This document shows positions 1-64,000 of a DNA stretch of 64,000 bases, piece after piece. The stretch is from the sequence record OR805294.1; one strand, written 5' to 3'. The notes beneath the pieces were generated by a model, which was given only the letters and a program-made list of their open reading frames with translations, did no database searches and was not told where the DNA came from. The translations under genes were made by a program, and so were the position numbers. Each line of letters begins with the position of its first letter. Within the stretch, counting starts at the first letter, position 1.

Positions 1-32
1 TAGATATAACAGAAGTAATTAAATGGAAACAA

Positions 33-332
33 ATGATACTGCATTGCTTAAATAAAGGATTTTGGTGTACTTTAGATTTTGATATATGCAATTCTTCTGC
101 AATTTTAGAAATGGATTTATCTAAGTATGATAAATTTATTCCTATTATAAGTGCAAAAATACCAAATATATCCGAATACAATAAAAACACTATATTAAAG
201 ATAGATGATATAGGTTTTGATGAAACTAACGAAGGAGTATGGTGTCATAAGTTAAACGATTTAAAAGATAATACCGTACATACTAGCTGGGACAAATATA
301 CAGGAGATATTTCAATTGACGAAAAAAATTAA
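33..332 (+). CDS. hypothetical phage protein
   Basis: ORF in an overlapping + strand run; start uncertain. Confidence 0.55.
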   Translation: MILHCLNKGFWCTLDFDICNSSAILEMDLSKYDKFIPIISAKIPNISEYNKNTILKIDDIGFDETNEGVWCHKLNDLKDNTVHTSWDKYTGDISIDEKN

Positions 333-621
333 TTATAGCAAAGTATATGAACCGAAAGGCGCACTATATAGAATTCGTCGCATTTCTGACGGTGCATTTA
401 GCACAGGGTCTTCCAGTCCGGCGTTTGTAACTTCTGGTCCGGGAAAAGTATTCAATACTTTAGGTAAACTTAGATCTCATCTTACTACTATTCGTAATAA
501 CCCGGTTTTACAAGACATATACAACGAATGTGAAATTGTTCAGTATGTAGAAGCTGACCAGCCAACATACACTCTAGCTGAACACACAGAATTACTTATA
601 CTTAAAAAGTTAACACAATAA
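316..621 (+). CDS. hypothetical phage protein
   Basis: TTG-start ORF overlapping the previous stop; normal protein composition. Confidence 0.6.
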   Translation: MTKKINYSKVYEPKGALYRIRRISDGAFSTGSSSPAFVTSGPGKVFNTLGKLRSHLTTIRNNPVLQDIYNECEIVQYVEADQPTYTLAEHTELLILKKLTQ

Positions 622-725
622 CGCGCTTTACTGCGCGTTAATTTGCGCGTATGCTGCAAAAACATGTAACACTAGAGCTTATATATGCTTATGCTTAAAA
701 AGCTGTATAACGCAATTTATGCGTT
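590..725. other. GA/TC-depleted island
   Basis: only one GA (675-676) and no TC in 136 nt; rich in GCGC/TGCA. Confidence 0.6.
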
Positions 726-1161
726 CCTTAACGAACTTGCTTATATAAAATATATAAGATTCTATGTCTTCTTTAAATGTGTTCATAAGCATCATGTATC
801 GGAAATACTTCTGTTAAGTAATCTAGCAGGTACGACTATAGGAGCATATAGATTTGAACGTCTCGGAAGCATGGATTATTGCACTATATCGATTGACATG
901 CCACTCGACGAGGATTATTTTATTGCCTGTAATACAAAAGGAATTATTTCTGTAGCAAAATGTAATCTCATATCAATGAATTTTTATGATTTTGGTACAC
1001 AATTATCAAACTATTACTTTTTTAAATACGACAATACATCGAATGGTTCGTTTTTTGTGTATCCATCCAAAAATTATTTAGTACATCCAGAAGTAATATC
1101 TTATATAAAGAAATATAATAATGAGAGTTTATATAAAAGAACAACGTATTTGCCGGGGTAA
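685..1161 (+). CDS. hypothetical protein (true start probably downstream)
   Basis: 158-aa ORF whose N-terminus lies in the GA/TC-poor island. Confidence 0.5.
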   Translation: MLMLKKLYNAIYAFLNELAYIKYIRFYVFFKCVHKHHVSEILLLSNLAGTTIGAYRFERLGSMDYCTISIDMPLDEDYFIACNTKGIISVAKCNLISMNFYDFGTQLSNYYFFKYDNTSNGSFFVYPSKNYLVHPEVISYIKKYNNESLYKRTTYLPG

Positions 1162-1360
1162 TGCCGAAATATACGATATAGTTATCAGACAGGAAGGTTA
1201 TTTAGAATTTCTAGAAGAAACAGAAACAGAATACACAGGATTTCTAAATGTTGTTAAAATATACAAATGCACCGATGGGTATCAAAAACGAATTCATACA
1301 ACAAAACAGAAGTTTTCTTTTCCGAAAGATTCTGACGAAATACTTATAATAGAATTATAG
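1121..1360 (+). CDS. hypothetical protein
   Basis: ORF coupled to its neighbours. Confidence 0.55.
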   Translation: MRVYIKEQRICRGNAEIYDIVIRQEGYLEFLEETETEYTGFLNVVKIYKCTDGYQKRIHTTKQKFSFPKDSDEILIIEL

Positions 1361-1370
1361 GAATTTCTGC

Positions 1371-1937
1371 ATGACTACAACTGAGGCAACTCTACTTAGT
1401 CTCGCTATCGCTGCAAGTTGTATGGTAGCAGACAAAATGTATTCTAAAGAATTTGAATACATTACTAACCTTAAAATAAAAGAAGAAAAACTAAAAGAAG
1501 AATTTGCTATAAATGATGAAGATAAAATAAAATCATACATAGCATTGTGTAAAAGAAGAAAGAATTGCAGGGCAGTAGCAGAAGCAATATATTATGAAGC
1601 GCGTAGTGAATCTAGGATAGGAATGCAAGGTGTAGCATTTACGATATTAAATAGAGCCATGAATCCTACTAGATGGCCCAACACCCCGTACAGTGTGGTT
1701 TACTATAAATGCCAATTTAGTTATACTTGCGACGGCAGTAGAAAACAAGGTTTTAAAGAAAAAGATAAATGGGATTTAGCTAATATAGTAGCATATAGGG
1801 CTATAAATAGACTATCTAGCGATCCCACCAACGGCGCTGATCATTATTATGCACCGCACAGAGTAAGCAAACCGTATTGGGCAAAGAAAATGAGAAAAAC
1901 TGCCAAATTAGGTAATCATGTGTTTTATAAATCGTAA
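1371..1937 (+). CDS. SleB-like cell wall hydrolase (Hydrolase_2)
   Basis: motifs AEAIYYEARSE, VAFTILNR, VVYYKCQFS, DPTNGADHYY, KLGNHVFY; hydrophobic N-terminus. Confidence 0.9.
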   Translation: MTTTEATLLSLAIAASCMVADKMYSKEFEYITNLKIKEEKLKEEFAINDEDKIKSYIALCKRRKNCRAVAEAIYYEARSESRIGMQGVAFTILNRAMNPTRWPNTPYSVVYYKCQFSYTCDGSRKQGFKEKDKWDLANIVAYRAINRLSSDPTNGADHYYAPHRVSKPYWAKKMRKTAKLGNHVFYKS

Positions 1938-1952
1938 TGAGGGGATTATACT

Positions 1953-2183
1953 ATGGTATGCAAAACAATAACAAAAGAAATGTTTGAAATGCAATATAAT
2001 ATAAGAAACTATTCTACCGTTGCTCATATATATATTAGCACAAGAGCAAATATAATAGAAATATATTATAAAACCCCGTTTAACCAGGGCATAGTATTGC
2101 AAAATTATTACGTTAACGAAGAATGCGACCAATATATACAGTCTTGTAGATTATATAGGGAATATGAAAAAAATAGAATATAA
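1953..2183 (+). CDS. hypothetical protein
   Basis: GAGG RBS upstream; coupled ORF. Confidence 0.55.
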   Translation: MVCKTITKEMFEMQYNIRNYSTVAHIYISTRANIIEIYYKTPFNQGIVLQNYYVNEECDQYIQSCRLYREYEKNRI

Positions 2184-2463
2184 AATAAATCTTTTAATCG
2201 AAGAAATAAAAGAGTTTAAAAGAACAAAAAAAGAACTCAATGAAGACCTAATGCAACATTATACAAAGTTCTATTCAGAACAAGTTAAAGATGTTTATTT
2301 TAGATCTTTAAATTTTAGACGAAATTCTGTAAAACAACTTATTAAACAATTGCATACAGTATGTAAACAAGCTAAAATAAAATTACTTTATATTAAAGCT
2401 AAGTCTTCAACTAAACAGCAGAGGCAAAAATGTAATAAAGTAAACGTAACTAGACGAACATAA
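2164..2463 (+). CDS. Lys-rich hypothetical protein
   Basis: coupled ORF. Confidence 0.5.
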   Translation: MKKIEYKINLLIEEIKEFKRTKKELNEDLMQHYTKFYSEQVKDVYFRSLNFRRNSVKQLIKQLHTVCKQAKIKLLYIKAKSSTKQQRQKCNKVNVTRRT

Positions 2464-2537
2464 TATTTTGCGCTATACTGTATATCAAGCTAAGAAGCTT
2501 AACAAACAACATTAATACAACCGAGAGGTAATTTGCA

Positions 2538-2897
2538 ATGGCAAAAAGCTACGAAGAAGCATGGGCACTGGCAGAATTTCCCGAGCACTCGAAGGTCGTC
2601 GATGGTCAAGTCGGCGGCGTGACCGAATACGTTCTCCAGGAAATCGACTCCTACTGCATCGTCGACAAGGACGGCAACAAGGTGTGGCTGAACATTCAGG
2701 GCAACATGCACCGCTTGCTCGGTCCGGCCACCCACATCAACGGGAAAAAGAAAAACGCCTGGGCAGTGGACGGTGACATCATCCGCACCTGGGATGAATA
2801 CGAAAAAGCCGTCGGCGACCGGGTGCCGAAAGAGCACATTATGATGCTCAAGCTTCAACACGGCGACGATCAGTTCGAGTTCGACACCGACGACTAA
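2538..2897 (+). CDS. GC-rich, host-codon-adapted hypothetical (likely early) protein
   Basis: abrupt GC rise confined to the ORF, C/G third positions, GAGGT RBS. Confidence 0.9.
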   Translation: MAKSYEEAWALAEFPEHSKVVDGQVGGVTEYVLQEIDSYCIVDKDGNKVWLNIQGNMHRLLGPATHINGKKKNAWAVDGDIIRTWDEYEKAVGDRVPKEHIMMLKLQHGDDQFEFDTDD

Positions 2898-2919
2898 ACC
2901 GGCGGCGAGTGCGCTCGGT

Positions 2920-2960
2920 TTATATAAAATAAGGGACTTTATGTCCCTTATTTTATATAA
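2920..2960. terminator. perfect 18-bp inverted repeat (terminator or processing hairpin)
   Basis: TTATATAAAATAAGGGAC-tttat-GTCCCTTATTTTATATAA. Confidence 0.75.
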
Positions 2961-3083
2961 GAAATAAACAATAAATGACATTTTTAGTTGAATGTTGCTT
3001 GCAATCATGTATTTTTGAATATAATAATTAATGTAAAATATTAGTCGTTTCTGTAATTATATTTTCATAATAGGATATATAGT

Positions 3084-3692
3084 GTGTTCAAAAATGAATG
3101 TTTATTAGTAGGTGTGACTGAAGTTATTGCGAATATATTTTTATTTTCTAAATGTGTTTCTGAATGCAAACCAGCTGGCACATATGTAAGTAATCAATCT
3201 ATAATCTTACGATGGTACTCAACTGGTATAGTAAGTGAAGTTATATATAATATCAAAATAGTGCCTTCTGTAAATAATAAATTATTTTTAAATACGATAA
3301 CATGGTCTGATGGTCATTATGCCTACCAAGACATTAAAAAACCGACCAAAGTATCAGATGTATTACATACTAATAAATATGAAACTTCGTTTGCTATCCA
3401 TTTTAAAAACATATCGTTTGATATGTTTATTCCTTTTATAGTAAAGGAAGTAAGAGAATGTCAATTTACAATACACGATCTACGGTACATAACAACGATT
3501 CCCATAGGATCGCGAAATACCAATTATAAAATAATATCGTATGTAAATGATACAGATTTATGTAATGTACATTTTAGTGCCAGGAATTACCTGTACTTTT
3601 CATTGACCACATATAATTATAATACTATATATAAACACACATTCAAAATATCAGAACAGTTTAGTATATGGGATATTGATGAAATATGTTAA
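3084..3692 (+). CDS. hypothetical protein
   Basis: 202-aa ORF, GTG start after AGGA. Confidence 0.65.
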   Translation: MFKNECLLVGVTEVIANIFLFSKCVSECKPAGTYVSNQSIILRWYSTGIVSEVIYNIKIVPSVNNKLFLNTITWSDGHYAYQDIKKPTKVSDVLHTNKYETSFAIHFKNISFDMFIPFIVKEVRECQFTIHDLRYITTIPIGSRNTNYKIISYVNDTDLCNVHFSARNYLYFSLTTYNYNTIYKHTFKISEQFSIWDIDEIC

Positions 3693-4294
3693 ATTTAAAA
3701 GAAATAAGAAAGTCTGAATACGGGAATATATTTGGAGTTAGCTATCTTATATATAACTGCAGACTTTCTAGTTTCGATGTAGTTCGAAATTCATGCATAA
3801 TATGTTTTGAGAGCAATTTTTATAATTGTATAATTCATTCGTGCGAATTGGATTTATTTTATTATAAATATGGATCTTTAAATGACGATCCAGAAAATAA
3901 TATCTATCCTACTGAAATTAAATTATTAAATTCAAACAAATTAAAGAAGAATAGAATTTTTTATTCTTATATATCTATAATATCCAAAGCAAATGAGTTA
4001 TACAAATATATTCCCTATATACTATCTAGGATTGCATCCAATTCTATCGTACTTCATAATTACAAAAACTTGAATATAGGTGATTACGGCGGTTTTATAC
4101 GTGTGTGGACATACTGGACTAATTCACACATACTCGGAGGACCTAATGTAAGTGTAAATAATTCGGCTATAACTGTTATATTTCCTAAGATCAATAAAAC
4201 AGAATACAGCATGCCTGTAATAGAATCCTATAATTTGGTATTAGAAATAGATAAAAACTCTAATATAATTTTTCCGGTATTAATAAATGAATGA
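3686..4294 (+). CDS. hypothetical protein
   Basis: 202-aa coupled ORF. Confidence 0.65.
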   Translation: MLNLKEIRKSEYGNIFGVSYLIYNCRLSSFDVVRNSCIICFESNFYNCIIHSCELDLFYYKYGSLNDDPENNIYPTEIKLLNSNKLKKNRIFYSYISIISKANELYKYIPYILSRIASNSIVLHNYKNLNIGDYGGFIRVWTYWTNSHILGGPNVSVNNSAITVIFPKINKTEYSMPVIESYNLVLEIDKNSNIIFPVLINE

Positions 4295-4766
4295 AACCAT
4301 ACAATCTCTCCGAAGAGAAATAGAATTATTAAAAGATCAAGGTCTAAAATTAAGACATATAAAAAATCCTTGTAAAAAATGTATGGGCTACGGAATTATT
4401 TGTTATGGATCTACTGCTATGTGGAACAGAGGTGCAGTCGGAGGGAATGCAATAACACCCGGCCGGTGCGATGCTTGCTGGGGTTCTGGTGATGAAGATA
4501 ACCCGTGGGAAAATTTATTAGAATTAACAATTCAAAAAAGAACAATAGATACAATCTACAACTCTCTTAAATTGGATGGTTGGATAGAAGTAACGTCCGA
4601 TACTGTATTTTTTAAAGGAAGTAACAGAGTTGTTACTAAATCTGGAAATATTTTATATGGATATAGAAGTTATTATAATGACAAACAATTAATCTGCTAC
4701 ATCGAAGAACCTAATACTTCAATTAATTTAAAAATAACTAGTTGTGTTTTTATACAAAAGTGTTAA
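4287..4766 (+). CDS. protein with DnaJ-type CxxCxGxG zinc-finger pair
   Basis: CKKCMGYG and CDACWGSG. Confidence 0.7.
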   Translation: MNETIQSLRREIELLKDQGLKLRHIKNPCKKCMGYGIICYGSTAMWNRGAVGGNAITPGRCDACWGSGDEDNPWENLLELTIQKRTIDTIYNSLKLDGWIEVTSDTVFFKGSNRVVTKSGNILYGYRSYYNDKQLICYIEEPNTSINLKITSCVFIQKC

Positions 4767-4788
4767 AATGTAATATATTTAAAAACTT

Positions 4789-5178
4789 TTGAGATTACCA
4801 ATGTATAATTTCGAAAAGTTTATAACCGAGTATCTGTATAATAAAAAAGAGACAGAGCATTACGGGTATTTTTCTATATATAATTCTATTATTTTAAAGT
4901 GTATTTCTGGATGTTCAGATGAGCACTACGAATTTATTTCTAATTCTTTTATATCATATAAATGTAAAAAGAAATTAATAATAGAATTTTCTGTTAAATC
5001 GAAAGATAACATATACCATTCCATTAAACTTGCAGCAAAATATCACTCTAAAACAAAAGAAAAGTTAGACACTATTACTAATGTGGATAATTTATTTTTG
5101 TTTGAAACAAAAATAGGAATTATAGGTAATAATTTGTCTGTATATGTAGATTTAGGCGAAGTAGAATATATTGTATGA
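4789..5178 (+). CDS. hypothetical protein
   Basis: ORF in operon; start probably ATG 4801. Confidence 0.6.
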   Translation: MRLPMYNFEKFITEYLYNKKETEHYGYFSIYNSIILKCISGCSDEHYEFISNSFISYKCKKKLIIEFSVKSKDNIYHSIKLAAKYHSKTKEKLDTITNVDNLFLFETKIGIIGNNLSVYVDLGEVEYIV

Positions 5179-5801
5179 TATACAGTTCGCATGCAAACAT
5201 ATTTAGGTCTGTTGCAAATTCTCTTATTTTAGAAATTTATAAAATAAACATCTCTTTAGAAAAAATGATAGACGATGGACACGGCGACATATTAGATAGA
5301 CAAGTAGTTTGCAGGAAAGGAACTTGGTTTTCTAAAAATTATTATATAATTTCTTCTTCTGCAAAAGAATTAGTTTCTCTTTCACCTGCATTTGTAGAAA
5401 TATCAAACATTACTGTATCTGCATATACTTCTGGCGCATTAAAAAATAACCCTTTATCTAAAATGAAGGGATTCGACAAATATATGCATAATGTAGGTGA
5501 TGCGCTAACTGCAATTAATTCGTCTAAGCTTGCAAACAAACTATTTAAATCTATAGAAGAACAAAATATAATTGTTGCTAAAGGCAGGGAAGAATATGCT
5601 TTATCGCAAAGTTTAATAAAAGAAAATTGTCATACAAACAAAGGAATACAATATAAACAATTAGAAGAAATAATTAATACCTATATACGTCAATTGCCAG
5701 AACACTTACAACACGAAGCAAGAAACAGAATAAGAAAATCCGATAAGAAACTTAAATCTTTAATTAGTTACGCACAAGAACATAACATAACTTTTATATA
5801 G
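5175..5801 (+). CDS. hypothetical protein
   Basis: 208-aa ORF, ATGA coupling. Confidence 0.7.
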   Translation: MIYSSHANIFRSVANSLILEIYKINISLEKMIDDGHGDILDRQVVCRKGTWFSKNYYIISSSAKELVSLSPAFVEISNITVSAYTSGALKNNPLSKMKGFDKYMHNVGDALTAINSSKLANKLFKSIEEQNIIVAKGREEYALSQSLIKENCHTNKGIQYKQLEEIINTYIRQLPEHLQHEARNRIRKSDKKLKSLISYAQEHNITFI

Positions 5802-5811
5802 TGGAAATATA

Positions 5812-6141
5812 ATGAAAAATATAATTAAACATATTTTAGATTTTTATAACGGATTTTCCTATATAGTTCTATCAAACGTTATATTTCTTTTCAGTTGTAT
5901 AGTAACTACAGTATTTCTGTGTTATGTGTCTAAATTAAATAATGTACAAAATTTGGTATCCGACTCGGTTTATACAACTATAGTAGTTTTGTATTGTATT
6001 ATAGGTCTTCTATGTGGATTAAAAAGTTGTAAAATAATAGAATTGATAAAACCAGAGAAAAATATTGCAACTACTGTAGGTGTTATAACCGGCATCGCCG
6101 TAGTGTTAGTTGCTATGTTGGGATGGATATATGCGGCGTAA
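5812..6141 (+). CDS. membrane protein (about 3 TM segments)
   Basis: three hydrophobic stretches. Confidence 0.65.
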   Translation: MKNIIKHILDFYNGFSYIVLSNVIFLFSCIVTTVFLCYVSKLNNVQNLVSDSVYTTIVVLYCIIGLLCGLKSCKIIELIKPEKNIATTVGVITGIAVVLVAMLGWIYAA

Positions 6142-7558
6142 TAGAAATCTTTCATCTTCTCATAGATTGATATCAAAAGTAGCCGTTAAGATTAAAATTC
6201 CCCATATGATGAGCGGGAAATTAAATGGAGCATTTGATCACTATTTTAGTAAGAATATAATAGCAGAGGATGCTGCTATCTGTAGATGGGCAGGAGATAG
6301 CAAATATGCAGGAAGATCGTCGATATATTCTGACGATATACCCCGTCAATTAATACGCAACACTGCAGGAAATGTCTCAGGTTGCACATCTTACACTAAC
6401 AAAGTTATTATGAATTATAAAGAGGATGCCGGAATGACTCAAGTTAACAGAACCTACACACGTAATAGTAACGATATTGAGTTTTCTCTGGAAGAAGAAT
6501 TCTCTAATGTCTTTAATGAATCGCCTATAAGAAAAACGTGGGTAGCATTTATAGATTGTAACACAAAGGCAGTAGAAGAAGCATTTAAAACTTGCCTAAG
6601 TAAAGAATCGTTTGATATAATCTCCAAAAAATATACAAATATAACATCTTATTCGTCATCTGATGCAGAGCGAGATGCAGACGTTGCATCTGAGGAAATT
6701 TGGGTAATAGGAAACGAAAAAGCAGCTATTTCTAGAATTACAGATATTTACGATAGTGTACGGTTTATGGTAATTTCTGCAAATGATAGTTGTAATGTAG
6801 CTAGGTTTGTAGAAGAATTTGGAAAAGTATATGCAAATGCATATCCTAAAGTAAAAGAAGAAAAACCGGAAATTAATATTATTGTGGCTGATTCCCACGG
6901 TTATGATTTAGAGTCGTTTGACATGACTCCTCTGCAAAACATAGATGCCTTTATTGAAGAAAATTATAACGATGATTTTAAAGACACATCTGAATATATA
7001 GTAGAAAAAATTATTAGTTCTAGTAAAGGTATAACACTCCTTCATGGCGAACGAGGAACTGGTAAAACTAATTTCATCCGATACATTGCAAATAAAGCTA
7101 AAAAGAAGAAACTCATATATGTTCCTTCCGATATGGCTCCGGAGTTAGCCAGACCTCAGTTTGTCTCGTTTGTTATGAACCACAAAGATAGTGTGTTTAT
7201 AGTAGAAGACGCAGAAAATATTCTCCGTCCTCGGGAAGGCGGCGGCAGTTCGGCAGTGTCTAACCTTCTTAACATGAGTGACGGTATCCTAGGTGATGCT
7301 GTTCGGTGTCAGTTTATTTGTACGTTTAACTGTAAAATTTCAGAAATTGACAGTGCATTGACTCGTAAAGGTCGGTTAAATGCAGAGTATGAATTTAACA
7401 AATTAACAAAAGAAAAATCCCAAAATCTTTTAGACAAAAAATACGGAACAGGAACATATGTAGCAAAAGGCGAAATGACGCTAGCAGACATTTACAATAT
7501 GGATAATCCTGACTTTAAAGTCCAACTTAAGAAACAAAAAATTGGTTTCGGGAACTAA
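6110..7558 (+). CDS. BCS1-like AAA+ ATPase (start probably near 6206)
   Basis: Walker A LLHGERGTGKT, Walker B FIVEDAE, VSNLLNMSDG, TFN, IDSALTRKGR arginine finger. Confidence 0.9.
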   Translation: MLCWDGYMRRNRNLSSSHRLISKVAVKIKIPHMMSGKLNGAFDHYFSKNIIAEDAAICRWAGDSKYAGRSSIYSDDIPRQLIRNTAGNVSGCTSYTNKVIMNYKEDAGMTQVNRTYTRNSNDIEFSLEEEFSNVFNESPIRKTWVAFIDCNTKAVEEAFKTCLSKESFDIISKKYTNITSYSSSDAERDADVASEEIWVIGNEKAAISRITDIYDSVRFMVISANDSCNVARFVEEFGKVYANAYPKVKEEKPEINIIVADSHGYDLESFDMTPLQNIDAFIEENYNDDFKDTSEYIVEKIISSSKGITLLHGERGTGKTNFIRYIANKAKKKKLIYVPSDMAPELARPQFVSFVMNHKDSVFIVEDAENILRPREGGGSSAVSNLLNMSDGILGDAVRCQFICTFNCKISEIDSALTRKGRLNAEYEFNKLTKEKSQNLLDKKYGTGTYVAKGEMTLADIYNMDNPDFKVQLKKQKIGFGN

Positions 7559-7563
7559 ACAAT

Positions 7564-7827
7564 ATGCGTAGATATTTCATTGTATATTTTTCACTGGTAT
7601 TCATATTAGCTATATCCGGAATTATATATGCGTTGACATATGGATTTATGTTTGCCGGAAAAGAAAACTCTCCAGGGTATTCTAATAGTAGGGATAATCT
7701 TATTAAAAATATGAATGAATTATTGGAACAACAAAAAGCACTAAATTTGGAAATAAAGGAATTAAATAAAGAAATTAATTCTACTAAAACTGAAATATCA
7801 TCTAAATTACAAAATGTAGACACCTAA
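7564..7827 (+). CDS. N-terminal TM anchor plus coiled-coil protein
   Basis: hydrophobic residues 4-30, heptad pattern after. Confidence 0.65.
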   Translation: MRRYFIVYFSLVFILAISGIIYALTYGFMFAGKENSPGYSNSRDNLIKNMNELLEQQKALNLEIKELNKEINSTKTEISSKLQNVDT

Positions 7828-7842
7828 TAGTAGTTTCTATAT

Positions 7843-7875
7843 AATAAAACAGGAGCATTAGGCTCCTGTTTTATT
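7843..7875. terminator. bidirectional terminator at convergent genes
   Basis: AATAAAACAGGAGC-attag-GCTCCTGTTTTATT, overlapping the stop of the minus-strand gene. Confidence 0.75.
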
Positions 7876-8610
7876 TTTTGAAATTTTAGTCATTATAGTA
7901 TTATATAAATCATATGCACGTTTGATTATGCGTTTGTATGCTCTGGGGTTTTCGTTTTTAAGAAACATAATATAATTTATGTGTGCATTTTCTATAAATG
8001 CATTTATAAATTCTTCTTTTGTTAAGACAGTTCCTTTTTTGTATAAAAAACTAAATTGATCTACAGTTTGTTCTAAAGCTTGACTTATTCTTGCATTTAT
8101 TTCGTATGATTGTCTATAATATGTATCTGAAGATGCCGGATCGTATCTTTTTATTTTTTCATTCTTAAACGGTTGTCCTTTATTTTTATCTAGTGCATGC
8201 CTTAACTCATGTACTATAGTTGAAACTACACTCTTGTTATTACTAAAAGAATTACCATAATAATGAGTATAAACATATATAGTATTAGATACTAAGTTGT
8301 ATTCTCCTTTCTTTGCACCGTGTTGTCCGGAAATGTCAAACACTACCTGTATATCTTTAAATTCATTGTATAGATCATCGAATATATCATCAGGAATTAT
8401 ATTTTTTAAAACAACAGTATAGGTACTTAACATTAATTGTACAGTCGGCCAATCGTAGTTTTTCAACAACAATTGATCTTCTATTTCTTCTCTGTGTTGC
8501 TTTAAATTGTTGAAATATGATATAGCGTTTGCTACACACATTTTTGCAATATTTTGAATAATCAGTTCTTCGTCTGAAGTTTCGATTAAATTAATTTCGT
8601 TTAGTCGCAC
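7858..8610 (-). CDS. HExxH zinc-metalloprotease-like protein, putative capsid-internal
   Basis: STIVHELRHALD ... YEINAR; N-terminus MRLNEINLIE. Confidence 0.75.
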   Translation of the reverse strand: MRLNEINLIETSDEELIIQNIAKMCVANAISYFNNLKQHREEIEDQLLLKNYDWPTVQLMLSTYTVVLKNIIPDDIFDDLYNEFKDIQVVFDISGQHGAKKGEYNLVSNTIYVYTHYYGNSFSNNKSVVSTIVHELRHALDKNKGQPFKNEKIKRYDPASSDTYYRQSYEINARISQALEQTVDQFSFLYKKGTVLTKEEFINAFIENAHINYIMFLKNENPRAYKRIIKRAYDLYNTIMTKISKNKTGA

Positions 8611-9280
8611 GATTTTCTGCCCTTATCTTTAATGTAACATACAATTCGTAACATCTAGATACTATTCGTTTCCATACTTTTGGATTTTCTTTCTTTAAGT
8701 ATGTAAGCTGATGACCTTTTGCGAATTTTTCTATATTATCTAGAAACCATTCTTTGGATGGTATTTCTTTTGAAGATCCCCAATACTGCAAAAATATAAC
8801 CTTAAGATCATTTAATAATTCGGCTATTCTTGCATTTATTTCGTATTTTTGATTTAAATATTCTTTATGTTTATCTGAATTGTTTGTATGTTTATATAAT
8901 AATGGATTACCCTTAGAACTATCTAATGCATGTTGTAATTCATGAACTAAGGTATTTGTGTATGTTATATCATTTTTATATGAATCTGGACCTATATCAA
9001 AAAGTGCTATGAGATTTTTGCCATCAGTTCTTTGAATAAAAGCACCGTTGTATTGTTCTGGATGCTCATTCGCATACGGACGTATTATTAAATCGGAAAT
9101 ATTATTTAAAACAGGATACTTATCGAAATATTCTTGTTTTATTAAATCTTTTAGTTTGTATGAATTGTATATTTTATTTTCTGCATTCTTTTCTATAACA
9201 AACCATATTATTTTTGCAATAGTAGATAATATTATACTTTCGCTTGCCTTTTCTGTTAGATTAAATTCTAAAATTTTCAT
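8591..9280 (-). CDS. HExxH zinc-metalloprotease-like protein, paralog of 7858..8610
   Basis: NTLVHELQHALD ... YEINAR ... KENPKVWKRI; N-terminus MKILEFNLTE. Confidence 0.75.
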   Translation of the reverse strand: MKILEFNLTEKASESIILSTIAKIIWFVIEKNAENKIYNSYKLKDLIKQEYFDKYPVLNNISDLIIRPYANEHPEQYNGAFIQRTDGKNLIALFDIGPDSYKNDITYTNTLVHELQHALDSSKGNPLLYKHTNNSDKHKEYLNQKYEINARIAELLNDLKVIFLQYWGSSKEIPSKEWFLDNIEKFAKGHQLTYLKKENPKVWKRIVSRCYELYVTLKIRAENRATKRN

Positions 9281-9286
9281 TATATC

Positions 9287-9481
9287 CTATCCGTTATGTT
9301 TCCAATACTGGATAGATTTTTCTTGTTTAGAAACCCAGTCTTTAGAAGGTTTTCCTTTACCCTCATAATATCTAAGGGGCTTCCCTGTCTTTTTAGAAAC
9401 AAGTGCCCATTTTCCATTTATATGTTTTAATTCTTCGTCTAATTCTGACGATTCTAGTATGCATATTTCGGAAAGTTTCAT
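9287..9481 (-). CDS. small basic putative capsid-internal protein
   Basis: N-terminus MKLSEICILE; AGGA RBS. Confidence 0.7.
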   Translation of the reverse strand: MKLSEICILESSELDEELKHINGKWALVSKKTGKPLRYYEGKGKPSKDWVSKQEKSIQYWKHNG

Positions 9482-9512
9482 AATCTTTAATCCTGTATTA
9501 TATGTATATGCT

Positions 9513-9538
9513 TATTTATCGCATTATATAACTAAATA
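9513..9538. promoter_or_regulatory. divergent T4-late-like promoter pair
   Basis: ATAAATA on minus (9513-9519) and CTAAATA on plus (9532-9538) between divergent genes; T4 late consensus is TATAAATA. Confidence 0.45.
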
Positions 9539-9566
9539 GTGTTATCTTGTAAAGGAGGAGTTTTCC

Positions 9567-10547
9567 ATGGGAAGACCTATTAAAAGCGATTGGTTTGGTG
9601 AAAGCGAAACGGGCCAACCTAAGTTAAGCATATATGCTAAGTTACCTGGTATGACTAATGCTGCCGAGGGTTTTATAGTAGCACAAAAAGGTACTCGTAA
9701 ATATAAAGTAAACGTTAACGACACTATAGGCGATGTCTTTCTAGTTAATTCTAAATTAGCTGATTTAAATGAAGGCGAAGGGGTTATATTCGTAGGCGAA
9801 GTAGATAGTGACATAACTGTTTCTAAAATACAACAATACGGATTAGTAGCAGTTAATTCCACTGGCGAAATTCAATTCGGCGGACAAACACAATGGGTAG
9901 TAGACGAAGAAACAGGATTACAACCTGATACTAGTTCTGTCCCGCAACCAAGTAATCAAACGTTGCTTGCAAATGCCAGTACTGCATTTAAGAAAGAAAA
10001 CGGAACATTATGGACTGGTTCGGGAATACCGGCATCAGGAATGTTAGTATCTAAAAATAATATAATTGAACTTGCATTGTCTGCACACTTGCGCGGTTCT
10101 GTTATTAACAGAAAAATAAACGACGACGGTTCGTATGATATATCTCTAACTTCTTCAACACAAGATTGGGCGTTTGACTATTGTGTAGGTATTGTATCGC
10201 CGGCAGTAACAGATATAACTACAGAATACGACGTTGTTCTTACTGCATATTGCAATTCAGAAGGTAAAGAACAAAACCCGGCTGTATTTACTTTAGCAAA
10301 AGAAGATACATATGTATGGAAAAATACAGTTCTAGACGGAGATATTACTGACAGTGCATCCGATCCTGATAATCGGTGTGTTCAAAATACTCTTAGATAT
10401 ACGTTCTTTAAAGATAATGTTGTGCCTCCAGTAGGTGAAGAAGATCCTATAGTAGGTACATTTATTATCAAATTAGAAGCAACCCATAAAACTAACTTTA
10501 ATACTGTTAGTGCAAAAATGATAGTTCGTGTAACAAAAGATTTTTAA
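9567..10547 (+). CDS. putative virion structural protein
   Basis: AGGAGGAG RBS, late-like promoter, MGRP...GFIVAQKGTRKYKV N-terminus, acidic beta-rich composition. Confidence 0.7.
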   Translation: MGRPIKSDWFGESETGQPKLSIYAKLPGMTNAAEGFIVAQKGTRKYKVNVNDTIGDVFLVNSKLADLNEGEGVIFVGEVDSDITVSKIQQYGLVAVNSTGEIQFGGQTQWVVDEETGLQPDTSSVPQPSNQTLLANASTAFKKENGTLWTGSGIPASGMLVSKNNIIELALSAHLRGSVINRKINDDGSYDISLTSSTQDWAFDYCVGIVSPAVTDITTEYDVVLTAYCNSEGKEQNPAVFTLAKEDTYVWKNTVLDGDITDSASDPDNRCVQNTLRYTFFKDNVVPPVGEEDPIVGTFIIKLEATHKTNFNTVSAKMIVRVTKDF

Positions 10548-10560
10548 TAAAATCTAAACA

Positions 10561-10619
10561 AAGAAAAGCGCTTTTATATGCGCTTTTCTTTTGACACAGT
10601 TACTGTTTAATTGTATTAT
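10561..10619 (+). promoter_or_regulatory. terminator hairpin followed by sigma70 promoter
   Basis: AAGAAAAGCGC/GCGCTTTTCTT, then TTGACA(10591)-17-TATTAT. Confidence 0.75.
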
Positions 10620-10650
10620 GCAACAACAAACCGTACAGTAGGATACTATC

Positions 10651-10893
10651 ATGCAAGAAATTATAGTGTACAGAAATCCGGTAGAAGCAGCGTTTTGGTC
10701 GAGCATGCAAGACGGAAATATTGTACTTTTTCTTGTGACATTTATGATTATGGCAGTATCATTAGTGGTAATGTTAGTAGCTCTGTATAACACATTTGTT
10801 GTTAATAAACGGGTTCGCAATAAATGGATTTATGTTCCTGTTGTGTTAGGAATTTTAATTTCTATGATAACATGCTACAATCTATTTTTGTAG
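10651..10893 (+). CDS. small membrane protein (2 TM)
   Basis: two hydrophobic segments; terminator at 10904-10932 follows. Confidence 0.75.
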   Translation: MQEIIVYRNPVEAAFWSSMQDGNIVLFLVTFMIMAVSLVVMLVALYNTFVVNKRVRNKWIYVPVVLGILISMITCYNLFL

Positions 10894-11009
10894 AACGAAA
10901 ATCAATAAAAAGGGCTTAAAGCCCTTTTTATTTGTCTACGCATACCTTTAGCACAAAAATATTGTTTTATGCTATAATGTCCTTACTATAATGTATTGAG
11001 AATATATCT

Positions 11010-12095
11010 ATGAATATTAATATATGGTATACTAACGTAGAACTACAAACAAAAACAAAGAAACAAGTACAGATTTGGCCTAAAAAAATTACTAGTCCCG
11101 AACCTTCCTACAGTTTTACAAATTGTGTAAGAAATGTACAAAACGTATTTGACGAAATACATATTTTAAAGGATATATCTATTAGACACGGAAGTGCGAA
11201 AGTAATGCAAGCAGCAATATATATAAAAGAGATAGATATGTATGGCAGATTTGATCTGAGGGCAGAATCTCTTGTAGAACTTTTACATACAAAAAACATT
11301 TCTGTTTCGGAAGGTGTAATTAAAGGTAAGTTTTCATTTGATTTTAGTTCTAGTAGTTATAGAATTATTCCGGCAGATAATGTAATTTCTGCCAGTGCAA
11401 AGAAAACTGCAAAAGAACTAATTCCATTTAGGGCATATAAAGATAAAGTAGGAAATTCCGTTATATACCTAGGGAAGGCATCAACTGAATGTGGCAAACA
11501 ATTATTTTTGACAATCGACTTGCCTAATCATCAAGAAGAAAAAGGTCTAGCAAAAATGGCAGTAGATCTTGTAGGCGGAAGATATGCATGGTATATAAAT
11601 TCTGATCATAATGTGTATAAGAACGAATTTGAAAAACTAAAATCATATGACGAAGACATGTACAATGTTATACTAAAATTAAAACAATTAGATGTAGGTG
11701 ATCTATCAAGTATATATGAAAAGTATTTCTTAAAGGCGTTTTATTATTGCACAAAAGAAGGACATCGTGTATTTGACCGCAGATTTGATGTAGCAACCGG
11801 GCGGACGCTAGGCACCGGAAGTTATCTATATAGACTGCAATATACAGTAGGTGTTCCTTCGTTGTATCAAGAAATTGACGATATTAGTGAAATGTTCGTC
11901 AGTAACGGAATTCCTGGAACATATGTAGCTATTCCCAAGAAATGGCTATCTTACAAATATATCAGTGCTAGCAACGCATTACCTTTATACGTAGACTTTA
12001 AAAATAAAATCGTCCGTAAAACAACTGTAACTGATGAAATTAACCCATATGAATACGATGATAGTTTTATAAATGAAGTATTAAATCATATATAA
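11010..12095 (+). CDS. hypothetical protein
   Basis: 361-aa ORF. Confidence 0.8.
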   Translation: MNINIWYTNVELQTKTKKQVQIWPKKITSPEPSYSFTNCVRNVQNVFDEIHILKDISIRHGSAKVMQAAIYIKEIDMYGRFDLRAESLVELLHTKNISVSEGVIKGKFSFDFSSSSYRIIPADNVISASAKKTAKELIPFRAYKDKVGNSVIYLGKASTECGKQLFLTIDLPNHQEEKGLAKMAVDLVGGRYAWYINSDHNVYKNEFEKLKSYDEDMYNVILKLKQLDVGDLSSIYEKYFLKAFYYCTKEGHRVFDRRFDVATGRTLGTGSYLYRLQYTVGVPSLYQEIDDISEMFVSNGIPGTYVAIPKKWLSYKYISASNALPLYVDFKNKIVRKTTVTDEINPYEYDDSFINEVLNHI

Positions 12096-12159
12096 TTTAT
12101 TTAATACGATACTAGACTATATACGGTATTCTTTTGTATGATATACAATGACAGTTGGG

Positions 12160-12330
12160 AATTTAAATGCTTTTTACAGTTGCTGCAAAGCATGCAAAAT
12201 AACGCATACGTAAACAGCACAAAACACGCGCATAATGCGTTGTTTGTGTGCTTTGTGTATACTGCACTAGCATGCAAACTAGCATGCAAAATAACGCATT
12301 TTTGCAGCTATAACGCTAGGGGTACGCATT
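12160..12330. other. GA/TC-free island (171 nt)
   Basis: no GA or TC by hand scan; repeated AGCATGCAAAATAACGCAT. Confidence 0.8.
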
Positions 12331-12532
12331 CCTACAAATATAATAATTTGCTAGAATGATGTATATTTTTAAATTCTAAATTTAACCTATCCTATAATAT
12401 ACATTACGGAAATGTTACAATTAAAAATTTTATTATCTCAGACTTTATGCACATTCAATCTTATAATACTATATTAAATACAAATATATTTATTGATTTG
12501 CAAGTAACATTTAACAAACGGAGTATATTTTA

Positions 12533-12856
12533 ATGGTCTCTGTTAATATACCGTTAATTGTATCTAATAAAATATATAAAATGGAATTTGAATATGGCAA
12601 GGATGATGTGTTATATTTGTGTATGTATAGTGACAATAATACATATCTACATAATATAATAGTCAATACAGAATTTTCTATGCTTTTTGTTCAATGTATG
12701 GGTAAAACTATACCACTAGAATCGATATTATATATCCAGTCAAATATAAAAACAATAAGTGTGACTGATGATTATGGCTGTATAACCCTACATAACGATA
12801 CATTTTGTTTATGTACTGGATATTTTCAGGAAAAAGTTAAATTTTTTGCAGATTAA
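12533..12856 (+). CDS. paralog-array family, divergent member
   Basis: ILYIQSNIKTI motif. Confidence 0.55.
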   Translation: MVSVNIPLIVSNKIYKMEFEYGKDDVLYLCMYSDNNTYLHNIIVNTEFSMLFVQCMGKTIPLESILYIQSNIKTISVTDDYGCITLHNDTFCLCTGYFQEKVKFFAD

Positions 12857-12858
12857 AT

Positions 12859-13185
12859 ATGAATGAACAAATTATATTATGTTTTCAAGCATGCATTAAT
12901 AAATTTGCCTACTTAGGAAACCCAAAAATAAGATTATTTAGAATCGGTAAAAGTGTCAAGATATCTGCACGGAATTATAATAATATGGATATAGGTTCGT
13001 TTGACAGTAATTTGAAATTTTTATTATATATCGATAGTATCCAAGATATTGGAATATATGATGAAAATTTTATATTTTATATATCAATAAATTCAGACGA
13101 AATATCATTTTTGGGTTCTACAGGTACAGCACAAGTAGATACTGAACTTGGAATTACTATATTCTTTACCCGCACCAAAACATAA
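12859..13185 (+). CDS. paralog-array family member
   Basis: IILCFQACINKF / FIFYISINSDEI. Confidence 0.6.
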   Translation: MNEQIILCFQACINKFAYLGNPKIRLFRIGKSVKISARNYNNMDIGSFDSNLKFLLYIDSIQDIGIYDENFIFYISINSDEISFLGSTGTAQVDTELGITIFFTRTKT

Positions 13186-13194
13186 TCCTAAATT

Positions 13195-13452
13195 ATGATA
13201 TTCATTGCACAGCGACTATTATATAACATAACATATAATAAAAATACAATACTGTTCGGTTGTTTTAATAGTGGATATTTTTTAATTAATAGAAGAAGTG
13301 GTATTGGATTCTTATTTACAGATATATGTATGAAACGAATAAAATGCATTTATTTCATATTATATATTTCGCGTAATACTAATACTATAGGCAAAGATGC
13401 AATCTATATTAAAGATTTAGAACTACTCAGAGCAATGCACATACTTCGATGA
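13195..13452 (+). CDS. paralog-array family member
   Basis: MIFIAQRLLYNI / FILYISRNTNTI. Confidence 0.6.
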   Translation: MIFIAQRLLYNITYNKNTILFGCFNSGYFLINRRSGIGFLFTDICMKRIKCIYFILYISRNTNTIGKDAIYIKDLELLRAMHILR

Positions 13453-13757
13453 ATATAAATTTAATACTGCTACTTCAAAGATGTACGTCTGTAATAGGAG
13501 GATTCCAACGCGGCGGCGCAACACTTATCCATATTTATAGTGATTTTAATTTATCTGCTATAATGACGTTATACAAAAGAAGATGCAAATGCATTGTATT
13601 TACTGACATTTTGTTTAACGACATTAAAGACGGTTCTATAGATATCATTATCTATATAAGTAAGAATGCAAACCTAATACACGATAAATTTGCCTACATA
13701 GACACATCTGTTACAGATGAATCTTCTGTTCCTTTACACGATATGACAGGAATATGA
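13449..13757 (+). CDS. paralog-array family member
   Basis: LILLLQRCTSVI / IIIYISKNANLI. Confidence 0.65.
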   Translation: MNINLILLLQRCTSVIGGFQRGGATLIHIYSDFNLSAIMTLYKRRCKCIVFTDILFNDIKDGSIDIIIYISKNANLIHDKFAYIDTSVTDESSVPLHDMTGI

Positions 13758-14239
13758 ATAATCCTATATATAATTTTATACTTGCAAGACGAATATGCAA
13801 ACGGTATAGAATAAAATTCAATCCTTTTGTAAAATTAGATACAGGAAGTTTACAAATAGATAACGCAGATAAAATAACAGTTAGCGTAAATGTATTTAAT
13901 AGTAATTTTATACCTATATTTTGGCACGAAATAGGGCATTATATTCATCATACATTAGTTAATTATAAAATTTATTTAGATTACTATACTCCTATTTGTC
14001 CTACACACGGGTATCTTTTATATAATAAGACACAAGATTTTTATAAATGTCTTTATTCCGAAATGTTTGCTAGTAGATTTGCACTAAAGGTATGCGGAGC
14101 AAAACATAAGAAATACCTCATAAAATGTTTTCACACATACACTTCTGCTGCATTTAAAACCAACATCGCCAGCCAATCCAAATTTACAAGATTTGTAGAT
14201 TTTGTAGAAAAACTTTCTAGAAAATTAGATAGATATTAA
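13754..14239 (+). CDS. ImmA/IrrE-like HExxH metallopeptidase
   Basis: IFWHEIGHYIH with downstream SEMFASRFA. Confidence 0.65.
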   Translation: MNNPIYNFILARRICKRYRIKFNPFVKLDTGSLQIDNADKITVSVNVFNSNFIPIFWHEIGHYIHHTLVNYKIYLDYYTPICPTHGYLLYNKTQDFYKCLYSEMFASRFALKVCGAKHKKYLIKCFHTYTSAAFKTNIASQSKFTRFVDFVEKLSRKLDRY

Positions 14240-14524
14240 TATATGAACACTTATGATTATATAAGACAGAATAACGACAAAATAGTTACATTTGAAACCA
14301 TATTACATATAAGCAGTAGAAGTAGAGTAATAAGACTGCATTACAATTTTAGTTATATTTTACAACGAATGTCTCTAATTCTACCAGATAAACGCGGGAA
14401 CCTGGTAATTAAATACTTTTATTACCGAAGTGTATGAAATATATTTCGTGTATATTATATAACTTTCTGTTCACTACTTATATAAAAGTACATTCCAAAA
14501 ATATTGTAAATATAGTATAGTTTT

Positions 14525-14746
14525 CATATAAAAGTATGCGTATAATTTGCACATATAACGCAATAGCACAGCAACAAACAAAACGTAATAAAAAAATGTT
14601 GCAATAGCTTAAAAGTTTTAGTATAATAAGCACATAACAACGCAATACAGTTTACAAACAAAACGTAATAAAAAATGTTGCAATAGCTTAAAAGTTTTAG
14701 TATAATAAGCGTATAATGCAGCTTATATAACAAGTTAAAAACCCCT
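14525..14746. other. GA/TC-free island (222 nt) covering the tRNA-operon promoters
   Basis: no GA or TC by hand scan. Confidence 0.85.
14574..14710 (+). promoter_or_regulatory. tandemly duplicated sigma70 promoter (57-58 bp direct repeat) for the tRNA operon
   Basis: copies 14574-14631 and 14654-14710, each A-rich UP + TTGCAA-17-TATAAT. Confidence 0.85.
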
Positions 14747-14819
14747 CGGTAGCTCAGTTGGTTAGAGCGCGCGACTCATAATCGCTAGGTCACTGGTTCG
14801 AATCCAGTTCGAGGGACCA
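14743..14819 (+). tRNA. tRNA-CAU (Ile2/lysidine-type or elongator Met), copy 1
   Basis: full cloverleaf, anticodon arm CGCGA-CTCATAA-TCGCT, CCA end. Confidence 0.9.
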
Positions 14820-14841
14820 ATTTTAAGATGTTGTGCTTTTA

Positions 14842-14926
14842 GCCCGAGTGGTGAAATTGGTAGACACAGGAGACTTAAAATCTCCCGCTTCGCAGCGTAC
14901 CGGTTCGAGTCCGGTCTCGGGTACCA
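14842..14926 (+). tRNA. tRNA-Leu(UAA), copy 1
   Basis: cloverleaf with long variable arm, CCA. Confidence 0.95.
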
Positions 14927-14976
14927 AACAAAAGATATAAATACTTAACAAGATAGGAAACTATTCTAAAATTAAA

Positions 14977-15052
14977 TGGCTAGTAGCTCAGTTGGTAGAG
15001 CAAGTGACTGTTAATCATTGGGTCGTAGGTTCGAGTCCTACCTAGCCAGCCA
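14977..15052 (+). tRNA. tRNA-Asn(GUU)
   Basis: cloverleaf, U1-A72, G73, CCA. Confidence 0.95.
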
Positions 15053-15078
15053 ATTACACTTTGTTGTATATTCAATAT

Positions 15079-15154
<76 letters not shown>

Positions 15155-15223
15155 ATTTTAAATAACATTTGTATCTAAAGAGATACAATAGTCTAAATAA
15201 AATATTCATATAATGTTTCAAAC

Positions 15224-15300
15224 GGGACTTTAGCTCAGTTGGTTAGAGCGCGCGACTCATAATCGCTAGGTCACTGGTTCGAATCCAGTAAGTCCCACCA
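15224..15300 (+). tRNA. tRNA-CAU (Ile2/lysidine-type or elongator Met), copy 2
   Basis: same D, anticodon and T arms as copy 1; acceptor GGGACTT/AAGTCCC; CCA. Confidence 0.9.
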
Positions 15301-15350
15301 ATTTTTATATACAAATCAAACTATACTTAAACTATATAATGAATGAATAT

Positions 15351-15435
15351 GCCCGGTTGGTGAAATCGGTAGACACAGGAGACTTAAAATCTCCCGACGA
15401 AAGTCGTGCCAGTTCGAGTCTGGCACCGGGCACCA
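15351..15435 (+). tRNA. tRNA-Leu(UAA), copy 2
   Basis: cloverleaf with long variable arm, CCA. Confidence 0.95.
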
Positions 15436-15444
15436 AACTCCTAC

Positions 15445-15476
15445 AAAAGGAACATATTATAGTATGTTCCTTTTTT
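15445..15476 (+). terminator. terminator of the first tRNA operon
   Basis: AAAAGGAACATA/TATGTTCCTTTT plus T-run. Confidence 0.8.
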
Positions 15477-15661
15477 ATTATGATATTTTTATTATGAATG
15501 AAATAATGCATATATCTGCCAACACATACGTAATAGAATATCGCGTATTAAACAAGTTAGTAGTCACTATAAAAAATAATAGATCTTTTACATTATGGGT
15601 ACATTTTGATATCGGTACATTTTCTATGGCATGGAAATACAATGCAATATAGAATTAAAAA

Positions 15662-15823
15662 ATGAAATACATTATTAATTTACAATACTCAACAGAAGTA
15701 ATATATATGCCGTGTTTCAACATAATATCGTTATGCGATAATAGATCTGTTACTATCCTTTCTATTACTATGATATTTAAGATAAGATACTATTTGCATC
15801 CGATGTTCCGTTATATTCTATAA
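15662..15823 (+). pseudogene. truncated or single-unit member of the paralog family
   Basis: MKYIINLQYSTEVI start motif, stops after 53 aa. Confidence 0.45.
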
Positions 15824-16297
15824 TACATAATATTTTTATTGTAACAAATACCAGAAGTGCTTAGATAATATATAGCAATTCTGTTTATTATCGATATTGC
15901 GGTATACTTAGTATTTCTTATTAACCGTATTACATAGAATAAAGAATGGAAAAAATTTTAACTATTTCACATAAAACATTAATATGTGAACTGTCGTTAT
16001 TAAACTGGTCGAAATCCATAGTTTGTGCATATTCTGGCGAAATAATATGGTATGTTCGGTTGCATAAGAAATGTTATGTAGTACAGCTAAGATGATAATG
16101 AACTGTATTTTTTCCTATTCGTACTATTTAGAACGCATCGTATGTCATGCAAAAATCTACAAAGGGTTTGTAGTCAGTAAAAATACTTTTTGTGAGAAAT
16201 CCGTAATAGCTTTATACTTAATAAATAGTGGTAGTTATTTTCATAAATGTTATGTCGATCATTACTTAATTGTATAGATATATTTTAATAAAAATAG

Positions 16298-16326
16298 TTG
16301 ACCGAACAAACAAAACAGTATATAAT
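16298..16326 (+). promoter_or_regulatory. sigma70 promoter for tRNA-Arg
   Basis: TTGACC-17-TATAAT. Confidence 0.75.
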
Positions 16327-16377
16327 GTTACGCATATAAAGCATTATTACAAAGCTATCATTAGTTGCACAAGATAT

Positions 16378-16454
16378 GCGCTCGTAGCTCAGCTGGATAG
16401 AGCATCCGCCTTCTAAGCGGATGGTCGGGGGTTCGAATCCCTCCGGGCGCGCCA
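16378..16454 (+). tRNA. tRNA-Arg(UCU)
   Basis: cloverleaf, CCA. Confidence 0.95.
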
Positions 16455-16722
16455 ATTTTAAAGAGTGTTGTGTTATGCAAACAATAAGATTTGACATAAG
16501 ACTTCTTCGTTATAGTATGAAACAAGGTTTCTGTTGCATAGGTAAAGATATATTTGAAGTGTGCAGAAAAACTCGGATCAGTCCAGGTCAGCTAAACTTA
16601 CGAAAAAATTATATAGGACGAGTATTAATCGGAATTGATTCGAACTACAATCTGCACAATACCTGTTTAGTAGGCTGGACTCGCTATAAAAATATTATAG
16701 TATAAAAATTTATATTAATAAT

Positions 16723-16965
16723 ATGAATAGATGCAAAGAACATCTACAATACAGAACAATCAAAAAGCATACATTAACTTGTAGGAAATGCAAAGAGTTA
16801 TCGTTACAAATAAAATTATTTTGGCTTCAACAACAAGCATTCAGTATTAGAACCGATACTAGCGGAATATACATATTCGATATTAAATATAATTCTATTT
16901 ACGTATACTCTGTAGCTTGGTATAATACAGAATTATACGGTAAAGGGAAAATAATTTTAGAATAA
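16723..16965 (+). CDS. hypothetical protein
   Basis: ORF; CxxC. Confidence 0.5.
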   Translation: MNRCKEHLQYRTIKKHTLTCRKCKELSLQIKLFWLQQQAFSIRTDTSGIYIFDIKYNSIYVYSVAWYNTELYGKGKIILE

Positions 16966-16993
16966 ACATGTATATATAAGAGTACCTCAAATA

Positions 16994-17326
16994 ATGAATA
17001 ATTATTCTAATGATACAGATATTCTAAAATGGATAAAGCGTAACAATAGAAAAAATGCACGTCTAATTTCATATATAGACGGAATATATAATATTGTTTA
17101 TTTCGATGGCGGAAAAGCAAGAGTTGGCATAGTAAAAGACAATATGCACTGCAGATACGGAATACATAGTCGTGGATCTATGTATTCGAAAGATATAATG
17201 AGCCTGTGGCAATCTAGTACAGGTTCGTGTTCGCCCGATGATGTAAAGATTATGCAAGATTATCTAGACGATAAATGCATACTTCCGGAATTTGATTTTT
17301 CTCAGATTAAAAATTTAAAATGGTAA
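16994..17326 (+). CDS. hypothetical protein within the tRNA region
   Basis: 110-aa ORF with balanced composition. Confidence 0.7.
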   Translation: MNNYSNDTDILKWIKRNNRKNARLISYIDGIYNIVYFDGGKARVGIVKDNMHCRYGIHSRGSMYSKDIMSLWQSSTGSCSPDDVKIMQDYLDDKCILPEFDFSQIKNLKW

Positions 17327-17349
17327 ATAATATAACAATATAGTTTTAT

Positions 17350-17426
17350 CGCAGGGTATGCAAGAGGTCTAAGCAGAAAGGCTCATAACCTTTTTATCGT
17401 GGGTTCGAATCCCACCCCTGCAACCA
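17350..17426 (+). tRNA. initiator-type tRNA-fMet(CAU), atypical
   Basis: C1:A72 mismatch, CAT anticodon, CCA; only two G-C pairs next to the anticodon loop. Confidence 0.8.
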
Positions 17427-17435
17427 GTTTTATAT

Positions 17436-17512
17436 CTAGGCATAGCTCAAGTAGGTAGAGCACTTGCTTTGGGAGCAAGAGGTTGGGGATTCGAGGTCTC
17501 CTGCCTAGACCA
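17436..17512 (+). tRNA. tRNA-Pro(UGG)
   Basis: C1-G72, A73, CCA. Confidence 0.9.
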
Positions 17513-17521
17513 ATTTACTAT

Positions 17522-17594
17522 GCAGTCCTAGCTCAATTGGTAGAGCACTGTCCTTCCAAGTCAGATGTTACGGGTTCGAGTCCCGTGGGCTGCT
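17522..17594 (+). tRNA. tRNA-Gly(UCC) lacking an encoded CCA
   Basis: cloverleaf, U73, followed by CAA; U30:U40 mismatch. Confidence 0.8.
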
Positions 17595-18323
17595 CAATAT
17601 TCTAATATAATCGATGATTCGTGTAGTGGATAAATATGGAAGTATAGTTATACCATCTAATATAACGGTGCTGGAAATACAGGCATACACAACAGAGTTA
17701 GTGTATGTAAGAAAATCTCATTGTTTATGTTTATACATTCCTAATATAGGAAATTATGCTTTATGGTTTTTAGACAGATAGGATAAAAATATAAATCGAT
17801 ATTGTTCTGTTTAAGGAACCAACATTAAATGGCAGGTTGCATATTTAGACTCGATTTGTCTATTTTTCGTGAAAATGTATATAGTATTTCTAGGTTGTCT
17901 TATACAAAATCTATATGTGTTTCAATAAAAACTAAACCGACAAGCAATAGAAGACAATTAGAAATATATGTTGTAGATAAAACAACTGATTTTTTAGTTG
18001 CATGCAAATATTTTTAGCTTATCTATTTTGACTTGCCTTTAAAATAAATAACCATTATATATTTGATATAACAACTATTCTAAATAGAAATAAAACCATA
18101 AATACACATAATAACGGTGTGGATTTATGGAAAACATATTTAGGATATCTATTAATGCTAACGAAGGTATTATACGAATATCCCCTACTTACTTTTTTAA
18201 TGGTGTTTTTTATTCAAAGCATTTGAATATTTTTATAATAGATCCCGACGGATATCTAATAAGAAAAATATATACTTGTAGTACATTCTTATGATGATTT
18301 CTTTTAAATATACAAAATAGCAT

Positions 18324-18352
18324 TTGACACAAGTATAATTATTTCGTATAAT
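18324..18352 (+). promoter_or_regulatory. consensus sigma70 promoter
   Basis: TTGACA-17-TATAAT. Confidence 0.85.
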
Positions 18353-18383
18353 AAGTGTATAAAATAACAAAAGAGAATTTTAA

Positions 18384-18743
18384 ATGATTTCCAAAATTCA
18401 AATTGTATACGGAATATATCTTCCTACTGCTGATGCAAAAATTATATACGAAGACTCGGAATACGAATCTAATAAAATAAATAAAAATATTAGATTATTT
18501 GCAAATGATGCATATTTAGAAGATAAGATTTTAGAAAATAAGGAATTCGAAGATAATCCCTATGTTCCGCACTTTTATGGTATTTTTTGTAAAGAATTCG
18601 ATAATGACCAAAGTGCATACTTATATAATGTTCCCAAATCTTTTATAGATGAATATAATAATGTAGCTCCAGCTATTTTGGCTAGACTCGGTTATTTAGA
18701 TAGAGTTGCAGGAAAACAACATTGTAGAATAATCTACGAATAG
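18384..18743 (+). CDS. hypothetical protein
   Basis: ORF directly after consensus promoter. Confidence 0.75.
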   Translation: MISKIQIVYGIYLPTADAKIIYEDSEYESNKINKNIRLFANDAYLEDKILENKEFEDNPYVPHFYGIFCKEFDNDQSAYLYNVPKSFIDEYNNVAPAILARLGYLDRVAGKQHCRIIYE

Positions 18744-18757
18744 AATTAACTAGTTTT

Positions 18758-18847
18758 GGAGAGGTGATAGAGTCTGGTTTATTATACTAGTCTTGAAAAC
18801 TAGCGGATCGAAAGGTCCCGTGGGTTCGAATCCCACCCTCTCCGCCA
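18758..18847 (+). tRNA. tRNA-Ser(UGA)
   Basis: long variable arm, G73, CCA. Confidence 0.9.
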
Positions 18848-18852
18848 AATAT

Positions 18853-18942
18853 AGATACTTGACCGAGTGGCTTAAGGTGCTTCCCTGCTAAGGAAGTGAG
18901 TTTGAAAAAGCTCCGTAGGTTCGAATCCTACAGTATCTGCCA
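18853..18942 (+). tRNA. tRNA-Ser(GCU)
   Basis: long variable arm, G73, CCA; terminator at 18949-18976 follows. Confidence 0.9.
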
Positions 18943-19302
18943 ACACATAAGCGGAACAATTGTTCCGCTTTTTATTAACCTAATAAATGTTATTTTATAA
19001 TGTTACTCATTATAAAACACAATAACAAAAATATCTTATAATACTAGTTTTGAAATTTCTAAAATAATTTGCAATGATATTTGTTTTAGTTATTATATAG
19101 AAAAAGATTACTAGACAAAGTATTATTGCAGATGTCAAATGCAATCAACTAATATTATTATCTAATTTAGCAAAATCAGAAAATACTCATTTAAATCAGT
19201 ATAGTATTACATTCTGGTATTTTCCATTAAAACAATAAATTTACAATTTTATTAATACACCGAGTATAGTATATTAAATATAAATCACACGAGGTCACAG
19301 TT

Positions 19303-19518
19303 ATGAACAAACATTTCGATATAATTGCCGAACTTGAATATCCTACTTATACTGTACAAGTAAGGAAATATCGCGACGATGGTAGATATGAGGTTGGTCA
19401 ACAACCCAACGAGGGCGAGTATGTTGCACGCCACGAAAATTGCACTGCCGACGACGCCATCCGCGTACTATCTCACTACTGCACAGCAGCCCTTTATAAA
19501 ATAAAGAAACAATACTAA
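19303..19518 (+). CDS. hypothetical protein
   Basis: GAGGT RBS, elevated GC. Confidence 0.8.
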   Translation: MNKHFDIIAELEYPTYTVQVRKYRDDGRYEVGQQPNEGEYVARHENCTADDAIRVLSHYCTAALYKIKKQY

Positions 19519-19731
19519 TTAAATGAGAATATTTGTTATGTGTACAGATGCCGGTCCTTCACCGGCATTTTGGCAAGAACTAAACTGCGGAATAACCTAT
19601 GACACTAAAGATGCGTGTGGCGATTTCAGTGTTAATGACATATTCAATGTATTAGTAAAAAAAGTAAACATAGTGTTATGTGCGAATGTGTCCAACTACG
19701 AGATATTAAGCTATTCTAGGTTCTTAAAATC

Positions 19732-20004
19732 ATGCACATAACTAACCTATGTAAACTATGTTCCATGTATCAATATCTCGAAATCATCATGGAAAATCTG
19801 CAGGACAAAACAACATCAATTATAATTAGATTCGAAGTACCGACAGAGTATGGTAATATTTCGTCTTTCATATTTCATTTTAAAGTACATAAGGAAACAA
19901 CTAAAATAACTAATAATCTAAGTGATTATTCTAATAGAATAAATCATTTACATAACAGTTATATTAGATGGATTAATAACCCAAGAATGAAACTTTATAA
20001 ATGA
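19732..20004 (+). CDS. hypothetical protein
   Basis: ORF only. Confidence 0.45.
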   Translation: MHITNLCKLCSMYQYLEIIMENLQDKTTSIIIRFEVPTEYGNISSFIFHFKVHKETTKITNNLSDYSNRINHLHNSYIRWINNPRMKLYK

Positions 20005-20162
20005 TAAAAATATTTAAAATACAGATGCATTTAGAACATATAGTATATGATCATTTAGCTATATATACTATAGATTCATCATCATCAGCCATCGTTTTTA
20101 TTAATTTAAATAATCCTAAACCCATATGGAACACTCATTATAAACATTAAAGAGAATAATGA

Positions 20163-20513
20163 ATGAACTTTGAGTATGTATTTAAATTAATCAATCTACT
20201 AAAAGTTTCTAGTTCGATAGAATGTATTTCGTTATCTAAATTTTATAACGACTACGGCGTATATATAGAATACAAAAATAATAAAAAACTGCATCGCTTG
20301 TTAGACCATAACATTACTAGCCCAATCAACATTATAGAAGAAGAACTAGAACGCATAATTAGAATTTCTGCATCTAATGTGAAAATATCACCAGTGTACA
20401 ATCGTGCTACCCAAAAAGAAATATTAAATATGTGGATAAATTATACATTAATTTGGCGAAGAACATTTTATTCTAGTGCATATACAATGCAACCGTATTT
20501 GAAGGTAAAATAA
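20163..20513 (+). CDS. hypothetical protein
   Basis: ORF; FEYVFKL start similar to 20690 and 39933. Confidence 0.55.
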   Translation: MNFEYVFKLINLLKVSSSIECISLSKFYNDYGVYIEYKNNKKLHRLLDHNITSPINIIEEELERIIRISASNVKISPVYNRATQKEILNMWINYTLIWRRTFYSSAYTMQPYLKVK

Positions 20514-20689
20514 ATGACAATAGACGAATTTCTAGAACAATTAGACTGTGCATGTACTGATGGCAATTGCATATTTCGCCCATCGCATCGGAAAGGAATG
20601 GTAACTAACGGTGGTTGTAAGTGTATAATAGACAGAAATAAACACACTAATGTACTGAGGTATATTAATTTCTTAAAATCTAAAATAAA

Positions 20690-20908
20690 ATGATAGATTA
20701 CATCTTTAAATTAAGTTCCTATTGTTTAATTTTTATAGATTCATCACGCCATTATGGTGTACACTACGATCTGGCAGAATATTTTTCAGACGGTTCTATA
20801 TGGTATAAATGGTCTTATGAGACCACTTCGCACAACGATACTCAGTATAATAAAGGAAAATACACAAAAAGTTTTATATACTTAATGGAAGGAAAATATT
20901 CAGCATGA
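20690..20908 (+). CDS. short member related to the paralog family
   Basis: MIDYIFKLSSYCLI, cf. MIDWVFKLSASCYEI at 39933. Confidence 0.5.
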   Translation: MIDYIFKLSSYCLIFIDSSRHYGVHYDLAEYFSDGSIWYKWSYETTSHNDTQYNKGKYTKSFIYLMEGKYSA

Positions 20909-21423
20909 AAGGGTATGATTTAATTAAAGAATATTATGGTACCCGGGTTGCTAAACGTTCCGGGATTCCGTTAATGAACCATATAGATGAAGGTCTAAAA
21001 ATTTTAGATACAATAAATTCTTCATACGAAGTAAAAGAAGCATTTTGTTTACATCCTTTGCTCCAAAATAACGAAGAATTTGAAAATAACTATGATTTAG
21101 TAGTAAGCACAGGCGGCCTGGTAACAAAAAGTATTCTTCTTGCAATGGAATATAGACACAAAGCAAATACATATTTGTGTAAAAAAGAAACAGATCATTG
21201 GACAGTTGAATATGCATCTAAAAAAATAGGTCATATTATTCATCCTGTAAAAGAAATGCTAATAGCAGATAAGGTTCAAAATTTCAAAGATTTTAAAATA
21301 TATCATAAAGACACCCACAAAAGATCTCATCAGTTATCTAAATATTTTAAAAATTGGCTAACAATCTTAGAAATATCTGACGTCGACGCTAAAGATTTAG
21401 AACAAGTGTGTTATAAAGATTAA
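20905..21423 (+). CDS. divergent HD-domain (Mesh1/SpoT hydrolase-like) protein
   Basis: KRSGIPLMNH ... AFCLHP ... LIADKVQN mirrors RKSGEPYIxH ... AALLHD ... KLADRLHN. Confidence 0.55.
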   Translation: MKGYDLIKEYYGTRVAKRSGIPLMNHIDEGLKILDTINSSYEVKEAFCLHPLLQNNEEFENNYDLVVSTGGLVTKSILLAMEYRHKANTYLCKKETDHWTVEYASKKIGHIIHPVKEMLIADKVQNFKDFKIYHKDTHKRSHQLSKYFKNWLTILEISDVDAKDLEQVCYKD

Positions 21424-21484
21424 CACACATTAGATTTATAAATGCAATGCCACTAAATATCTTTAATTATGTAGGAGATATATT

Positions 21485-22123
21485 ATGTGGCAACAGCGTT
21501 GGGCATTAGTTGGAGACTCTATCCAGGCATGGGTATTAGAAAATAGTAATAGTGGTATTATTCCGAGGGCAGATAAACTCACTGCATCTATGATACCGTT
21601 TAAAGTAAACGCATCTATACAGAACGTGTCTGTCCCGGGCATGCGTTTAGCAAAAGGAACTGATCCTAGTGATCCGTTTGATATTTCTTCATTAAGCAAA
21701 TTACATGGATTTTTCGGGTTAAACGGAGTTGTGTGTACATTAGGTACAAATGACTACGGAAGTCCATATGTAACTACAGTCGATTATTTTCATGCTTTAA
21801 CTGATTTTTTGAATGCAGCAATATCGTTAACCATACCTGTTGTAATTGTTTCGCCTATATGGCGACAAGATAAGGATACATCTGTATTAAAATACGACGG
21901 AACGACTAATGTACTTGCAGATTTTCAAAATACAGCACAATGGGTTACTTCACTTGTTTCTGCTAATAATAGTAATGTCTATTTTATAGATGGGAAACAA
22001 GCACCTGTCCAAAATGCAACATATTTTGGTGATGGATTGCATTTAAATGCTGCCGGACATGCTAAGTTTTGCACATGGTTAGTAAATGAAATGAAATCCA
22101 AAAATCTTTGGCAACAATATTAA
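21485..22123 (+). CDS. SGNH/GDSL esterase
   Basis: blocks LVGDSI, GTND, GDGLHLNAAGH; CTAAATA late-like box upstream; terminator at 22125-22156. Confidence 0.9.
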   Translation: MWQQRWALVGDSIQAWVLENSNSGIIPRADKLTASMIPFKVNASIQNVSVPGMRLAKGTDPSDPFDISSLSKLHGFFGLNGVVCTLGTNDYGSPYVTTVDYFHALTDFLNAAISLTIPVVIVSPIWRQDKDTSVLKYDGTTNVLADFQNTAQWVTSLVSANNSNVYFIDGKQAPVQNATYFGDGLHLNAAGHAKFCTWLVNEMKSKNLWQQY

Positions 22124-22229
22124 TAAAACATTGCCCGCTAATGCGGGCAATGTTTTATTGTATTTTTATTTTTCTTATGCTATTATACAAATAATAAATA
22201 ATGGACGTTTAATAACAAGGAAATGTTTT

Positions 22230-22460
22230 ATGAGTTCAGAATTTGATATAGATGACAGCGGACTTGCTGAAACCCACGAACAAATTGTAGAAAAAGCTGT
22301 AAGTAAAATACGAAAAGAAATGGCAAGAAATTCTGGCTATACCGAATGTATAGATTGCGGAGAAGAAATAGGAGAAGAAAGAAAACGTATACTGCCAAGC
22401 GCAACAAAATGTGTGGAATGCCAGTCGTTGTTTGATCTGAGAAATAAGTTATACAAATGA
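22230..22460 (+). CDS. traR: TraR/DksA-family C4 zinc-finger protein
   Basis: DIDD...E N-helix, CIDCGEEIGEERKRILPSATKCVECQ; ATG 22230 after AAGGA. Confidence 0.85.
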   Translation: MSSEFDIDDSGLAETHEQIVEKAVSKIRKEMARNSGYTECIDCGEEIGEERKRILPSATKCVECQSLFDLRNKLYK

Positions 22461-23280
22461 ATCTATCATTATTATGTAAATTATCTAGAGTAGTTAGAAA
22501 TAGTACAATCGTTATTTCTATTGAATATTCTAATTTTTTTATTTCCATTTTTAATAAAATATATAGTTTAATAAGAATTGATATTGCTTCTAATTTAGTT
22601 ACATGTTGCTTATCACCGACTGTTATAAACCTATTATCGTTTTGTATAGAAGAAAGAAATGAAAATAAATCTAAAAAAGATAATAACACTAAACAAACTT
22701 AGTTGAACATTATAAGATTATATTTAGAAAACAAATATAACCCGAATGTCTCTAATTACATCATAACGTATTAATAGATATAATATATTAAGAATCTAAG
22801 CAATAAATATTTGCATATAAGAAGGATTCTAATATGTCATATAATCCAAATTTCAATACCTCTATTATAGGATTATCGTATAATTCTATAAAATTACATA
22901 TAGTAGAACATGTACAAAAAGACATAAAAGGTAATACAGTTTACATTATATCATTTGTAAATGATTTTGGATTTATTTTTGCTAAAGTAAAAACTAAATA
23001 TGATCCTAAAACTGTCTTATAATGCACGCCAAATATGCATAGAACCAAGTACCATATATACATGTATATGGGTCCGGGGAGAAAAGGGGATAGTTTTGTA
23101 TAGACGTATGATTTATGATACAAAATCGATGAGTATAGGCAATTATGATTATACAACTTATATTTCGCATGAAATAGGGGGCTTAGGCTGGACCAGTTAT
23201 AAGAATTTAAAAAAATGCTAGATTTCGTTGCTATAAAACAGTATACTAAACACTCAACACATTAACTAGCAGAGGTAAAC

Positions 23281-23430
23281 GTGGATAATATCAAATCGTG
23301 CAAATGCGCACATGATTTCCAGGACAGTGTGTACGGCAAAGGTAATCGTGTGCATAACGTGTTTACTAAGGGATATCGTTGCACCGTTTGCGGTAAAGAA
23401 GTTATTACTTCTTCCACTGGCAAGAAGTAA
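23281..23430 (+). CDS. 49-aa zinc-binding mini-protein (below the ORF-track cut-off)
   Basis: AGAGGT RBS, GTG start, CKCAH...HN...RCTVCG, own terminator at 23436-23462. Confidence 0.75.
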   Translation: MDNIKSCKCAHDFQDSVYGKGNRVHNVFTKGYRCTVCGKEVITSSTGKK

Positions 23431-23552
23431 AATATAAAAAAGGGCACACTGTGCCCTTTTTTAATAGTAAGAAACAAAGTAAGTCATGCATTCAACTATC
23501 CATATTATACACTGTGCATTCTAATACACAGTGTATTGTTGCGAGTAATTAA

Positions 23553-23774
23553 ATGTCAACGACGCCTAGGGGAAAGAAAACTAAAATAACATGCAATAAT
23601 ATAGAATGTAATAATGTATTCGAAGTAAGAATTGCCGATGTTAAAAGAGGTTGGGGACTATATTGTTCTAAGTCTTGTAAACAAACTGCACAAGAGCAAC
23701 AACGGCAAATGATAAAAAAATTATCCGGAGAACATTTGTTACCGAAGAATAAGCGAAGAAAAAAGTATTGGTAA
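23553..23774 (+). CDS. zinc-finger protein
   Basis: CNNIEC ... RGWGLYCSKSC. Confidence 0.7.
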   Translation: MSTTPRGKKTKITCNNIECNNVFEVRIADVKRGWGLYCSKSCKQTAQEQQRQMIKKLSGEHLLPKNKRRKKYW

Positions 23775-23948
23775 GAGGTATAGTATGAATTTAATACTAA
23801 ACTATTCAATTTGTGCAAATACTACAGCTATAACTTTTTATATTTTCGGATTAAACATTAAAAAGGCATGGGTATACGTTACAAAGTCAGATAAGTATGG
23901 TAGGTATTTGTACGTATCTCAAGACGGATGTATGGGTGTCTTTCCTGA

Positions 23949-24245
23949 ATGGCAAATATAATTAAAATGAAACCGGTATTGTACTATGTAGGTGATAATC
24001 CCAAAGGGGCATTTTTGTGCGAAATTTATGGCAAGGAATACCCATTTATCAATAATGAAACTAGATTTATTAAAGTTAATTCTATTTTTTATATATCTTT
24101 TATATCTGCTAAGTATACATATATAAAATTTCTAGTTAGATATAGATTTGTTACATGGAGGTTATACGACACTGATATTTATATTTCCTTTAGTAGAGCT
24201 ATGACATCCGTTGAGCGGGAAATTAATAAAATAAGAGGAATTTAA
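23949..24245 (+). CDS. hypothetical protein
   Basis: ORF. Confidence 0.55.
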   Translation: MANIIKMKPVLYYVGDNPKGAFLCEIYGKEYPFINNETRFIKVNSIFYISFISAKYTYIKFLVRYRFVTWRLYDTDIYISFSRAMTSVEREINKIRGI

Positions 24246-24381
24246 AAAATGCGTTATTTTGCACGTTTGCATTATGCTATACGCAAGTTTGCAATAACGT
24301 GCAAACGCATGTATAACGCTAATACAGCTAACAATACAGTGCATAAAAACATGTACAGCATACTAGCGTTACAACGCATAT
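24239..24381. other. GA/TC-free island (143 nt)
   Basis: no GA or TC by hand scan; GC dinucleotides recur about every 6-17 nt. Confidence 0.8.
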
Positions 24382-24550
24382 CGTTGAACTATAAATGTAT
24401 ATATATCTGGAGCAATATGGTATTCTTGTCAGTCACTACTGATGATACCTTAACTACATATCATATATATAGAAAAAGTTTAAGAACTGGTTTAGAATCG
24501 TGTAATTTTTCTTATGTACTTGGATTAGTTATGAAGGAAGGATATTAGGT

Positions 24551-25162
24551 TTGATTAAGTTAGTAAAACCCATTGCATATTATGGACAGAAATTTGGTAT
24601 CGCTGTTTCGGGCGGTATTGATTCTATGGTTGCATTGTCCTTCTTAAAGAAATATCCACAAAATAACTTCGATGTCTTTCATGTAAACCACGGATCGGAG
24701 TATGATATCAAAGCAGAGCAATTTGTGAGAGATTATTGCAGCGACAATAAAATAAATTGCCATGTATACTGCATTAACACAAAAAAACCAAAAGGTTGTA
24801 GTTGGGAAGAACATTGGCGAAACGAACGATATAAATTTCTTCACTCTCATGAATTAGAAATCATGACTGCACATACACTAGACGACAACGTAGAGACGTG
24901 GTTGTTTTATAGTATGCACGGTTCGCCTCGTATCATTCCGTATCGGAAAAAAAATGTCATCCGACCGTTTATGCTTACTACAAAAAACGAATTTAAAAAA
25001 TATGCGAAAAGTAATGGTGTACAATGGTTAGAAGATCCTAGTAACCGAGACACCAATTTTAATAGAAATCAAATTCGACATAATATAATTCCTCAAGCAC
25101 TTAAAGTAAATCCAGGATTGTTTAAAGTGATTGCAAAAAAAGTAAGAGAAGAGAATGAATAA
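24551..25162 (+). CDS. tilS: tRNA(Ile)-lysidine synthetase, minimal N-terminal PP-loop form
   Basis: AVSGGIDSM, HVNHG, WRNERY, TAHTLDDNVET, IRPF, WLEDPSN, RNQIRH. Confidence 0.92.
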   Translation: MIKLVKPIAYYGQKFGIAVSGGIDSMVALSFLKKYPQNNFDVFHVNHGSEYDIKAEQFVRDYCSDNKINCHVYCINTKKPKGCSWEEHWRNERYKFLHSHELEIMTAHTLDDNVETWLFYSMHGSPRIIPYRKKNVIRPFMLTTKNEFKKYAKSNGVQWLEDPSNRDTNFNRNQIRHNIIPQALKVNPGLFKVIAKKVREENE

Positions 25163-25270
25163 ACGTTTACTTTTAACAATGTTTGTTATTTCTATTCAAG
25201 CGAGGAATTATTATATAATACCATATGCCGGTATTAAAAATAAACTTGTGTTTATTTTATCTAGTAGCAA

Positions 25271-25618
25271 ATGAATACTATAATAACGCTAAGTGCTTTG
25301 CAGGAAACAATACAAAGAGACGAATGGTCAGACCGCTATCATTTTGTTATTAAAGATAGGTATGGTAGTGATATATTGTATTGTATAGAATACGAAAATT
25401 CATTACAGTCGTGGTTTATAGACTATACATATAACAATAGTTTGATATACTTAGATATATTTAAAATTCAGCTATTAACACAAAAAATATCATCTTATAC
25501 TAGTAACAGAACAGTAGTATTATTATCAGACAGTATCTCGAATGTAATTTTATATTACGAAATAGCAAATGATAGTATTAGTAGTAAAAATTATTCATCC
25601 GAAATAGTATTAACATAA
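25271..25618 (+). CDS. paralog-array family, divergent member
   Basis: MNTIITLSALQETI; size and composition. Confidence 0.45.
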   Translation: MNTIITLSALQETIQRDEWSDRYHFVIKDRYGSDILYCIEYENSLQSWFIDYTYNNSLIYLDIFKIQLLTQKISSYTSNRTVVLLSDSISNVILYYEIANDSISSKNYSSEIVLT

Positions 25619-25831
25619 CTGAATGTATTTTAGTATAAGACCATAACGCACCCATTTGCATTTAAATTCCAAACTAAAACTATAACCTCTTTATGTATAT
25701 TCTTATTATTGCAATTCTAGTAAAATCTGTACAACTATTACTGAGTTAGATGTACAGGACAAAGAACAGCAAAATGCTTGACTATCCATTCGTGTTAGGT
25801 TAATTTAACAAAATTATATAAGGTATTTTAA

Positions 25832-26164
25832 GTGTTTATCATTAAATTACAAAGCAATTGTGACAAAATAGAAATAGATAACTCAAAATACAATTACGGG
25901 TTTTTTATTGTTAACTCAGAAAACATGAAAGTATTCCATTACAGTAACAAAGAATCGTCTTTGTATTCTATGTTTGCAAAAAATCTACATATCAATGTAT
26001 TTTTGGTGTCTACCTTGTGTTGTATTATATGTTTCGACTATCCTACTTTATACTTAGAAATGGAATCAAACCGTGCAGTAGCATTAGGTATAAATCCATG
26101 TTTCTTAAATATAGATGTACAAGGTTCTCGGTTCCATAATTGGGATCCGATGTGTTTTGTATAA
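25832..26164 (+). CDS. paralog-array family member
   Basis: MFIIKLQSNCDKI / VFLVSTLCCII. Confidence 0.55.
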   Translation: MFIIKLQSNCDKIEIDNSKYNYGFFIVNSENMKVFHYSNKESSLYSMFAKNLHINVFLVSTLCCIICFDYPTLYLEMESNRAVALGINPCFLNIDVQGSRFHNWDPMCFV

Positions 26165-26212
26165 ACATGTGATATAATTTGTGTTTAGTCATTTCTTAAA
26201 TAAGGTATCGAA

Positions 26213-26554
26213 ATGAAAGAAAACAATATACTAGAAATGCAAGCAGGATGCTCAAACGTGGCTGTTATAGGTAACAGTGTTATAAGTATAGAAGGATTAT
26301 ATGACAAACCAACAAAAACATTAAACTTTTTTGTAAGATATAATTTAAACCATGATTCAGAGTACTTATCATACATTTACACATTTAAAAATGATATATG
26401 TGTACTGTCTTTATCTAGTAAATGTTTTATGATTAAAATAGCCCCAGAGGTGTATTATAAAACTAGATCTGTATGTATTATTAATAATATAGGAAGTGGA
26501 TTGTTATATAGTTACAAAAATCACACATGGGCTCGGACATGCGTTCTAATATAG
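26213..26554 (+). CDS. paralog-array family member
   Basis: ILEMQAGCSNV / CVLSLSSKCFMI. Confidence 0.55.
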   Translation: MKENNILEMQAGCSNVAVIGNSVISIEGLYDKPTKTLNFFVRYNLNHDSEYLSYIYTFKNDICVLSLSSKCFMIKIAPEVYYKTRSVCIINNIGSGLLYSYKNHTWARTCVLI

Positions 26555-26886
26555 AAAAAATTTATTATATTTCTAAAAATACACGAAGTATAAAGGTAAT
26601 GGACCATACAATCACTATATGGTCGTTATATATTTCACCTAATATTACTATAATTTTATGGGCAACTAATTTAACTACAGGATTATGTACCTTAAAATAT
26701 AAAAATGAATTCAAAATAGATTTATTTAAATTAGTCAATACAGTGTATTATATAGAAAACAAATATAGAAACAGCACATATGTATTAAATGATGTATTGC
26801 ACAATACTATATGCTCTGTGGGTATATTAAGACCCCGTATTGCAGATGAAGTATATTGCAGATATAGAATATCGTATGTCAGCTAA
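26527..26886 (+). CDS. paralog-array family member
   Basis: IYYISKNTRSI / VYYIENKYRN. Confidence 0.55.
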   Translation: MGSDMRSNIEKIYYISKNTRSIKVMDHTITIWSLYISPNITIILWATNLTTGLCTLKYKNEFKIDLFKLVNTVYYIENKYRNSTYVLNDVLHNTICSVGILRPRIADEVYCRYRISYVS

Positions 26887-27340
26887 CATTACATATATTG
26901 TATCAATTACTGCTAGATGCACATCTATATATGAAGATGCGTATAGTGATTTCGTTATATTTTGTATAGCAGATGTATTTGGTAGTTATATAATTCAATA
27001 TATGACAGAACGCAACAATAGGTTTATAGCTGTATATGAATATACATTTTCTACAATATGATATGTCTGATTCAAGTATATTATGCAATATAACAAGATA
27101 TTCGTATACAATAAGACTGAGTCATTTTGTTATATCCGGAATGGGTAGGCCTATAACAAAAGTTGTATCCAGTATACTGTGTACTCCTATTCATATAATA
27201 GATGTGTGTAATGTTTCGCATCGTGCAAGAGATACGATTTTTTCGTACAATGACACCCAATTACGCAGTTCTTTGCATTTGTTTTCTATATCATTTTGGA
27301 AGTTAAAAGCATATACTATGATAAACGTATCCTACATAAT

Positions 27341-27835
27341 ATGATATTTCAAAAACCATTTATAGAATTAAATAGTATCCCAGATTACACTCATCCGGGC
27401 GGATTTGCATACCAACGAAAAAATCATATACACGAAGGCGTAGACCTTTATTGTAAAAATAAAGAACCTGTGTTTACAATGTTATCGGGTAAAGTAGTTA
27501 ATATAATAAAAGATTTTACAGGACCGGGGTGCGGAACACCTTGGTGGAATAAAACAAGTGCAATAGTAATAGAAGACGTATTCGGTGTATGGGTATACGG
27601 CGAAATATTAGTAGGAAATTGGATTAACATAGGAGATACTGTACCAGCTGGAACATGTATCGGCAGAGTAGAACAAGTGTTAAAAAAGAACAAAGGACGT
27701 CCTATGTCTATGCTTCACGTAGAACGATATACAAAAGGAACTACAAATTCTATTGGATTATGGCAATTAAATACTAGCAGACCTGAAAATTTATTAGATC
27801 CAACACCTTTGTTACGGCGTATCATAAATGAATAA
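27341..27835 (+). CDS. M23-family peptidase-like protein, non-canonical
   Basis: HEGVDLY (HxxxD), VxAGxxIG, SMLHVE where HxH is expected. Confidence 0.8.
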   Translation: MIFQKPFIELNSIPDYTHPGGFAYQRKNHIHEGVDLYCKNKEPVFTMLSGKVVNIIKDFTGPGCGTPWWNKTSAIVIEDVFGVWVYGEILVGNWINIGDTVPAGTCIGRVEQVLKKNKGRPMSMLHVERYTKGTTNSIGLWQLNTSRPENLLDPTPLLRRIINE

Positions 27836-28169
27836 TATATTATATATTCAGAATTTTATAAGAAGTAGAAAATTAGAAGCAGAATACGGATGTATAGTTA
27901 CCATTAATAATAATACAGGAGCTAGAGAATTTACAGCATATCATCTCAAAAACTGGCATAATTGTTCATTTATATCCTATAATAATTGCAGTATAGATAT
28001 TATTGCATTATGTAACCATACACACACGATAGCATATGGAGCAGATAATGCAAGTTTTATAATAAAAAATAATAACAGAAATATACTACTGTCAGTAGTT
28101 GGTACGAATATGACATATTCGTCTTGTTATTCATCTTCTGTAATTATAAATATTTCTGTTTTATTATAA
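27828..28169 (+). CDS. paralog-array family member
   Basis: NILYIQNFIRS / IIALCNHTHTI. Confidence 0.6.
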   Translation: MNNILYIQNFIRSRKLEAEYGCIVTINNNTGAREFTAYHLKNWHNCSFISYNNCSIDIIALCNHTHTIAYGADNASFIIKNNNRNILLSVVGTNMTYSSCYSSSVIINISVLL

Positions 28170-28170
28170 A

Positions 28171-28494
28171 ATGAATTTAATATTTTGTATAGCTAGCATT
28201 GATAATATACAAATAGGTATAGACCGGTCAATCGGACATATAAACAATATAATATATATTCGAACTAGCCCCTCTAATGATATAATCAAATATATAACAG
28301 AAGTAAAATATGGTAAAACAGTATCACTTATGTTAAATCTCGATACATCAGTATTTAAAGAATTATTTATTTTTATTTTGTCATGTAAATGTAAACACAT
28401 CACTGAACTAAGAATATACGATAAAGTAGTATTTTATTTTTATTCTGATAACAGAAGATCTTTAACAGATTTGTTATATTACATAGGTCAGTGA
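28171..28494 (+). CDS. paralog-array family member
   Basis: MNLIFCIASIDNI / IFILSCKCKHI. Confidence 0.55.
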   Translation: MNLIFCIASIDNIQIGIDRSIGHINNIIYIRTSPSNDIIKYITEVKYGKTVSLMLNLDTSVFKELFIFILSCKCKHITELRIYDKVVFYFYSDNRRSLTDLLYYIGQ

Positions 28495-28606
28495 CAGTAC
28501 ATTTACAGAAAAATATAATATCTTATGTATTATTCATTATAAAAACTCTGTTGTGTTATTAAGTGTTGTATGTTAGTGTGCAAGTTAATTAAATGCGGAA
28601 CACCAA

Positions 28607-28900
28607 ATGGATATTATTCTTTTTATATCAAATAATACATACTATATAATATCAACGAGTAATAGCACATTCTTATTATACAGATTTGATCAAAAATGTA
28701 TCTATGTTGCAACAAAAAATCTTAATTCACATCCGGTAGTGATAGACGACGGAAGTAATGGCTGGGGGACAATATATGAGATTCCCGCACTAGTTCAGTT
28801 TTACACAGATATTTTTAAATTTTCTGTGCATCACGAATTAATTCAAATATATGTGCTCACAAAAGTAGGTCAATTTTTCTCTAAGATTGTTACTTACTAA
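28607..28900 (+). CDS. paralog-array family member
   Basis: MDIILFISNNTYYI / ALVQFYTDIF. Confidence 0.65.
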   Translation: MDIILFISNNTYYIISTSNSTFLLYRFDQKCIYVATKNLNSHPVVIDDGSNGWGTIYEIPALVQFYTDIFKFSVHHELIQIYVLTKVGQFFSKIVTY

Positions 28901-29222
28901 TATAATTGTACAATACATAGGTAATTTGATGGACAATATATTTTATATTTCGTACGAGATAGCTAGTTGCCGGTATTCTAGTCCAACTACATTTCAATTA
29001 ATTAATAAACACAATAGAGAATTTTATGCAATACGTTTGGCTGCAGGATACCCAAGCGACATTTTCGATTTTGATTGGAAACAAAAAATCTTATTAACGT
29101 CTAAATATTGTAATAAGCTTTTATTTCTTATTAGTAGAGAAAAGATACAGGTAACTACCAAGTTAAGGATATTTTATTGCCTTAGTAACGTATCTGCTAA
29201 ATCGGATCAAGTTACACTATGA
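28887..29222 (+). CDS. paralog-array family member
   Basis: MDNIFYISYEIAS / LLFLISREKI. Confidence 0.55.
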   Translation: MLLTNIIVQYIGNLMDNIFYISYEIASCRYSSPTTFQLINKHNREFYAIRLAAGYPSDIFDFDWKQKILLTSKYCNKLLFLISREKIQVTTKLRIFYCLSNVSAKSDQVTL

Positions 29223-29443
29223 ATATCATACCATTAATTTTAATTAGTGTATACTAGTTATTGTGACACTATTAAATATGTCAATTAGATAAAATAAATT
29301 ATTAATGAAAAATCTATTTCCTACCGGATGCATATTTAATATATTGGTATTATCTTATCACACAGATACAATATATGCTGCATGTTACTCAGATTGTCGT
29401 GTTATTGCACTAAACAGTTATTATACATACTATATACCTTTAA

Positions 29444-29704
29444 ATGACTAAATTAATACTTACAATTTCTATTAATACCAAACAGATAGCATTATTAAAC
29501 GATGTTGTGCATTTTCGAAATTATAATAAAGCGGTATACTTTATAAATTTTTTATCTAAATCTAAGTCATTAATTATTGTGGACGAGTTAATAACAGATA
29601 GTTTTATTATCTTTTATATAAGTGAAAATTGTTCCGAAATTTATGTCACCCCTAGATATGCTTTTATATGTAATTTCGATGGGGTTGGGTTTTTTAGATC
29701 ATAA
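29444..29704 (+). CDS. paralog-array family member
   Basis: LILTISINTKQI / IIFYISENCSEI. Confidence 0.65.
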   Translation: MTKLILTISINTKQIALLNDVVHFRNYNKAVYFINFLSKSKSLIIVDELITDSFIIFYISENCSEIYVTPRYAFICNFDGVGFFRS

Positions 29705-29735
29705 CTAGTTGTGTTAATTAGGATAACTATACTTA

Positions 29736-30029
29736 ATGAAATATGATTTTATATTACATATGAGTAATAACACAAATTGTATTATATTCGACACAAGTAT
29801 TACCTTTGTTGACAACAAAGGTATATTCTTTTATAAAATAATACCAATACACTTGCATGGTATGTGTAATTTTCCTTATATAGATAACAGTTGGTCAAAC
29901 TATATTTCATTACCTATAATTATACAATATTATACAAATAAACTGGTATATTTACCGTCTATTATACTTTTTCGTCAAAATAAATCTAATATATCAGCAG
30001 ATACTGTATTTCGTACAAATATGTTATGA
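29736..30029 (+). CDS. paralog-array family member
   Basis: FILHMSNNTNCI / IIIQYYTNKL. Confidence 0.65.
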   Translation: MKYDFILHMSNNTNCIIFDTSITFVDNKGIFFYKIIPIHLHGMCNFPYIDNSWSNYISLPIIIQYYTNKLVYLPSIILFRQNKSNISADTVFRTNML

Positions 30030-30307
30030 ACGATGAATTAATACTATTGTTAAGTAAAGAGACTTATATAACTTCATTTTCTCATAACTGTGTAGACTTG
30101 TTCAGCGCTGCTGGAATTATATTTTATAGCATATCTATACCATACATGGGTTCCCGTGCTGCTAGCAGAATACATCATTTATATTTGTGTGTGTTTACAC
30201 TATCTCCTTTTATAATACAATCATTTTGTCGTGTAATATTCGATAATAAGTATACAATTGGCATAGCACATAATGGCACACTTATATGGAAAGGTCTTTA
30301 CCAATAA
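30026..30307 (+). CDS. paralog-array family member
   Basis: LILLLSKETYI / FIIQSFCRVI. Confidence 0.6.
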   Translation: MNDELILLLSKETYITSFSHNCVDLFSAAGIIFYSISIPYMGSRAASRIHHLYLCVFTLSPFIIQSFCRVIFDNKYTIGIAHNGTLIWKGLYQ

Positions 30308-30376
30308 CTTTTTCAGTTGCTATAACATGCACAATGTGCAATAATAAAAAACAATGTGCAATTGTGAATAAAATAC

Positions 30377-30682
30377 ATGAATATTATCATTAACATTCAA
30401 GCATCAACATCCGAAATCTTCTTTGATACAGACTGTATCTCGTTAATGACTAGCTTAAGCGGTTATGTTCTTTCGATAAACCGAAGAACAGGAAAAGGCG
30501 CAGTTGTACTTCATAACATAAAGTTAGATTCCATATATCGTATTCTACTATTACAGCACACAACTACATCACTTGTTGTATGGGGTGCTATAGACATTAA
30601 AGTATCATTTAAAGACATAGCCGATGAATACATTTTCCTTGCTATAGGAAGAAGATATTATCACGGCGAATGGTTAAAATAA
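30377..30682 (+). CDS. paralog-array family member
   Basis: IIINIQASTSEI / ILLLQHTTTSL. Confidence 0.65.
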   Translation: MNIIINIQASTSEIFFDTDCISLMTSLSGYVLSINRRTGKGAVVLHNIKLDSIYRILLLQHTTTSLVVWGAIDIKVSFKDIADEYIFLAIGRRYYHGEWLK

Positions 30683-30951
30683 TTCTGACTATGCATAAAA
30701 TTTATTATGACGAAATTTTAGAAATATCTAATAAAGCTAGATTAATTGTAATTTATTCTGGCATATGTTCTATATACGCAAAACCTTCTGTTTATTATAA
30801 TGTAAATTATAACTTTTATAGTAATCCATTTAGTTTGTGGAATAGGGCAGTATTTATAGCATCTAAACAATGCGGGTACATAGCATTCACTGATAACCGG
30901 GTGCGTATATTAACTGATAAAAAAATAATGTGGTATTATAATTATCTATAA
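30670..30951 (+). CDS. paralog-array family, divergent member
   Basis: IILTMHKIYYDEI / VFIASKQCGYI. Confidence 0.5.
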   Translation: MVKIILTMHKIYYDEILEISNKARLIVIYSGICSIYAKPSVYYNVNYNFYSNPFSLWNRAVFIASKQCGYIAFTDNRVRILTDKKIMWYYNYL

Positions 30952-30966
30952 GGTATAGATCGAAAA

Positions 30967-31275
30967 ATGGTATATAAAATACCGAACGACAAGTGTATGT
31001 TGTTAATATTTCTGAGTAGTATAGCTGATACTATATCTATAGAAATCAGTTTTAGAAAAAGAATTAGAAAATGTTTGTACACACTAAAAATATACAAAGG
31101 TGATAACAATTGCATATTTATAAATGGCGTACTATTATTTAAAAAAGTTATATGTAACGATATGATAATTCCTATTTTGATACAATCAGTCACAAGATCA
31201 ATATCAATGCATAACGACTTCTTAGAAGTATTTTCTAACAAATATTATTTGACGTTATTTAGAAAAATGACATAG
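30967..31275 (+). CDS. paralog-array family member
   Basis: LIFLSSIADTI / PILIQSVTRSI. Confidence 0.55.
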   Translation: MVYKIPNDKCMLLIFLSSIADTISIEISFRKRIRKCLYTLKIYKGDNNCIFINGVLLFKKVICNDMIIPILIQSVTRSISMHNDFLEVFSNKYYLTLFRKMT

Positions 31276-31295
31276 TCTTAAATGGGCAAAAATGC

Positions 31296-31547
31296 ATGAT
31301 TGTTATACTTCTTTCACACTTTACACATGAACTAAATGCACAGTTTAATGAATTAGAACTTACTGTGTATGGTAATAGATTAGCGCAAATATATCCAACA
31401 GCATTTATAGATACTAACATTCTATGGCATTATATGAGTAAACCTAATTTCTTACTATTTTATATTTCTAATAATGCAAAAACGATAAAATTAAACCATT
31501 CGCCCCGAATATTATTATATAACTCTCCCATACCTCACTATATTTAA
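31296..31547 (+). CDS. paralog-array family member
   Basis: MIVILLSHFTHEL / LLFYISNNAKTI. Confidence 0.65.
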   Translation: MIVILLSHFTHELNAQFNELELTVYGNRLAQIYPTAFIDTNILWHYMSKPNFLLFYISNNAKTIKLNHSPRILLYNSPIPHYI

Positions 31548-31579
31548 AAAGATAAGTAGGTGAACTATCATTTAAACAG

Positions 31580-31936
31580 TTGTTGTACAGAAACTCTTTT
31601 AATGAGCAGGTTAATGTCCATCTAAACCCTATGTGCAACCTACCATTTATTATATCAAGTAATTCCCACAAACTAATCTACGGACAGTATTTTAACAATA
31701 CAAGAGGTCCAGGCATATACATTGCTAATATAAATGGATTTGTGTTTCTATACTCAGTTGTTACTATTTCTAATTTTCAAATATGTTTTAGTATGCTTAA
31801 CGAAATAGATCCTTTGTATTTGCAATACAAATGCGATTCAATAAAAACAATAAACACACTTATGTATTATAGACTAAATGTCAATTCATTACTTAATACA
31901 ATGTTATGTAAAGAATATTATGAATTTAATATTTGA
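31580..31936 (+). CDS. paralog-array family member
   Basis: FIISSNSHKL / PLYLQYKCDSI. Confidence 0.55.
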   Translation: MLYRNSFNEQVNVHLNPMCNLPFIISSNSHKLIYGQYFNNTRGPGIYIANINGFVFLYSVVTISNFQICFSMLNEIDPLYLQYKCDSIKTINTLMYYRLNVNSLLNTMLCKEYYEFNI

Positions 31937-32204
31937 ATTAGTAAGAAACACCAGTAAAATCATACCGCTTGATGGTCTAAATGCTGCTAGATTTATTCTT
32001 GTAAATACCCATTATATAAAAATAGCATCTTTTTGTTTATCATTTTCTACATGGACCTGCCAGACATTTTTAAGTATAAACCAGTTTCAAATGTCAGAAT
32101 CTACGTTAGTTATCATATCTAATAAAATAAAGAAGATCAAAAGAGTAAAAAAATCATACGCTTTAGTTTTTGACGAATCATATATTCTGTTGAAAATCAA
32201 ATGA
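31878..32204 (+). CDS. paralog-array family member (start probably 31920)
   Basis: MNLIFELVRNTSKI / LVIISNKIKKI. Confidence 0.6.
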   Translation: MSIHYLIQCYVKNIMNLIFELVRNTSKIIPLDGLNAARFILVNTHYIKIASFCLSFSTWTCQTFLSINQFQMSESTLVIISNKIKKIKRVKKSYALVFDESYILLKIK

Positions 32205-32455
32205 TAATACATATCTCACATTTAACACATATAATAAGTGTATATTCTAAATATATAATCGTTACTAATAAAGCTAATGAAATTATACTTTGCAATTACA
32301 TATATAACCAAACTAAAATTTACATTAGCAAATTATTACTAAATATCGATTTAATCTGTTATATTCAACATAACACAAAAACTATTAGTTATCCCATTGT
32401 ACATAGCCATTTTCTAGCGTATCCATATCTTTGCAACAATGCCTTGGTTGTATAA
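32201..32455 (+). CDS. paralog-array family member
   Basis: MIIHISHLTHII / ICYIQHNTKTI. Confidence 0.65.
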   Translation: MIIHISHLTHIISVYSKYIIVTNKANEIILCNYIYNQTKIYISKLLLNIDLICYIQHNTKTISYPIVHSHFLAYPYLCNNALVV

Positions 32456-32745
32456 TTATGGATTTTATTTTCCTACTACAACATAACACTTCTATTATAT
32501 TATTTAATAATATATCATATGGTAGTATAGAATTATACACAAAAGACGAAGTTCCAGTATTAGACATAGAAATATCAAATTCTATGTACATATATCAAGG
32601 TATTTTTAATGACAAAACTGCAATACTCCATCTACAGCAAAATACACACCAGATACAAATAGATATAGATATTATAAAAATGAGAAACATGTACTATAAA
32701 GACATTTATTATATTGTATTACATGGATTATATGGATTATATTAA
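32431..32745 (+). CDS. paralog-array family member, duplicate A (start probably 32458)
   Basis: MDFIFLLQHNTSII / ILHLQQNTHQI. Confidence 0.7.
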   Translation: MQQCLGCIIMDFIFLLQHNTSIILFNNISYGSIELYTKDEVPVLDIEISNSMYIYQGIFNDKTAILHLQQNTHQIQIDIDIIKMRNMYYKDIYYIVLHGLYGLY

Positions 32746-32784
32746 ACTTATCTCCGCAGAAGTAAATCAAATATATCCATATCT

Positions 32785-33096
32785 TTGCAACAATGCCTTG
32801 GTTATATAATTATGGATTTTATTTTCCTACTACAACATAACACTTCTATTATATTATATCGTAATAGTATTATAGAATTATACACAGAAGACGAAATGCC
32901 AGTAATAGACATAGATATAACAAATTCTATGTTCATATATCTAGGTATTTTTAATGACAAAACTGCAATACTCTATCTACAACAAAATACACACACGATA
33001 CATATAGAATCATCAAATTCTTATTATATGATAAGAATGAGAAATATGTACCATAGACACATTTATTATATTATAACACCACATGGATTATATTAA
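32785..33096 (+). CDS. paralog-array family member, duplicate B (start probably 32812)
   Basis: MDFIFLLQHNTSII / ILYLQQNTHTI. Confidence 0.7.
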   Translation: MQQCLGYIIMDFIFLLQHNTSIILYRNSIIELYTEDEMPVIDIDITNSMFIYLGIFNDKTAILYLQQNTHTIHIESSNSYYMIRMRNMYHRHIYYIITPHGLY

Positions 33097-33367
33097 ACTT
33101 ATCTCCGCAGAAGTAAATCAAATTAAAAAATCCGCCCGCCCTGGTTGCACCCGCAACGGCTTAACACTATATAACGTACATGACCAACCTATAATAGAAA
33201 TAAAGATCCAAAAAATAATATCCCGTGCATATGTGCGTGCAAACTACGATAAGTTGTGTAATGAAATCTGTATTCTTTATATACAAAGCCAAACAACTTT
33301 AATATCTACCACACGGAACTCACTAGTAATCTTTACTTCCCACTATATAGTTCACTCTATCATATGA
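33083..33367 (+). CDS. paralog-array family member
   Basis: MDYIKLISAEVNQI / ICILYIQSQTTLI. Confidence 0.7.
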   Translation: MDYIKLISAEVNQIKKSARPGCTRNGLTLYNVHDQPIIEIKIQKIISRAYVRANYDKLCNEICILYIQSQTTLISTTRNSLVIFTSHYIVHSII

Positions 33368-33654
33368 ACCTAATATATACACTGCAACGTAAAACTAGAT
33401 ATATATCCCAATTTGATACTAATTTTGATACTACTTATCGTTTAATTAACTCAGATAGAAAATGCTTTTATCTTATAACACGCAAGAACAAAAAGACCAT
33501 AGTAGACATAGACTATAATATCTTTAATGATATTTTCGGTATATTACATTTACAGTCTAAAACACATATACTACAACGTTCATACTACCTAATAAAAATA
33601 TATGATGTATGTACGGATTTAATATTTTTTATATACCACCATAACCATAAATGA
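33364..33654 (+). CDS. paralog-array family member
   Basis: MNLIYTLQRKTRYI / FGILHLQSKTHIL. Confidence 0.7.
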   Translation: MNLIYTLQRKTRYISQFDTNFDTTYRLINSDRKCFYLITRKNKKTIVDIDYNIFNDIFGILHLQSKTHILQRSYYLIKIYDVCTDLIFFIYHHNHK

Positions 33655-33929
33655 AATTTATTATAACATTACAATCATACACAACTACAATACAGTTTCT
33701 AACTAATGATTTTATATTATATTCTGATAGAAATAGATTATTAGAATTAGGTATATACGATAACAAATTCAACAATTACATATATATCGATAATTTTAAT
33801 AACAATATAATCTTGTGTTATCTTCAACATATAATTTATGCAATGGCCATTCATCCCTTTGGTATAACGATGTATAATAGTAATTTAATAGCAGTTAATA
33901 CAAAATATTACTCAAGAAACCTTTACTAA
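33651..33929 (+). CDS. paralog-array family member
   Basis: MKFIITLQSYTTTI / IILCYLQHIIYAM. Confidence 0.7.
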   Translation: MKFIITLQSYTTTIQFLTNDFILYSDRNRLLELGIYDNKFNNYIYIDNFNNNIILCYLQHIIYAMAIHPFGITMYNSNLIAVNTKYYSRNLY

Positions 33930-33939
33930 AGCAATGAAT

Positions 33940-34560
33940 AAATGATAGAAATACACTACACTATACACTACAAATAATAAGTGATAATGATAAGTGATGA
34001 TAGTGTACAAATAATAAGTGATAATGATAGTGTACAAATAATAAGTGAATTATATAGTACATATTTCGGTGAATACTGATATAATACCAATAGATAGTGA
34101 TAGTGTACAAATAATGATGAATTATATAGTACATATTTCGGTGAACCCTAACATCACCGAAGAAAGAAGGACCAAAATTTTGGAAATCTTGCTCTATAGG
34201 TCCCATTCATTTTCTTTCCAGTTACATTCATTTTCTTCCCAGTTACATTTATATTCTTTCCATTTCTAGCCATTTCTAACCATTTCTAACTATTTTTATA
34301 GATTTTTTTTGGAAAAATCCGTTTTCTGCTATATAGGGACCTTCTTATAAAATATAAGTTCTTTTTCAATAAAAAATATTTTTTTTGAAAATTTCCAATT
34401 CTTGCTATATAGGCCGGTTTCATTATATATTCCCGTTTGCATAACATATACGGAATATAGTATGCTATACGTATATAAACCGTGACTCTAGTCAACTCAC
34501 TTACTGTACGCTTGTTAGCTATTAGATATAATTCCATTTCGTAGTATAACGTATATACAG
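33940..34560. repeat. repeat-rich intergenic region, candidate replication origin
   Basis: 3x GATAGTGTACAAATAAT (33999, 34026, 34099), 2x 28-bp repeat (34046, 34118), pyrimidine tandem repeats 34207-34290, A/T tracts, 3x GCT(A/C)TATAGG. Confidence 0.6.
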
Positions 34561-34571
34561 GAAAACTAGTT

Positions 34572-34841
34572 ATGGATCTGATACTATTTCTTCAACATAA
34601 TACTGTAGAGATGGACTATAGTGAATGGTACGTTCGTCTTAACAACAAGAATGGAAATAATATAGCTATGATTACAGGTAACGGTATTAGACTGTATTAT
34701 AGAAATATCAATTGCTTACTTGGTATTCTTCATTTACAATACTGTAATTATAAATTTTTCATGCATACGGACAATTATATTTCTTTTACTTTTGCTAATA
34801 ATAATAGGTTTGTACATGAAATACATGTTGATTTGAAATAA
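34572..34841 (+). CDS. paralog-array family member
   Basis: MDLILFLQHNTVEM / LGILHLQYCNYKF. Confidence 0.75.
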   Translation: MDLILFLQHNTVEMDYSEWYVRLNNKNGNNIAMITGNGIRLYYRNINCLLGILHLQYCNYKFFMHTDNYISFTFANNNRFVHEIHVDLK

Positions 34842-34844
34842 TAT

Positions 34845-35159
34845 ATGGATTTCATACTATTACTTCAATCTCATTGCAATGAGATTGTATATACCAAGCA
34901 AATTATTAATATGCTTAATGCGCATGATGGGCAGTTCGTATATGGAATTACGTTGCCCATGGGGAGAAAACATATAATATATGATGCATATTGTTTGTAT
35001 AATAATATATGTGATGTGATAGGATTATTGCATATGCAATCTATTCTATCATTTATAGAAGTTAAACATTTAAAATCATTTTCTGGTAAAACAGATACTA
35101 TTGTTAATATGGTGTTTGTTAACGGTTATCTTCAACATGCCATATACATATGGACTTAA
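34845..35159 (+). CDS. paralog-array family member
   Basis: MDFILLLQSHCNEI / IGLLHMQSILSFI. Confidence 0.75.
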   Translation: MDFILLLQSHCNEIVYTKQIINMLNAHDGQFVYGITLPMGRKHIIYDAYCLYNNICDVIGLLHMQSILSFIEVKHLKSFSGKTDTIVNMVFVNGYLQHAIYIWT

Positions 35160-35434
35160 TATTATTATTTCAGTCTCGTTGTTGTAAGATTTGGTATTCA
35201 GATTATATTATAGATATGATCGACTATAGTGATTATACTATAGTATCATTACTACGCCCGCCGAATGGGCGTATGTATGCCTATTGTTCGTGTAACAATA
35301 TAAACAACGAAATTAGTATAATGCATTTGCAGAATAGCATACATTCATTACAAATAAGTTATAGTACCCGTTCTATAATGTGTCGTATGACTAATGTGTA
35401 TGAAGATCTAATTCAATATATTTGTATACTTTAG
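35150..35434 (+). CDS. paralog-array family member
   Basis: MDLILLFQSRCCKI / ISIMHLQNSIHSL. Confidence 0.75.
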   Translation: MDLILLFQSRCCKIWYSDYIIDMIDYSDYTIVSLLRPPNGRMYAYCSCNNINNEISIMHLQNSIHSLQISYSTRSIMCRMTNVYEDLIQYICIL

Positions 35435-35697
35435 TAATGTATTTTATCCTGTTTATACAGAAATTGTGTTGTTCGATTAGAAGGGCTTCGCATGGATTCG
35501 ATATTTTTGATACAAATGAAGTAGCATATTCATTAATAGATCATCATGGTTTCAGTATGAAACATTTTGTTTCGTACTCTGTTATAAACGATGTAATAGG
35601 AATTATACATTTACAAGTGCATACAAATAAGTTTTATTTTTTTATGGATATGATTTGTTTTCTAGATAGTAAAGGCGGTCATTTTTTTAGTTTATAG
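35422..35697 (+). CDS. paralog-array family member
   Basis: MYFILFIQKLCCSI / IGIIHLQVHTNKF. Confidence 0.75.
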   Translation: MYTLVMYFILFIQKLCCSIRRASHGFDIFDTNEVAYSLIDHHGFSMKHFVSYSVINDVIGIIHLQVHTNKFYFFMDMICFLDSKGGHFFSL

Positions 35698-35709
35698 AGG
35701 ACGGAATTT

Positions 35710-35973
35710 GTGTTATTAATATTAATGCTTCAGCGTAATGTCGAATGGATTCTTTATACTGATTGTGAAATTCGACTTGTTCTGCCCGATTATAATACGT
35801 TATATCGTTTTCTAATTCAGATACAGAAAATTAATGGGTATCTAAATTGCCATGCTAGTAATGACATTGTAGGTATGTTTTATTTACAGTACAATTGTGA
35901 TACTATATCATTTAATAGATTTGATGAATTTATGATACTAAACCACAATGGCGTAATAATTTTTGGCTGGTGA
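35710..35973 (+). CDS. paralog-array family member
   Basis: MLLILMLQRNVEWI / VGMFYLQYNCDTI. Confidence 0.75.
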   Translation: MLLILMLQRNVEWILYTDCEIRLVLPDYNTLYRFLIQIQKINGYLNCHASNDIVGMFYLQYNCDTISFNRFDEFMILNHNGVIIFGW

Positions 35974-36272
35974 CTAGTATGGATATTATATTGATCCTTA
36001 GCAGTGAAGTTATAAGAATACAAGGTTGTTTTTATGATATAGAAACTTTACAAATAAGGTTCTTTATTAATGAATACGACTCAATATATTCTTGTAATAA
36101 AATGGGAGGATTTGTTAACTATAAAACATTTCCCAATGAACTACTAGGTATAATTCATTTGCAGCAGAATACACACCGGTTTGTAACACACGGTAAATGT
36201 ATATTTTTTGATAGTGTAGATTTTATTTCTATTCACTGGGAGACTTTGTTTGACACAAACGAATATGTATAA
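35970..36272 (+). CDS. paralog-array family member
   Basis: MDIILILSSEVIRI / LGIIHLQQNTHRF. Confidence 0.75.
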   Translation: MTSMDIILILSSEVIRIQGCFYDIETLQIRFFINEYDSIYSCNKMGGFVNYKTFPNELLGIIHLQQNTHRFVTHGKCIFFDSVDFISIHWETLFDTNEYV

Positions 36273-36276
36273 TGAT

Positions 36277-36503
36277 ATGAATTATATATTACTAATTAGT
36301 AACCAGTCTAAATATATTTCGTTGAAGGCACTTGGATTAACTGTAAAAACACGTGAACCAAGGTTAACTCATTATATTATATTTTAAATATGAACGAAGA
36401 ATATGATATATTATATTTGTCTAACAATACTATGCAAATAACATTTCGTTTTTCAGTATATTGTTTTTATGATAAAACTCGTAGTATTATATATTGTCAA
36501 TAA
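36277..36503 (+). pseudogene. split paralog-array member
   Basis: MNYILLISNQSKYI...stop (36277-36387) and, in another frame, ILYLSNNTMQI (36390-36503). Confidence 0.6.
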
Positions 36504-36516
36504 GACAGAAATATAA

Positions 36517-36831
36517 ATGGATTTAATATTAACACTTCAGCATAAAACTGTGCTAATATCACAGTTTAGTGCATTATTTGTATTTCAAAATATAAACAGT
36601 GATACTATATTTTGTTTGGATATAAGTAGACATGTATATTATTTCGAAATAATATTCAGGTTATATAATAATAAGAATGGCATGGTGTATTTGCAACATG
36701 CCATTAATTCCATTAAGTTTACCTTTAGTTTACAATATCATACAATTCGTGGATATTCTAGTATACCATCTATATATATGTATGATAAAAAATATGCTAT
36801 TGTACACGTACCATATGTTAGGAATACTTAA
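36517..36831 (+). CDS. paralog-array family member
   Basis: MDLILTLQHKTVLI / NGMVYLQHAINSI. Confidence 0.75.
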   Translation: MDLILTLQHKTVLISQFSALFVFQNINSDTIFCLDISRHVYYFEIIFRLYNNKNGMVYLQHAINSIKFTFSLQYHTIRGYSSIPSIYMYDKKYAIVHVPYVRNT

Positions 36832-37130
36832 TGGATCTTATATTATACATTCAGTACAGTGCTCATAAAATAGAAACTGTTTATAAATCATATCTATTTT
36901 ATAGTAATAACTATTCACTTTATTACAGACTGTCTGTATATAAGAGATTATTGGTACCATCGGGTAGTGAATCATATGCAAGGGCTTCGGCTGAATATTC
37001 TGCTATTACAGACAAAATAGGAATTATACACTTACAATCGAAAACACACGCAATATTATTTGTTATAGACAGTATGTGCATTCACGACAAATCGTATCAA
37101 ACACTCCATTATATTATACTAAGGTCATAA
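36831..37130 (+). CDS. paralog-array family member
   Basis: MDLILYIQYSAHKI / IGIIHLQSKTHAI. Confidence 0.75.
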   Translation: MDLILYIQYSAHKIETVYKSYLFYSNNYSLYYRLSVYKRLLVPSGSESYARASAEYSAITDKIGIIHLQSKTHAILFVIDSMCIHDKSYQTLHYIILRS

Positions 37131-37511
37131 TGTTTATAAGTTTTATTCCGCCTGTTGCAATGTTGATACGACTACAATCAAATCTACATATTATCTGTTT
37201 TGATTCTATTTATGATAGTATAGTGTTTTGTGATAAAGACGGCGACGAAATACATTGCTGCTTATGGTAGCGTGTTTGCATTTAACGCAAAAACATGTTA
37301 TACAGTATTGTTTGTTGAGTATTTTGACATTGTTGTTTCTAAAAATCTTTTATATAAAGGATTAATATGCATAATATATTTAAATTATCATATTGTACAA
37401 ATATGTTTAAATTTAAAATATTATGGGATCAAAAAGTATACCTATGCTCGTTTATGTCATTGCGGTATACTACCCTATATATTTCTGCAGGTCGTATCAG
37501 ATAAATGGTAA
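37129..37511 (+). pseudogene. frameshifted paralog-array member
   Basis: MLIRLQSNLHII in one frame (stop 37270); ICIIYLNYHIVQI in the 37230..37511 frame. Confidence 0.55.
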
Positions 37512-39932
37512 CAAATATATTAGAATTAATGTATGTATGTCACCATACATATAATATAACAACTGACAGCTACTATAACATTTTCTTCTTAAATAAAAAT
37601 AATAAAATTATCTTTGTTGTGTATTAAAACAAATGGGAATATTTCTCTTATCACGCAATACTTGCTATATTTGTGTTATACATGTCAGACGCATTGTATA
37701 CAAGATTAAAATGTATGACAGACATGGCAATTATGTGTTTACAATTAATGTTATCTAAGAACATATTAAATTATATAGAATTTGGTTGTATGTAATACAG
37801 TTTAATAATGGCAACAGATATTGATAAAATAACATACATTTCATTTAACTCATGCTATATATCAGTTAATCGTTTTAGTGTTATTATATATTATGAGTAC
37901 GGTAGATTGATTTTATATGATGATACCCCCGGGCTTATATAAGAACGTATTCTACATACAGTATAATGTACGTCATATCAGCATATATTATTTTGATGCA
38001 TGTGAATGTAATATATTACAAGTAGAATGCAATAATTTTCTTACTCTAACATATAAATTAAATGAAAAAACCAATAAGTAATATAGTTGAATTATCGCTT
38101 AATACGCACCGGTTTAATACCAATTATATAACTAGTGCTCATTGTTTAGTATTTTATAATGCGTCGTCATATCCTATACATTATGTTCGTTTACACACAA
38201 ACAAACGTTAACACTTATGTCGCCGGTATCAATTCATAATATAGTTTGTATTCAACACTATCTTAATAGATGGTATACTAGAATATCCCCAACAGGTATT
38301 AATGTGTATTCAGATTCATATGTTAGAATTAGAATAAATGTTCATAAATAAAAATATTATAAATCACGATATACATTATGATATGTTGCAGGTATCTTCA
38401 TGCGCACATACAATAGATTCATCGCTATGTAGTACATATCTATTGGCATGCATTTATAATAGTAATGAAAAAATTATTATAATTAGTGTTGCATATCTAA
38501 GATGAATGGTATAAAAGATATAATAGAATTTTCATCGCATGCATACGAAATATGTGCAAATACAGCAAGACTTAGAGATATAGTATACTACTCGATACTC
38601 ATAAAGGCAAAAGACGGTCTTGCATTTTATATGGTAGACTCGTTTGCATATATAACATGACCAGTATCCTTGAATGTTCTTACAATACTTCTAATATTAT
38701 GTTTCGTTTTTGTAAAAACAGTGATATTTTAGTTGTGAACTTTCTAAACAAAAATGATGACATACATTTCATTGTAATAATTAGATACAAATATACATAT
38801 CGTTAATTACTAATACATAGGAGAGTAATAAATGAATAGAGCAGCAAAGAAAAATGTTTCTATATTTGTTATTCAGAATCATACTTTTAGAGTTCATGTT
38901 GTACGATATGATCCTGCGAGAATTTCAATATATCTCTCACTTGTACATAATTGTGTTGCATCTTAAGAACTATATCTGTATAATGTAGGTTACATTTGCA
39001 TGTATAGGATTATCTTTCATATAATATATGCTTATTAACTATACGACATGTATTGAATTACTTTATAGTATTGTATGATTCGTAAAAATATAGTTCTAAT
39101 ATCACATAACACGTCAAAAATAATATTAGAAAGAAGAACAAGCAAAGTATTACGTGTTTCTATATTTAAATCAATCGGAAAATACTACTACCATTATTAT
39201 ACAACGTGTGGGAAACTATAATGCAAGATCATCATTTCACTACACTGTTGTATATGTCTAATCGTGCAGATAAAATAAAGATTTTTCGACAGCCTTCCTG
39301 TCTTATTGTATATATTAAGTCAGGTATGTTATATATTAATAAACAATTCTTAAAATGTTAGAATATATAGATACTCTCAAATATAATTACATTTTAACTG
39401 TATGCAGCGGTGTAGAGTCTATATCATTTGAATCATTTACTAGATCAGTGATATCAGTTTCCATAATATATAATAATATTACTATCTTTCCGTACCAAAC
39501 TACACGAACTATACTGTATGGTGTATAATCTTATTTTTATTTCTTGTAATGTTTCTTTAATTAGTTTTTCTATTTTTAATAAAACATTTGAAGTTTATAT
39601 TTATGGAAAAATGTTATTGGTAATTTATTATACAGGACTGCATATATGTTAGATATATTGCTACGGTTCCAACGCAGAGTGGATACAATTAAGGTGGAGT
39701 TAATATGGCGTCACTTGCATTTTTATGAAAAAGCCGGCGAGGAGTTAGAGTTATTTCATATTATATTTCTGCCGCCCGATCACCGAAGTATTAATTAACA
39801 AAAACAAGTTGTATTTTTCGGCATAAAAATTTATGAATAAAGATACAAACAAAGAATCACCTATTATTAAAGAATTATATTTTATATTAAGATTGTAAGT
39901 AAAATAAAATACTTTTAGAATCTAAAACTAAA

Positions 39933-40082
39933 ATGATCGATTGGGTATTTAAATTGTCTGCTAGTTGCTACGAAATAGACGGACAATATAGTGAGACAAT
40001 AAAAATATATAATTCATATTGTCTGTTAGGAACTATACAATATTATAATACTCAATTGAAAATAAATTTATATAAATTTTAA
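39933..40082 (+). CDS. 49-aa single-unit or truncated family member
   Basis: MIDWVFKLSASCYEI. Confidence 0.45.
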   Translation: MIDWVFKLSASCYEIDGQYSETIKIYNSYCLLGTIQYYNTQLKINLYKF

Positions 40083-40408
40083 TATTGTAGTGAGAATTCT
40101 TTTAAATAGGCATACTATATGAATGATCTATTACAATACCAACTCACATTATGTTCCATATCATTGCAGAAAGCTCGTTTTAAGTCAGGCAATGTGTATT
40201 ACATTCTAATTGAACGTAACGACAGCGGTAGGTATTCCCGAGATATAAAAATACTTAAATGATATGCGTATATTTGTAATATCACAAAATTGCATGACTA
40301 TCAGACTTTTTTATCATACATATTTCATTAAAGATGTAAATTATGATTCAATTTGTGTATTATATAAAACGAATAGCAGAATTGTAATACATCCGAGTTT
40401 TACAGTAG

Positions 40409-40597
40409 ATGAATATATTCGATCTGTCTTATAATTCTTCATTTATTTTGATGAAATCGAATAGAATATACATTAGTAATAATATCTATCGTGTAGGAGC
40501 TACATATGTATTACCTGCAATAACGAAATATATACATCAAATATTCTATGTAAACGCTGCAATATATAGATTTTTAGATACAGGTATACTAGTATGA
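40409..40597 (+). CDS. 62-aa single-unit family member
   Basis: MNIFDLSYNSSFI. Confidence 0.5.
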   Translation: MNIFDLSYNSSFILMKSNRIYISNNIYRVGATYVLPAITKYIHQIFYVNAAIYRFLDTGILV

Positions 40598-40782
40598 AAT
40601 TCAATATATTTAAATTGCAAAGAAGATGTCACATTATAAATTGTCATTTTTATGACATTCTTAGATTTTCAAAACCTACATATTTTCGAGATGCTGATAG
40701 AATAACTATATTTTCATTAATAGGTACTAATAGTATCGGAATTTACGCGGATATGTATAAAGGATATGCACAAACCATATGA
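40594..40782 (+). CDS. 62-aa single-unit family member
   Basis: MKFNIFKLQRRCHII; ATGA coupling. Confidence 0.55.
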   Translation: MKFNIFKLQRRCHIINCHFYDILRFSKPTYFRDADRITIFSLIGTNSIGIYADMYKGYAQTI

Positions 40783-41090
40783 TTGAAATATTAATATTTT
40801 CGAGTGTTAGTGATTATATTAATATAAGCCACGATATGGCACGGCTATATAATCTTAATGGTGTTAGTGAATTAATATTTGCATCAAAACCATACAAGTA
40901 TATTATATTAACTAATTTAAAAAATCGTATAGGTATATTCTGTATTTCAAATATAATAAGTGAAAGGGTGATGGGAGATATTACTAGTAATGAATGTTGG
41001 GCTTATCCTTGGCCTCCAGATACTGGCATAGATGTATATATTGATTTCCTGTATAAAAATGATGAGCTTTCTACTAAACACACAATATAA
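40779..41090 (+). CDS. paralog-array family member
   Basis: MIEILIFSSVSDYI / IGIFCISNII. Confidence 0.6.
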   Translation: MIEILIFSSVSDYINISHDMARLYNLNGVSELIFASKPYKYIILTNLKNRIGIFCISNIISERVMGDITSNECWAYPWPPDTGIDVYIDFLYKNDELSTKHTI

Positions 41091-41139
41091 CCATAGACAA
41101 ATAAGTGCATTATGCTAATATATACATGCTTACTAAACA

Positions 41140-41530
41140 GTTACTTGTTAAGTAAGTTAAAAAGTCTGTAACAGTGATGTTACAGGATACACAGGCAAAT
41201 ACGGTTGGAAGATGCTGTGTAAAGAACAAATATCCAGCTCATTCCTAGGCATTATAGCCTACACATTATATTTGAATGGGCATAAAAACTTCCAAAGAAC
41301 CTTCGAAATTTTCTCATAGGATAGTGTATTAGAAGGAATGCACTATCAGGAAGCTGTAGGTGATGGTTGCTATCCCAGACAGTCCTTTCTAAAATACTTT
41401 AATATGATATAAAGTTCTATGCAACCGTATACATGCTGTAAGATATTAGATTACACCATGTATTAAACGTAAAAGCAAAACCTTCAGTTAGTAATCTCGC
41501 AGTGAAGGGGGTAGGTGAGTGCTACCCAAA
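41140..41530 (+). ncRNA. candidate large structured ncRNA or leader A (~390 nt)
   Basis: ORF-free, at least 10 helices, 9-bp loop-distal pairing 41199-41207/41422-41430; possible promoter TAGACA(41094)-16-TAATAT. Confidence 0.65.
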
Positions 41531-41570
41531 CTCAACAAACAACTAATGGTCTAGAAAAGGTATAGTATAC

Positions 41571-41978
41571 ATGCAACATACTCACATTCGTTTCTACAAC
41601 GAAGAAACTCAACAGATCGATAACCGCCGTGGCGCTACTGTTGCCTGGGAAACCGCCGGCAACAAGATCCGTATTTCCGTAGCAGCATGTTCGGAAATGG
41701 ATAACTTCAACCGCAAGACCGGACGTGAACATGCTGCTAGCCGTCTCGAAAGCGGCGACTACATCGAGTTTAACGGCACCGAACTTCTTAATGCACAGAT
41801 GTCTTCTGTAAGTCATGTGCAGTCTGAAGGTCTCGTTCGTGCTATGTGCTTCTTGCTAGCACAAGGCAAAGGCGATCTATATTACCCGGCAAGCGAAGGT
41901 CAGCTTCGCAGCGAAGCCGAGTGCAATAGCTACAACGCCCTCGAGTACCTGAAACACCAGATGGGCATTCATCAGTAA
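41571..41978 (+). CDS. GC-rich, host-codon-adapted hypothetical protein
   Basis: GC rise confined to the ORF; RRGATVAW ... CSEMDNFNRKTGR. Confidence 0.85.
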   Translation: MQHTHIRFYNEETQQIDNRRGATVAWETAGNKIRISVAACSEMDNFNRKTGREHAASRLESGDYIEFNGTELLNAQMSSVSHVQSEGLVRAMCFLLAQGKGDLYYPASEGQLRSEAECNSYNALEYLKHQMGIHQ

Positions 41979-41991
41979 GTATTCGGCCATT

Positions 41992-42034
41992 CGGAATTGC
42001 GATTTAGGTTTTGGAATTCTAAATCGCAATTCCG
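41992..42034. terminator. perfect 16-bp inverted repeat
   Basis: CGGAATTGCGATTTAG-11nt-CTAAATCGCAATTCCG. Confidence 0.65.
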
Positions 42035-42254
42035 GTTTCCAAATTCAATTTTAGGCACAAACTCGGATCCGCATTTGCATTTTGCATTTACATTTTGTGT
42101 TCTGAGTGTATATGCAAAATGCAATCGCGCATGTTGTCGATGCATTGGCTAATCTTTTATTTTTGATAGTTTAGAAAAGATTAAGAACAGAAACTATCTG
42201 TAAATTAATAAAAATAACATTTACATTACATACACATATGCATATACTATATAC

Positions 42255-42532
42255 AAGTTATGCGCTGTTGCATACGTAAATACCTCCTATGTTGTTTAGA
42301 TATGTCGATTCTGGTATAACCAGATAGACCTAAGGATGATGCTAGTGATTCCTTAGTATTGTATATTCTAGCTGAGTATAAAGAGTAAGGGGCTTTATAC
42401 AAATAACAATTCCTTAGGCAAGATATACCGCTCCGTTGTGCTGACGAGCATAATTTGCCCAGATACAGAGCACGTGACTGGTCTGAGGAGCATTTATATC
42501 AGAAAGGCAGACTTATGTTTGCCTTTCTTTTT
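42255..42532 (+). ncRNA. candidate ncRNA B (~280 nt)
   Basis: TTTACA(42220)-17-TATACT promoter, nested helices, intrinsic terminator 42501-42532, no ORF. Confidence 0.7.
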
Positions 42533-42550
42533 GAGCAGATATTCTCTTAT

Positions 42551-42629
42551 TCACTTCCTTATTCATTTCTTTATTCATCTCTATTTCGTTTGTCACTTCC
42601 TTATTCATTTCTTTATTCATCTCTATTTC
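42551..42629. repeat. pyrimidine-rich 37-bp direct repeat x2
   Basis: TCACTTCCTTATTCATTTCTTTATTCATCTCTATTTC at 42551 and 42593. Confidence 0.85.
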
Positions 42630-42639
42630 ATTTGTTATT

Positions 42640-42757
42640 GCAAATAAGACTAATTCTTATTTGCGTTTGTAATTTCATTTGTTATTGCAAATAAGACTAA
42701 TTCGTATTTGCATTTGCAACGAAAAAGAATATGCAAATAATAACTAATCTTATTTGC
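42640..42757. promoter_or_regulatory. cluster of three 25-bp palindromic boxes (Fur-box-like)
   Basis: GCAAATAAGACTAATTCTTATTTGC at 42640, variants at 42687 and 42733. Confidence 0.75.
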
Positions 42758-42931
42758 ATTTGCACTGCCTAGTATATGGATTGGTAGCATACTTGGAAAT
42801 GGATAGTAAATAAGTAGTTGATTTGTTTATAAATTATACTTCTACACCATACAGATTGACCTTGCTATATATAGCTCGTGCGCGCGTATACAAGATGGTA
42901 AAAAATAATTTAAAAATATTTTAAAAAATGC

Positions 42932-43055
42932 TTGACTTTCCATTACTACGACCTTAAAGTGCGAACTGTAGACGCAGTGTGTAGAGCGCTACATAGTAAG
43001 CAACGCAGAAAGTAAACAAAAAATGCTTGACGCAATGCAAACTAGGCTCTACACT
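42932..43055 (+). promoter_or_regulatory. tandem strong sigma70 promoters
   Basis: A/T UP element + TTGACT-17-TAAAGT and TTGACG-17-TACACT. Confidence 0.8.
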
Positions 43056-43138
43056 GTATACAAGCTTAAGGGGTAGGTGCCCCGAAAGTGTAGTAAGTAA
43101 ACAACATAATCCTTCCATCAGCTACAGAGGTATACAAC

Positions 43139-43843
43139 ATGTCCGTACATATCACTCGTCAACGTACCGACAAACAGCACGTCCTGGCACTGGCAATCAA
43201 CGGTGTGGTCATCGGCCAGACTATGGCTACCTACACCACCCCGAGCAAGCGCACCTGGTCGGCGACCGCCGAAGTCGAACTGGCAGACGGCACCGTCGTA
43301 CAGTTCGAGCAGAAAGAAGTGTTCAGCGCGATCCGCATCACCCGCGAAATCGAGCAGGCGCTCGACGGCAAGGAACTGGCGGCCAAGTACACCCCGGAAC
43401 CGAAAGTTCCCGGGCAGAAGGGTCCGAAACCGCTCACCGACGAAAGCCGGCTCAGCAACGCGATCGCGATCGTCAAAGCGGCCATCACCCACACCGGCTT
43501 CGACGAAGCTACCCTGGTGTTCGACGGGGTCGACAAGGCCAACTTCGAGCAGAACAGCACCTCCGTCGGCAACAAGCTGCGTCGCCTGGGCTTCGTCTTC
43601 GAACTCGGCGCCGGCAAGGCGAACAGCGGCAAGGGCTTCCTGATCAACCGCAAAGCGCAGGCCGAGGCAGAAGCTGCCGAACGCAAGGCCAAGCGCGACG
43701 CCGAGAAGAAGGAACGCGAAGAAAAAGCGGCGGCTGCCAAGCGCGAAGCTGACGAACGCAAGGCCAAGCGCGAAGCCGAACGCGCCGAAAAGGTCGCTGA
43801 AAAGAACGCAGCGATCGCCGGGGCAGCGCAGGAAAGCAAGTAA
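43139..43843 (+). CDS. GC-rich early protein with K/A/E/R coiled-coil tail; paralog of 61964..62422
   Basis: AGAGGT RBS; all 11 Ile codons are ATC; shared NGVVxGQ...xFSAIRI domain; terminator at 43859-43886. Confidence 0.9.
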   Translation: MSVHITRQRTDKQHVLALAINGVVIGQTMATYTTPSKRTWSATAEVELADGTVVQFEQKEVFSAIRITREIEQALDGKELAAKYTPEPKVPGQKGPKPLTDESRLSNAIAIVKAAITHTGFDEATLVFDGVDKANFEQNSTSVGNKLRRLGFVFELGAGKANSGKGFLINRKAQAEAEAAERKAKRDAEKKEREEKAAAAKREADERKAKREAERAEKVAEKNAAIAGAAQESK

Positions 43844-44770
43844 TTGCCCAACTGCGCCAGAAGGGGAGCAATAGCTCCCCTTTCTTCATGACCACACAAT
43901 CTATATACTACTATGTCTTTAACTATATTTTCTATATCAGCTAATTTGTATACAATAACTTGGTATTCTGCGCAACTGACACAATGGTGTTATATAGACA
44001 TAATAACACGCGACGCTAATATTTTTATAACCTATCCATTTTATAATAACATATTTGTATCTAAAATTAGTTCTAATACAATAATTGAAGAAAAAATTGA
44101 AGAAAAATATGAACACTATATTAGAGATATGTCGTGGAATAAGAAATGACTATATAACAGTCAATAATTTTACATATGACTACTATCTAGAGGTAAACAC
44201 ACCTGCGTTTTCTTTAATGATAATTATTCCGACAGTTCCTATATTAGACAATACTTGCATTACTTTTATAAAAAAGTATTAATATGAATATATTCTTTAT
44301 ATCAAACGGTCTATCTAATATAATATATCATAGAGAGTATGATACACATATGATAGATATTGAGATTAATAATTCTACTGTTATTTGGCTTACATATTCT
44401 TTCAGTGTTGCTAAGGTATCATTTAGATATATTACCTGATTCGTTTTCTTATTGTATGAGTTGCAATTGCAAATTACTCTTATTTGTAATTACATATAAA
44501 CAATCAGTTGCTATTAAAAGTATTTGCTGTTAATATACTATATAACAGTGCAATTGATATTTTAAAATACAGTGTGCAATACATCTTACATGTATTAAAA
44601 TTTGTGTGTTACTTGTTTTGCATTAATGATTAATATACCTCTCTTACAGTACAAAACTCATACTATATACAATTTGTTCGGGCGATCGTTCTCGAAAAGT
44701 ATACAAGTGAGAGATAGCAATCTAATTATACTTGTTAGTTTCTATATAGAAGGTTCTAAATATAGAAAAT

Positions 44771-45076
44771 TTGTATATAACAAAGAATACCTCAAAGGGA
44801 TTTCAGCATATGCAAACAACAATCGTTAATGCCCTAAAATCTATTAATGTAAAGTATTCGGATATATTTTACACAAATGGTAATTTGTGTAATACTGTTA
44901 CAATACGAAATATTCGTAAAAATGGTAAATTAGATTCGGCAGAACAAATTAATGTCGAATCAGTTGTGAGCAATTATTTGATTCAAAAAGATTTAAATTT
45001 GCCCTTTTCTATTCAGTGGGCAAATAATGATTGTTGCGAAGAGTATACTACACTTATTCTCTTCTTCAGAAAATAG
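44771..45076 (+). CDS. hypothetical protein (start probably 44810)
   Basis: AAGGGA RBS before ATG 44810. Confidence 0.65.
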   Translation: MYITKNTSKGFQHMQTTIVNALKSINVKYSDIFYTNGNLCNTVTIRNIRKNGKLDSAEQINVESVVSNYLIQKDLNLPFSIQWANNDCCEEYTTLILFFRK

Positions 45077-45249
45077 TGTATGATTAGATTAAAAAGATAT
45101 GTTCAATTGCATAGCATATACAGATTGTCTTACTATGCGCACGGCATACATTTTAGCAAAACAAAGAATATAATGCTTTACGTAGGAAACGCAGGTCCCG
45201 TACCCGTAACATGACAGTATATAGCGTTAAAATGTGCATTTTTTGCACG

Positions 45250-45369
45250 ATTTTGCGGGGTATGCGTTACAAGCAATACACACATACTGCTTTTAAAATG
45301 CATGCTTACATGCGCTTTGTAGGGGGTTTAAAACATGCTTAAATTAGTTACCACTGTGCTATACAACGT
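45250..45369. other. GA/TC-free island (120 nt; 155 nt allowing one GA)
   Basis: hand scan. Confidence 0.75.
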
Positions 45370-45547
45370 CTGTGTAGCTTCGTTAATAATGATTGTGTTT
45401 GTATGTGGTATAAATTTAGTAATGTATATAGATAACAATACTGACAATAATCCAGTTGTTATCTTTATTTCCCTTCTATCGGTTATTTGGGGCGTTGCGC
45501 GGTTAAGCTATATGTTTGTTACTATCCAATTTCAGTCCAAGAAATAA
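45335..45547 (+). CDS. small membrane protein
   Basis: two hydrophobic segments. Confidence 0.55.
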   Translation: MLKLVTTVLYNVCVASLIMIVFVCGINLVMYIDNNTDNNPVVIFISLLSVIWGVARLSYMFVTIQFQSKK

Positions 45548-45562
45548 AAGTATTGGTAACAT

Positions 45563-45904
45563 ATGATAGATAAAAACGGAAATACAGAAGACTTTGATTT
45601 TGATAATGCATGCACTATAACCGATCTGCCTGTGCCTCTTCAGCAAAAAATACAATCATATAAATTAAATAAAATATTGGTTATGGTTGCAATCCTTAAA
45701 TATTCGAATATAAAACAAGAAATTGGATGTTTCGCTATCATATGGGATCATATAATAAAAATAACGGTTGAAGTAAAATGCAATCCGTATGCAGAAACAC
45801 ACATACTCATGCATGCGCATGTATTTTCTAATTCCGATTCATGTACTCATAGTGTATTGCTGAATTACAGAAACAAATATTTACCCACCAATTATTATAA
45901 TTAA
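45563..45904 (+). CDS. hypothetical protein
   Basis: ORF in operon. Confidence 0.6.
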   Translation: MIDKNGNTEDFDFDNACTITDLPVPLQQKIQSYKLNKILVMVAILKYSNIKQEIGCFAIIWDHIIKITVEVKCNPYAETHILMHAHVFSNSDSCTHSVLLNYRNKYLPTNYYN

Positions 45905-45905
45905 T

Positions 45906-46313
45906 ATGGAAGATATTCTTAAAATTGCTAAACTAATCGGGTACGTAAACATACATGCAAATAAACATTTTCGGTATGTTTTTAACAAAGATATGGAACA
46001 TGTATGTGTTAGTGCCAAGACTAGGACAAGTATGAACGGAATAAAATACCTTTATGTAGTAATGAATATATATTATATATATTGCCAGCAAGAAAGTGTT
46101 GCCGTTATATTAAACGAAGTAAACACTGATGAAATGCCTGTATTAGACAATCTTTATGCTAAACTTAATGATTTAGTTACACATAAATCTATTATAAAAT
46201 TTAAATATACAGAAATAACACAAGAACAAATAGATTTGTTGAATAATAGTGAAAGATATATAGTATATTTTGACTCTTATTTAGAAGAATACGGAATAGC
46301 TTCGTTTTATTAA
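45906..46313 (+). CDS. hypothetical protein
   Basis: ORF in operon. Confidence 0.65.
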   Translation: MEDILKIAKLIGYVNIHANKHFRYVFNKDMEHVCVSAKTRTSMNGIKYLYVVMNIYYIYCQQESVAVILNEVNTDEMPVLDNLYAKLNDLVTHKSIIKFKYTEITQEQIDLLNNSERYIVYFDSYLEEYGIASFY

Positions 46314-46326
46314 TTTTGAGGAATAT

Positions 46327-46524
46327 ATGAAAAAACAAACAGGATTTACAGATTGGCCATTGATTAGTTTGGGTACAATTATTATCTTGTGTGTATGGGT
46401 ATTAATTCTACAATACACAGAAATAAATGTACTAGAAGAAAAATGTAACAAAGTAGGTGGTATTTTTAATAACACCGTTTGCATACGGTCAGATGCAATT
46501 ATTAACTTAGATAAGGTAAAATAA
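46327..46524 (+). CDS. small protein with TM anchor and C-terminal Cys pair
   Basis: GAGGA RBS; EEKCNKVGG...C. Confidence 0.7.
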   Translation: MKKQTGFTDWPLISLGTIIILCVWVLILQYTEINVLEEKCNKVGGIFNNTVCIRSDAIINLDKVK

Positions 46525-46525
46525 A

Positions 46526-46783
46526 ATGCCAAAACTTTACGTTAACAAAAAACATGATACCATTTATCTTCAATTAGATCATTTCTCATCTAATACTGTA
46601 TCTCCAATTAATTATAACGAAGATGTAGAATATGTAATTGATAGGGTCCGTAGTCTGCACAAATCCGGCTTCGGATTTAGTCATATGAATACTCTACAAG
46701 AATATCTTACGGCAAGAACAGAGCAGGATAAGAAGTTTAAGCTTAAAGTAGAAGACTTCGAAGTAGTATCATTTAAGATTTAA
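46526..46783 (+). CDS. hypothetical protein
   Basis: AAGGT RBS. Confidence 0.7.
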   Translation: MPKLYVNKKHDTIYLQLDHFSSNTVSPINYNEDVEYVIDRVRSLHKSGFGFSHMNTLQEYLTARTEQDKKFKLKVEDFEVVSFKI

Positions 46784-46804
46784 AATTATACATAATCAAA
46801 GTAT

Positions 46805-46833
46805 TTGACATTTGATGTGTATACTAGTATAAT
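46805..46833 (+). promoter_or_regulatory. perfect sigma70 promoter driving an ORF-free transcript
   Basis: TTGACA-17-TATAAT. Confidence 0.9.
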
Positions 46834-46839
46834 TTGCTC

Positions 46840-47570
46840 ATGCTGTCGTAACAGCTACTTTGTTCCATTCACAAGCAGCTCTGTTCCATTATTGGATATT
46901 GGTAGTAGAAACTATCCCCATCGTGCCCACAGTATTGTTCTGTTAGAGACAGATTAAAGCATACAAAAGTGGGTTATTTAAATTATGATTTTGGGTGCTG
47001 AAGTATAGTCGTTAGACAAGGATATGTCTAATGTTGCAAAGGACTATGCGAAACGTATTATATATCTTATCCGATAATAGATATGTAATAAAAGGATGAA
47101 GCTCTGGTAGAAACAGAGTGTAATTCTTGCTTGTATTTCGCACGGATATACAAAAGAATATACACACCAACTTCAGCATTGATGTAAATTTTCTAGCATA
47201 GGTATATAACATCGATGTTCCGGGATTCATTGGAAACAATGAGAGAATGATGTAATCTGAGGAAAAAGGTCCCCGCCTCGTCCATATTACGAAATGGTTT
47301 TGAGTACTTATGCCCTCGTCCTATATTGGCATATGGGTTTTATATTTCTCCCGTAATTACGGGAGAATATAATTTCCTGAACCTACTTGGAAATGGACGC
47401 TTCTGCTGTGCAAAGCACAGCATCTAAGGGCCTTCACCCTTACCGCTAAGAGCAAGAGCAAAAGCAATATAATTACAAATAAGAATTAATTATTGTTTAG
47501 TTTTATCGTAATGAATATGAAGATAAAAACTAAACAATAATTCACATGTAGCGTTAGCTACTGTGAATAT
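46840..47570 (+). ncRNA. candidate large ornate ncRNA C (~600-730 nt)
   Basis: consensus promoter, no + strand ORF, more than 12 helices including long-range TGCTGAAG/CTTCAGCA. Confidence 0.75.
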
Positions 47571-47699
47571 CTACTATAGTATTAACCATATATGTATACA
47601 AGGGCATAATATGGCTGTTACTTGTTGACAGTTTGATATATGTGTTACACTGCATAAATCAAATGTACATTACAATGTTTTGATTATTAGGAACATACT

Positions 47700-48290
47700 A
47701 TGTCATTTTCTTTGACTGCTGCTATTAATCGATATACTAGTCTAATAGAAGAAAATTTCAAAATAAATTATCTGAAGAATTTTGCGTCAGGATATATCTC
47801 ATATAAATTACTAAGAAATAAAGCACTCCTGCATACTGAAATATCACATGGACGTGATTATATAAAGGTAATTATTTCTTATACATATGTAGAAAATAAT
47901 GTTGAATTAGATATAAAATCATCTATTGTACATTCGTATATTTCTACTACTGATTGCTCTAAATTTAAAGTAGGAGATATAAGAACGTTTTACGATTCAG
48001 TTCCTCGTGGAAATGTTTTTAATATTAAAGAGAATACTCAAGTTAGCTGGTCAACAGCTAATATTGGAATTTACGAGAATCCGTTTAATCTTAATTATAT
48101 CTCGAACAATAAGTATATTCGATTAGAAACAGGAGATATATTTGTCTGTATTAATGACAGTATGGTAAATGAACTACAAGAACATATGCATGTTCATTCT
48201 ATATGTACTAACAAAACAAAGAAGTTTTATGTAAAAGAAATTGATTTAAACATGCTACATTACAAAAACACATTATGGAATAAAGAATGA
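47700..48290 (+). CDS. hypothetical protein
   Basis: 196-aa ORF, AGGA RBS. Confidence 0.75.
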   Translation: MSFSLTAAINRYTSLIEENFKINYLKNFASGYISYKLLRNKALLHTEISHGRDYIKVIISYTYVENNVELDIKSSIVHSYISTTDCSKFKVGDIRTFYDSVPRGNVFNIKENTQVSWSTANIGIYENPFNLNYISNNKYIRLETGDIFVCINDSMVNELQEHMHVHSICTNKTKKFYVKEIDLNMLHYKNTLWNKE

Positions 48291-48835
48291 ACTACAAAGC
48301 ATTAGAAGTATTTTATTTCTTTCTAGAACATTACAAGGTAAATCCAGTTGCCGACTTGGAATTTAAATTCGAACCCTCGGGTAGTGATGATCAATCTAAG
48401 CGCAAGTCATCACTGTCGTTTGTTAAACGCATTGGTGTTCTTACTCCTTCATTTAACGAATTATACGAAGTTCAGAATCGATTCATGACAGATCTTCGAG
48501 AAATGAATGTAGTATATAAGATAGGATTTAATTATAATGCATTCAACGTATTAGCACCTTTGTATGCAAGATATGAAAAGAATGTAAAAGAATTTCGTCG
48601 ACTTTTAAAGAAATACTCAAGTTTCAACGAAGTAACAGAATATTACAAAAAAGCCAACAATATGTTACCGGACAATGTATACGAAACAATGAAGGAAGAT
48701 TTTTCATTGTTTAATGACGTTACTACAAAGAGGTTATCTGAAATAAAACTTTGTTATCCTAATTGGCAAGTATGGGATTCTGAACATCCCAACTGGGAAA
48801 CAATAAATCAACTTTATAAGAATGCAAAGAAATAA
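48287..48835 (+). CDS. hypothetical protein
   Basis: 182-aa coupled ORF; terminator at 48846-48873. Confidence 0.75.
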   Translation: MNYKALEVFYFFLEHYKVNPVADLEFKFEPSGSDDQSKRKSSLSFVKRIGVLTPSFNELYEVQNRFMTDLREMNVVYKIGFNYNAFNVLAPLYARYEKNVKEFRRLLKKYSSFNEVTEYYKKANNMLPDNVYETMKEDFSLFNDVTTKRLSEIKLCYPNWQVWDSEHPNWETINQLYKNAKK

Positions 48836-48963
48836 TGCATATTTAGAAAGGGAATTATAATTCCCTTTCTTTTTGGATCTATATTAGCAAATGCTAATTA
48901 ATCTTATTTGCACAAATTTAATCCTATTGTGTTTTCTATTTTGAAGTGCTACATTACATGTAG

Positions 48964-49551
48964 TTGCATAAAACTATATACAGGAGAAATGATATGTGCT
49001 ATGCATGGGATATCAAAGACGGGGATGATATCGAAGTCGAAGCAGTTATGGATGAACGAAGCTATGAGTGGACCGGCAAGTTACGTATCATCCAGTATCG
49101 GACCCTTCAATCAGCTCAGTGGCGGGTTATTATCAATATAGTAGAATTTTGGAGTCATTTAACTGAAAGTATATTGAACGAACTTGGCATAGAAGCTAAA
49201 CACATCACTAAAGGATATGCCACACTTAGTATGGTTCGTTTCCCGGATGTTGATTACCTATTTAGTGTAACACCCGATAATGCAGATTATGTAACTGTTA
49301 ACCACAGTGCAGTAGATATTTCTGACAGTTGGTTTGTTGCAAAAAATATAAAAGCAGTTATGTATCACTTGGGATCTGAAATCCAGATCACTCCGTGGTT
49401 TGTGCGTAAAGATAGTAGTGAGTCAAACTTCGATTGTATTGATCGATTAGTAGCTCTAGTAAAAGAGAATACTGATGTTGACACGTATCAGTACATCAAA
49501 GTAGGTTGTCCTCAAGACAAGTCATTTTACTTTGCGTGGATAGACAAATAA
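48964..49551 (+). CDS. hypothetical protein (start probably 48989)
   Basis: AGGAGA RBS. Confidence 0.75.
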   Translation: MHKTIYRRNDMCYAWDIKDGDDIEVEAVMDERSYEWTGKLRIIQYRTLQSAQWRVIINIVEFWSHLTESILNELGIEAKHITKGYATLSMVRFPDVDYLFSVTPDNADYVTVNHSAVDISDSWFVAKNIKAVMYHLGSEIQITPWFVRKDSSESNFDCIDRLVALVKENTDVDTYQYIKVGCPQDKSFYFAWIDK

Positions 49552-49640
49552 TTCGTTTGCTATACGTACTAATACGTTGTATACTGTTAGTACGCATAGT
49601 AGAAGTAACACATAACGTTTTGATTTAATGGAGCCTTAAC

Positions 49641-49892
49641 ATGAAAGAAGAATTTGAATCGTGGATTCGGACTCGTTCTTCAGCGCCGCTTGCGTATAAT
49701 GCAGTCGACGACTTGTACCTCAACCCGCATGTTCAGGCACGCTACGAGGCTTGGAAAGCCAGTCGTGTGGCACTAAGGGTAGTGTTGCCGAAATCCCAGA
49801 TGGCGTTAGATTACGCGCCCAAAACAAAAGTTTTCAATACAATCGACATGGAATTGGCCCTCCGGCAAGCCGGAATAGAGGTGAAGCCATGA
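49641..49892 (+). CDS. Pseudomonas temperate-phage-like hypothetical protein
   Basis: EEFESW ... YEAWKASRVALRVVLP pattern; GC shift. Confidence 0.7.
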   Translation: MKEEFESWIRTRSSAPLAYNAVDDLYLNPHVQARYEAWKASRVALRVVLPKSQMALDYAPKTKVFNTIDMELALRQAGIEVKP

Positions 49893-50098
49893 AGACATTT
49901 TTGAAGATGCTCGCATATTGCGTGCTTGGGACATCCATTGGCATTGCCATCAGCCAATGGTTCATCTTCGTCCTAGAGATGAGGCTTGGCGCCGTGCTCT
50001 GGTACATCGTTGGCCTTGGTCCTGTGCTGCTTGTGTTTTGCATTTTGGGCAGCTTCCTTCAATGGCTGATTCATAAGAACTTGGAGAAAAAGCAATGA
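49889..50098 (+). CDS. small membrane protein
   Basis: ATGA-coupled start at 49889; two TM segments. Confidence 0.7.
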   Translation: MKTFLKMLAYCVLGTSIGIAISQWFIFVLEMRLGAVLWYIVGLGPVLLVFCILGSFLQWLIHKNLEKKQ

Positions 50099-50169
50099 CC
50101 GACCACGCAGAGCTGCGGAGGCTGGCTAAAGAAGTGATCCGAATTGAACGAAATGAGGATGCAGCATGA
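50095..50169 (+). pseudogene. 24-aa remnant MTDHAELRRLAKEV...
   Basis: ATGA-coupled at both ends; start typical of Ead/Ea22-like genes. Confidence 0.5.
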
Positions 50170-50681
50170 GCATTGACTGGAGCAAGGCACCAGAGGGCGC
50201 GACTCATTGGGAGCCAACAGGACTTGAGTTCAATGAAAGATGGATGAAGAAAGAAGGGAATGGCTGGTTCTTTTGGGGGCTAGGTGCAGAATGGAAATAC
50301 GGGGGTGATGTATCCGCAGAGCGTGAGGCGACATTCGAGGCTAGACCGCAAGAGGCCTGGGACGGCCAGGGTCTACCGCCGGTTGGCCTGATGGTGGAGT
50401 GGAAGGCAGGCCTTGATCACGACTGGCAGCGCGTAACCGTGCTTGCCTACGCCAATGGCGACGCGTGGTTTCAGCCCGAGGATGGCCCGTCTTTCATCGT
50501 CGGCAACCCGGCAAACTTCAGGCGTATCCGCACCCCCGAGCAGTTGGCCGCCGAGGAGCGGGAAAAGGCGATTAATCAGATGATTTCTGATGCTGGATAC
50601 GTAGATCCGAAGATTGGCACATTTGTGGCTATGCGCAATCTCTACGACGCCGGCTACCGGCGCCGGGAGGAAGGGAAATGA
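50166..50681 (+). CDS. Pseudomonas phage hypothetical protein (IDWSKAPEGATH family)
   Basis: MSIDWSKAPEGATHW ... WDGQGLPPVG ... FRRIRTPEQLAAEEREKA. Confidence 0.8.
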   Translation: MSIDWSKAPEGATHWEPTGLEFNERWMKKEGNGWFFWGLGAEWKYGGDVSAEREATFEARPQEAWDGQGLPPVGLMVEWKAGLDHDWQRVTVLAYANGDAWFQPEDGPSFIVGNPANFRRIRTPEQLAAEEREKAINQMISDAGYVDPKIGTFVAMRNLYDAGYRRREEGK

Positions 50682-50944
50682 GCAGACTGACAGCTGAGCA
50701 AGCCCGTGACATAGCGCGAGCGAAAGACGATGTCGATACTATCCTCAACGACATCGCCAAAACAGCCGCAGAAGGAAAGTACGTGTACACTACCCGCGCC
50801 TATGGGTTCGGCACAGGCGGCGGACGGCGCAGCGACGCGATCCTCAAAGTGTTGCGTAGCCTCGGCTACGACTGTGCGGTGCATGCTGAGGGACGCCAGT
50901 CTGTCGACCTGTGGCTTGAAGTGAAATGGGGAGACAAGCCATGA
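50678..50944 (+). CDS. hypothetical protein
   Basis: coupled GC-rich ORF. Confidence 0.75.
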   Translation: MSRLTAEQARDIARAKDDVDTILNDIAKTAAEGKYVYTTRAYGFGTGGGRRSDAILKVLRSLGYDCAVHAEGRQSVDLWLEVKWGDKP

Positions 50945-51360
50945 CTAACAACCCCGGAGATTCAAAAATGATCGTAGAAAACGCCAAGCAAGCCGCCGAA
51001 GACTTCAAAACTTCCATGGCTAAGATTTTTCCGAATTACATCGCCGGTGCGTCGGTTTCCGATAACCTTGGTCCGGCGATGACAATTTCGTTTGCGAATG
51101 TCGGTTGCGCTTCCGAAGCCCCTAACAGCATTCTGATAAATGCGAGCGGTTACATGCGCTTTATGATGCATTTGTGTGACAATTGCGGGAATGTATTGCC
51201 AGAAGGTTCGCCGGTAGAAATTGAGCTGCTAATGTGGTCTATCCCCTATCGTTCGGAAGTAATCAAGTTCCGCAAGATCAAGGGCAAGACACCAGCCGAA
51301 GCTATGCAAAAGCTAGTCAAGTGGTTTGAAAAAAACGCCGAAGCTATCCGGGGTCTGTAA
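50941..51360 (+). CDS. hypothetical protein
   Basis: ATGA-coupled; C-terminal FRKIKGKTPAEAMQKLVKWF. Confidence 0.75.
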   Translation: MTNNPGDSKMIVENAKQAAEDFKTSMAKIFPNYIAGASVSDNLGPAMTISFANVGCASEAPNSILINASGYMRFMMHLCDNCGNVLPEGSPVEIELLMWSIPYRSEVIKFRKIKGKTPAEAMQKLVKWFEKNAEAIRGL

Positions 51361-51384
51361 TGGTCTCCACGTAGGACACGCAGA

Positions 51385-51786
51385 ATGAACATTGTGTTGG
51401 ACAAATTGCTGTTTGGCGGTTTCATCGACCAGCACCGCAATGAACTTGCCCAGCAACAACTGAATCGGTTGTTTGCCAAGTACGGTGAGCCGAAGATTGG
51501 TATCACACGGGCATGCTTTCTATCTAAGCATTACGTCCTGAAGTTCCCGATTAATGACAGGGGTGAGCGGTGCAACGATTGGGAAGGTAGCTGTTCCGGC
51601 AGCTACTTGGCACGCGGACGCTGGCTAGAAATCGGAGGCTTCATTTGCGTCATGCAAGAGCGTTTGGTTGAAGTGGATTGGAAGAACAACACCCATGCAA
51701 ACTTTCCTGATTGGGTAGGCAGCATAGATTGTGGTCAAGTCGGCTACGATAAACATGGCGTTCTGAAAGCGTATGACTTCGGGTGA
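51385..51786 (+). CDS. miniature protein-kinase-like fold protein
   Basis: G..R..F, VLKFP, NDWE, D..Q.G, terminal AYDFG. Confidence 0.55.
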   Translation: MNIVLDKLLFGGFIDQHRNELAQQQLNRLFAKYGEPKIGITRACFLSKHYVLKFPINDRGERCNDWEGSCSGSYLARGRWLEIGGFICVMQERLVEVDWKNNTHANFPDWVGSIDCGQVGYDKHGVLKAYDFG

Positions 51787-51789
51787 AGC

Positions 51790-52074
51790 ATGACCATCAA
51801 TTTGTTTGTCGTCAACATAAAGAACGAACCTATCCCAACCGACCACAAGTCGATACTCCGCTATCTTGGCCTTAGCCTGCACACGCAAGGCCGTCGCGTA
51901 TCTGCCAAATTCAGCAGCGGTAAGTTGAAGCTGAACAACTACAACATCGAATTTTTTCACATGGCGGACGAGAACGATGAACTTCGCCGCCTTTGCTCCT
52001 GCGCTAAGCAATATAACCTCAGCATGACACTGCGCAGAATGATTGACGCAGTCCTTAAAAGAGACAAGCCATGA
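51790..52074 (+). CDS. hypothetical protein
   Basis: coupled ORF. Confidence 0.65.
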   Translation: MTINLFVVNIKNEPIPTDHKSILRYLGLSLHTQGRRVSAKFSSGKLKLNNYNIEFFHMADENDELRRLCSCAKQYNLSMTLRRMIDAVLKRDKP

Positions 52075-52259
52075 CCGACATTAAAAAGCTGAAGGAGTTA
52101 GCGGAACGGGCTACTCCTGGTCCCTGGTCTGCGTCTTGGAAGGAAGGCGATGACCATTTGGGGCGAATTGCTTACTTCGTGTCAACTGGTCAATACAACA
52201 TCACAAAAGAAACAGTCTTCGACATAGTGAATGTGGTTCCCGAAAATGTGTGCTCCTGA
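52071..52259 (+). CDS. Ead/Ea22-like protein, short or truncated
   Basis: LKELAERATPGPW. Confidence 0.65.
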   Translation: MTDIKKLKELAERATPGPWSASWKEGDDHLGRIAYFVSTGQYNITKETVFDIVNVVPENVCS

Positions 52260-52401
52260 CGCATCTACAGCATGGGAGGCTGCCTTTGTGTTTTTCACAC
52301 TCGCAGGAGGCCCATTGCTTTGCTGTATTGCAATTCTTCTAGCGCCGGAGCCATGCCGACAGACCAAACACACCCAGCGATAAGCGGGAAGAGAGGAATC
52401 C

Positions 52402-52506
52402 ATGCCAACCCTTTTTGAGTTCGCTGCAATGTGGGGAATTCTGCTTCTGACGATGTTTTTGCCGATCCGTTTGAATCGTCGCCCTATTCAACCGCAAGAC
52501 GCCTGA
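52402..52506 (+). CDS. 34-aa membrane peptide
   Basis: GAGAGGA RBS; MPTLFEFAAMWGILLLTMFLPIRL. Confidence 0.6.
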   Translation: MPTLFEFAAMWGILLLTMFLPIRLNRRPIQPQDA

Positions 52507-52522
52507 CAGGCAGGAGAACAGA

Positions 52523-52810
52523 ATGAGCATCGTTAAAGTTGCCACTTTCCGAAACGCTGTCGCCCACCTTTTCCGCGTGGTCAATGTCGACTATCACGCT
52601 TGCGTCCGCCCGGCTGAGCTGCGCAACTGGCAAAGCATCGCTATCCGCGTTCTAGCCGAAGTCAATGCTCTAGAATGCAAGCGAGCCAACCAGGATGACC
52701 GTGATTACCAGCGCTGCACTGTCGATGCTGCCCGCGAACGTATAAGCCAAGCCGACTTGCGGCTCGCCCAGCTCGAAGCTGCCGGTGACCTCAAAGAAGA
52801 CAAAAAATAA
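52523..52810 (+). CDS. hypothetical protein
   Basis: AGGAGA RBS, GC-rich. Confidence 0.8.
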   Translation: MSIVKVATFRNAVAHLFRVVNVDYHACVRPAELRNWQSIAIRVLAEVNALECKRANQDDRDYQRCTVDAARERISQADLRLAQLEAAGDLKEDKK

Positions 52811-52863
52811 TTGAAGTAAAGTGAAAGAAATATCATTATGATCTACTAGAAGGAGCAGCATAC

Positions 52864-53094
52864 ATGAGCCTTAAATATAACGGATATGTCTTTAACATCG
52901 GTATCCTTGGCCAAAACGAAGCTATTAGTGAATACGCCTATCCCACCGATGATCCCGAAAGTGATAAAAAGAAAGCTTTTTTGGCTGCAATGGCAAAATT
53001 CGTCGAATCAGATGATTTCGAGAAATTTACTAATCAAATGTATAACAATTTCTCGATTAATGTTCAAGCCCTAGTTTCTACGTCTACGGAGTAA
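52864..53094 (+). CDS. hypothetical protein
   Basis: AGGAG RBS. Confidence 0.75.
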   Translation: MSLKYNGYVFNIGILGQNEAISEYAYPTDDPESDKKKAFLAAMAKFVESDDFEKFTNQMYNNFSINVQALVSTSTE

Positions 53095-53456
53095 ATTAAT
53101 GAACATCTTAAAACATATATATTGGGCTGTGCGTTATGGTGATTGGAATATAGGATGGGATCCGACTTGGGGTAGCAAACCTGATGAACCTTTTATTTGG
53201 TGTAAGCCGATATATTATGACGGACATCATTGCTACCTGCGAGTAGGCTACTTTTGGATAGGAGTAACATACTAACATTTACAATATATCTATAAAAGAA
53301 TATATCAGTAACACAGTTGTTAAATTGCAAACACTAATTAATCTTATTTGCATTTGCTATCTTGTATAATAGAAACGACTTCTAAACATGGATATGAGAT
53401 GGAAAACTTAGATAGGATCTCTGTTACAAATTTTTGAGTTACAATACATAGTAGTT

Positions 53457-53858
53457 TTGCTATTATGTGTTTATAGAAGTTTAATAACAGAACTAAAACA
53501 TAAAGGATTGTCTGTCATGAAAAGTTACGCAAAGTTTTATGTAGGGAAAAACATATATGATGCTGAAGTGCCGGATTTGGACATAAACATGTCAGATGCA
53601 GAACTTTTCGAAGTAGCACTGCATCAAATGGCAGTACAGTGGTCTAGCACTGCCGGGCATCCGCATCACAAGGATGCAATGCGTAAAGACGGCAAGGTAG
53701 CCCGGAGTAAAGAACGGGTGTATATTCGCGGCAACGGCTGGTCCGTTTCGTTACATAGTCCTGAATTTGTAGAAAAACATTCGGCATACCTTGCCGCAGC
53801 GGAGTGGAAACTACTAACAGATTTGCTTGTGTTTGACACTTGCTGGAACGCTAATTAG
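53457..53858 (+). CDS. hypothetical protein (start probably 53517)
   Basis: AAGGA RBS before MKSYAKF. Confidence 0.75.
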   Translation: MLLCVYRSLITELKHKGLSVMKSYAKFYVGKNIYDAEVPDLDINMSDAELFEVALHQMAVQWSSTAGHPHHKDAMRKDGKVARSKERVYIRGNGWSVSLHSPEFVEKHSAYLAAAEWKLLTDLLVFDTCWNAN

Positions 53859-53885
53859 TAATTCTCTCTACACAGGAGAACGGCA

Positions 53886-54218
53886 ATGAATACTATCAGT
53901 GTAAGAAATATGCGTTATATTGTACGTGGTTTTGTTACTCATGCAATTGCCCAGGGTTATTCAGTTTCCGTTTATGAAGGGGGTGATTGGGCGATCGAGA
54001 AGAGTACTTCTGTAAAAGATATTATGAATTCTATCATGTCTACTGACAGTGATACATTCTGTATTTATAATGCAGAGAAAGTGAAGGTAGGCCATGTGTA
54101 TTGCATTTATTGCAATAGTGATTACGAAGTTATTGCAGATTACACTGATTCGCCTCTTATGCAATCAATTCTCGTCGAAGCTCTACGCAGAGCAAATCGA
54201 ATAGAAGAGCTGAGCTGA
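53886..54218 (+). CDS. hypothetical protein
   Basis: AGGAGA RBS; terminator at 54222-54252. Confidence 0.8.
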   Translation: MNTISVRNMRYIVRGFVTHAIAQGYSVSVYEGGDWAIEKSTSVKDIMNSIMSTDSDTFCIYNAEKVKVGHVYCIYCNSDYEVIADYTDSPLMQSILVEALRRANRIEELS

Positions 54219-54325
54219 GAAAAAGAAGCAGGAATAATTCCTGCTTCTTTTTCATATGTTACAAGTTAAACAAGATTAATTTGCATTTGCTATGTAATAA
54301 TATTTTCTATTGAATTAAATATTAC

Positions 54326-54562
54326 ATGTGTTACTATATGCACAATGCTGTTAAACAAAGCGATAAATTAATAATTATGGCAAATAAATTACATATCATC
54401 TGTGCAAAATGTGGTAGCACTCTTATAAACATAAAAATACCAAAGGTATGTGCAGATGATCCATTAAATGTAGTATATTTTTCGTGCGAAAACTGTAAGG
54501 AACTTACAGGCATATACGAATGGGCAGAAACAAATAATCGCAAAGTAGTTGACGATAGGTAA
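54326..54562 (+). CDS. zinc-ribbon protein
   Basis: CAKCGS ... SCENC. Confidence 0.6.
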   Translation: MCYYMHNAVKQSDKLIIMANKLHIICAKCGSTLINIKIPKVCADDPLNVVYFSCENCKELTGIYEWAETNNRKVVDDR

Positions 54563-54569
54563 GAAGTAA

Positions 54570-54875
54570 ATGGAAGCATATACAGATTATCCTATCATAA
54601 TGATCGGAGATGTTCCGTATGAAGAAGCACCTATAAGAAAAATAATTATAAAAGGTTATGATTTTAAATATATCTGGGCAGTATACCATTATATGGATTT
54701 AATTCCTATAAGGCTTCAGATAAAACGCTGTTATGTGTACGAAACTCCAGGTAGAGTAGGTTATGTAAAATCTATTAGAGAAGAAGTATTAAGAAAACGC
54801 AAAAAGAAACAACGTGACATATATGAATACGATACATATCAAGATGAAGACGATTTTTGGAAAGGAATGTATTAA
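54570..54875 (+). CDS. hypothetical protein
   Basis: AYTDYP ... APIR ... YD pattern. Confidence 0.7.
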   Translation: MEAYTDYPIIMIGDVPYEEAPIRKIIIKGYDFKYIWAVYHYMDLIPIRLQIKRCYVYETPGRVGYVKSIREEVLRKRKKKQRDIYEYDTYQDEDDFWKGMY

Positions 54876-55170
54876 AATGCATAATACCCGTATTGTTGTT
54901 CGACTCAATGTTATCACTCCTATTTCAACTGCTAATGGCGTTGTAGTTGATTCGGTAGTCCGCGGGCATCGAGCAGGCATTAAGCAAGGCAAACAAATGT
55001 ATCATGTTTATTCTATTCAAACAGGCGAGTATCTCGGTTTGAAATCAGAAGACGACGTAAGTGAAATTAAACCGTCTTCGTATGAAGAATTTCTTACTCC
55101 GAGAACAATTACTTCAAACGAAGTAGAACAAGTTAAATCTTCTTTCGAATGGTACGAAGCTAACATTTGA
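54814..55170 (+). CDS. hypothetical protein (start probably 54877)
   Basis: ORF; terminator at 55172-55200. Confidence 0.7.
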   Translation: MTYMNTIHIKMKTIFGKECIKMHNTRIVVRLNVITPISTANGVVVDSVVRGHRAGIKQGKQMYHVYSIQTGEYLGLKSEDDVSEIKPSSYEEFLTPRTITSNEVEQVKSSFEWYEANI

Positions 55171-55239
55171 TATAAAGGGGGAATAATTCCCCCTTTATTT
55201 TTCTTTTATAAACATAAATAATTCGCATTTGCACCGAAG

Positions 55240-55369
55240 ATGCTTTATAACGCATAAATTTACATAGCTAATACATACATATTGCTAACGTTAAAAAGCG
55301 CGTTATATAGCTTATAATTGCATATTGTGCAATGCATTTGTTGGTGTTATATTAAGTATGCGCAACAAT
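55240..55369. other. GA/TC-free island (130 nt)
   Basis: hand scan. Confidence 0.8.
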
Positions 55370-55696
55370 CAACTATACAAAAACATTTATTATGGAGATA
55401 CAACAATGAAAAATACACTGTGTCTCGTTGCATTTTTGGGTCTCACAGTAATAGCTCATACCTATGCAGCAGATTCTGCAAATAAAGATGTGAGCACCCT
55501 CATTATGGAACAGGATCTAGAAACATATCTAAATGAAGAGTTTGGATTAACAGGGAAAGTTAATTGCAATAATGCTGTTAACGGAATGTTCGAGTGTGTC
55601 ATGCACGACGGACAAAAGAAATACATGTTTGCATGTAATGCAGAAGACAGTGTATGCATAGTTGTATCTGTCCCGATTAAAGGAATTCGGTTATAA
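55325..55696 (+). CDS. secreted protein with signal peptide (start probably 55406)
   Basis: GGAG RBS; MKNTLCLVAFLGLTVIAHTYA. Confidence 0.7.
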   Translation: MCNAFVGVILSMRNNQLYKNIYYGDTTMKNTLCLVAFLGLTVIAHTYAADSANKDVSTLIMEQDLETYLNEEFGLTGKVNCNNAVNGMFECVMHDGQKKYMFACNAEDSVCIVVSVPIKGIRL

Positions 55697-56055
55697 AAAA
55701 AGCTCTTTCAAGTGTATTAGGTATCATTGTTCTGTTACTAGGCGTATTTATGGTAGATAATCCTACAATAGGATTAATGCTAGGAGGGTTAGTAGGTAGT
55801 TATATTTTCAGCATAGGCGGAGTAATTCTATGTGTTATATCGTTTATGATATTTGCACTTGCCTTTGTTGAGATGAAATGAATAAATGCATAAACAGGTA
55901 CTGTATAAAAATAAAGAAAGATTAGATTTTGTCTGTAATAGTTATATATTTTTCAATGTAATATTCTTCATTTTCATTGCATGCGTTACAAAATAGATCA
56001 CAAAAAGTTTTAAAATTCAGTTTACAGCATGCATAGTTTTACGTATTATAAACAC

Positions 56056-56360
56056 ACAAAGCAATACAGCATAACGCATTGTAAGCAACACTAAACGGGA
56101 GACACCGTCCCGCAAGCAGCCCGCCCGCGATGTTCGCGGGCTGCGGCAAACAGGTGTACAAGGTCTAGTAACGTGGAAGGCGCAGCATACCTTTCCCTAA
56201 ATCGGAAATCGGTCAATGACGTACCTGCCCCTGGACACTGCTAGACCTTGCTGCTACAGGCGGGACAGCTACAAAGGTACACTGTATGTATCTATGCTTT
56301 ACCCCGCTTTGTAGCAGGTCTTAAAACGGTCTACTGGCATATGCCTTAGTGCTAGTAGGA
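56056..56360 (+). ncRNA. candidate GC-rich structured ncRNA D (~300 nt)
   Basis: TTTACA(56021)-17-TATTAT promoter, no + strand ORF, 9-12 bp helices. Confidence 0.7.
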
Positions 56361-56819
56361 ATCATTAACCTAAAACTATTATATGCTTCCTGGAGGTGAA
56401 GAGTATGCCGCCGCAGCATTAAATATACATTATGATGATGATAATTATGAATGCCGAAACACCGCTTCGATTCGTTTAAAAGACAGATGTCTGAATCGAA
56501 TGTTTTTGGGCAAAAAGGTCCCTTAGATGGGATTTTTTTGCGGCTGTTAACTAGCAAACGCGAATTAATCTTATTTGCAATTTAAGAAAAATACCAGTTG
56601 ACTGTAGCTTGTTAACATAGTACATTTAACTCATAAATCCGCAGGAGTAGCAGTTATGTCGCTGAAAAAGAAACTTTTAAATTCTGTGCAGATTAAATAT
56701 TTCGGCAACATTTATACTTACATTTATGATGCCGTTCATGACGTTATTTATTTCGATAACCAGCAAATGTCTTATGCCGAATTTGAAGAGGCAGTAGACT
56801 GTAAGCTAGGAGAAGTTCT

Positions 56820-57095
56820 GTGAATGAATATGTTGATACACACAGAGCTAAAAGAATACTAATAATTTCTTCTATATGTTTTTTTGTAACTGGCATTCTG
56901 ATAGGATACAGCCTAGCGTCGAATTCTGAGTCTGCTTCGTTATATATGCAGTATAAGGAACTTGTAAAGTCTTGCGAAGCAGAATTGCCAAGAAATGAAA
57001 ATTGCCAAGTAATCGTATATGCTATACCAACACCCGAAGTAGAAGAAGAGAAACTAGAAATACAAACAATTCTTAGAGGGGTCGAAATAAAATGA
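56820..57095 (+). CDS. TM-anchored hypothetical protein
   Basis: AGGAGA RBS, GTG start. Confidence 0.7.
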   Translation: MNEYVDTHRAKRILIISSICFFVTGILIGYSLASNSESASLYMQYKELVKSCEAELPRNENCQVIVYAIPTPEVEEEKLEIQTILRGVEIK

Positions 57096-57328
57096 GCGTA
57101 TACTGTAATTGCATAGCATGCGGTGGAGATGATCCGTATGCTGTATGTGAAAATGTGTTAATGGATATCCAAAAGCACAAATATAATACTGGTCCCAGCT
57201 GGGGGCTGGTAGTTGCGGCAGTATTGTGTTTGGTAGGAATGGGATTAGCAGGTAACGCAGCACTATCTGATAAAAAAGAAACACCGTGCGAAACTACACA
57301 ACAAAAACAAGAGGTGTATAATGAGTAA
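57092..57328 (+). CDS. hypothetical membrane protein
   Basis: coupled ORF with one TM segment. Confidence 0.65.
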   Translation: MSVYCNCIACGGDDPYAVCENVLMDIQKHKYNTGPSWGLVVAAVLCLVGMGLAGNAALSDKKETPCETTQQKQEVYNE

Positions 57329-57527
57329 CAAAACAACAGACATGCTGGTAGATGAATTTCTGTGCGAGCGTGCATCTTTTTCTCCGTTTAGCGAAGGTGT
57401 TCATGCAGCTAAACTAGGGCAGAAATATACAGACTGCCCGTATACCAAAAATGAGCCGTATGAACGTAACGAATGGATTCGAGGACATCAAATGTGGCAT
57501 GATTATTCTGTTCAACAATACAAATAA
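57321..57527 (+). CDS. RMF/CrpP-fold (ribosome modulation factor-like) protein
   Basis: FSEGVHAAKLGQKYTDCPY...RNEWIRGH vs RMF QRGYQAGIAGRSKEMCPY...RSQWLGGW. Confidence 0.65.
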   Translation: MSNKTTDMLVDEFLCERASFSPFSEGVHAAKLGQKYTDCPYTKNEPYERNEWIRGHQMWHDYSVQQYK

Positions 57528-57542
57528 TATTCAGAGGATATT

Positions 57543-57746
57543 ATGAAGAAACTATCTATGTGCGATTTTGCCAAATGGAAGGCAAACTATTACAGCACTA
57601 ATAAATCCGGTCAGCCACTCCGGCTAGGACAAGCATTTATTAACGAATTTTCCGAACAGGGTGATATGCCTCAGCCAAATCTATATTATGAAGAAGATAA
57701 TGCAACTGCTGAGCTTATCATTCTAGAAAAATACATTATGTACTAA
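57543..57746 (+). CDS. hypothetical protein
   Basis: GAGGA RBS; LRLGQAFIN. Confidence 0.75.
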   Translation: MKKLSMCDFAKWKANYYSTNKSGQPLRLGQAFINEFSEQGDMPQPNLYYEEDNATAELIILEKYIMY

Positions 57747-57756
57747 GGAAGTAGTA

Positions 57757-57951
57757 ATGTATCTTGCACACCTATTCGCTTTGGTCCCGTCTATGTTTGC
57801 AGTATTAATTAATGCTATCTTTATTAAATACGGTTTGGGACCTGCTTCTATAATAGTATTTATGGCCTTAGTTGTAACTGTAACAGGAATTGGGTCTGTA
57901 ATAGATATGATGCGTGCATTGTCTGAAGTAGACAATATTATTGATAGATAG
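57757..57951 (+). CDS. small membrane protein
   Basis: two TM segments. Confidence 0.65.
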   Translation: MYLAHLFALVPSMFAVLINAIFIKYGLGPASIIVFMALVVTVTGIGSVIDMMRALSEVDNIIDR

Positions 57952-58276
57952 TATTTATGTATGCATAAGAGAACTTATGAAACTCAACGAAGTTACTACA
58001 ATTTCTGATCTAGACAATATTCCTGTCACTGACAAATTTATAGTTGTCGGCGAAGATATGGTAGGTCTTGCTTTTATCGATAACGATGGAAAGTTAAATG
58101 ATGGATTCTTTTTTGAGTGTACTTATACTCAGAATAAGGAACAAATATTTAAAGCTGTTCAACATTTAAAAAAACAAGTAGATGAATTAAATAATTGTAA
58201 TAAAGAGAAAGTTATAGCACATATCATGCGAGCTCCTGAGTTTGCATATGTTTGGGTATACTTTGAACAAAAATAA
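57941..58276 (+). CDS. hypothetical protein
   Basis: ORF in operon. Confidence 0.65.
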   Translation: MIDSIYVCIRELMKLNEVTTISDLDNIPVTDKFIVVGEDMVGLAFIDNDGKLNDGFFFECTYTQNKEQIFKAVQHLKKQVDELNNCNKEKVIAHIMRAPEFAYVWVYFEQK

Positions 58277-58558
58277 TAGTTCTATATTTTTTGATATATG
58301 CAAACGCAAATAATTAGAATTTGCAGAACCTGTTACAAACTTTCTGTTTATATAAAATACAATCATGCTATAATAGTTTATAATAAAAATGTAAGCATAT
58401 AGCACCAAAAGAACAAAGATGAAGTTCATTCTTTGTCTAAAGATTAAGTTTGCTGAGAATTTTGATAAGAAACTTCAACTGCTAGATATTATATCAATAG
58501 TGCATTTATCATGCATTGAACAGAAAAGAAGTACTCTTTTATCTACGAGGAAAAGCAA

Positions 58559-58774
58559 ATGAAATACAAAATCATTCTTCAAAACCGTAGCAATGGTGTT
58601 GTCGCTGAATTTTCGGTAGATAACGAAATTAACCCCGAGATCATGGATACTTCTATTATTGTTCATGAAGGGACATCGTATATGTTTACTGGCCAGCGCG
58701 GTTCTTACTACGATATCCTTTATTTTAGTGAAATATATAAGACTATTAACACGACAGACTTGTCGTTGCTATAA
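58559..58774 (+). CDS. hypothetical protein
   Basis: GAGGA RBS. Confidence 0.75.
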   Translation: MKYKIILQNRSNGVVAEFSVDNEINPEIMDTSIIVHEGTSYMFTGQRGSYYDILYFSEIYKTINTTDLSLL

Positions 58775-58847
58775 CAGAAAACGCTTTACAATAGCTCTAA
58801 ATGTGCTATTATGTAGTTGTACATAAAACAACGCAGGAGATTATATC

Positions 58848-59045
58848 ATGCGTAGCACACTCGGAGTAGAACATGCATCGAGAGAAATTCTTTCTGCATG
58901 GGTCGATGTAATGCAGCAACTCAACTGTGAGCATTTCTATAGCGAACTGAAAGACAATGCAGTTCGCTTAGATTTACAGGAATATATGTATACTGAACGT
59001 CTCGTTCAGTATTATACAGATCTTCCAGTCACTAATGCTAGTTGA
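58848..59045 (+). CDS. hypothetical protein
   Basis: AGGAGA RBS, TTTACA-16-TATTAT promoter, terminator at 59077-59105. Confidence 0.75.
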   Translation: MRSTLGVEHASREILSAWVDVMQQLNCEHFYSELKDNAVRLDLQEYMYTERLVQYYTDLPVTNAS

Positions 59046-59158
59046 TGCCTTCGCCGGGCGTGAACTACATTTATTAGGAAAGGGGTTTTAAGCCCCTTTC
59101 CTTTTGAATGTTAAGTGTAAGTGCAAATTAATCTTATTTGCTTGTTACAATTTAGTTC

Positions 59159-59677
59159 TTGAATTCACACATAATAGTATGTATAGTTTTAATATATAAG
59201 ATACAAACATACGAGGTTGTAAAAATGAAACTTCATAAAATGAATGGTAATATTTTTATTCGGTTTGAAGTAGATACTTCATCGGATAATTTTGTAGAAA
59301 AAGTTTACGAAGAAATTATGCAGCTTCCTGCAAAATTGTATTTCGAAAAGATAGAACGTAGAACTTGGTTCTGTAGCTTTTACACAGGCTACGACGAATT
59401 GGTGGAATTCGTCAATGAAATAAAAGACAGAGTTAGTTCAGAAGGTGTTTTCTTTGACAGGCCATTGCAGCTAACTCTTATCAATTCGGGCGGGGTAGAA
59501 GTAAATATTTCCGATATAGAACCGGATCTTCACTATCTCTTTGATAACGATATTACAACTACAAAACTTATCTCTATGGAAGGATCCTGCAATATGGTAG
59601 ATTTGCTCATGTGCGAATGGGTACCTATTAGCATTCGAACTTCTATTGCTAAGGCATTTACTGACAAATTTTTATAA
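59159..59677 (+). CDS. hypothetical protein (start probably 59225)
   Basis: GAGGT RBS. Confidence 0.7.
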   Translation: MNSHIIVCIVLIYKIQTYEVVKMKLHKMNGNIFIRFEVDTSSDNFVEKVYEEIMQLPAKLYFEKIERRTWFCSFYTGYDELVEFVNEIKDRVSSEGVFFDRPLQLTLINSGGVEVNISDIEPDLHYLFDNDITTTKLISMEGSCNMVDLLMCEWVPISIRTSIAKAFTDKFL

Positions 59678-59688
59678 TAAAATACCTG

Positions 59689-60417
59689 TTGACGCATATA
59701 GCAATATGCGCAATAATATGCACGAAAGCAAGAACAGATCCAAATAACCTTTTTATAAGAGATTATATTATGTCTAAGTATCTTTCTTTTAGCGTAAACG
59801 TAGACATGGACAACACTGGTCTGTTGAAATGGTTGCGTCCTACTACCGGTCGGTTGGATGGATTCGAAGAGAGTGTTAAAAACTTCGTTTCTTCTTTCCG
59901 CTCAGTCGAGTCGAGCCCTACGGTGTTTCAAGTTTACGATGACGATGATCAGCCGTTGCAAGTAAGCAACATGAGCTGCTTCTTCCGATACTTTCCGGTG
60001 TATGGTATGTGCCTTGCTCCGGGTTCGATGGTCAGGGACCAATATCGTCGGGAGATCCTCGACTATACTACTGACGAGTTCTGTTCATTCAGTAACTACT
60101 TCAGTGACGGCAAGGCCATCCGCGGCGGGGCAGTCTTGTGGTGGGATGTAGAGAAAGACTTGGTATGGTCTGTTAGTCCCGAATTGATTCGCCTCGTATA
60201 TGCCCGCTTGCAAAGCGATATGGACATCGGGTGGTATCATCTCGGGCAAGAAGTTATGGCTGTAGTTCCCCTTCGTTCGTATCCCAACGATGTTGCCCGA
60301 TGGAAATATGTACAAGGTAATATCTGCGGCATCGATGATCAAGTGAGCATTCGCAGCAATGTCGACGGTCGAGTCACCCGGCTTAATTGGGAATACATCG
60401 TGACCCAAGGGGGATAA
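59689..60417 (+). CDS. hypothetical protein (start probably 59770)
   Basis: TTGACG-17-AATAAT promoter at 59689; LWWDVEKDLVWS. Confidence 0.8.
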   Translation: MTHIAICAIICTKARTDPNNLFIRDYIMSKYLSFSVNVDMDNTGLLKWLRPTTGRLDGFEESVKNFVSSFRSVESSPTVFQVYDDDDQPLQVSNMSCFFRYFPVYGMCLAPGSMVRDQYRREILDYTTDEFCSFSNYFSDGKAIRGGAVLWWDVEKDLVWSVSPELIRLVYARLQSDMDIGWYHLGQEVMAVVPLRSYPNDVARWKYVQGNICGIDDQVSIRSNVDGRVTRLNWEYIVTQGG

Positions 60418-60418
60418 T

Positions 60419-60646
60419 ATGGGCGGCCTTGCTAATATAGTTGCATGCATAGCTTCTATTGTTGCAATTGTTACTGGAAATATCTGGTATTTTATCGCAC
60501 TGTTGCTATGCACAGCATTTATGTCGCCCGAACGAAAAGGATCATTAATTGATGTATTTTCGGTCATTGTCGGGATTGGTGCTATATTTAACGGAGACAT
60601 TGCATGGGGCATAGTGTTCATAGCATTAGTGATAATAGTTAAATAG
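60419..60646 (+). CDS. small membrane protein with internal repeat
   Basis: GNIWYFIAL / GDIAWGIVFIAL; terminator follows. Confidence 0.7.
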   Translation: MGGLANIVACIASIVAIVTGNIWYFIALLLCTAFMSPERKGSLIDVFSVIVGIGAIFNGDIAWGIVFIALVIIVK

Positions 60647-61502
60647 AAAGGAAGGGGTTAAACCCCTTCCTTTTATTGTAGGTGTTAAATGTCATCAATT
60701 TTTTATCTTAGCAAATGGACAGAATACATAGTAATTTTAAACAATAAGAGAATAAGGTTAAGTACAGCGAAATATTCTATAGGATATGTATCACTAGAAA
60801 CACCTCGTCGCACATTTTACTGGACACTTTTTAAATGAAATACAATAATCGTATCTAAATAGCTACCTACCTTTATATCAAAAACCATTCTATGAAATAT
60901 ATTTCCCAAATCATATTACAAAAGTTATATTTGAATTTTGGATTCTTATCTCAACCTTGCATTGCAATATAAAATGCGAATATGAGTGTGCTGTATGTGT
61001 TTGCATACGCATGTACATACGCATAAACGTATTAAGAAATACAATTTATTTTATCCTATACGATTATCTTTAATACCTATATGTTGTTTGATAATAAAAG
61101 TATAATAAGTAAAAGATATTATCCATTGTATAATGGTTTTAATATATTTCGCTGTAGTGTCGGATGTATATATTTTTCATATGATAAAATGTCATTTATT
61201 CACGACATATTCATGCAAACCGTTTCGTTATTCCTTACAACGTTATTAATGTTTTTACTTATAACTCCGTTATATCATATAGGATTGAAAAATCCAGTCA
61301 ATATAACTACATTTGTTTCGTGTTTAATAATAACCATTCTTATAACAAGTTATTATTTTATGTCAGTTTTGACTTATATATTCTGTATTACCGTTCAGTC
61401 AATAATTTATAAAAGAAAGAAATAATTTAGTTTCTTTTTCATTATCAATATCTTTTTCTTTTTCAATATCTTTTTCTTTATCTTTTTCTTTATCTTTTAT
61501 CA

Positions 61503-61617
61503 TTGCAAATACAAATAATAATTATTCTTATTTGTATTTGCGATTAATTCTTATTTGTAATTGCGATTAATTCTTATTTGCTACAATAGATAGAATAAGA
61601 ATAATTCACATTTGCAA
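61503..61617. promoter_or_regulatory. second cluster of Fur-box-like palindromes
   Basis: AATAATAATTATTCTTATT, 2x GCGATTAATTCTTATTTG, AATAAGAATAATTCACATT (61594). Confidence 0.7.
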
Positions 61618-61772
61618 TGCCGCTAAAAGCGCTGTAAGCGCTGTATGTTGCGTAGTAGTGCTAAGCAATGCGTTAGTACAGCTACGCGCACAAACGCTGT
61701 TATGCGCGCTTGTAGCGCGTTTTAGGGCCCATGCGCATGCGTATACCTGTAGCTTTACATAGTAAAATGCAG
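61607..61772. other. GA/TC-free island (166 nt)
   Basis: hand scan; GCGC-rich. Confidence 0.85.
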
Positions 61773-61963
61773 AAAAGACGTCGTCTATTAACGTGCCTGT
61801 CTTAATAGAAATATACAATTGTACAATACCAGCGAAATCCTACACACTACAGACATGCAAACAAGCAACGTGCTTGCAAGCATAAAAGTTTTTAAAAAGT
61901 AGTAGACACAGTGTAGCATCCCTAGTAAGCTACACACATAAACAACACAACGGAGTACAAGCT

Positions 61964-62422
61964 ATGTCTAATGTAAGCATCCCTGCTGTAACTGTAGAGA
62001 ACATCGGCACCCTGCGCATCGTGCGCACCGCTAACAAAGAGGTCGGAAGTGTGCTCGACCTAAAAGTTAACGGGGTAGTAGTAGGGCAAGCTTTCCCGCT
62101 CTACAGCACAAAAACCCAGCGTAGCTGGAACGCAAGCATGCACGCTACCGTTAACGGTGTAGAGGTGCAGTTTGCACAGGAAGGCGTGTTCAGTGCAATC
62201 CGCATTGCACGGGCGTTCGAGGATGCAGTAAAGTATGCCGTTAGCAACGGCGAACAAGGGCAACCCCTCCCCGCCCCGGCGGCGGCAGAAGCGCAAGCAG
62301 AAGCGCAAGCAGAAGCCCCGGCGGCGCAGTCCGACGAGGCGCCGGAGACCCCGGCAGCCGAAGCTAAGCCCGCCCGCAAAGGCGGCAGCAAAGGCGGCAG
62401 CAAAGGCGGCAGCAAAAAGTAA
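61964..62422 (+). CDS. GC-rich early protein with AEAQ/PA and KGGSx3 tail; paralog of 43139..43843
   Basis: CGGAG RBS; shared N-terminal domain. Confidence 0.9.
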   Translation: MSNVSIPAVTVENIGTLRIVRTANKEVGSVLDLKVNGVVVGQAFPLYSTKTQRSWNASMHATVNGVEVQFAQEGVFSAIRIARAFEDAVKYAVSNGEQGQPLPAPAAAEAQAEAQAEAPAAQSDEAPETPAAEAKPARKGGSKGGSKGGSKK

Positions 62423-62437
62423 GCGCTGCTAACACAG

Positions 62438-62550
62438 GAAAGGGGCAACTGCCCCTTTCCTTTTATGTCCTAGTTGTAAACGCAAATTAATCTTATTTGC
62501 ATTTGCACAAGTCAATCTCCGGTTGCATTACTGCGGTAAGATGTTAGTAT
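62438..62550 (+). repeat. 113-bp regulatory cassette, copy 1 (terminator + box + promoter)
   Basis: identical to 63315-63427 except at 2 positions. Confidence 0.9.
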
Positions 62551-62576
62551 ATATGTAGCTATACGGAGTAATTGCT

Positions 62577-62807
62577 ATGAAGCGCAAGTACCTAAAGGCA
62601 CAGTTCGAGCATGTCAGTGCCGGGCGAGTTGCAAAAGAACTCGACGAGAAGTTCAATTTCGTTGTAGGCGATAATGTACACTACTGGGCCATCTTCGAAA
62701 CTAATGTCAAACCCGAAGTTCTACAAAAGGCAATTCATGACATGAACGGTGGTGCTTACTGCCATGCATATTCTATTCCGTATGAGGATGTAGAGGAGTA
62801 TCTCTAA
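62577..62807 (+). CDS. hypothetical protein
   Basis: CGGAG RBS after the cassette promoter. Confidence 0.8.
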   Translation: MKRKYLKAQFEHVSAGRVAKELDEKFNFVVGDNVHYWAIFETNVKPEVLQKAIHDMNGGAYCHAYSIPYEDVEEYL

Positions 62808-63021
62808 TGCTCTACTATCGCGATGTTTATGCAGGTGTTTGCTGTTAAACTTGTATAGCCGGCACCAGGTCGCATATAACACGCCTAGCCCCATGCAAAC
62901 TGCGGACATGATCCATTCACGCCTGCAGCGTATGTTCGAAGAATTCGGTTGCAAGCCCGATGGTTGCTCTGCTAGCATGTACGAGGATAAGACGCACATC
63001 ACATTAGCCTGGAGCAAGTAA

Positions 63022-63312
63022 ATGGATATGTCGATTGTGAACAAGCGCTTCGAGAAAGAACTAGCGCTGTTTAATGTCGAAGTTCTCGGTAAGCGCACAG
63101 TGAATCATATAACGAAACCGAACATCGAAGTTTCGTTCAAACTAAAGGGTCATACTACTGAAAAAGAGATGACCACTGTTACTCAGCTCGCACGTCCCAT
63201 TATGGAGTATGTAAGCGGACGTAGGGTGGTCTGGGCACATACCGGTCTTTGGCGCTCAATGAAAGACGACCTCGAAGTAGCAGTGCTGACAATGAAGTTA
63301 TCCAAACAATAA
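63022..63312 (+). CDS. hypothetical protein
   Basis: GGAG RBS. Confidence 0.75.
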   Translation: MDMSIVNKRFEKELALFNVEVLGKRTVNHITKPNIEVSFKLKGHTTEKEMTTVTQLARPIMEYVSGRRVVWAHTGLWRSMKDDLEVAVLTMKLSKQ

Positions 63313-63314
63313 GA

Positions 63315-63427
63315 GAAAGGGGCAACTGCCCCTTTCCTTTTATGTCCTAGTTGTAAATGCAAATTAATCTTATTTGCATTTGCACAAGTCAATCTCCTGT
63401 TGCATTACTGCGGTAAGATGTTAGTAT
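63315..63427 (+). repeat. 113-bp regulatory cassette, copy 2
   Basis: see copy 1. Confidence 0.9.
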
Positions 63428-63467
63428 GTGTTTAGCAGTAACACATAACTAGCAGGAGCAATAGACA

Positions 63468-63716
63468 ATGGCTAAAGTATTGCATGTTAACAGCATCGGC
63501 AACATCGCCGAAGTGTTTACATCTGTAGACCTCGACAGCGCCTTGTTGCACGCAATCAAGCGCTGTGCATTGATGGGCAAGGTTAAGGTTGTTGGTCCCA
63601 ACGCTCCCGTGTTTGCTAGCCATTACGACGCACTGAGAGCGTACGACGTGCAGTGGCGCCTAGTTCCTCCGGGCTGCGGCGTTACTTTGTACGTCATCGC
63701 CGAGGACAACAACTAA
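63468..63716 (+). CDS. hypothetical protein
   Basis: AGGAG RBS. Confidence 0.8.
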   Translation: MAKVLHVNSIGNIAEVFTSVDLDSALLHAIKRCALMGKVKVVGPNAPVFASHYDALRAYDVQWRLVPPGCGVTLYVIAEDNN

Positions 63717-63727
63717 GGAGAGACATA

Positions 63728-64000
63728 ATGAATCTCGTTCATCTGTGGATCAACGGGCGTGCTGTGACTGCCCGCAAGGTTGTCAGTAAACACACTGTCC
63801 GCAATCCGAACAGTCCGATCGATATCGAGACTATCGACGTTGTTCGACTGCGTCTGCCCCGTGGTGTTCGTGCTAGCAGTTGGACACTCCGTAAGGCAGT
63901 GTACCAGCTCATGGAGCAAAGCTGTAGCTGCTCGAGAGACTGTTGTGGACACTGGTTCGGCGGTGCACGCAAGATCTACATTAACGGCAGAGACATCAGT
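63728..64000 (+). CDS. Cys-cluster protein, runs off the window end
   Basis: AAGGAG RBS; open to the end; CSCSRDCCGHWFG. Confidence 0.75.
   Translation, partial: MNLVHLWINGRAVTARKVVSKHTVRNPNSPIDIETIDVVRLRLPRGVRASSWTLRKAVYQLMEQSCSCSRDCCGHWFGGARKIYINGRDIS

Follow-up and report, generated by a model that had tools for sequence, protein, structure and literature searches.

Long structured leaders that stabilise their mRNAs are known from both host and phage, the textbook cases being the 5' UTR of E. coli ompA and the leader of phage T4 gene 32. Large non-coding RNAs such as GOLLD, ROOL and HEARO are several hundred nucleotides in size, occur in a phage setting and contain many helices. Jumbo phages of the PA5oct type, among whose relatives phage Paride is known to kill dormant Pseudomonas, are candidates for phage therapy, and the function of most of their early genes is unknown. 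In PA5oct itself, a 'putative lncRNA' named ncRNA001 was described at positions 8263-8498 (PMC7318152).

Here we describe a locus that shares features with each of these systems. Like the ompA and T4 gene 32 leaders, it combines predicted 5'-proximal stem-loops, a very abundant message and an open ribosome-binding region that follows the structure; it bears no sequence or Rfam relationship to either and, unlike the ompA leader, extends over about 420 nt, three times that length. With GOLLD, ROOL and HEARO it has in common its size of several hundred nucleotides, its phage setting and its many helices, but it has no Rfam match and its RNA continues into a translated gene. ncRNA001 is found in the same phage species, on the same strand and within the same conserved, GC-enriched and very highly transcribed block of 1.4 kb, at a similar order of depth and likewise behind a sigma-70-like promoter. 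It differs in lying about 700 nt downstream (42275-42510 in our numbering), beyond gp35 and the likely terminator of that gene, in having no convincing ORF 3' of it and in its variability of only 1-2 columns per 100, and the two have no sequence similarity. The finding is a long leader and a striking expression unit, not a new RNA class.

The locus and its near relatives

Record OR805294.1 derives from Pseudomonas phage Ettore, a jumbo phage of 288 kb in the genus Wroclawvirus, of which PA5oct is the type member. The analysed stretch of 64,000 nt is termed the window, and a window position equals the OR805294.1 position minus 124000. An earlier note, made from the sequence of the window, had flagged 41140-41530 as a candidate pseudoknotted ncRNA or giant leader. 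This segment falls within an ORF-poor gap of 480 nt (41091-41570), bordered on its 5' side by a 103-aa ORF (40779-41090) that closes a long series of small AT-rich ORFs, and on its 3' side by a 135-codon ORF (41571-41978) of 49% GC that corresponds to PA5oct gp35. The PA5oct counterpart of the locus is inside the 39-kb terminal repeat and is transcribed early (PMC7318152). Ten other records were 98-100% identical to the Ettore locus, and a DNA search of the phage collection with the leader returned only 11 near-identical Wroclawvirus records and no distant homologue. The proposed expression unit comprises the following features.

41094 to 41121, + strand: sigma-70-like promoter candidate from a consensus scan (TAGACA, 16-nt spacer, TGcTAATAT with extended -10)
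41128 to 41157, + strand: predicted hairpin of 7 + 5 bp at or near the transcript 5' end, with coverage onset at about 41151 in its 3' arm
41151 to 41570, + strand: untranslated 5' leader of gp35 mRNA, measuring about 420 nt from coverage onset and about 445 nt from the predicted start, with a word depth of 750,000-900,000
41528 to 41570, + strand: C/A-rich initiation region, unstructured by fold and invariant among the relatives, with a weak Shine-Dalgarno (SD) sequence, AAGG, at 41557-41560
41571 to 41978, + strand: gp35 (EST35_0035), gene for a 135-aa protein, 49% GC, supported by its substitution pattern
41991 to 42035, + strand: perfect 18-bp hairpin just 3' of the gp35 stop codon (-27.2 kcal/mol, z -4.8)

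Transcription is contiguous from the gap into gp35

RNA-seq evidence was drawn from the assembled Logan contigs, rather than the reads, of four runs from three studies, with RNA direction taken from adapter orientation and ends accurate to about +/-25 nt. All four runs carry G at 41316, an allele found among the relatives only in PA5oct and phage 30-2, which is consistent with PA5oct infections. In the runs X1 and X2, summed word depth was about 900-5,700 from 39500 to 41145, reached 825,000 and 898,000 in the bin 41156-41339 and continued at 675,000-850,000 to 41891, nearly flat from 41156 onward; bin averages place this rise of about 300-fold at about 41147-41151. In X1, position 41151 was immediately preceded by a fused Illumina read-2 adapter. 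Adapters in this orientation also stood before 42299/42310, inside the + strand ncRNA001, and before 42980, upstream of a + strand gene for a 234-aa protein, and the complementary read-1 adapter was found after 41724. Within a 5.5-kb stretch, the low-coverage runs X8 and X9 yielded only the contigs 41163-41784 (X8), 41199-41655 (X9) and 42313-42511 (ncRNA001, X9), indicating that these represent the most abundant transcripts of that stretch. The first two span the boundary between leader and ORF at 41571, where the RNA-seq contigs had neither a depth step nor a break (41530-41570), and a scan of the + strand found no terminator-like site in 41151-41570.

Region 41151-41570 is transcribed at a very high level, contiguous with gp35. 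The PA5oct paper reported high early transcription 'between gp34 and gp105' (PMC7318152), and gp34 (EST35_0034) of PA5oct is a 35-codon ORF that lies within the leader. Because the region continues into gp35, the contigs, as the single line of evidence here, make it appear that it is not transcribed as a discrete RNA. The suggestion of a giant leader is borne out, given that transcription is contiguous with a truly coding gp35 and that the leader itself has no convincing ORF.

gp35 is a protein-coding gene

Among the 10 relatives, gp35 has accumulated 15 distinct substitutions, 13 of them synonymous (all at third positions) and two non-synonymous, a pattern by which gp35 is a real, protein-coding gene under strong purifying selection. 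An exhaustive HMMER search recovered full-length homologues that are 39-41% identical in alignment and 43% identical over matched stretches, and that start with the same N-terminus, MQHTHIRF; a CS..D.F.RK.GR motif is common to a broader family of short phage proteins. An AlphaFold2 model of the protein was confident, with a pLDDT of 90.8. As to function, no sequence match to Pfam, PHROG or PDB and no match to a solved or predicted fold was obtained, and scans of IMG/VR for gp35 returned nothing. On the minus strand, a 94-aa ORF at 41532-41816 was rejected since eight of its 10 substitutions are non-synonymous; this 94-codon ORF is the one annotated, instead of gp35, in the records of Ettore, Paride, Deifobo and Cassandra.

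Transcript ends and initiation region

The candidate promoter at 41094-41121 has nine of 12 consensus matches plus the TG, and both of its hexamers are unchanged in all 10 relatives. It lies 25-30 nt before the jump in RNA depth and predicts a start at about 41126-41130; coverage begins about 20 nt 3' of the predicted start, within the first predicted hairpin. At ncRNA001 and the 234-aa gene, too, adapter fusion is first seen at a comparable distance (13-55 nt) from the predicted start, and the offset may reflect a library effect or processing. Taken together, the hairpins at 41128-41157 and 41165-41186 give the segment 41126-41190 a predicted folding energy of -20 kcal/mol (z -3.8).

The start of gp35 and its weak ribosome-binding site were confirmed as the earlier note had described them, with ATG at 41571 and AAGG 10 nt upstream. 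Around this start, the predicted folding energy of 41520-41600 is only -4.4 kcal/mol (z +1.1), a better fold being found in 174 of 200 shuffles. At the other end of the gene, depth was about 280,000-335,000 in the stop-codon bin, and contigs from 41995-42015 onward had only 1,200-1,400, so that RNA depth collapses from about 700K to about 1.2-1.4K at the post-stop hairpin 41991-42035, which is likely to be a terminator or 3' stabiliser of the gp35 transcript.

We consider it probable that the extremely abundant + strand mRNA of gp35 is monocistronic and has 41151-41570 as its long 5' leader, with hairpins and an open region that aid stability or translation. Under this model, the transcript would start at or shortly 3' of the candidate promoter 41094-41121, run through gp35 (41571-41978) and end at the 18-bp hairpin 41991-42035, and its leader would be laid out as a chain of about ten local hairpins followed by a 40-nt unstructured, C/A-rich stretch with the weak SD. 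Host RNases would be held off by the 5'-proximal hairpins together with the 3' hairpin, which would be one reason for the very high amount of this RNA at steady state, whilst the open C/A-rich platform would permit ribosome loading despite the weak SD. We infer the promoter, the exact 5' end, the formation of the hairpins in vivo and their effects on stability and translation.

Predicted structure of the leader

All helices listed in the earlier note are present close to where it had put them, and most were recovered in the centroid fold. The predicted hairpins of the leader, with the arms given by that fold, are as follows.

41165 to 41186, + strand: 9-bp hairpin closing a 4-nt loop (CTGTAAC/GTTACAG), centroid fold arms 41165-41173/41178-41186
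41237 to 41281, + strand: hairpin GCTCATTC/GAATGGGC around TAGGC/GCCTA, centroid fold arms 41237-41244/41274-41281 around 41246-41250/41257-41261
41320 to 41347, + strand: hairpin of 11 bp with a 6-nt loop (GATAGTG/CACTATC; -13.2 kcal/mol, z -3.3), centroid fold arms 41320-41330/41337-41347
41348 to 41415, + strand: two predicted stem-loops of the centroid fold, 41348-41390 and 41396-41415 (ACTTTA/TAAAGT), the latter with arms 41396-41401/41410-41415
41430 to 41462, + strand: hairpin of 11-12 bp with a 9-nt loop (TACATG..TGTAA/TTACA..CATGTA; -10 kcal/mol, z -4.5), centroid fold arms 41430-41441/41451-41462
41481 to 41527, + strand: adjacent hairpin pair CCTTCA/TGAAGG and GGGTAG/CTACCC, centroid fold arms 41481-41486/41503-41508 and 41509-41514/41522-41527

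Compared with dinucleotide shuffles, the minimum free energy (MFE) of the gap had a z of -3.05 for the + strand and -3.39 for the - strand, and there were 16 perfect stems of 6 bp or more within 80 nt, against 6.2 +/- 2.5 in the shuffles. Among 420-nt windows of the 64 kb, the GC-adjusted MFE residual of the leader had a z of only -0.38, and its stem count was matched by 29% (6-bp stems) or 17% (7-bp stems) of genome windows. The region is somewhat over-structured relative to shuffles, yet ordinary for the Ettore genome. As this excess of structure is typical of the genome, the hairpins are real but on their own provide no evidence of a special RNA.

Variation among the ten near-identical relatives

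Within 41151-41570, 18 of 420 columns vary among the 10 relatives (4.3 per 100), compared with 13 of the 136 third codon positions of gp35 (9.6 per 100) and an average over bins of about 9.6 per 100 in the upstream AT-rich ORF array; the last 70 nt before the gp35 ATG contain no variable column. Since the variability of the leader is less than half of that at the third positions of gp35, purifying selection on part of the leader is suggested. The lower variability could result in part from mutation bias, third positions being GC-rich while the genome is AT-rich, or from local recombination history.

At individual hairpins, the substitutions fall as follows. C41138T in Paride keeps its pair in hairpin 41128-41157 as U.G on the + strand, and T41167G in Callisto breaks one pair of hairpin 41165-41186. 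The substitutions at 41253, 41266 and 41271 are all in loops of hairpin 41237-41281, hairpin 41320-41347 is invariant and T41408C is in the loop of stem-loop 41396-41415. In PAC2, hairpin 41430-41462 has a rewritten loop, with six changes in 41442-41450, and a further change at its closing pair, and A41486G in Cassandra, within the CCTTCA/TGAAGG hairpin, gives a G.U pair on the + strand only. Overall, of the eight transitions at sites paired in the MFE fold, six leave a G.U pair on the + strand, predicted pairs are broken by four substitutions and none of the 124 MFE pairs has a compensatory double change among these relatives, which are only 0-2% diverged. Pairing probability was lower at variable sites (0.37 vs 0.54, P = 0.03), a marginal bias that is lost (P = 0.17) once the six clustered PAC2 loop changes are counted as one event, so that the substitutions give weak support for structure.

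These patterns bear on a reading that we regard as unlikely, though it survives better than the other alternatives, namely that the leader is a functionless co-transcribed spacer, a lineage-specific filler made of, for example, decayed genes or RNA modules and carrying background hairpins. Fold energy and stem counts that are ordinary for the genome agree with it, as does the absence of covariation among the available relatives. Against it stands the reduced variability of the leader, less than half of that in both gp35 third positions and the flanking AT-rich ORFs, and 300-400 nt of useless RNA would be costly in what is apparently one of the most abundant phage transcripts. Nor was a gene or tRNA remnant detectable: a six-frame translation of the leader compared with the window and the relatives revealed no protein remnant, and an ARAGORN search of 40000-44000 found no tRNA or tmRNA. 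The window holds no paralogue of the leader.

Distant relatives of the gp35 locus

Homologues of gp35 were identified in three metagenomic lineages, one represented by the contigs L011, L012 and L013 (a single phage) and the others by L014 and L015. Synteny is retained in these distant relatives, with small ORFs followed by an ORF-free gap of 875-935 nt and the gp35 homologue, so that a long non-coding run-up appears to be a conserved habit of gp35. In the L011 lineage, about 1 kb without called genes separates the gp35 homologue from a 244-255-aa protein downstream; the L014 contig ends before this region. The window and the distant relatives are homologous in the post-gp35 hairpin region (nhmmer E 1e-7 and 1e-5) and around the promoter of the 234-aa gene, with weak homology at ncRNA001 as well. 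In the distant homologues, too, a C/A-rich stretch precedes the SD. A metagenome scan added one near-identical contig without new leader variants and two remote matches.

By contrast with these flanks, nhmmer detected no similarity between the leader and the metagenomic relatives, whose own leaders are mutually alignable only over their last 165-270 nt. An RNAalifold analysis of the relatives' proximal leaders (three sequences) gave no convincing conserved structure, with an unfavourable covariation term. The alignable stretch of the distant relatives starts at an AT-rich promoter-like element, about 125 nt upstream of the ATG, that resembles 41116-41137 of the window. Further upstream, sub-threshold YrlA-like modules (Y RNA-like, RF02553; 22-46 bits against a gathering score of 69) occupy or flank the L011 and L014 gaps, whereas neither YrlA nor a T-arm motif was found in the window leader, which had no match to this family even at E 10.

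On this comparative evidence, the 420-nt leader is specific to the Wroclawvirus clade. With no homologue in the relatives and a promoter-like element some 125 nt from the ATG there, most of the leader appears to be lineage-specific and may be dispensable. Both this lack of homology and the different content of the relatives' gaps, with their YrlA-like modules, are what a functionless spacer would lead one to expect. The reduced variability of the leader and the cost of carrying it speak, as noted above, against such a spacer.

Coding status of the leader

41212 to 41319, + strand: 35-codon ORF (EST35_0034, 'gp34'), recorded as a CDS in PA5oct and PAC2

The annotation of this ORF, in an abundant RNA, raises a quite improbable alternative in which the transcript is bicistronic, the 35-aa 'gp34' or another mini-ORF being translated ahead of gp35. 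Four of the seven substitutions in the ORF are at third positions, as this would favour, but three synonymous against four non-synonymous changes amount to no purifying pattern, the corresponding ratios in neighbouring genes being 13:2 and 42:6. Its sole SD-like sequence, GGAAG, ends 1 nt before the ATG, no family match was found for its product, it is omitted in eight of the 10 other records and it covers only a quarter of the leader. The substitution pattern and start context thus indicate that the 'gp34' ORF is probably not a gene. Other + strand ORFs of the leader are 24 codons long, and a further leader ORF annotated in PAC2 exists only in PAC2. The leader is accordingly regarded, from its sequence and with residual doubt, as non-coding.

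Searches for a discrete structured RNA

41199 to 41430, + strand: long-range complement ATACGGTTG (41199-41207) / CAACCGTAT (41422-41430), closing helix in the MFE fold

The earlier note had seen in this complement a potential pseudoknot. The two segments are indeed complementary, but perfect complements of this length (9 nt) or more turn up in 35% of shuffles and in 68% of genome windows, and G41427A in PAC2 turns one pair of ATACGGTTG/CAACCGTAT into C.A without a compensating change, so that the pseudoknot itself is at chance level and broken in PAC2. That no Rfam family could be assigned agrees with covariance-model scans with Rfam 15 (4227 models) at three stringencies, none of which had a match in the leader: at the gathering threshold the window contained only 12 tRNAs (14.7-18.9 kb), at E<=1 the whole window gave nothing in 41091-41570 and at E<=10 the sole match in 40900-41700 was to the R2 element, at 12 bits and attributable to chance. 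Motifs for Hfq/Crc (CA, AAnAAnAA) and RsmA are not enriched (CA 1, with 0.9 expected; GGA 5, with 5.9; ANGGA 1, with 2.1), and a sponge for either, of the CrcZ or RsmY/Z type, is not supported by these counts at expectation. Predicted duplexes between the leader and ncRNA001, ncRNA002 or the post-gene region did not exceed those of shuffles, by a method that is ill-suited to long RNAs.

The idea of a pseudoknotted ncRNA consequently lacks support, for want of an Rfam match, a discrete RNA in the contigs, a pseudoknot above chance level and any compensatory change among the available relatives. A discrete, structured and possibly pseudoknotted trans-acting RNA (for example a host-protein decoy), processed from the gp35 transcript or of dual function, is highly improbable in view of the flat depth and spanning contigs at the boundary between leader and ORF, the lack of an Rfam match even at E 10, the chance-level and PAC2-broken pseudoknot, the unenriched Hfq/Crc and RsmA motifs and the lack of a significant duplex with ncRNA001 or ncRNA002, even though the region has a very high abundance comparable to that of the published ncRNA001, reduced variability, many hairpins and ncRNA-rich surroundings (ncRNA001 downstream and YrlA-like modules in the equivalent gaps of relatives) and the 2018 PA5oct preprint listed five ncRNAs against four in the final paper.

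Implications for Wroclawvirus biology

Beyond the proposed part of the leader in the stability and translation of the gp35 mRNA, a more speculative and, in our opinion, doubtful proposal is that the leader constitutes a Wroclawvirus-specific RNA domain, acting as a cis sensor or protein platform or as a dual-function titrator of host factors, and forms a conserved RNA-centred module with ncRNA001. In that case, a cis domain would determine how stable the most abundant early message of the phage is and how well it is translated, and the leader and ncRNA001 as a module would take a large share of phage transcription.

For the annotation of these genomes, the results imply that the reads assigned to the 35-aa 'gp34' in the PA5oct paper (PMC7318152) most likely represent the untranslated leader of about 420 nt, and that the wrong strand has been annotated at gp35 in several GenBank records, that of Ettore included. 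If the leader proves to make mRNA extremely stable in Pseudomonas, it would also lend itself to use as an expression part. Ultimately, the transcript at about 41150-42035 and ncRNA001 appear to dominate the RNA of the phage, and for this reason gp35 and these RNAs are an obvious choice for functional study.

A conserved, abundant putative non-coding RNA downstream of gp35

Around gp35 (the 135-aa gene at 41571-41978, plus strand) and elsewhere in the window, as well as in L011 and L014, two metagenomic phage relatives with gp35 homologues, the following features were identified.

Features of the window and of the metagenomic relatives
14743-18939, cluster of 12 tRNA genes
41532-43118, minus strand, run of small annotated ORFs in the records of Ettore, Paride, Deifobo and Cassandra
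41991-42035, hairpin with a perfect 18-bp stem (z -4.8), between gp35 and ncRNA001
42070-42129, hairpin with a ~20-bp stem (z -3.2), between gp35 and ncRNA001
42220-42248, sigma-70-like promoter, 5' of the ncRNA001 homologue
42275-42535, homologue of PA5oct ncRNA001 ('putative lncRNA')
~42502-42535, intrinsic-terminator-like hairpin and T-run of the ncRNA001 homologue
42524-42762, 42-nt and 47-nt tandem repeats
43139-43843, 234-aa gene (63% GC, GC3 0.77)
L011 737-838 and 1270-1373, hits to Rfam YrlA (Y RNA-like) below the gathering score
L014 769-836 and 1137-1240, YrlA hits likewise below the gathering score

The ncRNA001 homologue reached an RNA depth of 765,000-911,000 and, with 1-2 variable columns per 100 among the relatives, was the most conserved part within the 7.4-kb locus. 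Counts of PA5oct ncRNAs in the literature are five in the 2018 preprint (10.1101/406421) and four in the 2020 paper (PMC7318152); the RNA no longer counted may or may not be the gp35 leader, which now bears the 'gp34' CDS in the PA5oct annotation. The 12 tRNA genes match the 12 reported for PA5oct.

Distant homologues and YrlA-like modules

Distant relatives share homology with the two-hairpin stretch (41991-42129; nhmmer E 1e-7 and 1e-5) but not with the leader, and a weak ncRNA001 homologue was detected at L011 2727-2886 (nhmmer E 0.007). The L011 and L014 loci each held several YrlA-like modules, positioned inside or adjoining the ORF-free gaps 5' of the gp35 homologues; these matches reached 22-46 bits, short of the gathering score of 69, and tRNA-like T-arms were discernible in them by eye.

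Doubtful annotations and the repeat stretch

The first minus-strand ORF of the annotated run (41532-41816), which overlies plus-strand gp35, was rejected, with 8 of 10 substitutions non-synonymous. The remaining ORFs of the run overlie ncRNA001 and the repeats, and look like gene-caller noise. With 76 variable columns in a single 142-column bin, the repeat stretch varied more among the relatives than any other. The palindrome GCAAATAAGACTAATTCTTATTTGC occurs in it three times, and one copy scores as a terminator. Because it overlaps this repeat-bearing, most variable stretch, the PA5oct CDS named 'extensin-like protein' looks doubtful as a gene.

A GC-rich gene annotated as structural

At 63% GC in a phage of ~33% GC, the 234-aa gene is annotated in PA5oct as encoding a structural protein, detected there by mass spectrometry, and is preceded by two copies (~42925 and ~43021) of the promoter motif AAAAAATGCTTGAC. 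Its RNA was ~100 times as abundant in X2 as in X1, two RNA-seq runs. With 42 synonymous against 6 non-synonymous substitutions, the gene is under strong purifying selection. GC-rich composition is a trait of a few very highly expressed genes in this phage.

Follow-up and report, generated by a model that had tools for sequence, protein, structure and literature searches.

Sites for host regulators are known in several phages: PhoB and NtcA boxes are used by lytic cyanophages, and on a prophage Fur controls stx1. Repeated sites near early promoters also serve the phi29 p4 and SPO1 TF1 proteins, which set early-to-late timing, and the TF1 sites lie in the terminal redundancy. T4-type phages carry promoter/stem-loop cassettes (PeSL), which are not known to have a palindromic operator between stem-loop and promoter. 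The Fur-feoAB1 operator that has been crystallised is TGCAAAT-N-ATTTGCA, with TGCAAAT as the half-site, in which Arg57 reads the G and Tyr56 reads the T's (PMC4506495), and a published rule sets the minimum for a Fur box at 14 of 19 positions matching GATAATGATAATCATTATC (PMC6922518). No description of Fur boxes at the early promoters of a lytic phage was found in the literature searched. The window analysed here, a stretch of 64,000 nucleotides, corresponds to bases 124001-188000 of Pseudomonas phage Ettore, a PA5oct/Paride-like jumbo phage with a 288-kb genome. It contains a recurrent palindrome that suggests coupling of the first phage genes to host iron sensing.

Results

The repeated element is a 27-bp palindrome with the consensus TGCAAAT-AAGAAT-T-ATTCTT-ATTTGCA. 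Counting of sites above a 12-bit threshold gave approximately 27 copies in the phage genome, compared with 1-9 in Markov-shuffled genomes. The recurrence reported in the initial annotation is real: the 13-mer core TAATCTTATTTGC occurs exactly seven times, always on the + strand (42745, 48899, 53339, 56566, 59129, 62488 and 63365), and with up to two mismatches it gives 20 matches versus 7.4 ± 2.5 in shuffles, a number reached in 0 of 100 shuffles. Both of the dense clusters described there are present (Table 1), and two of its three variants are genuine sites (54.28 kb, at 54265, and 58.31 kb, at 58299), whereas the one at 47.49 kb is weak (<12 bits). It had noticed no copy in the first 42 kb, where the sole match is a weak one of 16 bits at 35622. 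Across the 288-kb genome all strong copies fall within a single 27.7-kb stretch, window coordinates 42.6-70.3 kb (Ettore 166.6-194.3 kb), the last 6 kb of which lie beyond the window in the source genome; three weak outliers lie elsewhere. This site field corresponds to the early-transcribed portion of the long terminal repeat and to PA5oct gp34-gp105, a region whose genes show high transcription 5 min post infection in LB (PMC7318152).

The consensus can be read as F-F-x-R-R hexamers, and each 27-mer can equally be parsed into three 7-1-7 registers that overlap at an offset of 6 bp. Of the 27 sites, 16 have the outer arm TGCAAAT on the right and 7 have it on the left. The inner triplet is AAG, GCA or GCG, and in about half of the sites AAT-T-AAT replaces AAT-N-ATT as the core. 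Conservation is significantly higher in the promoter-proximal than in the distal half (21 sites versus 4, p = 0.002), an asymmetry that is not explained by a symmetric dimer alone. PA5oct, Callisto and MIJ3 retain the site set, with 21-26 sites each, and among relatives the sites diverge at 2.3% of positions, compared with 3.6-4.8% in their flanks.

Beyond the clusters, about 20 copies are scattered, one per early transcription unit, and most single sites do lie, as first proposed, between a terminator and a promoter. The typical order is a terminator, 8-20 nt, the palindrome, 16-21 nt and a sigma70-like -35 element, and twelve sites begin 8-20 nt past a terminator. The centre of the site is at -65 to -69 (near -67) in seven of the eight predicted promoters and at -80 in the other. 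Judged from these predicted promoters, the sites do not occupy the classical position for Fur repression, over the -35/-10 elements or the start; the site at 53326 is a possible exception. At 62475-62501 an extra ATTTGC extends the site to 62507. The protein encoded after the unit at 48845 is a homologue of PA5oct gp52, which inhibits END nucleases, as found experimentally in PA5oct. Mean RNA folding energy is -4 kcal/mol for the sites versus -14 to -21 kcal/mol for the neighbouring terminators; the conserved feature is sequence rather than hairpin potential.

Table 1. Palindromic sites and associated features in the window.
Feature	Position	Strand	Details
Intrinsic terminator	42501-42532	+	Closes PA5oct ncRNA001 homologue; ~100 nt before cluster 1
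T/C-rich direct-repeat array	42524-42635	+	Periods 12 and 42; between ncRNA001-type terminator and cluster 1
Cluster 1	42639-42758		Three strong 27-bp palindromes: 42639, 42686, 42732
Two sigma70-like promoters	42932-43055	+	Predicted; before gp38-like gene, 175-270 nt downstream of cluster 1
gp38-like gene, 234 aa	43139-43843	+	First of three paralogues; basic Ala/Lys/Glu-rich tail
Single site	44462-44488		Predicted promoter 44508-44536
Weak variant	47473-47499		One good half only; below 12-bit threshold
Unit	48845-48973	+	Terminator 48845-48870, site 48886-48912, promoter 48941-48973; precedes PA5oct gp52 homologue (anti-END1)
PA5oct gp52 homologue	48994-49551	+	
Single site	53326-53352		Without upstream terminator; may overlap a -35 region, because TATAAT is only 13 nt downstream
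Unit	54227-54337	+	Terminator 54227-54252, site 54265-54291, promoter 54310-54337
Terminator and site	55172-55233	+	Terminator 55172-55198, 8 nt gap, site 55207-55233
Unit	56517-56626	+	Weak hairpin and T-run 56517-56539, site 56553-56579, promoter TTGACT-17-TACATT 56598-56626, ATG 56656
Site and promoter	58299-58374	+	Site 58299-58325, promoter 58347-58374 (TG-extended TATAAT)
Unit	59076-59187	+	Terminator 59076-59105, site 59116-59142, promoter TTGAAT-17-TATAGT 59159-59187
T-rich array	61431-61502	+	Period 6/12; directly precedes cluster 2
Cluster 2	61504-61616		Four overlapping/adjacent sites: 61510, 61533, 61556, 61590
gp86-like gene, 152 aa	61964-62422	+	Paralogue of gp38-like gene; KGGS-repeat basic tail
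Unit	62436-62550	+	Terminator 62436-62461, site 62475-62501, promoter TTGCAT-16-TAGTAT 62523-62550, ATG 62577
Unit	63315-63427	+	Near-identical copy of 62436 unit; terminator 63315-63336, site 63352-63378, promoter 63400-63427, ATG 63468

The arrangement of the units could also reflect recombination, with the repeat serving mainly as its substrate, the units as junctions of exchangeable early-gene cassettes like the PeSL of T4-type phages and gene conversion, rather than a dedicated binder, maintaining their similarity. Whole units are duplicated (62436, 63315 and ~64035), the GC content of the region is mosaic (26-52% per 2 kb), and 20 of 75 homology breakpoints between Ettore and three relatives fall within 40 bp of sites, where 4.7 ± 2.0 are expected. 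Such enrichment is expected for any intergenic element, however, and most sites have only the 27-mer in common, in unrelated flanks. Neither chance nor recombination is sufficient for a Fur-box match at about 18 defined positions. We consider this explanation improbable, and a role in recombination would in any case be compatible with protein binding.

The three densest site arrays each precede one of three paralogous early genes. In cluster 1 the palindromes at 42639 and 42686 belong to a 47-bp tandem duplication, and cluster 2 contains a 23-bp tandem repeat and varies in copy number among related phages. As tandem arrays beside T-rich low-complexity repeats, inside the terminal repeat, the two clusters might be taken for replication-origin iterons or for signals of DNA injection or packaging. 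This is highly unlikely: the repeats are inverted rather than direct, some 20 more copies are dispersed over 28 kb at one per early transcription unit, no DnaA-box match is present in 42-64 kb and no GC-skew turn occurs at the clusters.

Of the paralogues, the gp38-like gene follows predicted promoters with TTGACT-17-TAAAGT at 42932 and TTGACG-17-TACACT at 43027, the gp86-like gene occupies a locus where the Ettore record annotates minus-strand ORFs instead, and the third, identified by phmmer, lies at the equivalent of 68.8 kb. The main rival to host Fur as the binder is a phage-encoded DNA-binding protein of Fur-like specificity, for which these three proteins are the candidates. They are clearly paralogous (48% identity over 61 aa, E 3e-16), all three have basic tails rich in Ala, Lys and Glu, and the position of each gene just downstream of a densest array is one that autoregulated regulators usually have. 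In PA5oct gp38 is part of the virion and so could be delivered into the cell along with the DNA. A phage protein could also be adapted to modified G, and the motif in the phage has a fixed right arm of its own and lacks the triplets that are most frequent in cellular Fur boxes. Against this, the paralogues have no known DNA-binding domain by Pfam or PHROGs, their homologues are confined to this genus, and the predicted fold is of low confidence (pLDDT 58) with no significant structural match (best E 0.1, TM 0.29). Nor are the clusters placed as operators would be, since 175-290 nt separate them from the paralogue promoters downstream. Similar arrays, with several Fur-type palindromes beside strong promoters, also occur in related metagenomic viral contigs that have T5-like terminase and portal genes; one of these palindromes begins 6 nt past a TATAAT. 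A host factor common to these phages explains the arrays more simply than a shared phage regulator. On balance a phage-encoded binder is a serious but somewhat unlikely explanation. The product of the one gene in the field annotated as encoding a 'DNA binding protein' is probably DenV-like rather than a regulator, with a weak Pyr_excise match below the Pfam cut-off.

Comparison with cellular sequences supports placing the motif in the family of extended proteobacterial Fur boxes. The Fur-type pattern AATGAGAATnATTCTCATT had been reported to match at 16 of 18 positions at 61594 and at 15 of 18 at 42643; both counts are correct, and matches of at least 15 of 18 occur at seven positions in the whole 288-kb genome, all inside the site field. 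The 25-nt skeleton GCAAAT-N3-AAT-N-ATT-N3-ATTTGC was found at no fewer than 120 cellular loci, a lower bound, versus about 9 expected by chance (18 fixed bases in 596 Gb). Among the matches listed, the neighbouring ORFs compared with Pfam, in three batches, are mostly TonB-dependent receptors (9), with two sites directly upstream of fur genes and others beside iron-type ABC binding proteins, a PepSY_TM protein and a ZnuA/SitA-type protein. The phage right arm ATTCTTATTTGC is also present in sites beside TonB-dependent receptor genes at loci L088 (a Pseudomonadales MAG) and L069, and the left arm GCAAATAAGAAT at L046. With G at position 2 and the T's, the outer arm TGCAAAT is identical to the feoAB1 half-site.

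The resemblance does not extend to all positions. Against the classical GATAATGATAATCATTATC, 24 of the 27 sites score 10-12 of 19, short of the published minimum; 14 of 19 is reached by three sites (61510, 66209 and 68635), and about 3,800 positions in the AT-rich phage genome score at least 11 of 19. The inner triplets GAT and GAG occur in 0 of 54 phage half-sites versus 43% of 244 cellular half-sites, whereas AAG accounts for ~46% of the phage half-sites and 5% of the cellular ones, and no cellular site among those compared has AAG on both halves. Because the inner triplet is never GAT or GAG, the central 7-1-7 (heptamer TAAGAAT, without G at position 2) lacks the G read by Arg57.

The phage genome has 33% GC in a GC-rich host (~66%), and nucleoid proteins that bind AT-rich DNA, such as MvaT/MvaU, IHF or Fis, will therefore meet the phage DNA. 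Such proteins have loose sequence preferences, unlike this long defined palindrome with its fixed G and C positions, and the closest cellular matches adjoin iron-uptake and fur genes; another host protein of this kind is very unlikely to be the binder.

Discussion

Taken together, these findings point to the palindromes as protein-binding operators of the Fur-box type, for which host iron-loaded Fur would be the most likely ligand, a conclusion in which our confidence is evenly balanced. Host Fur is the leading candidate binder. The initial annotation had proposed that host Fur links early phage genes to iron status, or is titrated by replicated arrays, and had named operators for a phage repressor as the alternative. 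In favour of host Fur are the place of the motif in the Fur-box family and the result that no Fur homologue was detected among phage ORFs of at least 40 aa (best E 0.6); site position, triplets, expression in LB and modified G count against it. High expression of the early genes in LB, a medium in which iron-loaded Fur is to be expected, argues against simple Fur repression. PA5oct DNA is resistant to several restriction enzymes, and genes for 7-deazaguanine synthesis are present in the phage; a modified guanine is probable in the phage DNA and would alter the N7 contact used by Fur.

If Fur does bind, the operator would form part of a compact boundary unit, in the order terminator, operator and sigma70-type early promoter. 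A centre about 67 bp upstream of the predicted start is too far for plain promoter occlusion. Fur might instead modulate early promoter activity from the upstream or alpha-CTD region, its input being either positive, perhaps anti-silencing on very AT-rich DNA, or a dampener, and bound Fur might block polymerase reading through the preceding terminator. The approximately 27 sites of one repeat copy, present twice because the repeat is terminal and amplified as the phage replicates, could in addition form a Fur sink, which, if true, could draw Fur off host promoters.

The likeness to extended Fur boxes is close: both are AT-rich palindromes of 25-27 bp with GCAAAT/ATTTGC arms and an AAT-N-ATT core, some of each have an extra ATTTGC repeat, and the three-register layout of the phage 27-mer is also that of extended cellular Fur boxes to which two or more Fur dimers bind. 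The phage sites differ in their AAG, GCA or GCG triplet, their location near -67 after a terminator, their number (~27), their presence in a lytic phage and the probable modified G. With the PeSL of T4-type phages the Ettore units share a terminator stem-loop and a sigma70 early promoter between small early ORFs of a plastic region, and they have the features of PeSL-type cassettes, including breakpoints at the units. The phi29 p4 and SPO1 TF1 systems resemble the candidate operators of Ettore in that sites for a protein recur upstream of early promoters or around them, but their binders are phage-encoded and their sites unlike Fur boxes. As in the PhoB, NtcA and stx1 cases, Ettore would place sites for a host nutrient sensor before its own genes; those cases involve one or a few genes, whereas in Ettore the sites precede nearly every early unit in a 28-kb terminal-repeat region.

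Results

Bases 124001-188000 of Pseudomonas phage Ettore (OR805294.1) are sequence-identical to the window. A position matrix refined on the assembled whole Ettore genome describes the full element as a 27-bp palindrome, TGCAAAT-AAGAAT-T-ATTCTT-ATTTGCA. About 27 distinct sites score above 12 bits across the genome, versus 1-9 in shuffled genomes and, apart from three weak outliers, they are confined to Ettore 166.6-194.3 kb (window 42.6-70.3 kb), so that the field extends 6 kb beyond the window end. The 13-mer reported in the initial annotation is present in exactly seven copies, all on the + strand, with relaxed matches above every shuffle. Its two clusters and its single copies were likewise recovered, as were two of the three variants it had listed, the one at 47.49 kb being weak. 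The element is real and localised.

An intrinsic terminator was found 8-20 nt before the start of twelve sites. In eight units a predicted σ70-like promoter follows the site, with the -35 beginning 16-28 nt past it, and for seven of the units the site centre falls at -65 to -69 of these predicted promoters, for the eighth at -80. The sites do not cover the predicted promoters, and the two arrays of clustered sites are both located 175-290 nt upstream of the next one. Alignment of the cluster 1 and cluster 2 regions revealed a common architecture with slight sequence identity outside the sites. The two halves of the palindrome differ in conservation: the promoter-proximal one is the better kept (21 sites vs 4, p = 0.002), and the distal one usually consists of two tandem GCAAAT-like hexamers. 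RNA folds of the sites are weak and base pairing is not maintained; on these two grounds an RNA hairpin was rejected, and the conserved feature is therefore the DNA sequence.

Coordinates of the dense palindrome arrays and the paralogous early genes
Feature	Position	Context
Array of three sites (cluster 1)	window 42639-42758	preceded by T-rich repeats, period 6/12
Array of four sites (cluster 2)	window 61504-61616	preceded by T-rich repeats, period 6/12
gp38-like paralogue	window 43139-43843	downstream of dense palindrome array
gp86-like paralogue	window 61964-62422	downstream of dense palindrome array
Third paralogue	L002 28829-29266 (beyond the window end)	downstream of dense palindrome array

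The site set is kept in the relatives PA5oct, Callisto and MIJ3, where sites differ at 2.3% of positions vs 3.6-4.8% for 100-nt flanks, although this is modest evidence of conservation since the genomes compared are close to each other. Homology breaks and copy-number changes among these relatives occur at or beside the palindromes (window 42000-71000 equivalents in PA5oct, Callisto and MIJ3), and the number of sites in cluster 2 varies between related phages. Since the breakpoints cluster at sites, the units also mark cassette junctions. We regard the palindrome as very probably an operator that binds a protein and is tied to early transcription units, at which the bound protein would have a modulatory, boundary or sink role.

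The repeats directly upstream of both clusters (window 42524-42635 and 61431-61502) are T/C-rich and may be degenerate arrays of same-orientation hexamers. GC-rich leaders lie 3′ of both clusters, before the paralogue genes (window 61617-61760 and 42870-42890), and contain repeated short GCGC-containing motifs and a common GCGTATAC. Small minus-strand ORFs are recorded for Ettore at window 61600-64000 and 42247-43118 and at L002 28730-29152; there, the + strand codes for proteins, the 152-aa gp86-like one among them, that are conserved in PA5oct, Callisto, MIJ3 and Paride and annotated in those phages, and the minus-strand ORFs appear to have been called on the wrong strand. The 'extensin-like' ORF of PA5oct is probably spurious, because it crosses the T-rich repeat array into cluster 1. 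An Rfam search of 40-64 kb returned nothing credible. Matching records annotate a cluster of tRNA genes (Ser, Leu, Met, Arg and others) within window 10000-20000.

Resemblance to Fur boxes had been proposed initially from matches of 16/18 and 15/18 to a Fur pattern, and these counts are accurate. Most sites score only 10-12/19 against the classical 19-mer; a 'not Fur' conclusion drawn from that 19-mer alone was set aside because a scan of cellular genomes showed the extended skeleton to be a genuine Fur-box form. The skeleton, GCAAAT-N3-AAT-N-ATT-N3-ATTTGC, was scanned across 185,579 species genomes and matched at least 120 loci, mostly in Proteobacteria among the matches listed. The free positions among the cellular matches listed spell canonical GAT...ATC or GAG...CTC. 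Pfam-tested neighbour genes included nine TonB-dependent receptors, iron-type binding proteins, one PepSY_TM protein and two fur genes, each of the latter immediately preceded by the skeleton site. The right arm of the phage palindrome was found beside TonB-dependent receptor genes in two cellular loci, L088 (a Pseudomonadales MAG) and L069, and the left arm beside such a gene in a third, L046. In a crystallised Fur-DNA complex the operator half-site is TGCAAAT; its G is contacted by Arg57 and its T's by Tyr56 (PMC4506495). Taken together, the skeleton matches, their iron-gene neighbours, the arms and the crystal half-site indicate that the resemblance is real and goes beyond mere AT-richness. 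As judged by sequence, the palindrome belongs to the family of Fur boxes. In L002, 3.9 tandem copies of a 13-bp unit, TTGATAATTGGAT, occupy 26161-26211 (window 66161-66211 equivalent); the canonical Fur heptamer TGATAAT is present in every unit, and the array directly abuts a palindrome site.

Other features are at odds with a plain Fur box. The inner triplet is never GAT or GAG in the phage, whereas these make up 43% of cellular half-sites among the matches listed; the phage favours AAG, a 5% variant in the cellular matches listed, none of which carries AAG on both halves. The refined cellular Fur matrix is dominated by pattern-selected sites (122/138) and was applied to the free positions only. 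Early genes are strongly expressed in LB (PMC7318152), and the position of the sites argues against plain repression. PA5oct DNA resists EcoRI, XbaI, BsaI, BmrI and ApaLI, the phage carries 7-deazaguanine genes, and the PA5oct authors propose a modified G in GA and/or GG contexts. The contacts of Fur to its G are at N7 and O6; in TGCAAAT the G precedes C and so might escape modification.

Host Fur is our leading candidate for the binder, with about an even chance of being the right one. A more tentative second choice, which we consider rather doubtful, is a phage protein with Fur-like specificity. Three early genes that are paralogues of one another each have one of the three densest arrays upstream, and one of the gene products is a virion protein in PA5oct. 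These paralogues have in common a conserved N-terminal domain of ~65 aa and carry basic, low-complexity tails of Ala/Lys/Glu or KGGS-repeat type. They lack both relatives outside Wroclawvirus and any known domain, and their fold is predicted with low confidence only. For the gp86-like protein, a homologue search returned orthologues only, and the model was poor with no significant fold match. Its coding region contains two perfect 12-bp tandem repeats (window 62285-62416) encoding the Ala/Glu/Gln and Lys/Gly/Ser tail, the repeat number differing among relatives. No Fur homologue was detectable in the phage, and the annotated 'DNA binding protein' of the field is probably DenV-like (a weak Pfam match below the family cut-off). 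The three paralogues remain the best phage-encoded candidates.

The host factor gains support from IMG/VR, where the skeleton turned up in related contigs (L133/L139, L135 and L148) bearing genes for a T5-like terminase and portal. Each has 4-5 Fur-type palindromes beside strong consensus σ70 promoters; one site, for example, begins 6 nt past TATAAT, and one array has a canonical AATGATAATCATT next to it. All of these contigs were retrieved via the motif itself; in this motif-selected sample, recurrence in a second phage group favours a shared host factor as binder. A satellite-like contig of 57% GC (L008) has a near-perfect site beside a Zur-box-like sequence. When viral contigs were scanned with strict patterns, 1-2 matches and no close relatives of Ettore came up, and an inner-palindrome metagenome scan (at least 119 loci, none with GC...GC arms among the matches listed) was uninformative.

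Discussion

Ettore is a 288-kb jumbo phage of 33% GC in the genus Wroclawvirus (PA5oct-like), a relative of Paride isolated on deep-dormant P. aeruginosa. Replication in deep-dormant, antibiotic-tolerant P. aeruginosa has so far been found only for the small Paride group of phages, to which Ettore belongs (PMC10761892). In PA5oct, the DNA homologous to the field falls within the direct terminal repeat, estimated at 39 kb; its gp34-gp105 are highly transcribed early genes, and transcription relies on host RNA polymerase. On early-gene control, the published PA5oct analysis lists promoters and terminators only, and no description of this operator was found in the literature searched. GC content is strongly mosaic across window 42000-64000 (52% at 50-52 kb, 50% at 62-64 kb and 44% at 42-44 kb), and unrelated Pseudomonas phages contain 87-96% matches to a 143-bp stretch near 49.86-50.0 kb. 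Set against 33% overall, this composition and the 143-bp match suggest that early-gene cassettes were acquired from GC-richer sources.

A broader proposal, which we think unlikely, is that at least two unrelated lytic lineages, one of PA5oct/Paride-like jumbo phages and one of uncultured phages that have T5-like packaging genes, have their strong early promoters wired to host Fur. With over 50 operators on each packaged chromosome, the jumbo phage would tune its early transcription to iron status, gating or boosting it, and would titrate Fur as the DNA replicates, turning on host iron uptake for iron-dependent phage enzymes, which might aid replication in dormant cells.

The operator, present at almost all early transcription units, offers a concrete and cheap experimental handle. 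One such unit (48845-48973) directly precedes the gene at window 48994-49551, a homologue of PA5oct gp52 (anti-END1), which is a proven anti-defence protein reported to inhibit END nucleases. With either binder, the operator would be relevant to how iron availability might affect these therapy-candidate phages. Binding by host Fur would make this a large-scale case of a lytic phage tapping into a host nutrient sensor, and possibly one of a virus titrating a global regulator, while binding by a phage protein would point to a previously undescribed family of regulators whose operator mimics that of the host.

Follow-up and report, generated by a model that had tools for sequence, protein, structure and literature searches.

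Does the long ORF-free stretch behind a perfect promoter in the early region of a Pseudomonas jumbo phage encode a structured RNA, and if so, of what kind? The window analysed here, 64,000 nucleotides of record OR805294.1, matches phage Ettore at 100% identity and 10 other Wroclawvirus records at 98–99%; its source is a Wroclawvirus, a PA5oct-like Pseudomonas jumbo phage of the PA5oct/Ettore group. The phage family of Wroclawvirus consists of this single genus. An earlier note on this DNA had proposed a large structured non-coding RNA (ncRNA) between 46805 and 47570. That central proposal is supported by covariation among paralogues and orthologues and by homology to a long ncRNA (lncRNA) annotated from RNA-seq.

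A promoter followed by an ORF-free region

The locus, hereafter copy C, sits in the early-transcribed terminal-repeat region and does not adjoin the tRNA cluster, the tRNAs of the window lying at 14.7–18.9 kb. Transcription in the early region is dense on the + strand. The authors of the PA5oct study annotated transcribed ORF-free regions as ncRNAs and left the 910-nt gap at copy C blank (PMC7318152). The following features frame the locus:

46805..46833, + strand: sigma-70 consensus promoter (promoter P1), TTGACA-17-TATAAT, promoter score 12/12
46840..47380, + strand: putative ncRNA transcript, about 540 nt, with the 5' end placed from the −10 box and the 3' end by homology to ncRNA004
47625..47651, + strand: separate promoter of the next gene (gene start 47700), TTGACA, 15-nt spacer, TGn-TACACT, read from the sequence

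The perfect consensus described earlier is thus present at 46805–46833. Both hexamers of promoter P1 are invariant in 10 genomes, with variation at spacer position 46824 and at 46836/46837, just after the −10 box. Three TTGAC-N17-19-TATAAT sites occur in the 64 kb, the other two inside the tRNA cluster. The + strand is free of ORFs as the earlier note had claimed, none longer than 50 aa being found between 46805 and 47699, and the first codon of a 50-aa ORF on this strand is the TTG of the −35 box of promoter P1. The promoter at 47625–47651, with an invariant −35 hexamer and a variable spacer, was missed by the promoter scan because the scan demands a spacer of 16–18 nt.

Three related copies in each genome

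Each of 11 Wroclawvirus genomes carries three related copies: C (in PA5oct about 12,866 to about 13,410); N4, which in PA5oct is ncRNA004 (246,116–246,734); and P2, unannotated in PA5oct (75,833–76,800). RNAs of about 540, 620 and 970 nt, respectively, are expected from them. From RNA-seq, ncRNA004 (EST35_0353) was annotated as a "putative lncRNA" (Lood et al. 2020, PMC7318152), although it accounted for only 0.02–0.08% of phage reads; the same study reports no relationship among its ncRNAs, nor any structure (PMC7318152). Copies C and N4 are colinear over about 365 nt (nhmmer, C 30–392 versus N4 42–415, E=4.4e-27), and BLAST aligns 128 nt of them at 80% identity and 29 nt at 93%; homology between C and copy P2 reaches E=3e-23 (BLAST/nhmmer). 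Copy P2 has its own perfect TTGACA-17-TATAAT promoter (12/12), and that of N4 scores 10/12. Copy C shares four hallmarks with ncRNA004: colinear homology, the 5' junction, a sigma-70-type promoter and a GC-rich 3' hairpin. Downstream of the three loci lie unrelated genes, with no paralogy among them, which disfavours a shared role as a cis-acting leader.

Protein searches returned Wroclawvirus only. Two flanking proteins had no match in IMG/VR, and motif scans (IMG/VR with four DNA motifs, JGI metagenomes with one, GTDB genomes with two) gave chance matches or none. Judged by their sequences, the three copies constitute a previously undescribed, genus-restricted RNA family, one member of which (ncRNA004) was already known from RNA-seq.

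Among orthologues, the copy C region is the most conserved stretch of the mosaic early region, with a nucleotide diversity of 0.003–0.014 versus 0.02–0.24 in flanking genes; in one metagenomic contig the RNA sequence is >99% identical though the downstream protein is 88%. The variation that does occur respects the structure, since 3 pairs are broken versus 7.2 expected (P=0.016). Two pairs show compensatory change: 46928/46971 turns from C-G to U-A in 30-3 as well as in two metagenomic contigs, and 47406/47420 from C-G to A-U in Deifobo. In addition, two G-U/A-U switches are tolerable on the + strand only, and two indels remove bulges.

A covarying four-way junction at the 5' end

The four-way junction of the 5' domain recurs in all three paralogues when each is folded independently by minimum free energy (MFE).

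46876..47000, + strand: conserved 5' domain, 125 nt, four-way junction, same architecture in three independent MFE folds
46876-79/46997-47000, + strand: helix P1
46885-88/46893-96, + strand: helix P2
46901-06/46911-16, + strand: helix P3
46917-24/46985-95, + strand: helix P4
46925-30/46969-74, + strand: helix P5
46932-35/46961-64, + strand: helix P6
46939-44/46948-53, + strand: helix P7

A covariance model of this domain built from C and copy P2 (161 and 146 bits, respectively) recognised the held-out N4 copies with 114–120 bits. In the alignment, 98.8% of cells are paired, and both sides have changed in 10 pairs, versus 0–3 in slid controls. The covariation score of 0.306, drawn from three paralogue lineages plus near-identical orthologues only, in an alignment fitted to the model, compares with at most 0.079 in slid controls and was reached in 0/500 shuffles. 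Helices P1, P5, P6 and P7 covary, with strands up to 120 nt apart, and junctions and internal loops are invariant among paralogues. Four G-U pairs are also invariant; the folded molecule is therefore the + strand RNA. Homology, a conserved fold, its strand and the conservation of the promoter are direct observations from these comparisons.

Folding energy does not add to this. Over 540 nt, copy C has a z-score of −3.3, against a mean of −2.5 (sd 2.3) for 30 other 540-nt windows of the same genome, so its stability is not exceptional, and the reverse strand folds about equally well. A thermodynamic signal (z −6 versus shuffles) was discarded on the same grounds, as the genomic background (540-nt windows and a 200-nt scan) removes its meaning. 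Variation among N4 orthologues fails to support the full-length MFE model (5 pairs broken versus 4.6 expected), and for this reason our structural claims are limited to the 5' domain and to local hairpins. The long-range helix TGCTGAAGT/ACTTCAGCA (46996/47171) of the earlier note is indeed present, but it has no counterpart in the paralogues and competes with the covarying helix P1 (46876–46879/46997–47000); by our estimate about six perfect 9-mer helices of this kind arise by chance per 1 kb, and it was dropped.

Elements downstream of the 5' domain

Nearly all the hairpins listed in the earlier note proved real (46842–46855, 47003–47048, 47056–47090, 47227–47242, 47340–47372, 47404–47422 and 47491–47539), several of them lying individually far below shuffles in energy (z −4.5 to −8). 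Together with conserved single-stranded motifs they give the following map:

46842..46855, + strand: 5' terminal hairpin GCUGU-CGUA-ACAGC, from the fold, invariant in orthologues
47003..47048, + strand: hairpin with AAGGAU hexaloop (47019–47024), ATAGTC/GACTAT around TTAGAC/GTCTAA, z=−4.5
47056..47090, + strand: 12-bp hairpin with one U-G pair (47061/47085), in copy C only; sole variable site 47077, in the loop
47091..47119, + strand: conserved block AAAGGAUGnnGCUCUGGUAGAAACAGAG with hairpin 47102–47118; 93% identical in N4 over 29 nt (E=2e-6), present in copy P2 too
47131..47153, + strand: hairpin UUGUAU.UC-GCACG-GA.AUACAA with the non-conserved CACGGA; variable at 47137, 47140, 47142 and 47145
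47164..47171, + strand: conserved single-stranded motif ACACCAAC; in N4 in the same order at similar spacing, in copy P2 as ACCAAC
47176..47218, + strand: 10-bp hairpin directly 5' of the UUCCGG motif, from the fold
47218..47242, + strand: conserved motif UUCCGGGA, then hairpin UCAUUG-GAAA-CAAUGA; the motif is UUCCGGCA in N4 and UUCCGGGA in copy P2
47258..47279, + strand: UGAGG...CCCCGCCUC element with a C-rich loop, read from the sequence; local folds weak
47340..47372, + strand: GC-rich terminator-like hairpin, then UAUAAUUUCC; terminator scan, z=−4.9
47404..47422, + strand: 8-bp hairpin with a compensatory pair and a hypervariable loop that occurs as AAA/TTT and GAA/TTC
47491..47568, no strand assigned: tandem double hairpin, a 17–20-bp AT-rich stem (47491–47539) and a second stem (47540–47568), z=−8.0

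The 5' terminal hairpin carries no covariation information because it is invariant in orthologues. Throughout the body and at its 3' end, hairpins in corresponding places have stems of unrelated sequence in the three copies. At the place of the 47003–47048 hairpin, N4 has an AAGGAC hexaloop and copy P2 a AAAAGGAAUAUA loop, on stems of unrelated sequence; the place of the 47176–47218 hairpin is taken by a 13-bp hairpin in N4 and a 7-bp one in copy P2, again with unrelated sequences. The CCCCGCCUC element may form a 4-bp pseudoknot with the GGGA of UUCCGGGA, a tentative pairing because a single compensatory change (N4: GGCA with UGCC) speaks for it.

Equivalents of the 3' hairpin in N4 and copy P2 have 11–12-bp, unrelated stems (z −4.4 to −6.2 over the three copies), and two phages lack the bulge of the copy C hairpin through a 1-nt deletion at 47345. 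The U tract of the terminator-like hairpin in copy C is weak, and the 3' hairpin of N4 and copy P2 is not a canonical terminator. The annotation of ncRNA004 stops 21 nt 3' of its GC-rich hairpin; since this is about 20 nt past the equivalent hairpin, we infer a corresponding 3' end for copy C, as we infer its transcription. The RNA thus most likely ends near 47375–47390, short of the 47570 proposed earlier. The double hairpin at 47491–47568, which also lies, with different stems, downstream of N4 and copy P2 (these two have a common 32-nt core), may be part of the RNA, or a DNA or terminator element.

Comparison with Rfam families

The earlier note had pointed to ROOL and GOLLD as phage-associated RNAs of this size. 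Rfam covariance models gave no ROOL/GOLLD match on the 64 kb at gathering threshold, none on 46700–47750 at E<=10 and none on the paralogues at E<=1. Nothing in Rfam, tRNA/tmRNA, ribozymes and riboswitches included, matched the copy C region or its paralogues even at E<0.5, and an ARAGORN search of 46500–47900 found no tRNA or tmRNA. With no match in region or paralogues, assignment to either is unsupported, and copy C is therefore neither ROOL nor GOLLD.

GGA motifs

CsrA-family proteins favour ANGGAN loops, as seen in RsmE/RsmZ structures, and known Rsm sponges present one site per roughly 20–30 nt. Two CANGGA loops had been pointed out in copy C. The one at 47017 does not vary and keeps its position in the paralogues; the one at 47141 is not conserved, the G at 47145 being A in Deifobo. 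The suggested link to RsmA/CsrA survives as a lead only: the AAGGAN hexaloop and the AAAGGAUG block keep their positions in the three copies, but GGA is not enriched, counts against dinucleotide shuffles being 9/7.1, 10/7.6 and 13/11.0 in the three paralogues, none significant. AAGGA does exceed expectation in copy C (3 versus 0.57, P=0.011). Of the marks of an Rsm sponge, the family shows at least one conserved ANGGAN-type loop (AAGGAU, AAGGAC, AAAAGGAAUAUA) and lacks the GGA density.

Alternative explanations

How well do these observations fit other readings of the locus? Titration of the host translational repressors RsmA/RsmN (CsrA family) through GGA sites, in the manner of RsmY, RsmZ, RsmV and RsmW, would suit the AAGGAU hexaloop on its 8-bp stem, the same kind of loop at the same place on unrelated stems in N4 and copy P2, the second AAGGA conserved within AAAGGAUG in all three copies, and the AAGGA enrichment. 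We nevertheless consider it unlikely: total GGA is unenriched in every paralogue, with about two conserved sites per 540–970 nt, Deifobo has lost the CACGGA at 47141, no Rfam match to the RsmY/RsmZ families was found, and the invariant four-way junction would go unexplained. By analogy with ROOL and GOLLD, which cryo-EM has shown to be homo-oligomeric RNA complexes (PMC12286853), the RNA might instead form an RNA-only self-assembling particle, alike in its working and unrelated by descent. A phage-borne RNA of similar size class (0.5–1 kb) with invariant loops and a near-palindromic UUCCGG could make intermolecular contacts, but the lack of Rfam similarity, the AT-richness and the modest predicted fold make this very unlikely. 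A cis-acting role, in which promoter P1 drives the genes from 47700 through an 860-nt leader of stabilising, processing or attenuating hairpins, gains from the orientation of that promoter into the next genes, the weak U tract of the terminator-like hairpin and the dense transcription of the early region on the same strand. It is made improbable by the conserved promoter that the next gene has for itself at 47625–47651, by the unrelated genes downstream of the three paralogues and by ncRNA004, which was annotated as a discrete transcript and is separated by about 1 kb from the next + strand gene downstream.

The three dispersed copies, each behind a strong host-type promoter and followed by a conserved AT-rich double hairpin, could also be imagined as three replication origins, at which a structured pre-primer (ColE1 RNA II-like, or of the T4 R-loop type) would prime at the downstream AT-rich hairpins. 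A very AT-rich stretch of about 550 nt that contains direct repeats comes after N4, leftward and rightward gene blocks part at copies P2 and N4, and an RNase H-like phage protein has been reported (PMC7318152). Against this, copy C lies within a co-directional gene block with no GC-skew inflection, and none of these phages has a mapped origin. Neither invariant junction loops nor covarying stems are known to be required by T4-type R-loop origins, and an origin here appears distinctly improbable. An element acting as DNA (packaging signal, regulator-binding site, cruciform region or physical DNA end) would account for the many perfect palindromes, the equal folding of both strands, the hairpin loops that invert, one occurrence of the dispersed motif TCTTATTTGCATTTG at 47470–47484 and the many independent short-read contigs that stop at 46898/46921. 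Those contig ends, from at least nine independent runs and with a 24-nt overlap, were entertained as physical DNA ends or a cos site and rejected, because a 35-nt exact repeat (46893–46927) shared with the paralogues exceeds k=31 and predicts exactly these ends. Invariant G-U pairs and G-U/A-U switches suit a + strand RNA only and the covarying helices join strands up to 120 nt apart, so that we regard a DNA element as highly improbable. Hardly credible, finally, are small protein genes, although they are annotated here in five GenBank records (Ettore, Paride, PAC2, Deifobo and Cassandra; the 50-aa ORF of 46805–46957 is one of them) and an open frame does cross the conserved 5' block in C and N4. 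The start codon of this ORF coincides with the −35 box, ahead of where transcription should begin, and the ORF lacks a ribosome-binding site; within the 35-nt core all three codon positions are unchanged between paralogues that have otherwise diverged by about 50%; the PA5oct copy P2 has an in-frame TAA; minus-strand ORF lengths vary between phages; four other records have no CDS here; and paired compensatory changes lie beyond any coding explanation.

Proposed function and comparison with known systems

Taken together, the sequence comparisons make it very probable that copy C is a genuine gene for a structured ncRNA on the + strand, part of a three-copy family and spanning about 46840–47380. 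Host sigma-70 RNA polymerase would start at its consensus promoter and, since the gene lies in the terminal-repeat early region, would read it upon DNA entry; the transcript probably stops at the GC-rich hairpin near 47372. The RNA would open with the 125-nt four-way junction, followed by hairpins in a row, their stem sequences unconstrained, that display a fixed series of motifs: the AAGGAN hexaloop, AAAGGAUG, ACACCAAC, UUCCGGNA and the CCCGCC loop. Such an RNA could act in trans as a binding platform (scaffold or decoy) for a partner that all three copies share. This partner is most likely a protein, host RsmA/RsmN being the most concrete candidate because of the AAGGA sites, and the divergent bodies would serve to adjust stability, timing or further partners. 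Gene and mechanism taken as one statement seem to us plausible, if not quite probable.

More speculatively, and with considerable doubt on our part, the copies may represent a novel class of large, structured RNA in phages in which a triplicated, invariant junction core, as the active centre, is fused to three different bodies. The core would then be a module recognising a ligand or protein, or a catalytic or self-assembly core, and if this were true, the phage would hold an RNA device for host takeover or counter-defence, brought into play out of the terminal repeat within the first minute of infection and with no Rfam counterpart.

Jumbo phages of the PA5oct/Paride group are studied with a view to therapy and to the killing of dormant Pseudomonas. 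What had been one "putative lncRNA" and two gaps, blank or wrongly annotated, now becomes a defined RNA family with a testable secondary structure and with strand and boundaries assigned. In five GenBank records, some 15 "hypothetical protein" calls per genome are corrected as spurious, and a candidate joins the short list of large structured phage RNAs.

Among known systems, ncRNA004 is closest, sharing with copy C the 5' four-way junction, the motif order, the GC-rich 3' hairpin and the downstream double hairpin. It differs in its locus, its weaker promoter (10/12), its RNA-seq support and the unrelated sequence of its body stems, whereas copy C has a perfect promoter and a terminal-repeat location and is known from its sequence. 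ROOL and GOLLD are likewise ncRNAs of phages and prophages, 0.5–0.8 kb long with many helices, but copy C has no covariance-model similarity to them, is AT-rich, lies off the tRNA cluster and is found in one phage genus only. ColE1 RNA II and T4 R-loop origins resemble it in a strong host-type promoter with an AT-rich element about 0.5 kb downstream, and RNA II also in being a folded RNA, but copy C is off both the strand switch and the skew switch. RsmY/RsmZ and the Hfq sponge CrcZ of Pseudomonas are trans-acting decoys that show short motifs on hairpins. With the Rsm sponges copy C shares a conserved ANGGAN-type hexaloop and a Shine–Dalgarno-like AAGGA block, but it is 4–8 times longer than RsmY, RsmZ or CrcZ, has only about two conserved GGA sites and possesses a large invariant junction domain that is absent from sponges.

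A consensus promoter precedes a region without credible ORFs

We conclude that C is very probably a genuine plus-strand structured ncRNA gene belonging to a family of three paralogues. The perfect promoter claimed in the earlier note, TTGACA-17-TATAAT, scores 12/12. The note also reported about 730 nt lacking a plus-strand ORF; plus-strand ORFs do not exceed 50 aa until an ATG at 47700, and the ORF of 50 aa starts on the TTG within the -35 box itself. Only three TTGAC-N17-19-TATAAT sites occur in the 64 kb, and such promoters seem to be reserved in the window for stable RNA genes.

46805-46833, plus strand: promoter of C
about 46840-47380, plus strand: inferred RNA of C
16298-16326 and 18324-18352: the two other promoters of this form, within the tRNA cluster (tRNAs span 14743-18939)

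The hairpins described previously are present in the sequence. The folding of a 706-nt stretch gave z=-6.2 against shuffles and z=-5.8 for the reverse strand. Over 540 nt, C scored z=-3.3, and thirty other 540-nt windows of the same genome had a mean of -2.5 (s.d. 2.3); the background was also scanned with 200-nt windows. Since genomic windows of equal length score similarly, stability alone proves nothing for C. The long-range 9-bp helix proposed at 46996/47170 can indeed pair, but by our estimate about six such helices arise by chance per 1 kb.

Over the 916 bases around C, identity is 100% with Pseudomonas phage Ettore and 98.3-99.2% with ten further records, all Wroclawvirus (named relatives: PA5oct, MIJ3, Paride, Deifobo, Cassandra, Callisto, PAC2, 30-2 and 30-3). 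In PA5oct (window = PA5oct + 33,974), the counterpart of C falls in an unannotated 910-bp gap between EST35_0049 and EST35_0050. The gap is part of the terminal repeat of 39 kb, and no early genes are transcribed more strongly than those of this repeat. Five records, produced by a more permissive gene caller, show three or four tiny 'hypothetical proteins' at C, and four others place no CDS there. RNA-seq-based ncRNAs of PA5oct numbered five in the 2018 preprint (10.1101/406421) versus four in the 2020 paper, none of the four at C (PMC7318152).

C has two paralogues elsewhere in the genome

Many independent runs yielded short-read contigs that start at 46898 or end at 46889-46921. A physical DNA end was suspected because the overlap between the two contig sides was shorter than k-1, and was ruled out by a 35-nt exact repeat (46893-46927) that recurs at about 76.0 kb in PA5oct, within a 131-nt match of 83% identity. 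The breaks are an assembly branch at this repeat, which led to the paralogue locus P2. C is the sole family member within its 64 kb (L055 and L056 denote PA5oct pieces outside the window).

PA5oct 75,833-76,800: locus P2, with its own perfect TTGACA-17-TATAAT and a TG extension
PA5oct 75,790-77,180 (L055:45790-47180): P2 module, without ncRNA annotation
PA5oct 246,116-246,734: N4, the published ncRNA004 (module 245,980-247,300; L056:1480-2800)

The roughly 970 nt of locus P2 hold no credible ORF; CDS calls there are three tiny ones in PA5oct (EST35_0143-0145) and six in Ettore. N4 is 80% identical to C over 128 nt, with a second block of 93% over 29 nt. In nhmmer comparisons, C and N4 were colinear over about 365 nt (E=4e-27), and C matched locus P2 in the 5' domain (E=3e-23) and in the second block (E=7e-4). 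All three loci are found in 11 of 11 genomes, at 97-100% identity. For about 550 nt the DNA 3' of N4 is very AT-rich; it contains a 23-mer that recurs, as well as a canonical terminator (L056:2584-2611).

The 5' domains share a covarying four-way junction

When folded separately, the 5' domains of C (46876-47000), locus P2 and N4 (124-129 nt) gave the same four-way junction, built from the following helices:

Helix P1: CAGC/GCUG in C; GCAGC/GCUGC in locus P2; UGGC/GCCA in N4
Helix P2: UCCA/UGGA in all three
Helix P3: GGUAGU/ACUAUC in all three
Helix P4: CCCA/UGGG plus UCGU/AUGA in all three
Helix P5: GCCCAC/GUGGGU in C; GCCUUU/AAAGGU in locus P2; GCUGUUA/UAACAGU in N4
Helix P6: GUAU/AUAC in C; CUGU/GCAG in locus P2; UGU/ACG in N4
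Helix P7: UCUGUU/GACAGA in C; CCGUU/GACGG in locus P2; UCCGAU/GUCGGG in N4

A covariance model made solely from C and P2-locus sequences matched the N4 copies end to end, with 114-120 bits. Standard pairs filled 98.8% of the cells in the resulting alignment (34-49% with slid partners), 10 pairs were changed on both sides versus 0-3 in slid controls, and the covariation score was 0.306 (controls at most 0.079), in an alignment that is fitted to the model and represents essentially three independent lineages. None of 500 shuffles reached the observed values. Four G-U pairs stay unchanged throughout and several more alternate with A-U, so it is the plus-strand RNA that folds, rather than duplex DNA or the antisense strand.

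In helix P2 (46885-46896 and its paralogue equivalents), the 4-nt loop is a mutational hot spot, reading UUAU, UUAC, UUAG, UCAU or UAAC in different copies and phages on an intact stem; in the Cassandra N4 copy one A-U pair at this site has become G-U.

Short motifs persist on unrelated stems towards the 3' end

The same set of elements follows the junction in the same order in all three paralogues. Their hairpin stems are unrelated in sequence, and the short motifs are related.

AAGGA-loop hairpin: hexaloop AAGGAU in C and AAGGAC in N4; 12-nt loop in locus P2
Conserved block AAAGGAUGnnGCUCUGGUAGAAA, after the AAGGA-loop hairpin
Hairpin, then ACACCAAC, then a second hairpin with UUCCGGNA directly 3'
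UGAGG...CCCGCCUC element, after UUCCGGNA
GC-rich hairpin of 9-12 bp, then a U-rich stretch

The annotated ncRNA004 stops 21 nt past its own GC-rich hairpin, and the 3' end of C would accordingly lie near 47375-47390. Farther 3' of each locus stands a tandem double hairpin with differing stems, which in locus P2 and N4 has a common 32-nt core. Orthologue variation in N4 did not support a full-length MFE model, so our claim extends only to the 5' domain and to hairpins of local range.

Immediately past the presumed 3' end of the RNA, 47448-47468 holds seven consecutive A-R-N triplets (AAG AGC AAG AGC AAA AGC AAU), with no obvious conservation in the paralogues. The distal face of Hfq binds tracts of this type.

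Orthologue variation at C

In an 11-kb alignment of 10 genomes, nucleotide diversity was 0.003-0.014 at 46857-47456, 0.011-0.047 in upstream genes and 0.04-0.24 in downstream genes; the only nearby stretch as conserved is the published ncRNA001. One metagenomic contig is >99% identical in the RNA region, yet 88% in the downstream protein. Nineteen substitution columns, mapped onto the MFE structure computed for the window sequence, broke 3 pairs versus 7.2 expected (P=0.016). In two predicted pairs both partners were exchanged: at 46928/46971, 30-3 and two metagenomic contigs carry U-A in place of C-G, and at 47406/47420 Deifobo carries A-U in place of C-G. U-G/U-A switches at 46953 and 46959 would be mismatches if read on the other strand, and single-base deletions at 47345 and 47525 each remove a bulge. 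Loops vary freely at 46892, 47077, 47140-47142 and 47412-47414. The -35 and -10 hexamers are invariant, with a variable spacer and variable bases after the -10.

The hairpin loop at 47412-47414 reads AAA, TTT, GAA or TTC depending on the phage, two reverse-complement pairs, as is characteristic of a palindrome whose loop has been inverted repeatedly through template switching. A mosaic hypervariable block (48350-52700) lies directly 3' of the conserved RNA; within this block, diversity climbs from 0.08 to >0.8 and whole genes are replaced between phages.

Other elements of the early region

about 42221-42535: ncRNA001 (published, PA5oct); promoter TTTACA-17-TATACT, intrinsic terminator 42502-42535
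about 56020-56540: ncRNA002 (published); GC-rich structured core 56090-56140, intrinsic terminator 56508-56540
42635-42762 (5 copies), 53342, 56569, 61506-61563 (3 copies), 62491, 63368, 44478, and 47470-47484 on the minus strand: copies of the 15-nt motif TCTTATTTGCATTTG

The diversity of ncRNA001 is only about 0.002. Beside it, the PA5oct 'extensin-like protein' CDS (about 42477-42698) looks non-coding, because both the terminator and a tandem-repeat array overlap it. ncRNA002 is unrelated to the C family, whose covariance model found no match in it. The dispersed TCTTATTTGCATTTG occurs 16 times at ≤2 mismatches (1.55 expected), several copies lying directly 3' of intrinsic terminators and ahead of the transcription unit that follows. 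The motif probably serves the early region as a binding site for a regulator, and it probably accounts for the short-read contig ends near 62.5 kb.

Possible roles and relation to known RNAs

A junction that stays invariant, together with short motifs that are kept while their stems vary freely, is the pattern expected if an RNA presents binding sites or forms a defined core. We tentatively favour a scaffold or decoy role towards a partner shared by all three copies: host RNA polymerase would transcribe C from the first DNA entering the cell, and the RNA would then act in trans. The most concrete candidate partner, RsmA/RsmN, is itself unlikely; the RsmA/CsrA idea raised earlier gains from the AAGGAN hexaloop and the SD-like AAAGGAUG block, but GGA is not enriched and the junction is left unexplained. 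A cis leader is just as unlikely. The three loci are followed by mutually unrelated genes, and the gene 3' of C has its own promoter, which makes a shared leader role unlikely; no domain was recognized in these downstream genes.

A role as origin or pre-primer, slightly less likely still, would suit a family of three scattered copies, with their AT-rich hairpins, and the repeats 3' of N4, but C sits in a co-directional block with no skew change. An assembly made of RNA only is improbable, an element acting as DNA more so, and small proteins are the least credible reading.

In comparison with known families, Rfam at the gathering threshold returned 12 tRNAs and nothing else on the 64-kb window; the best hit on the C region was a sub-threshold RT-14 match (E=0.58), the paralogues gave none, and ARAGORN found nothing on the C region. 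The earlier proposals of ROOL and GOLLD are therefore both rejected, given the negative Rfam results on C and both paralogues. The two paralogues of ncRNA004, the shared covarying fold and the membership of C are absent from Rfam and the literature searched. ncRNA004 itself is already published as an uncharacterised transcript, and the family to which it belongs appears confined to one phage genus.
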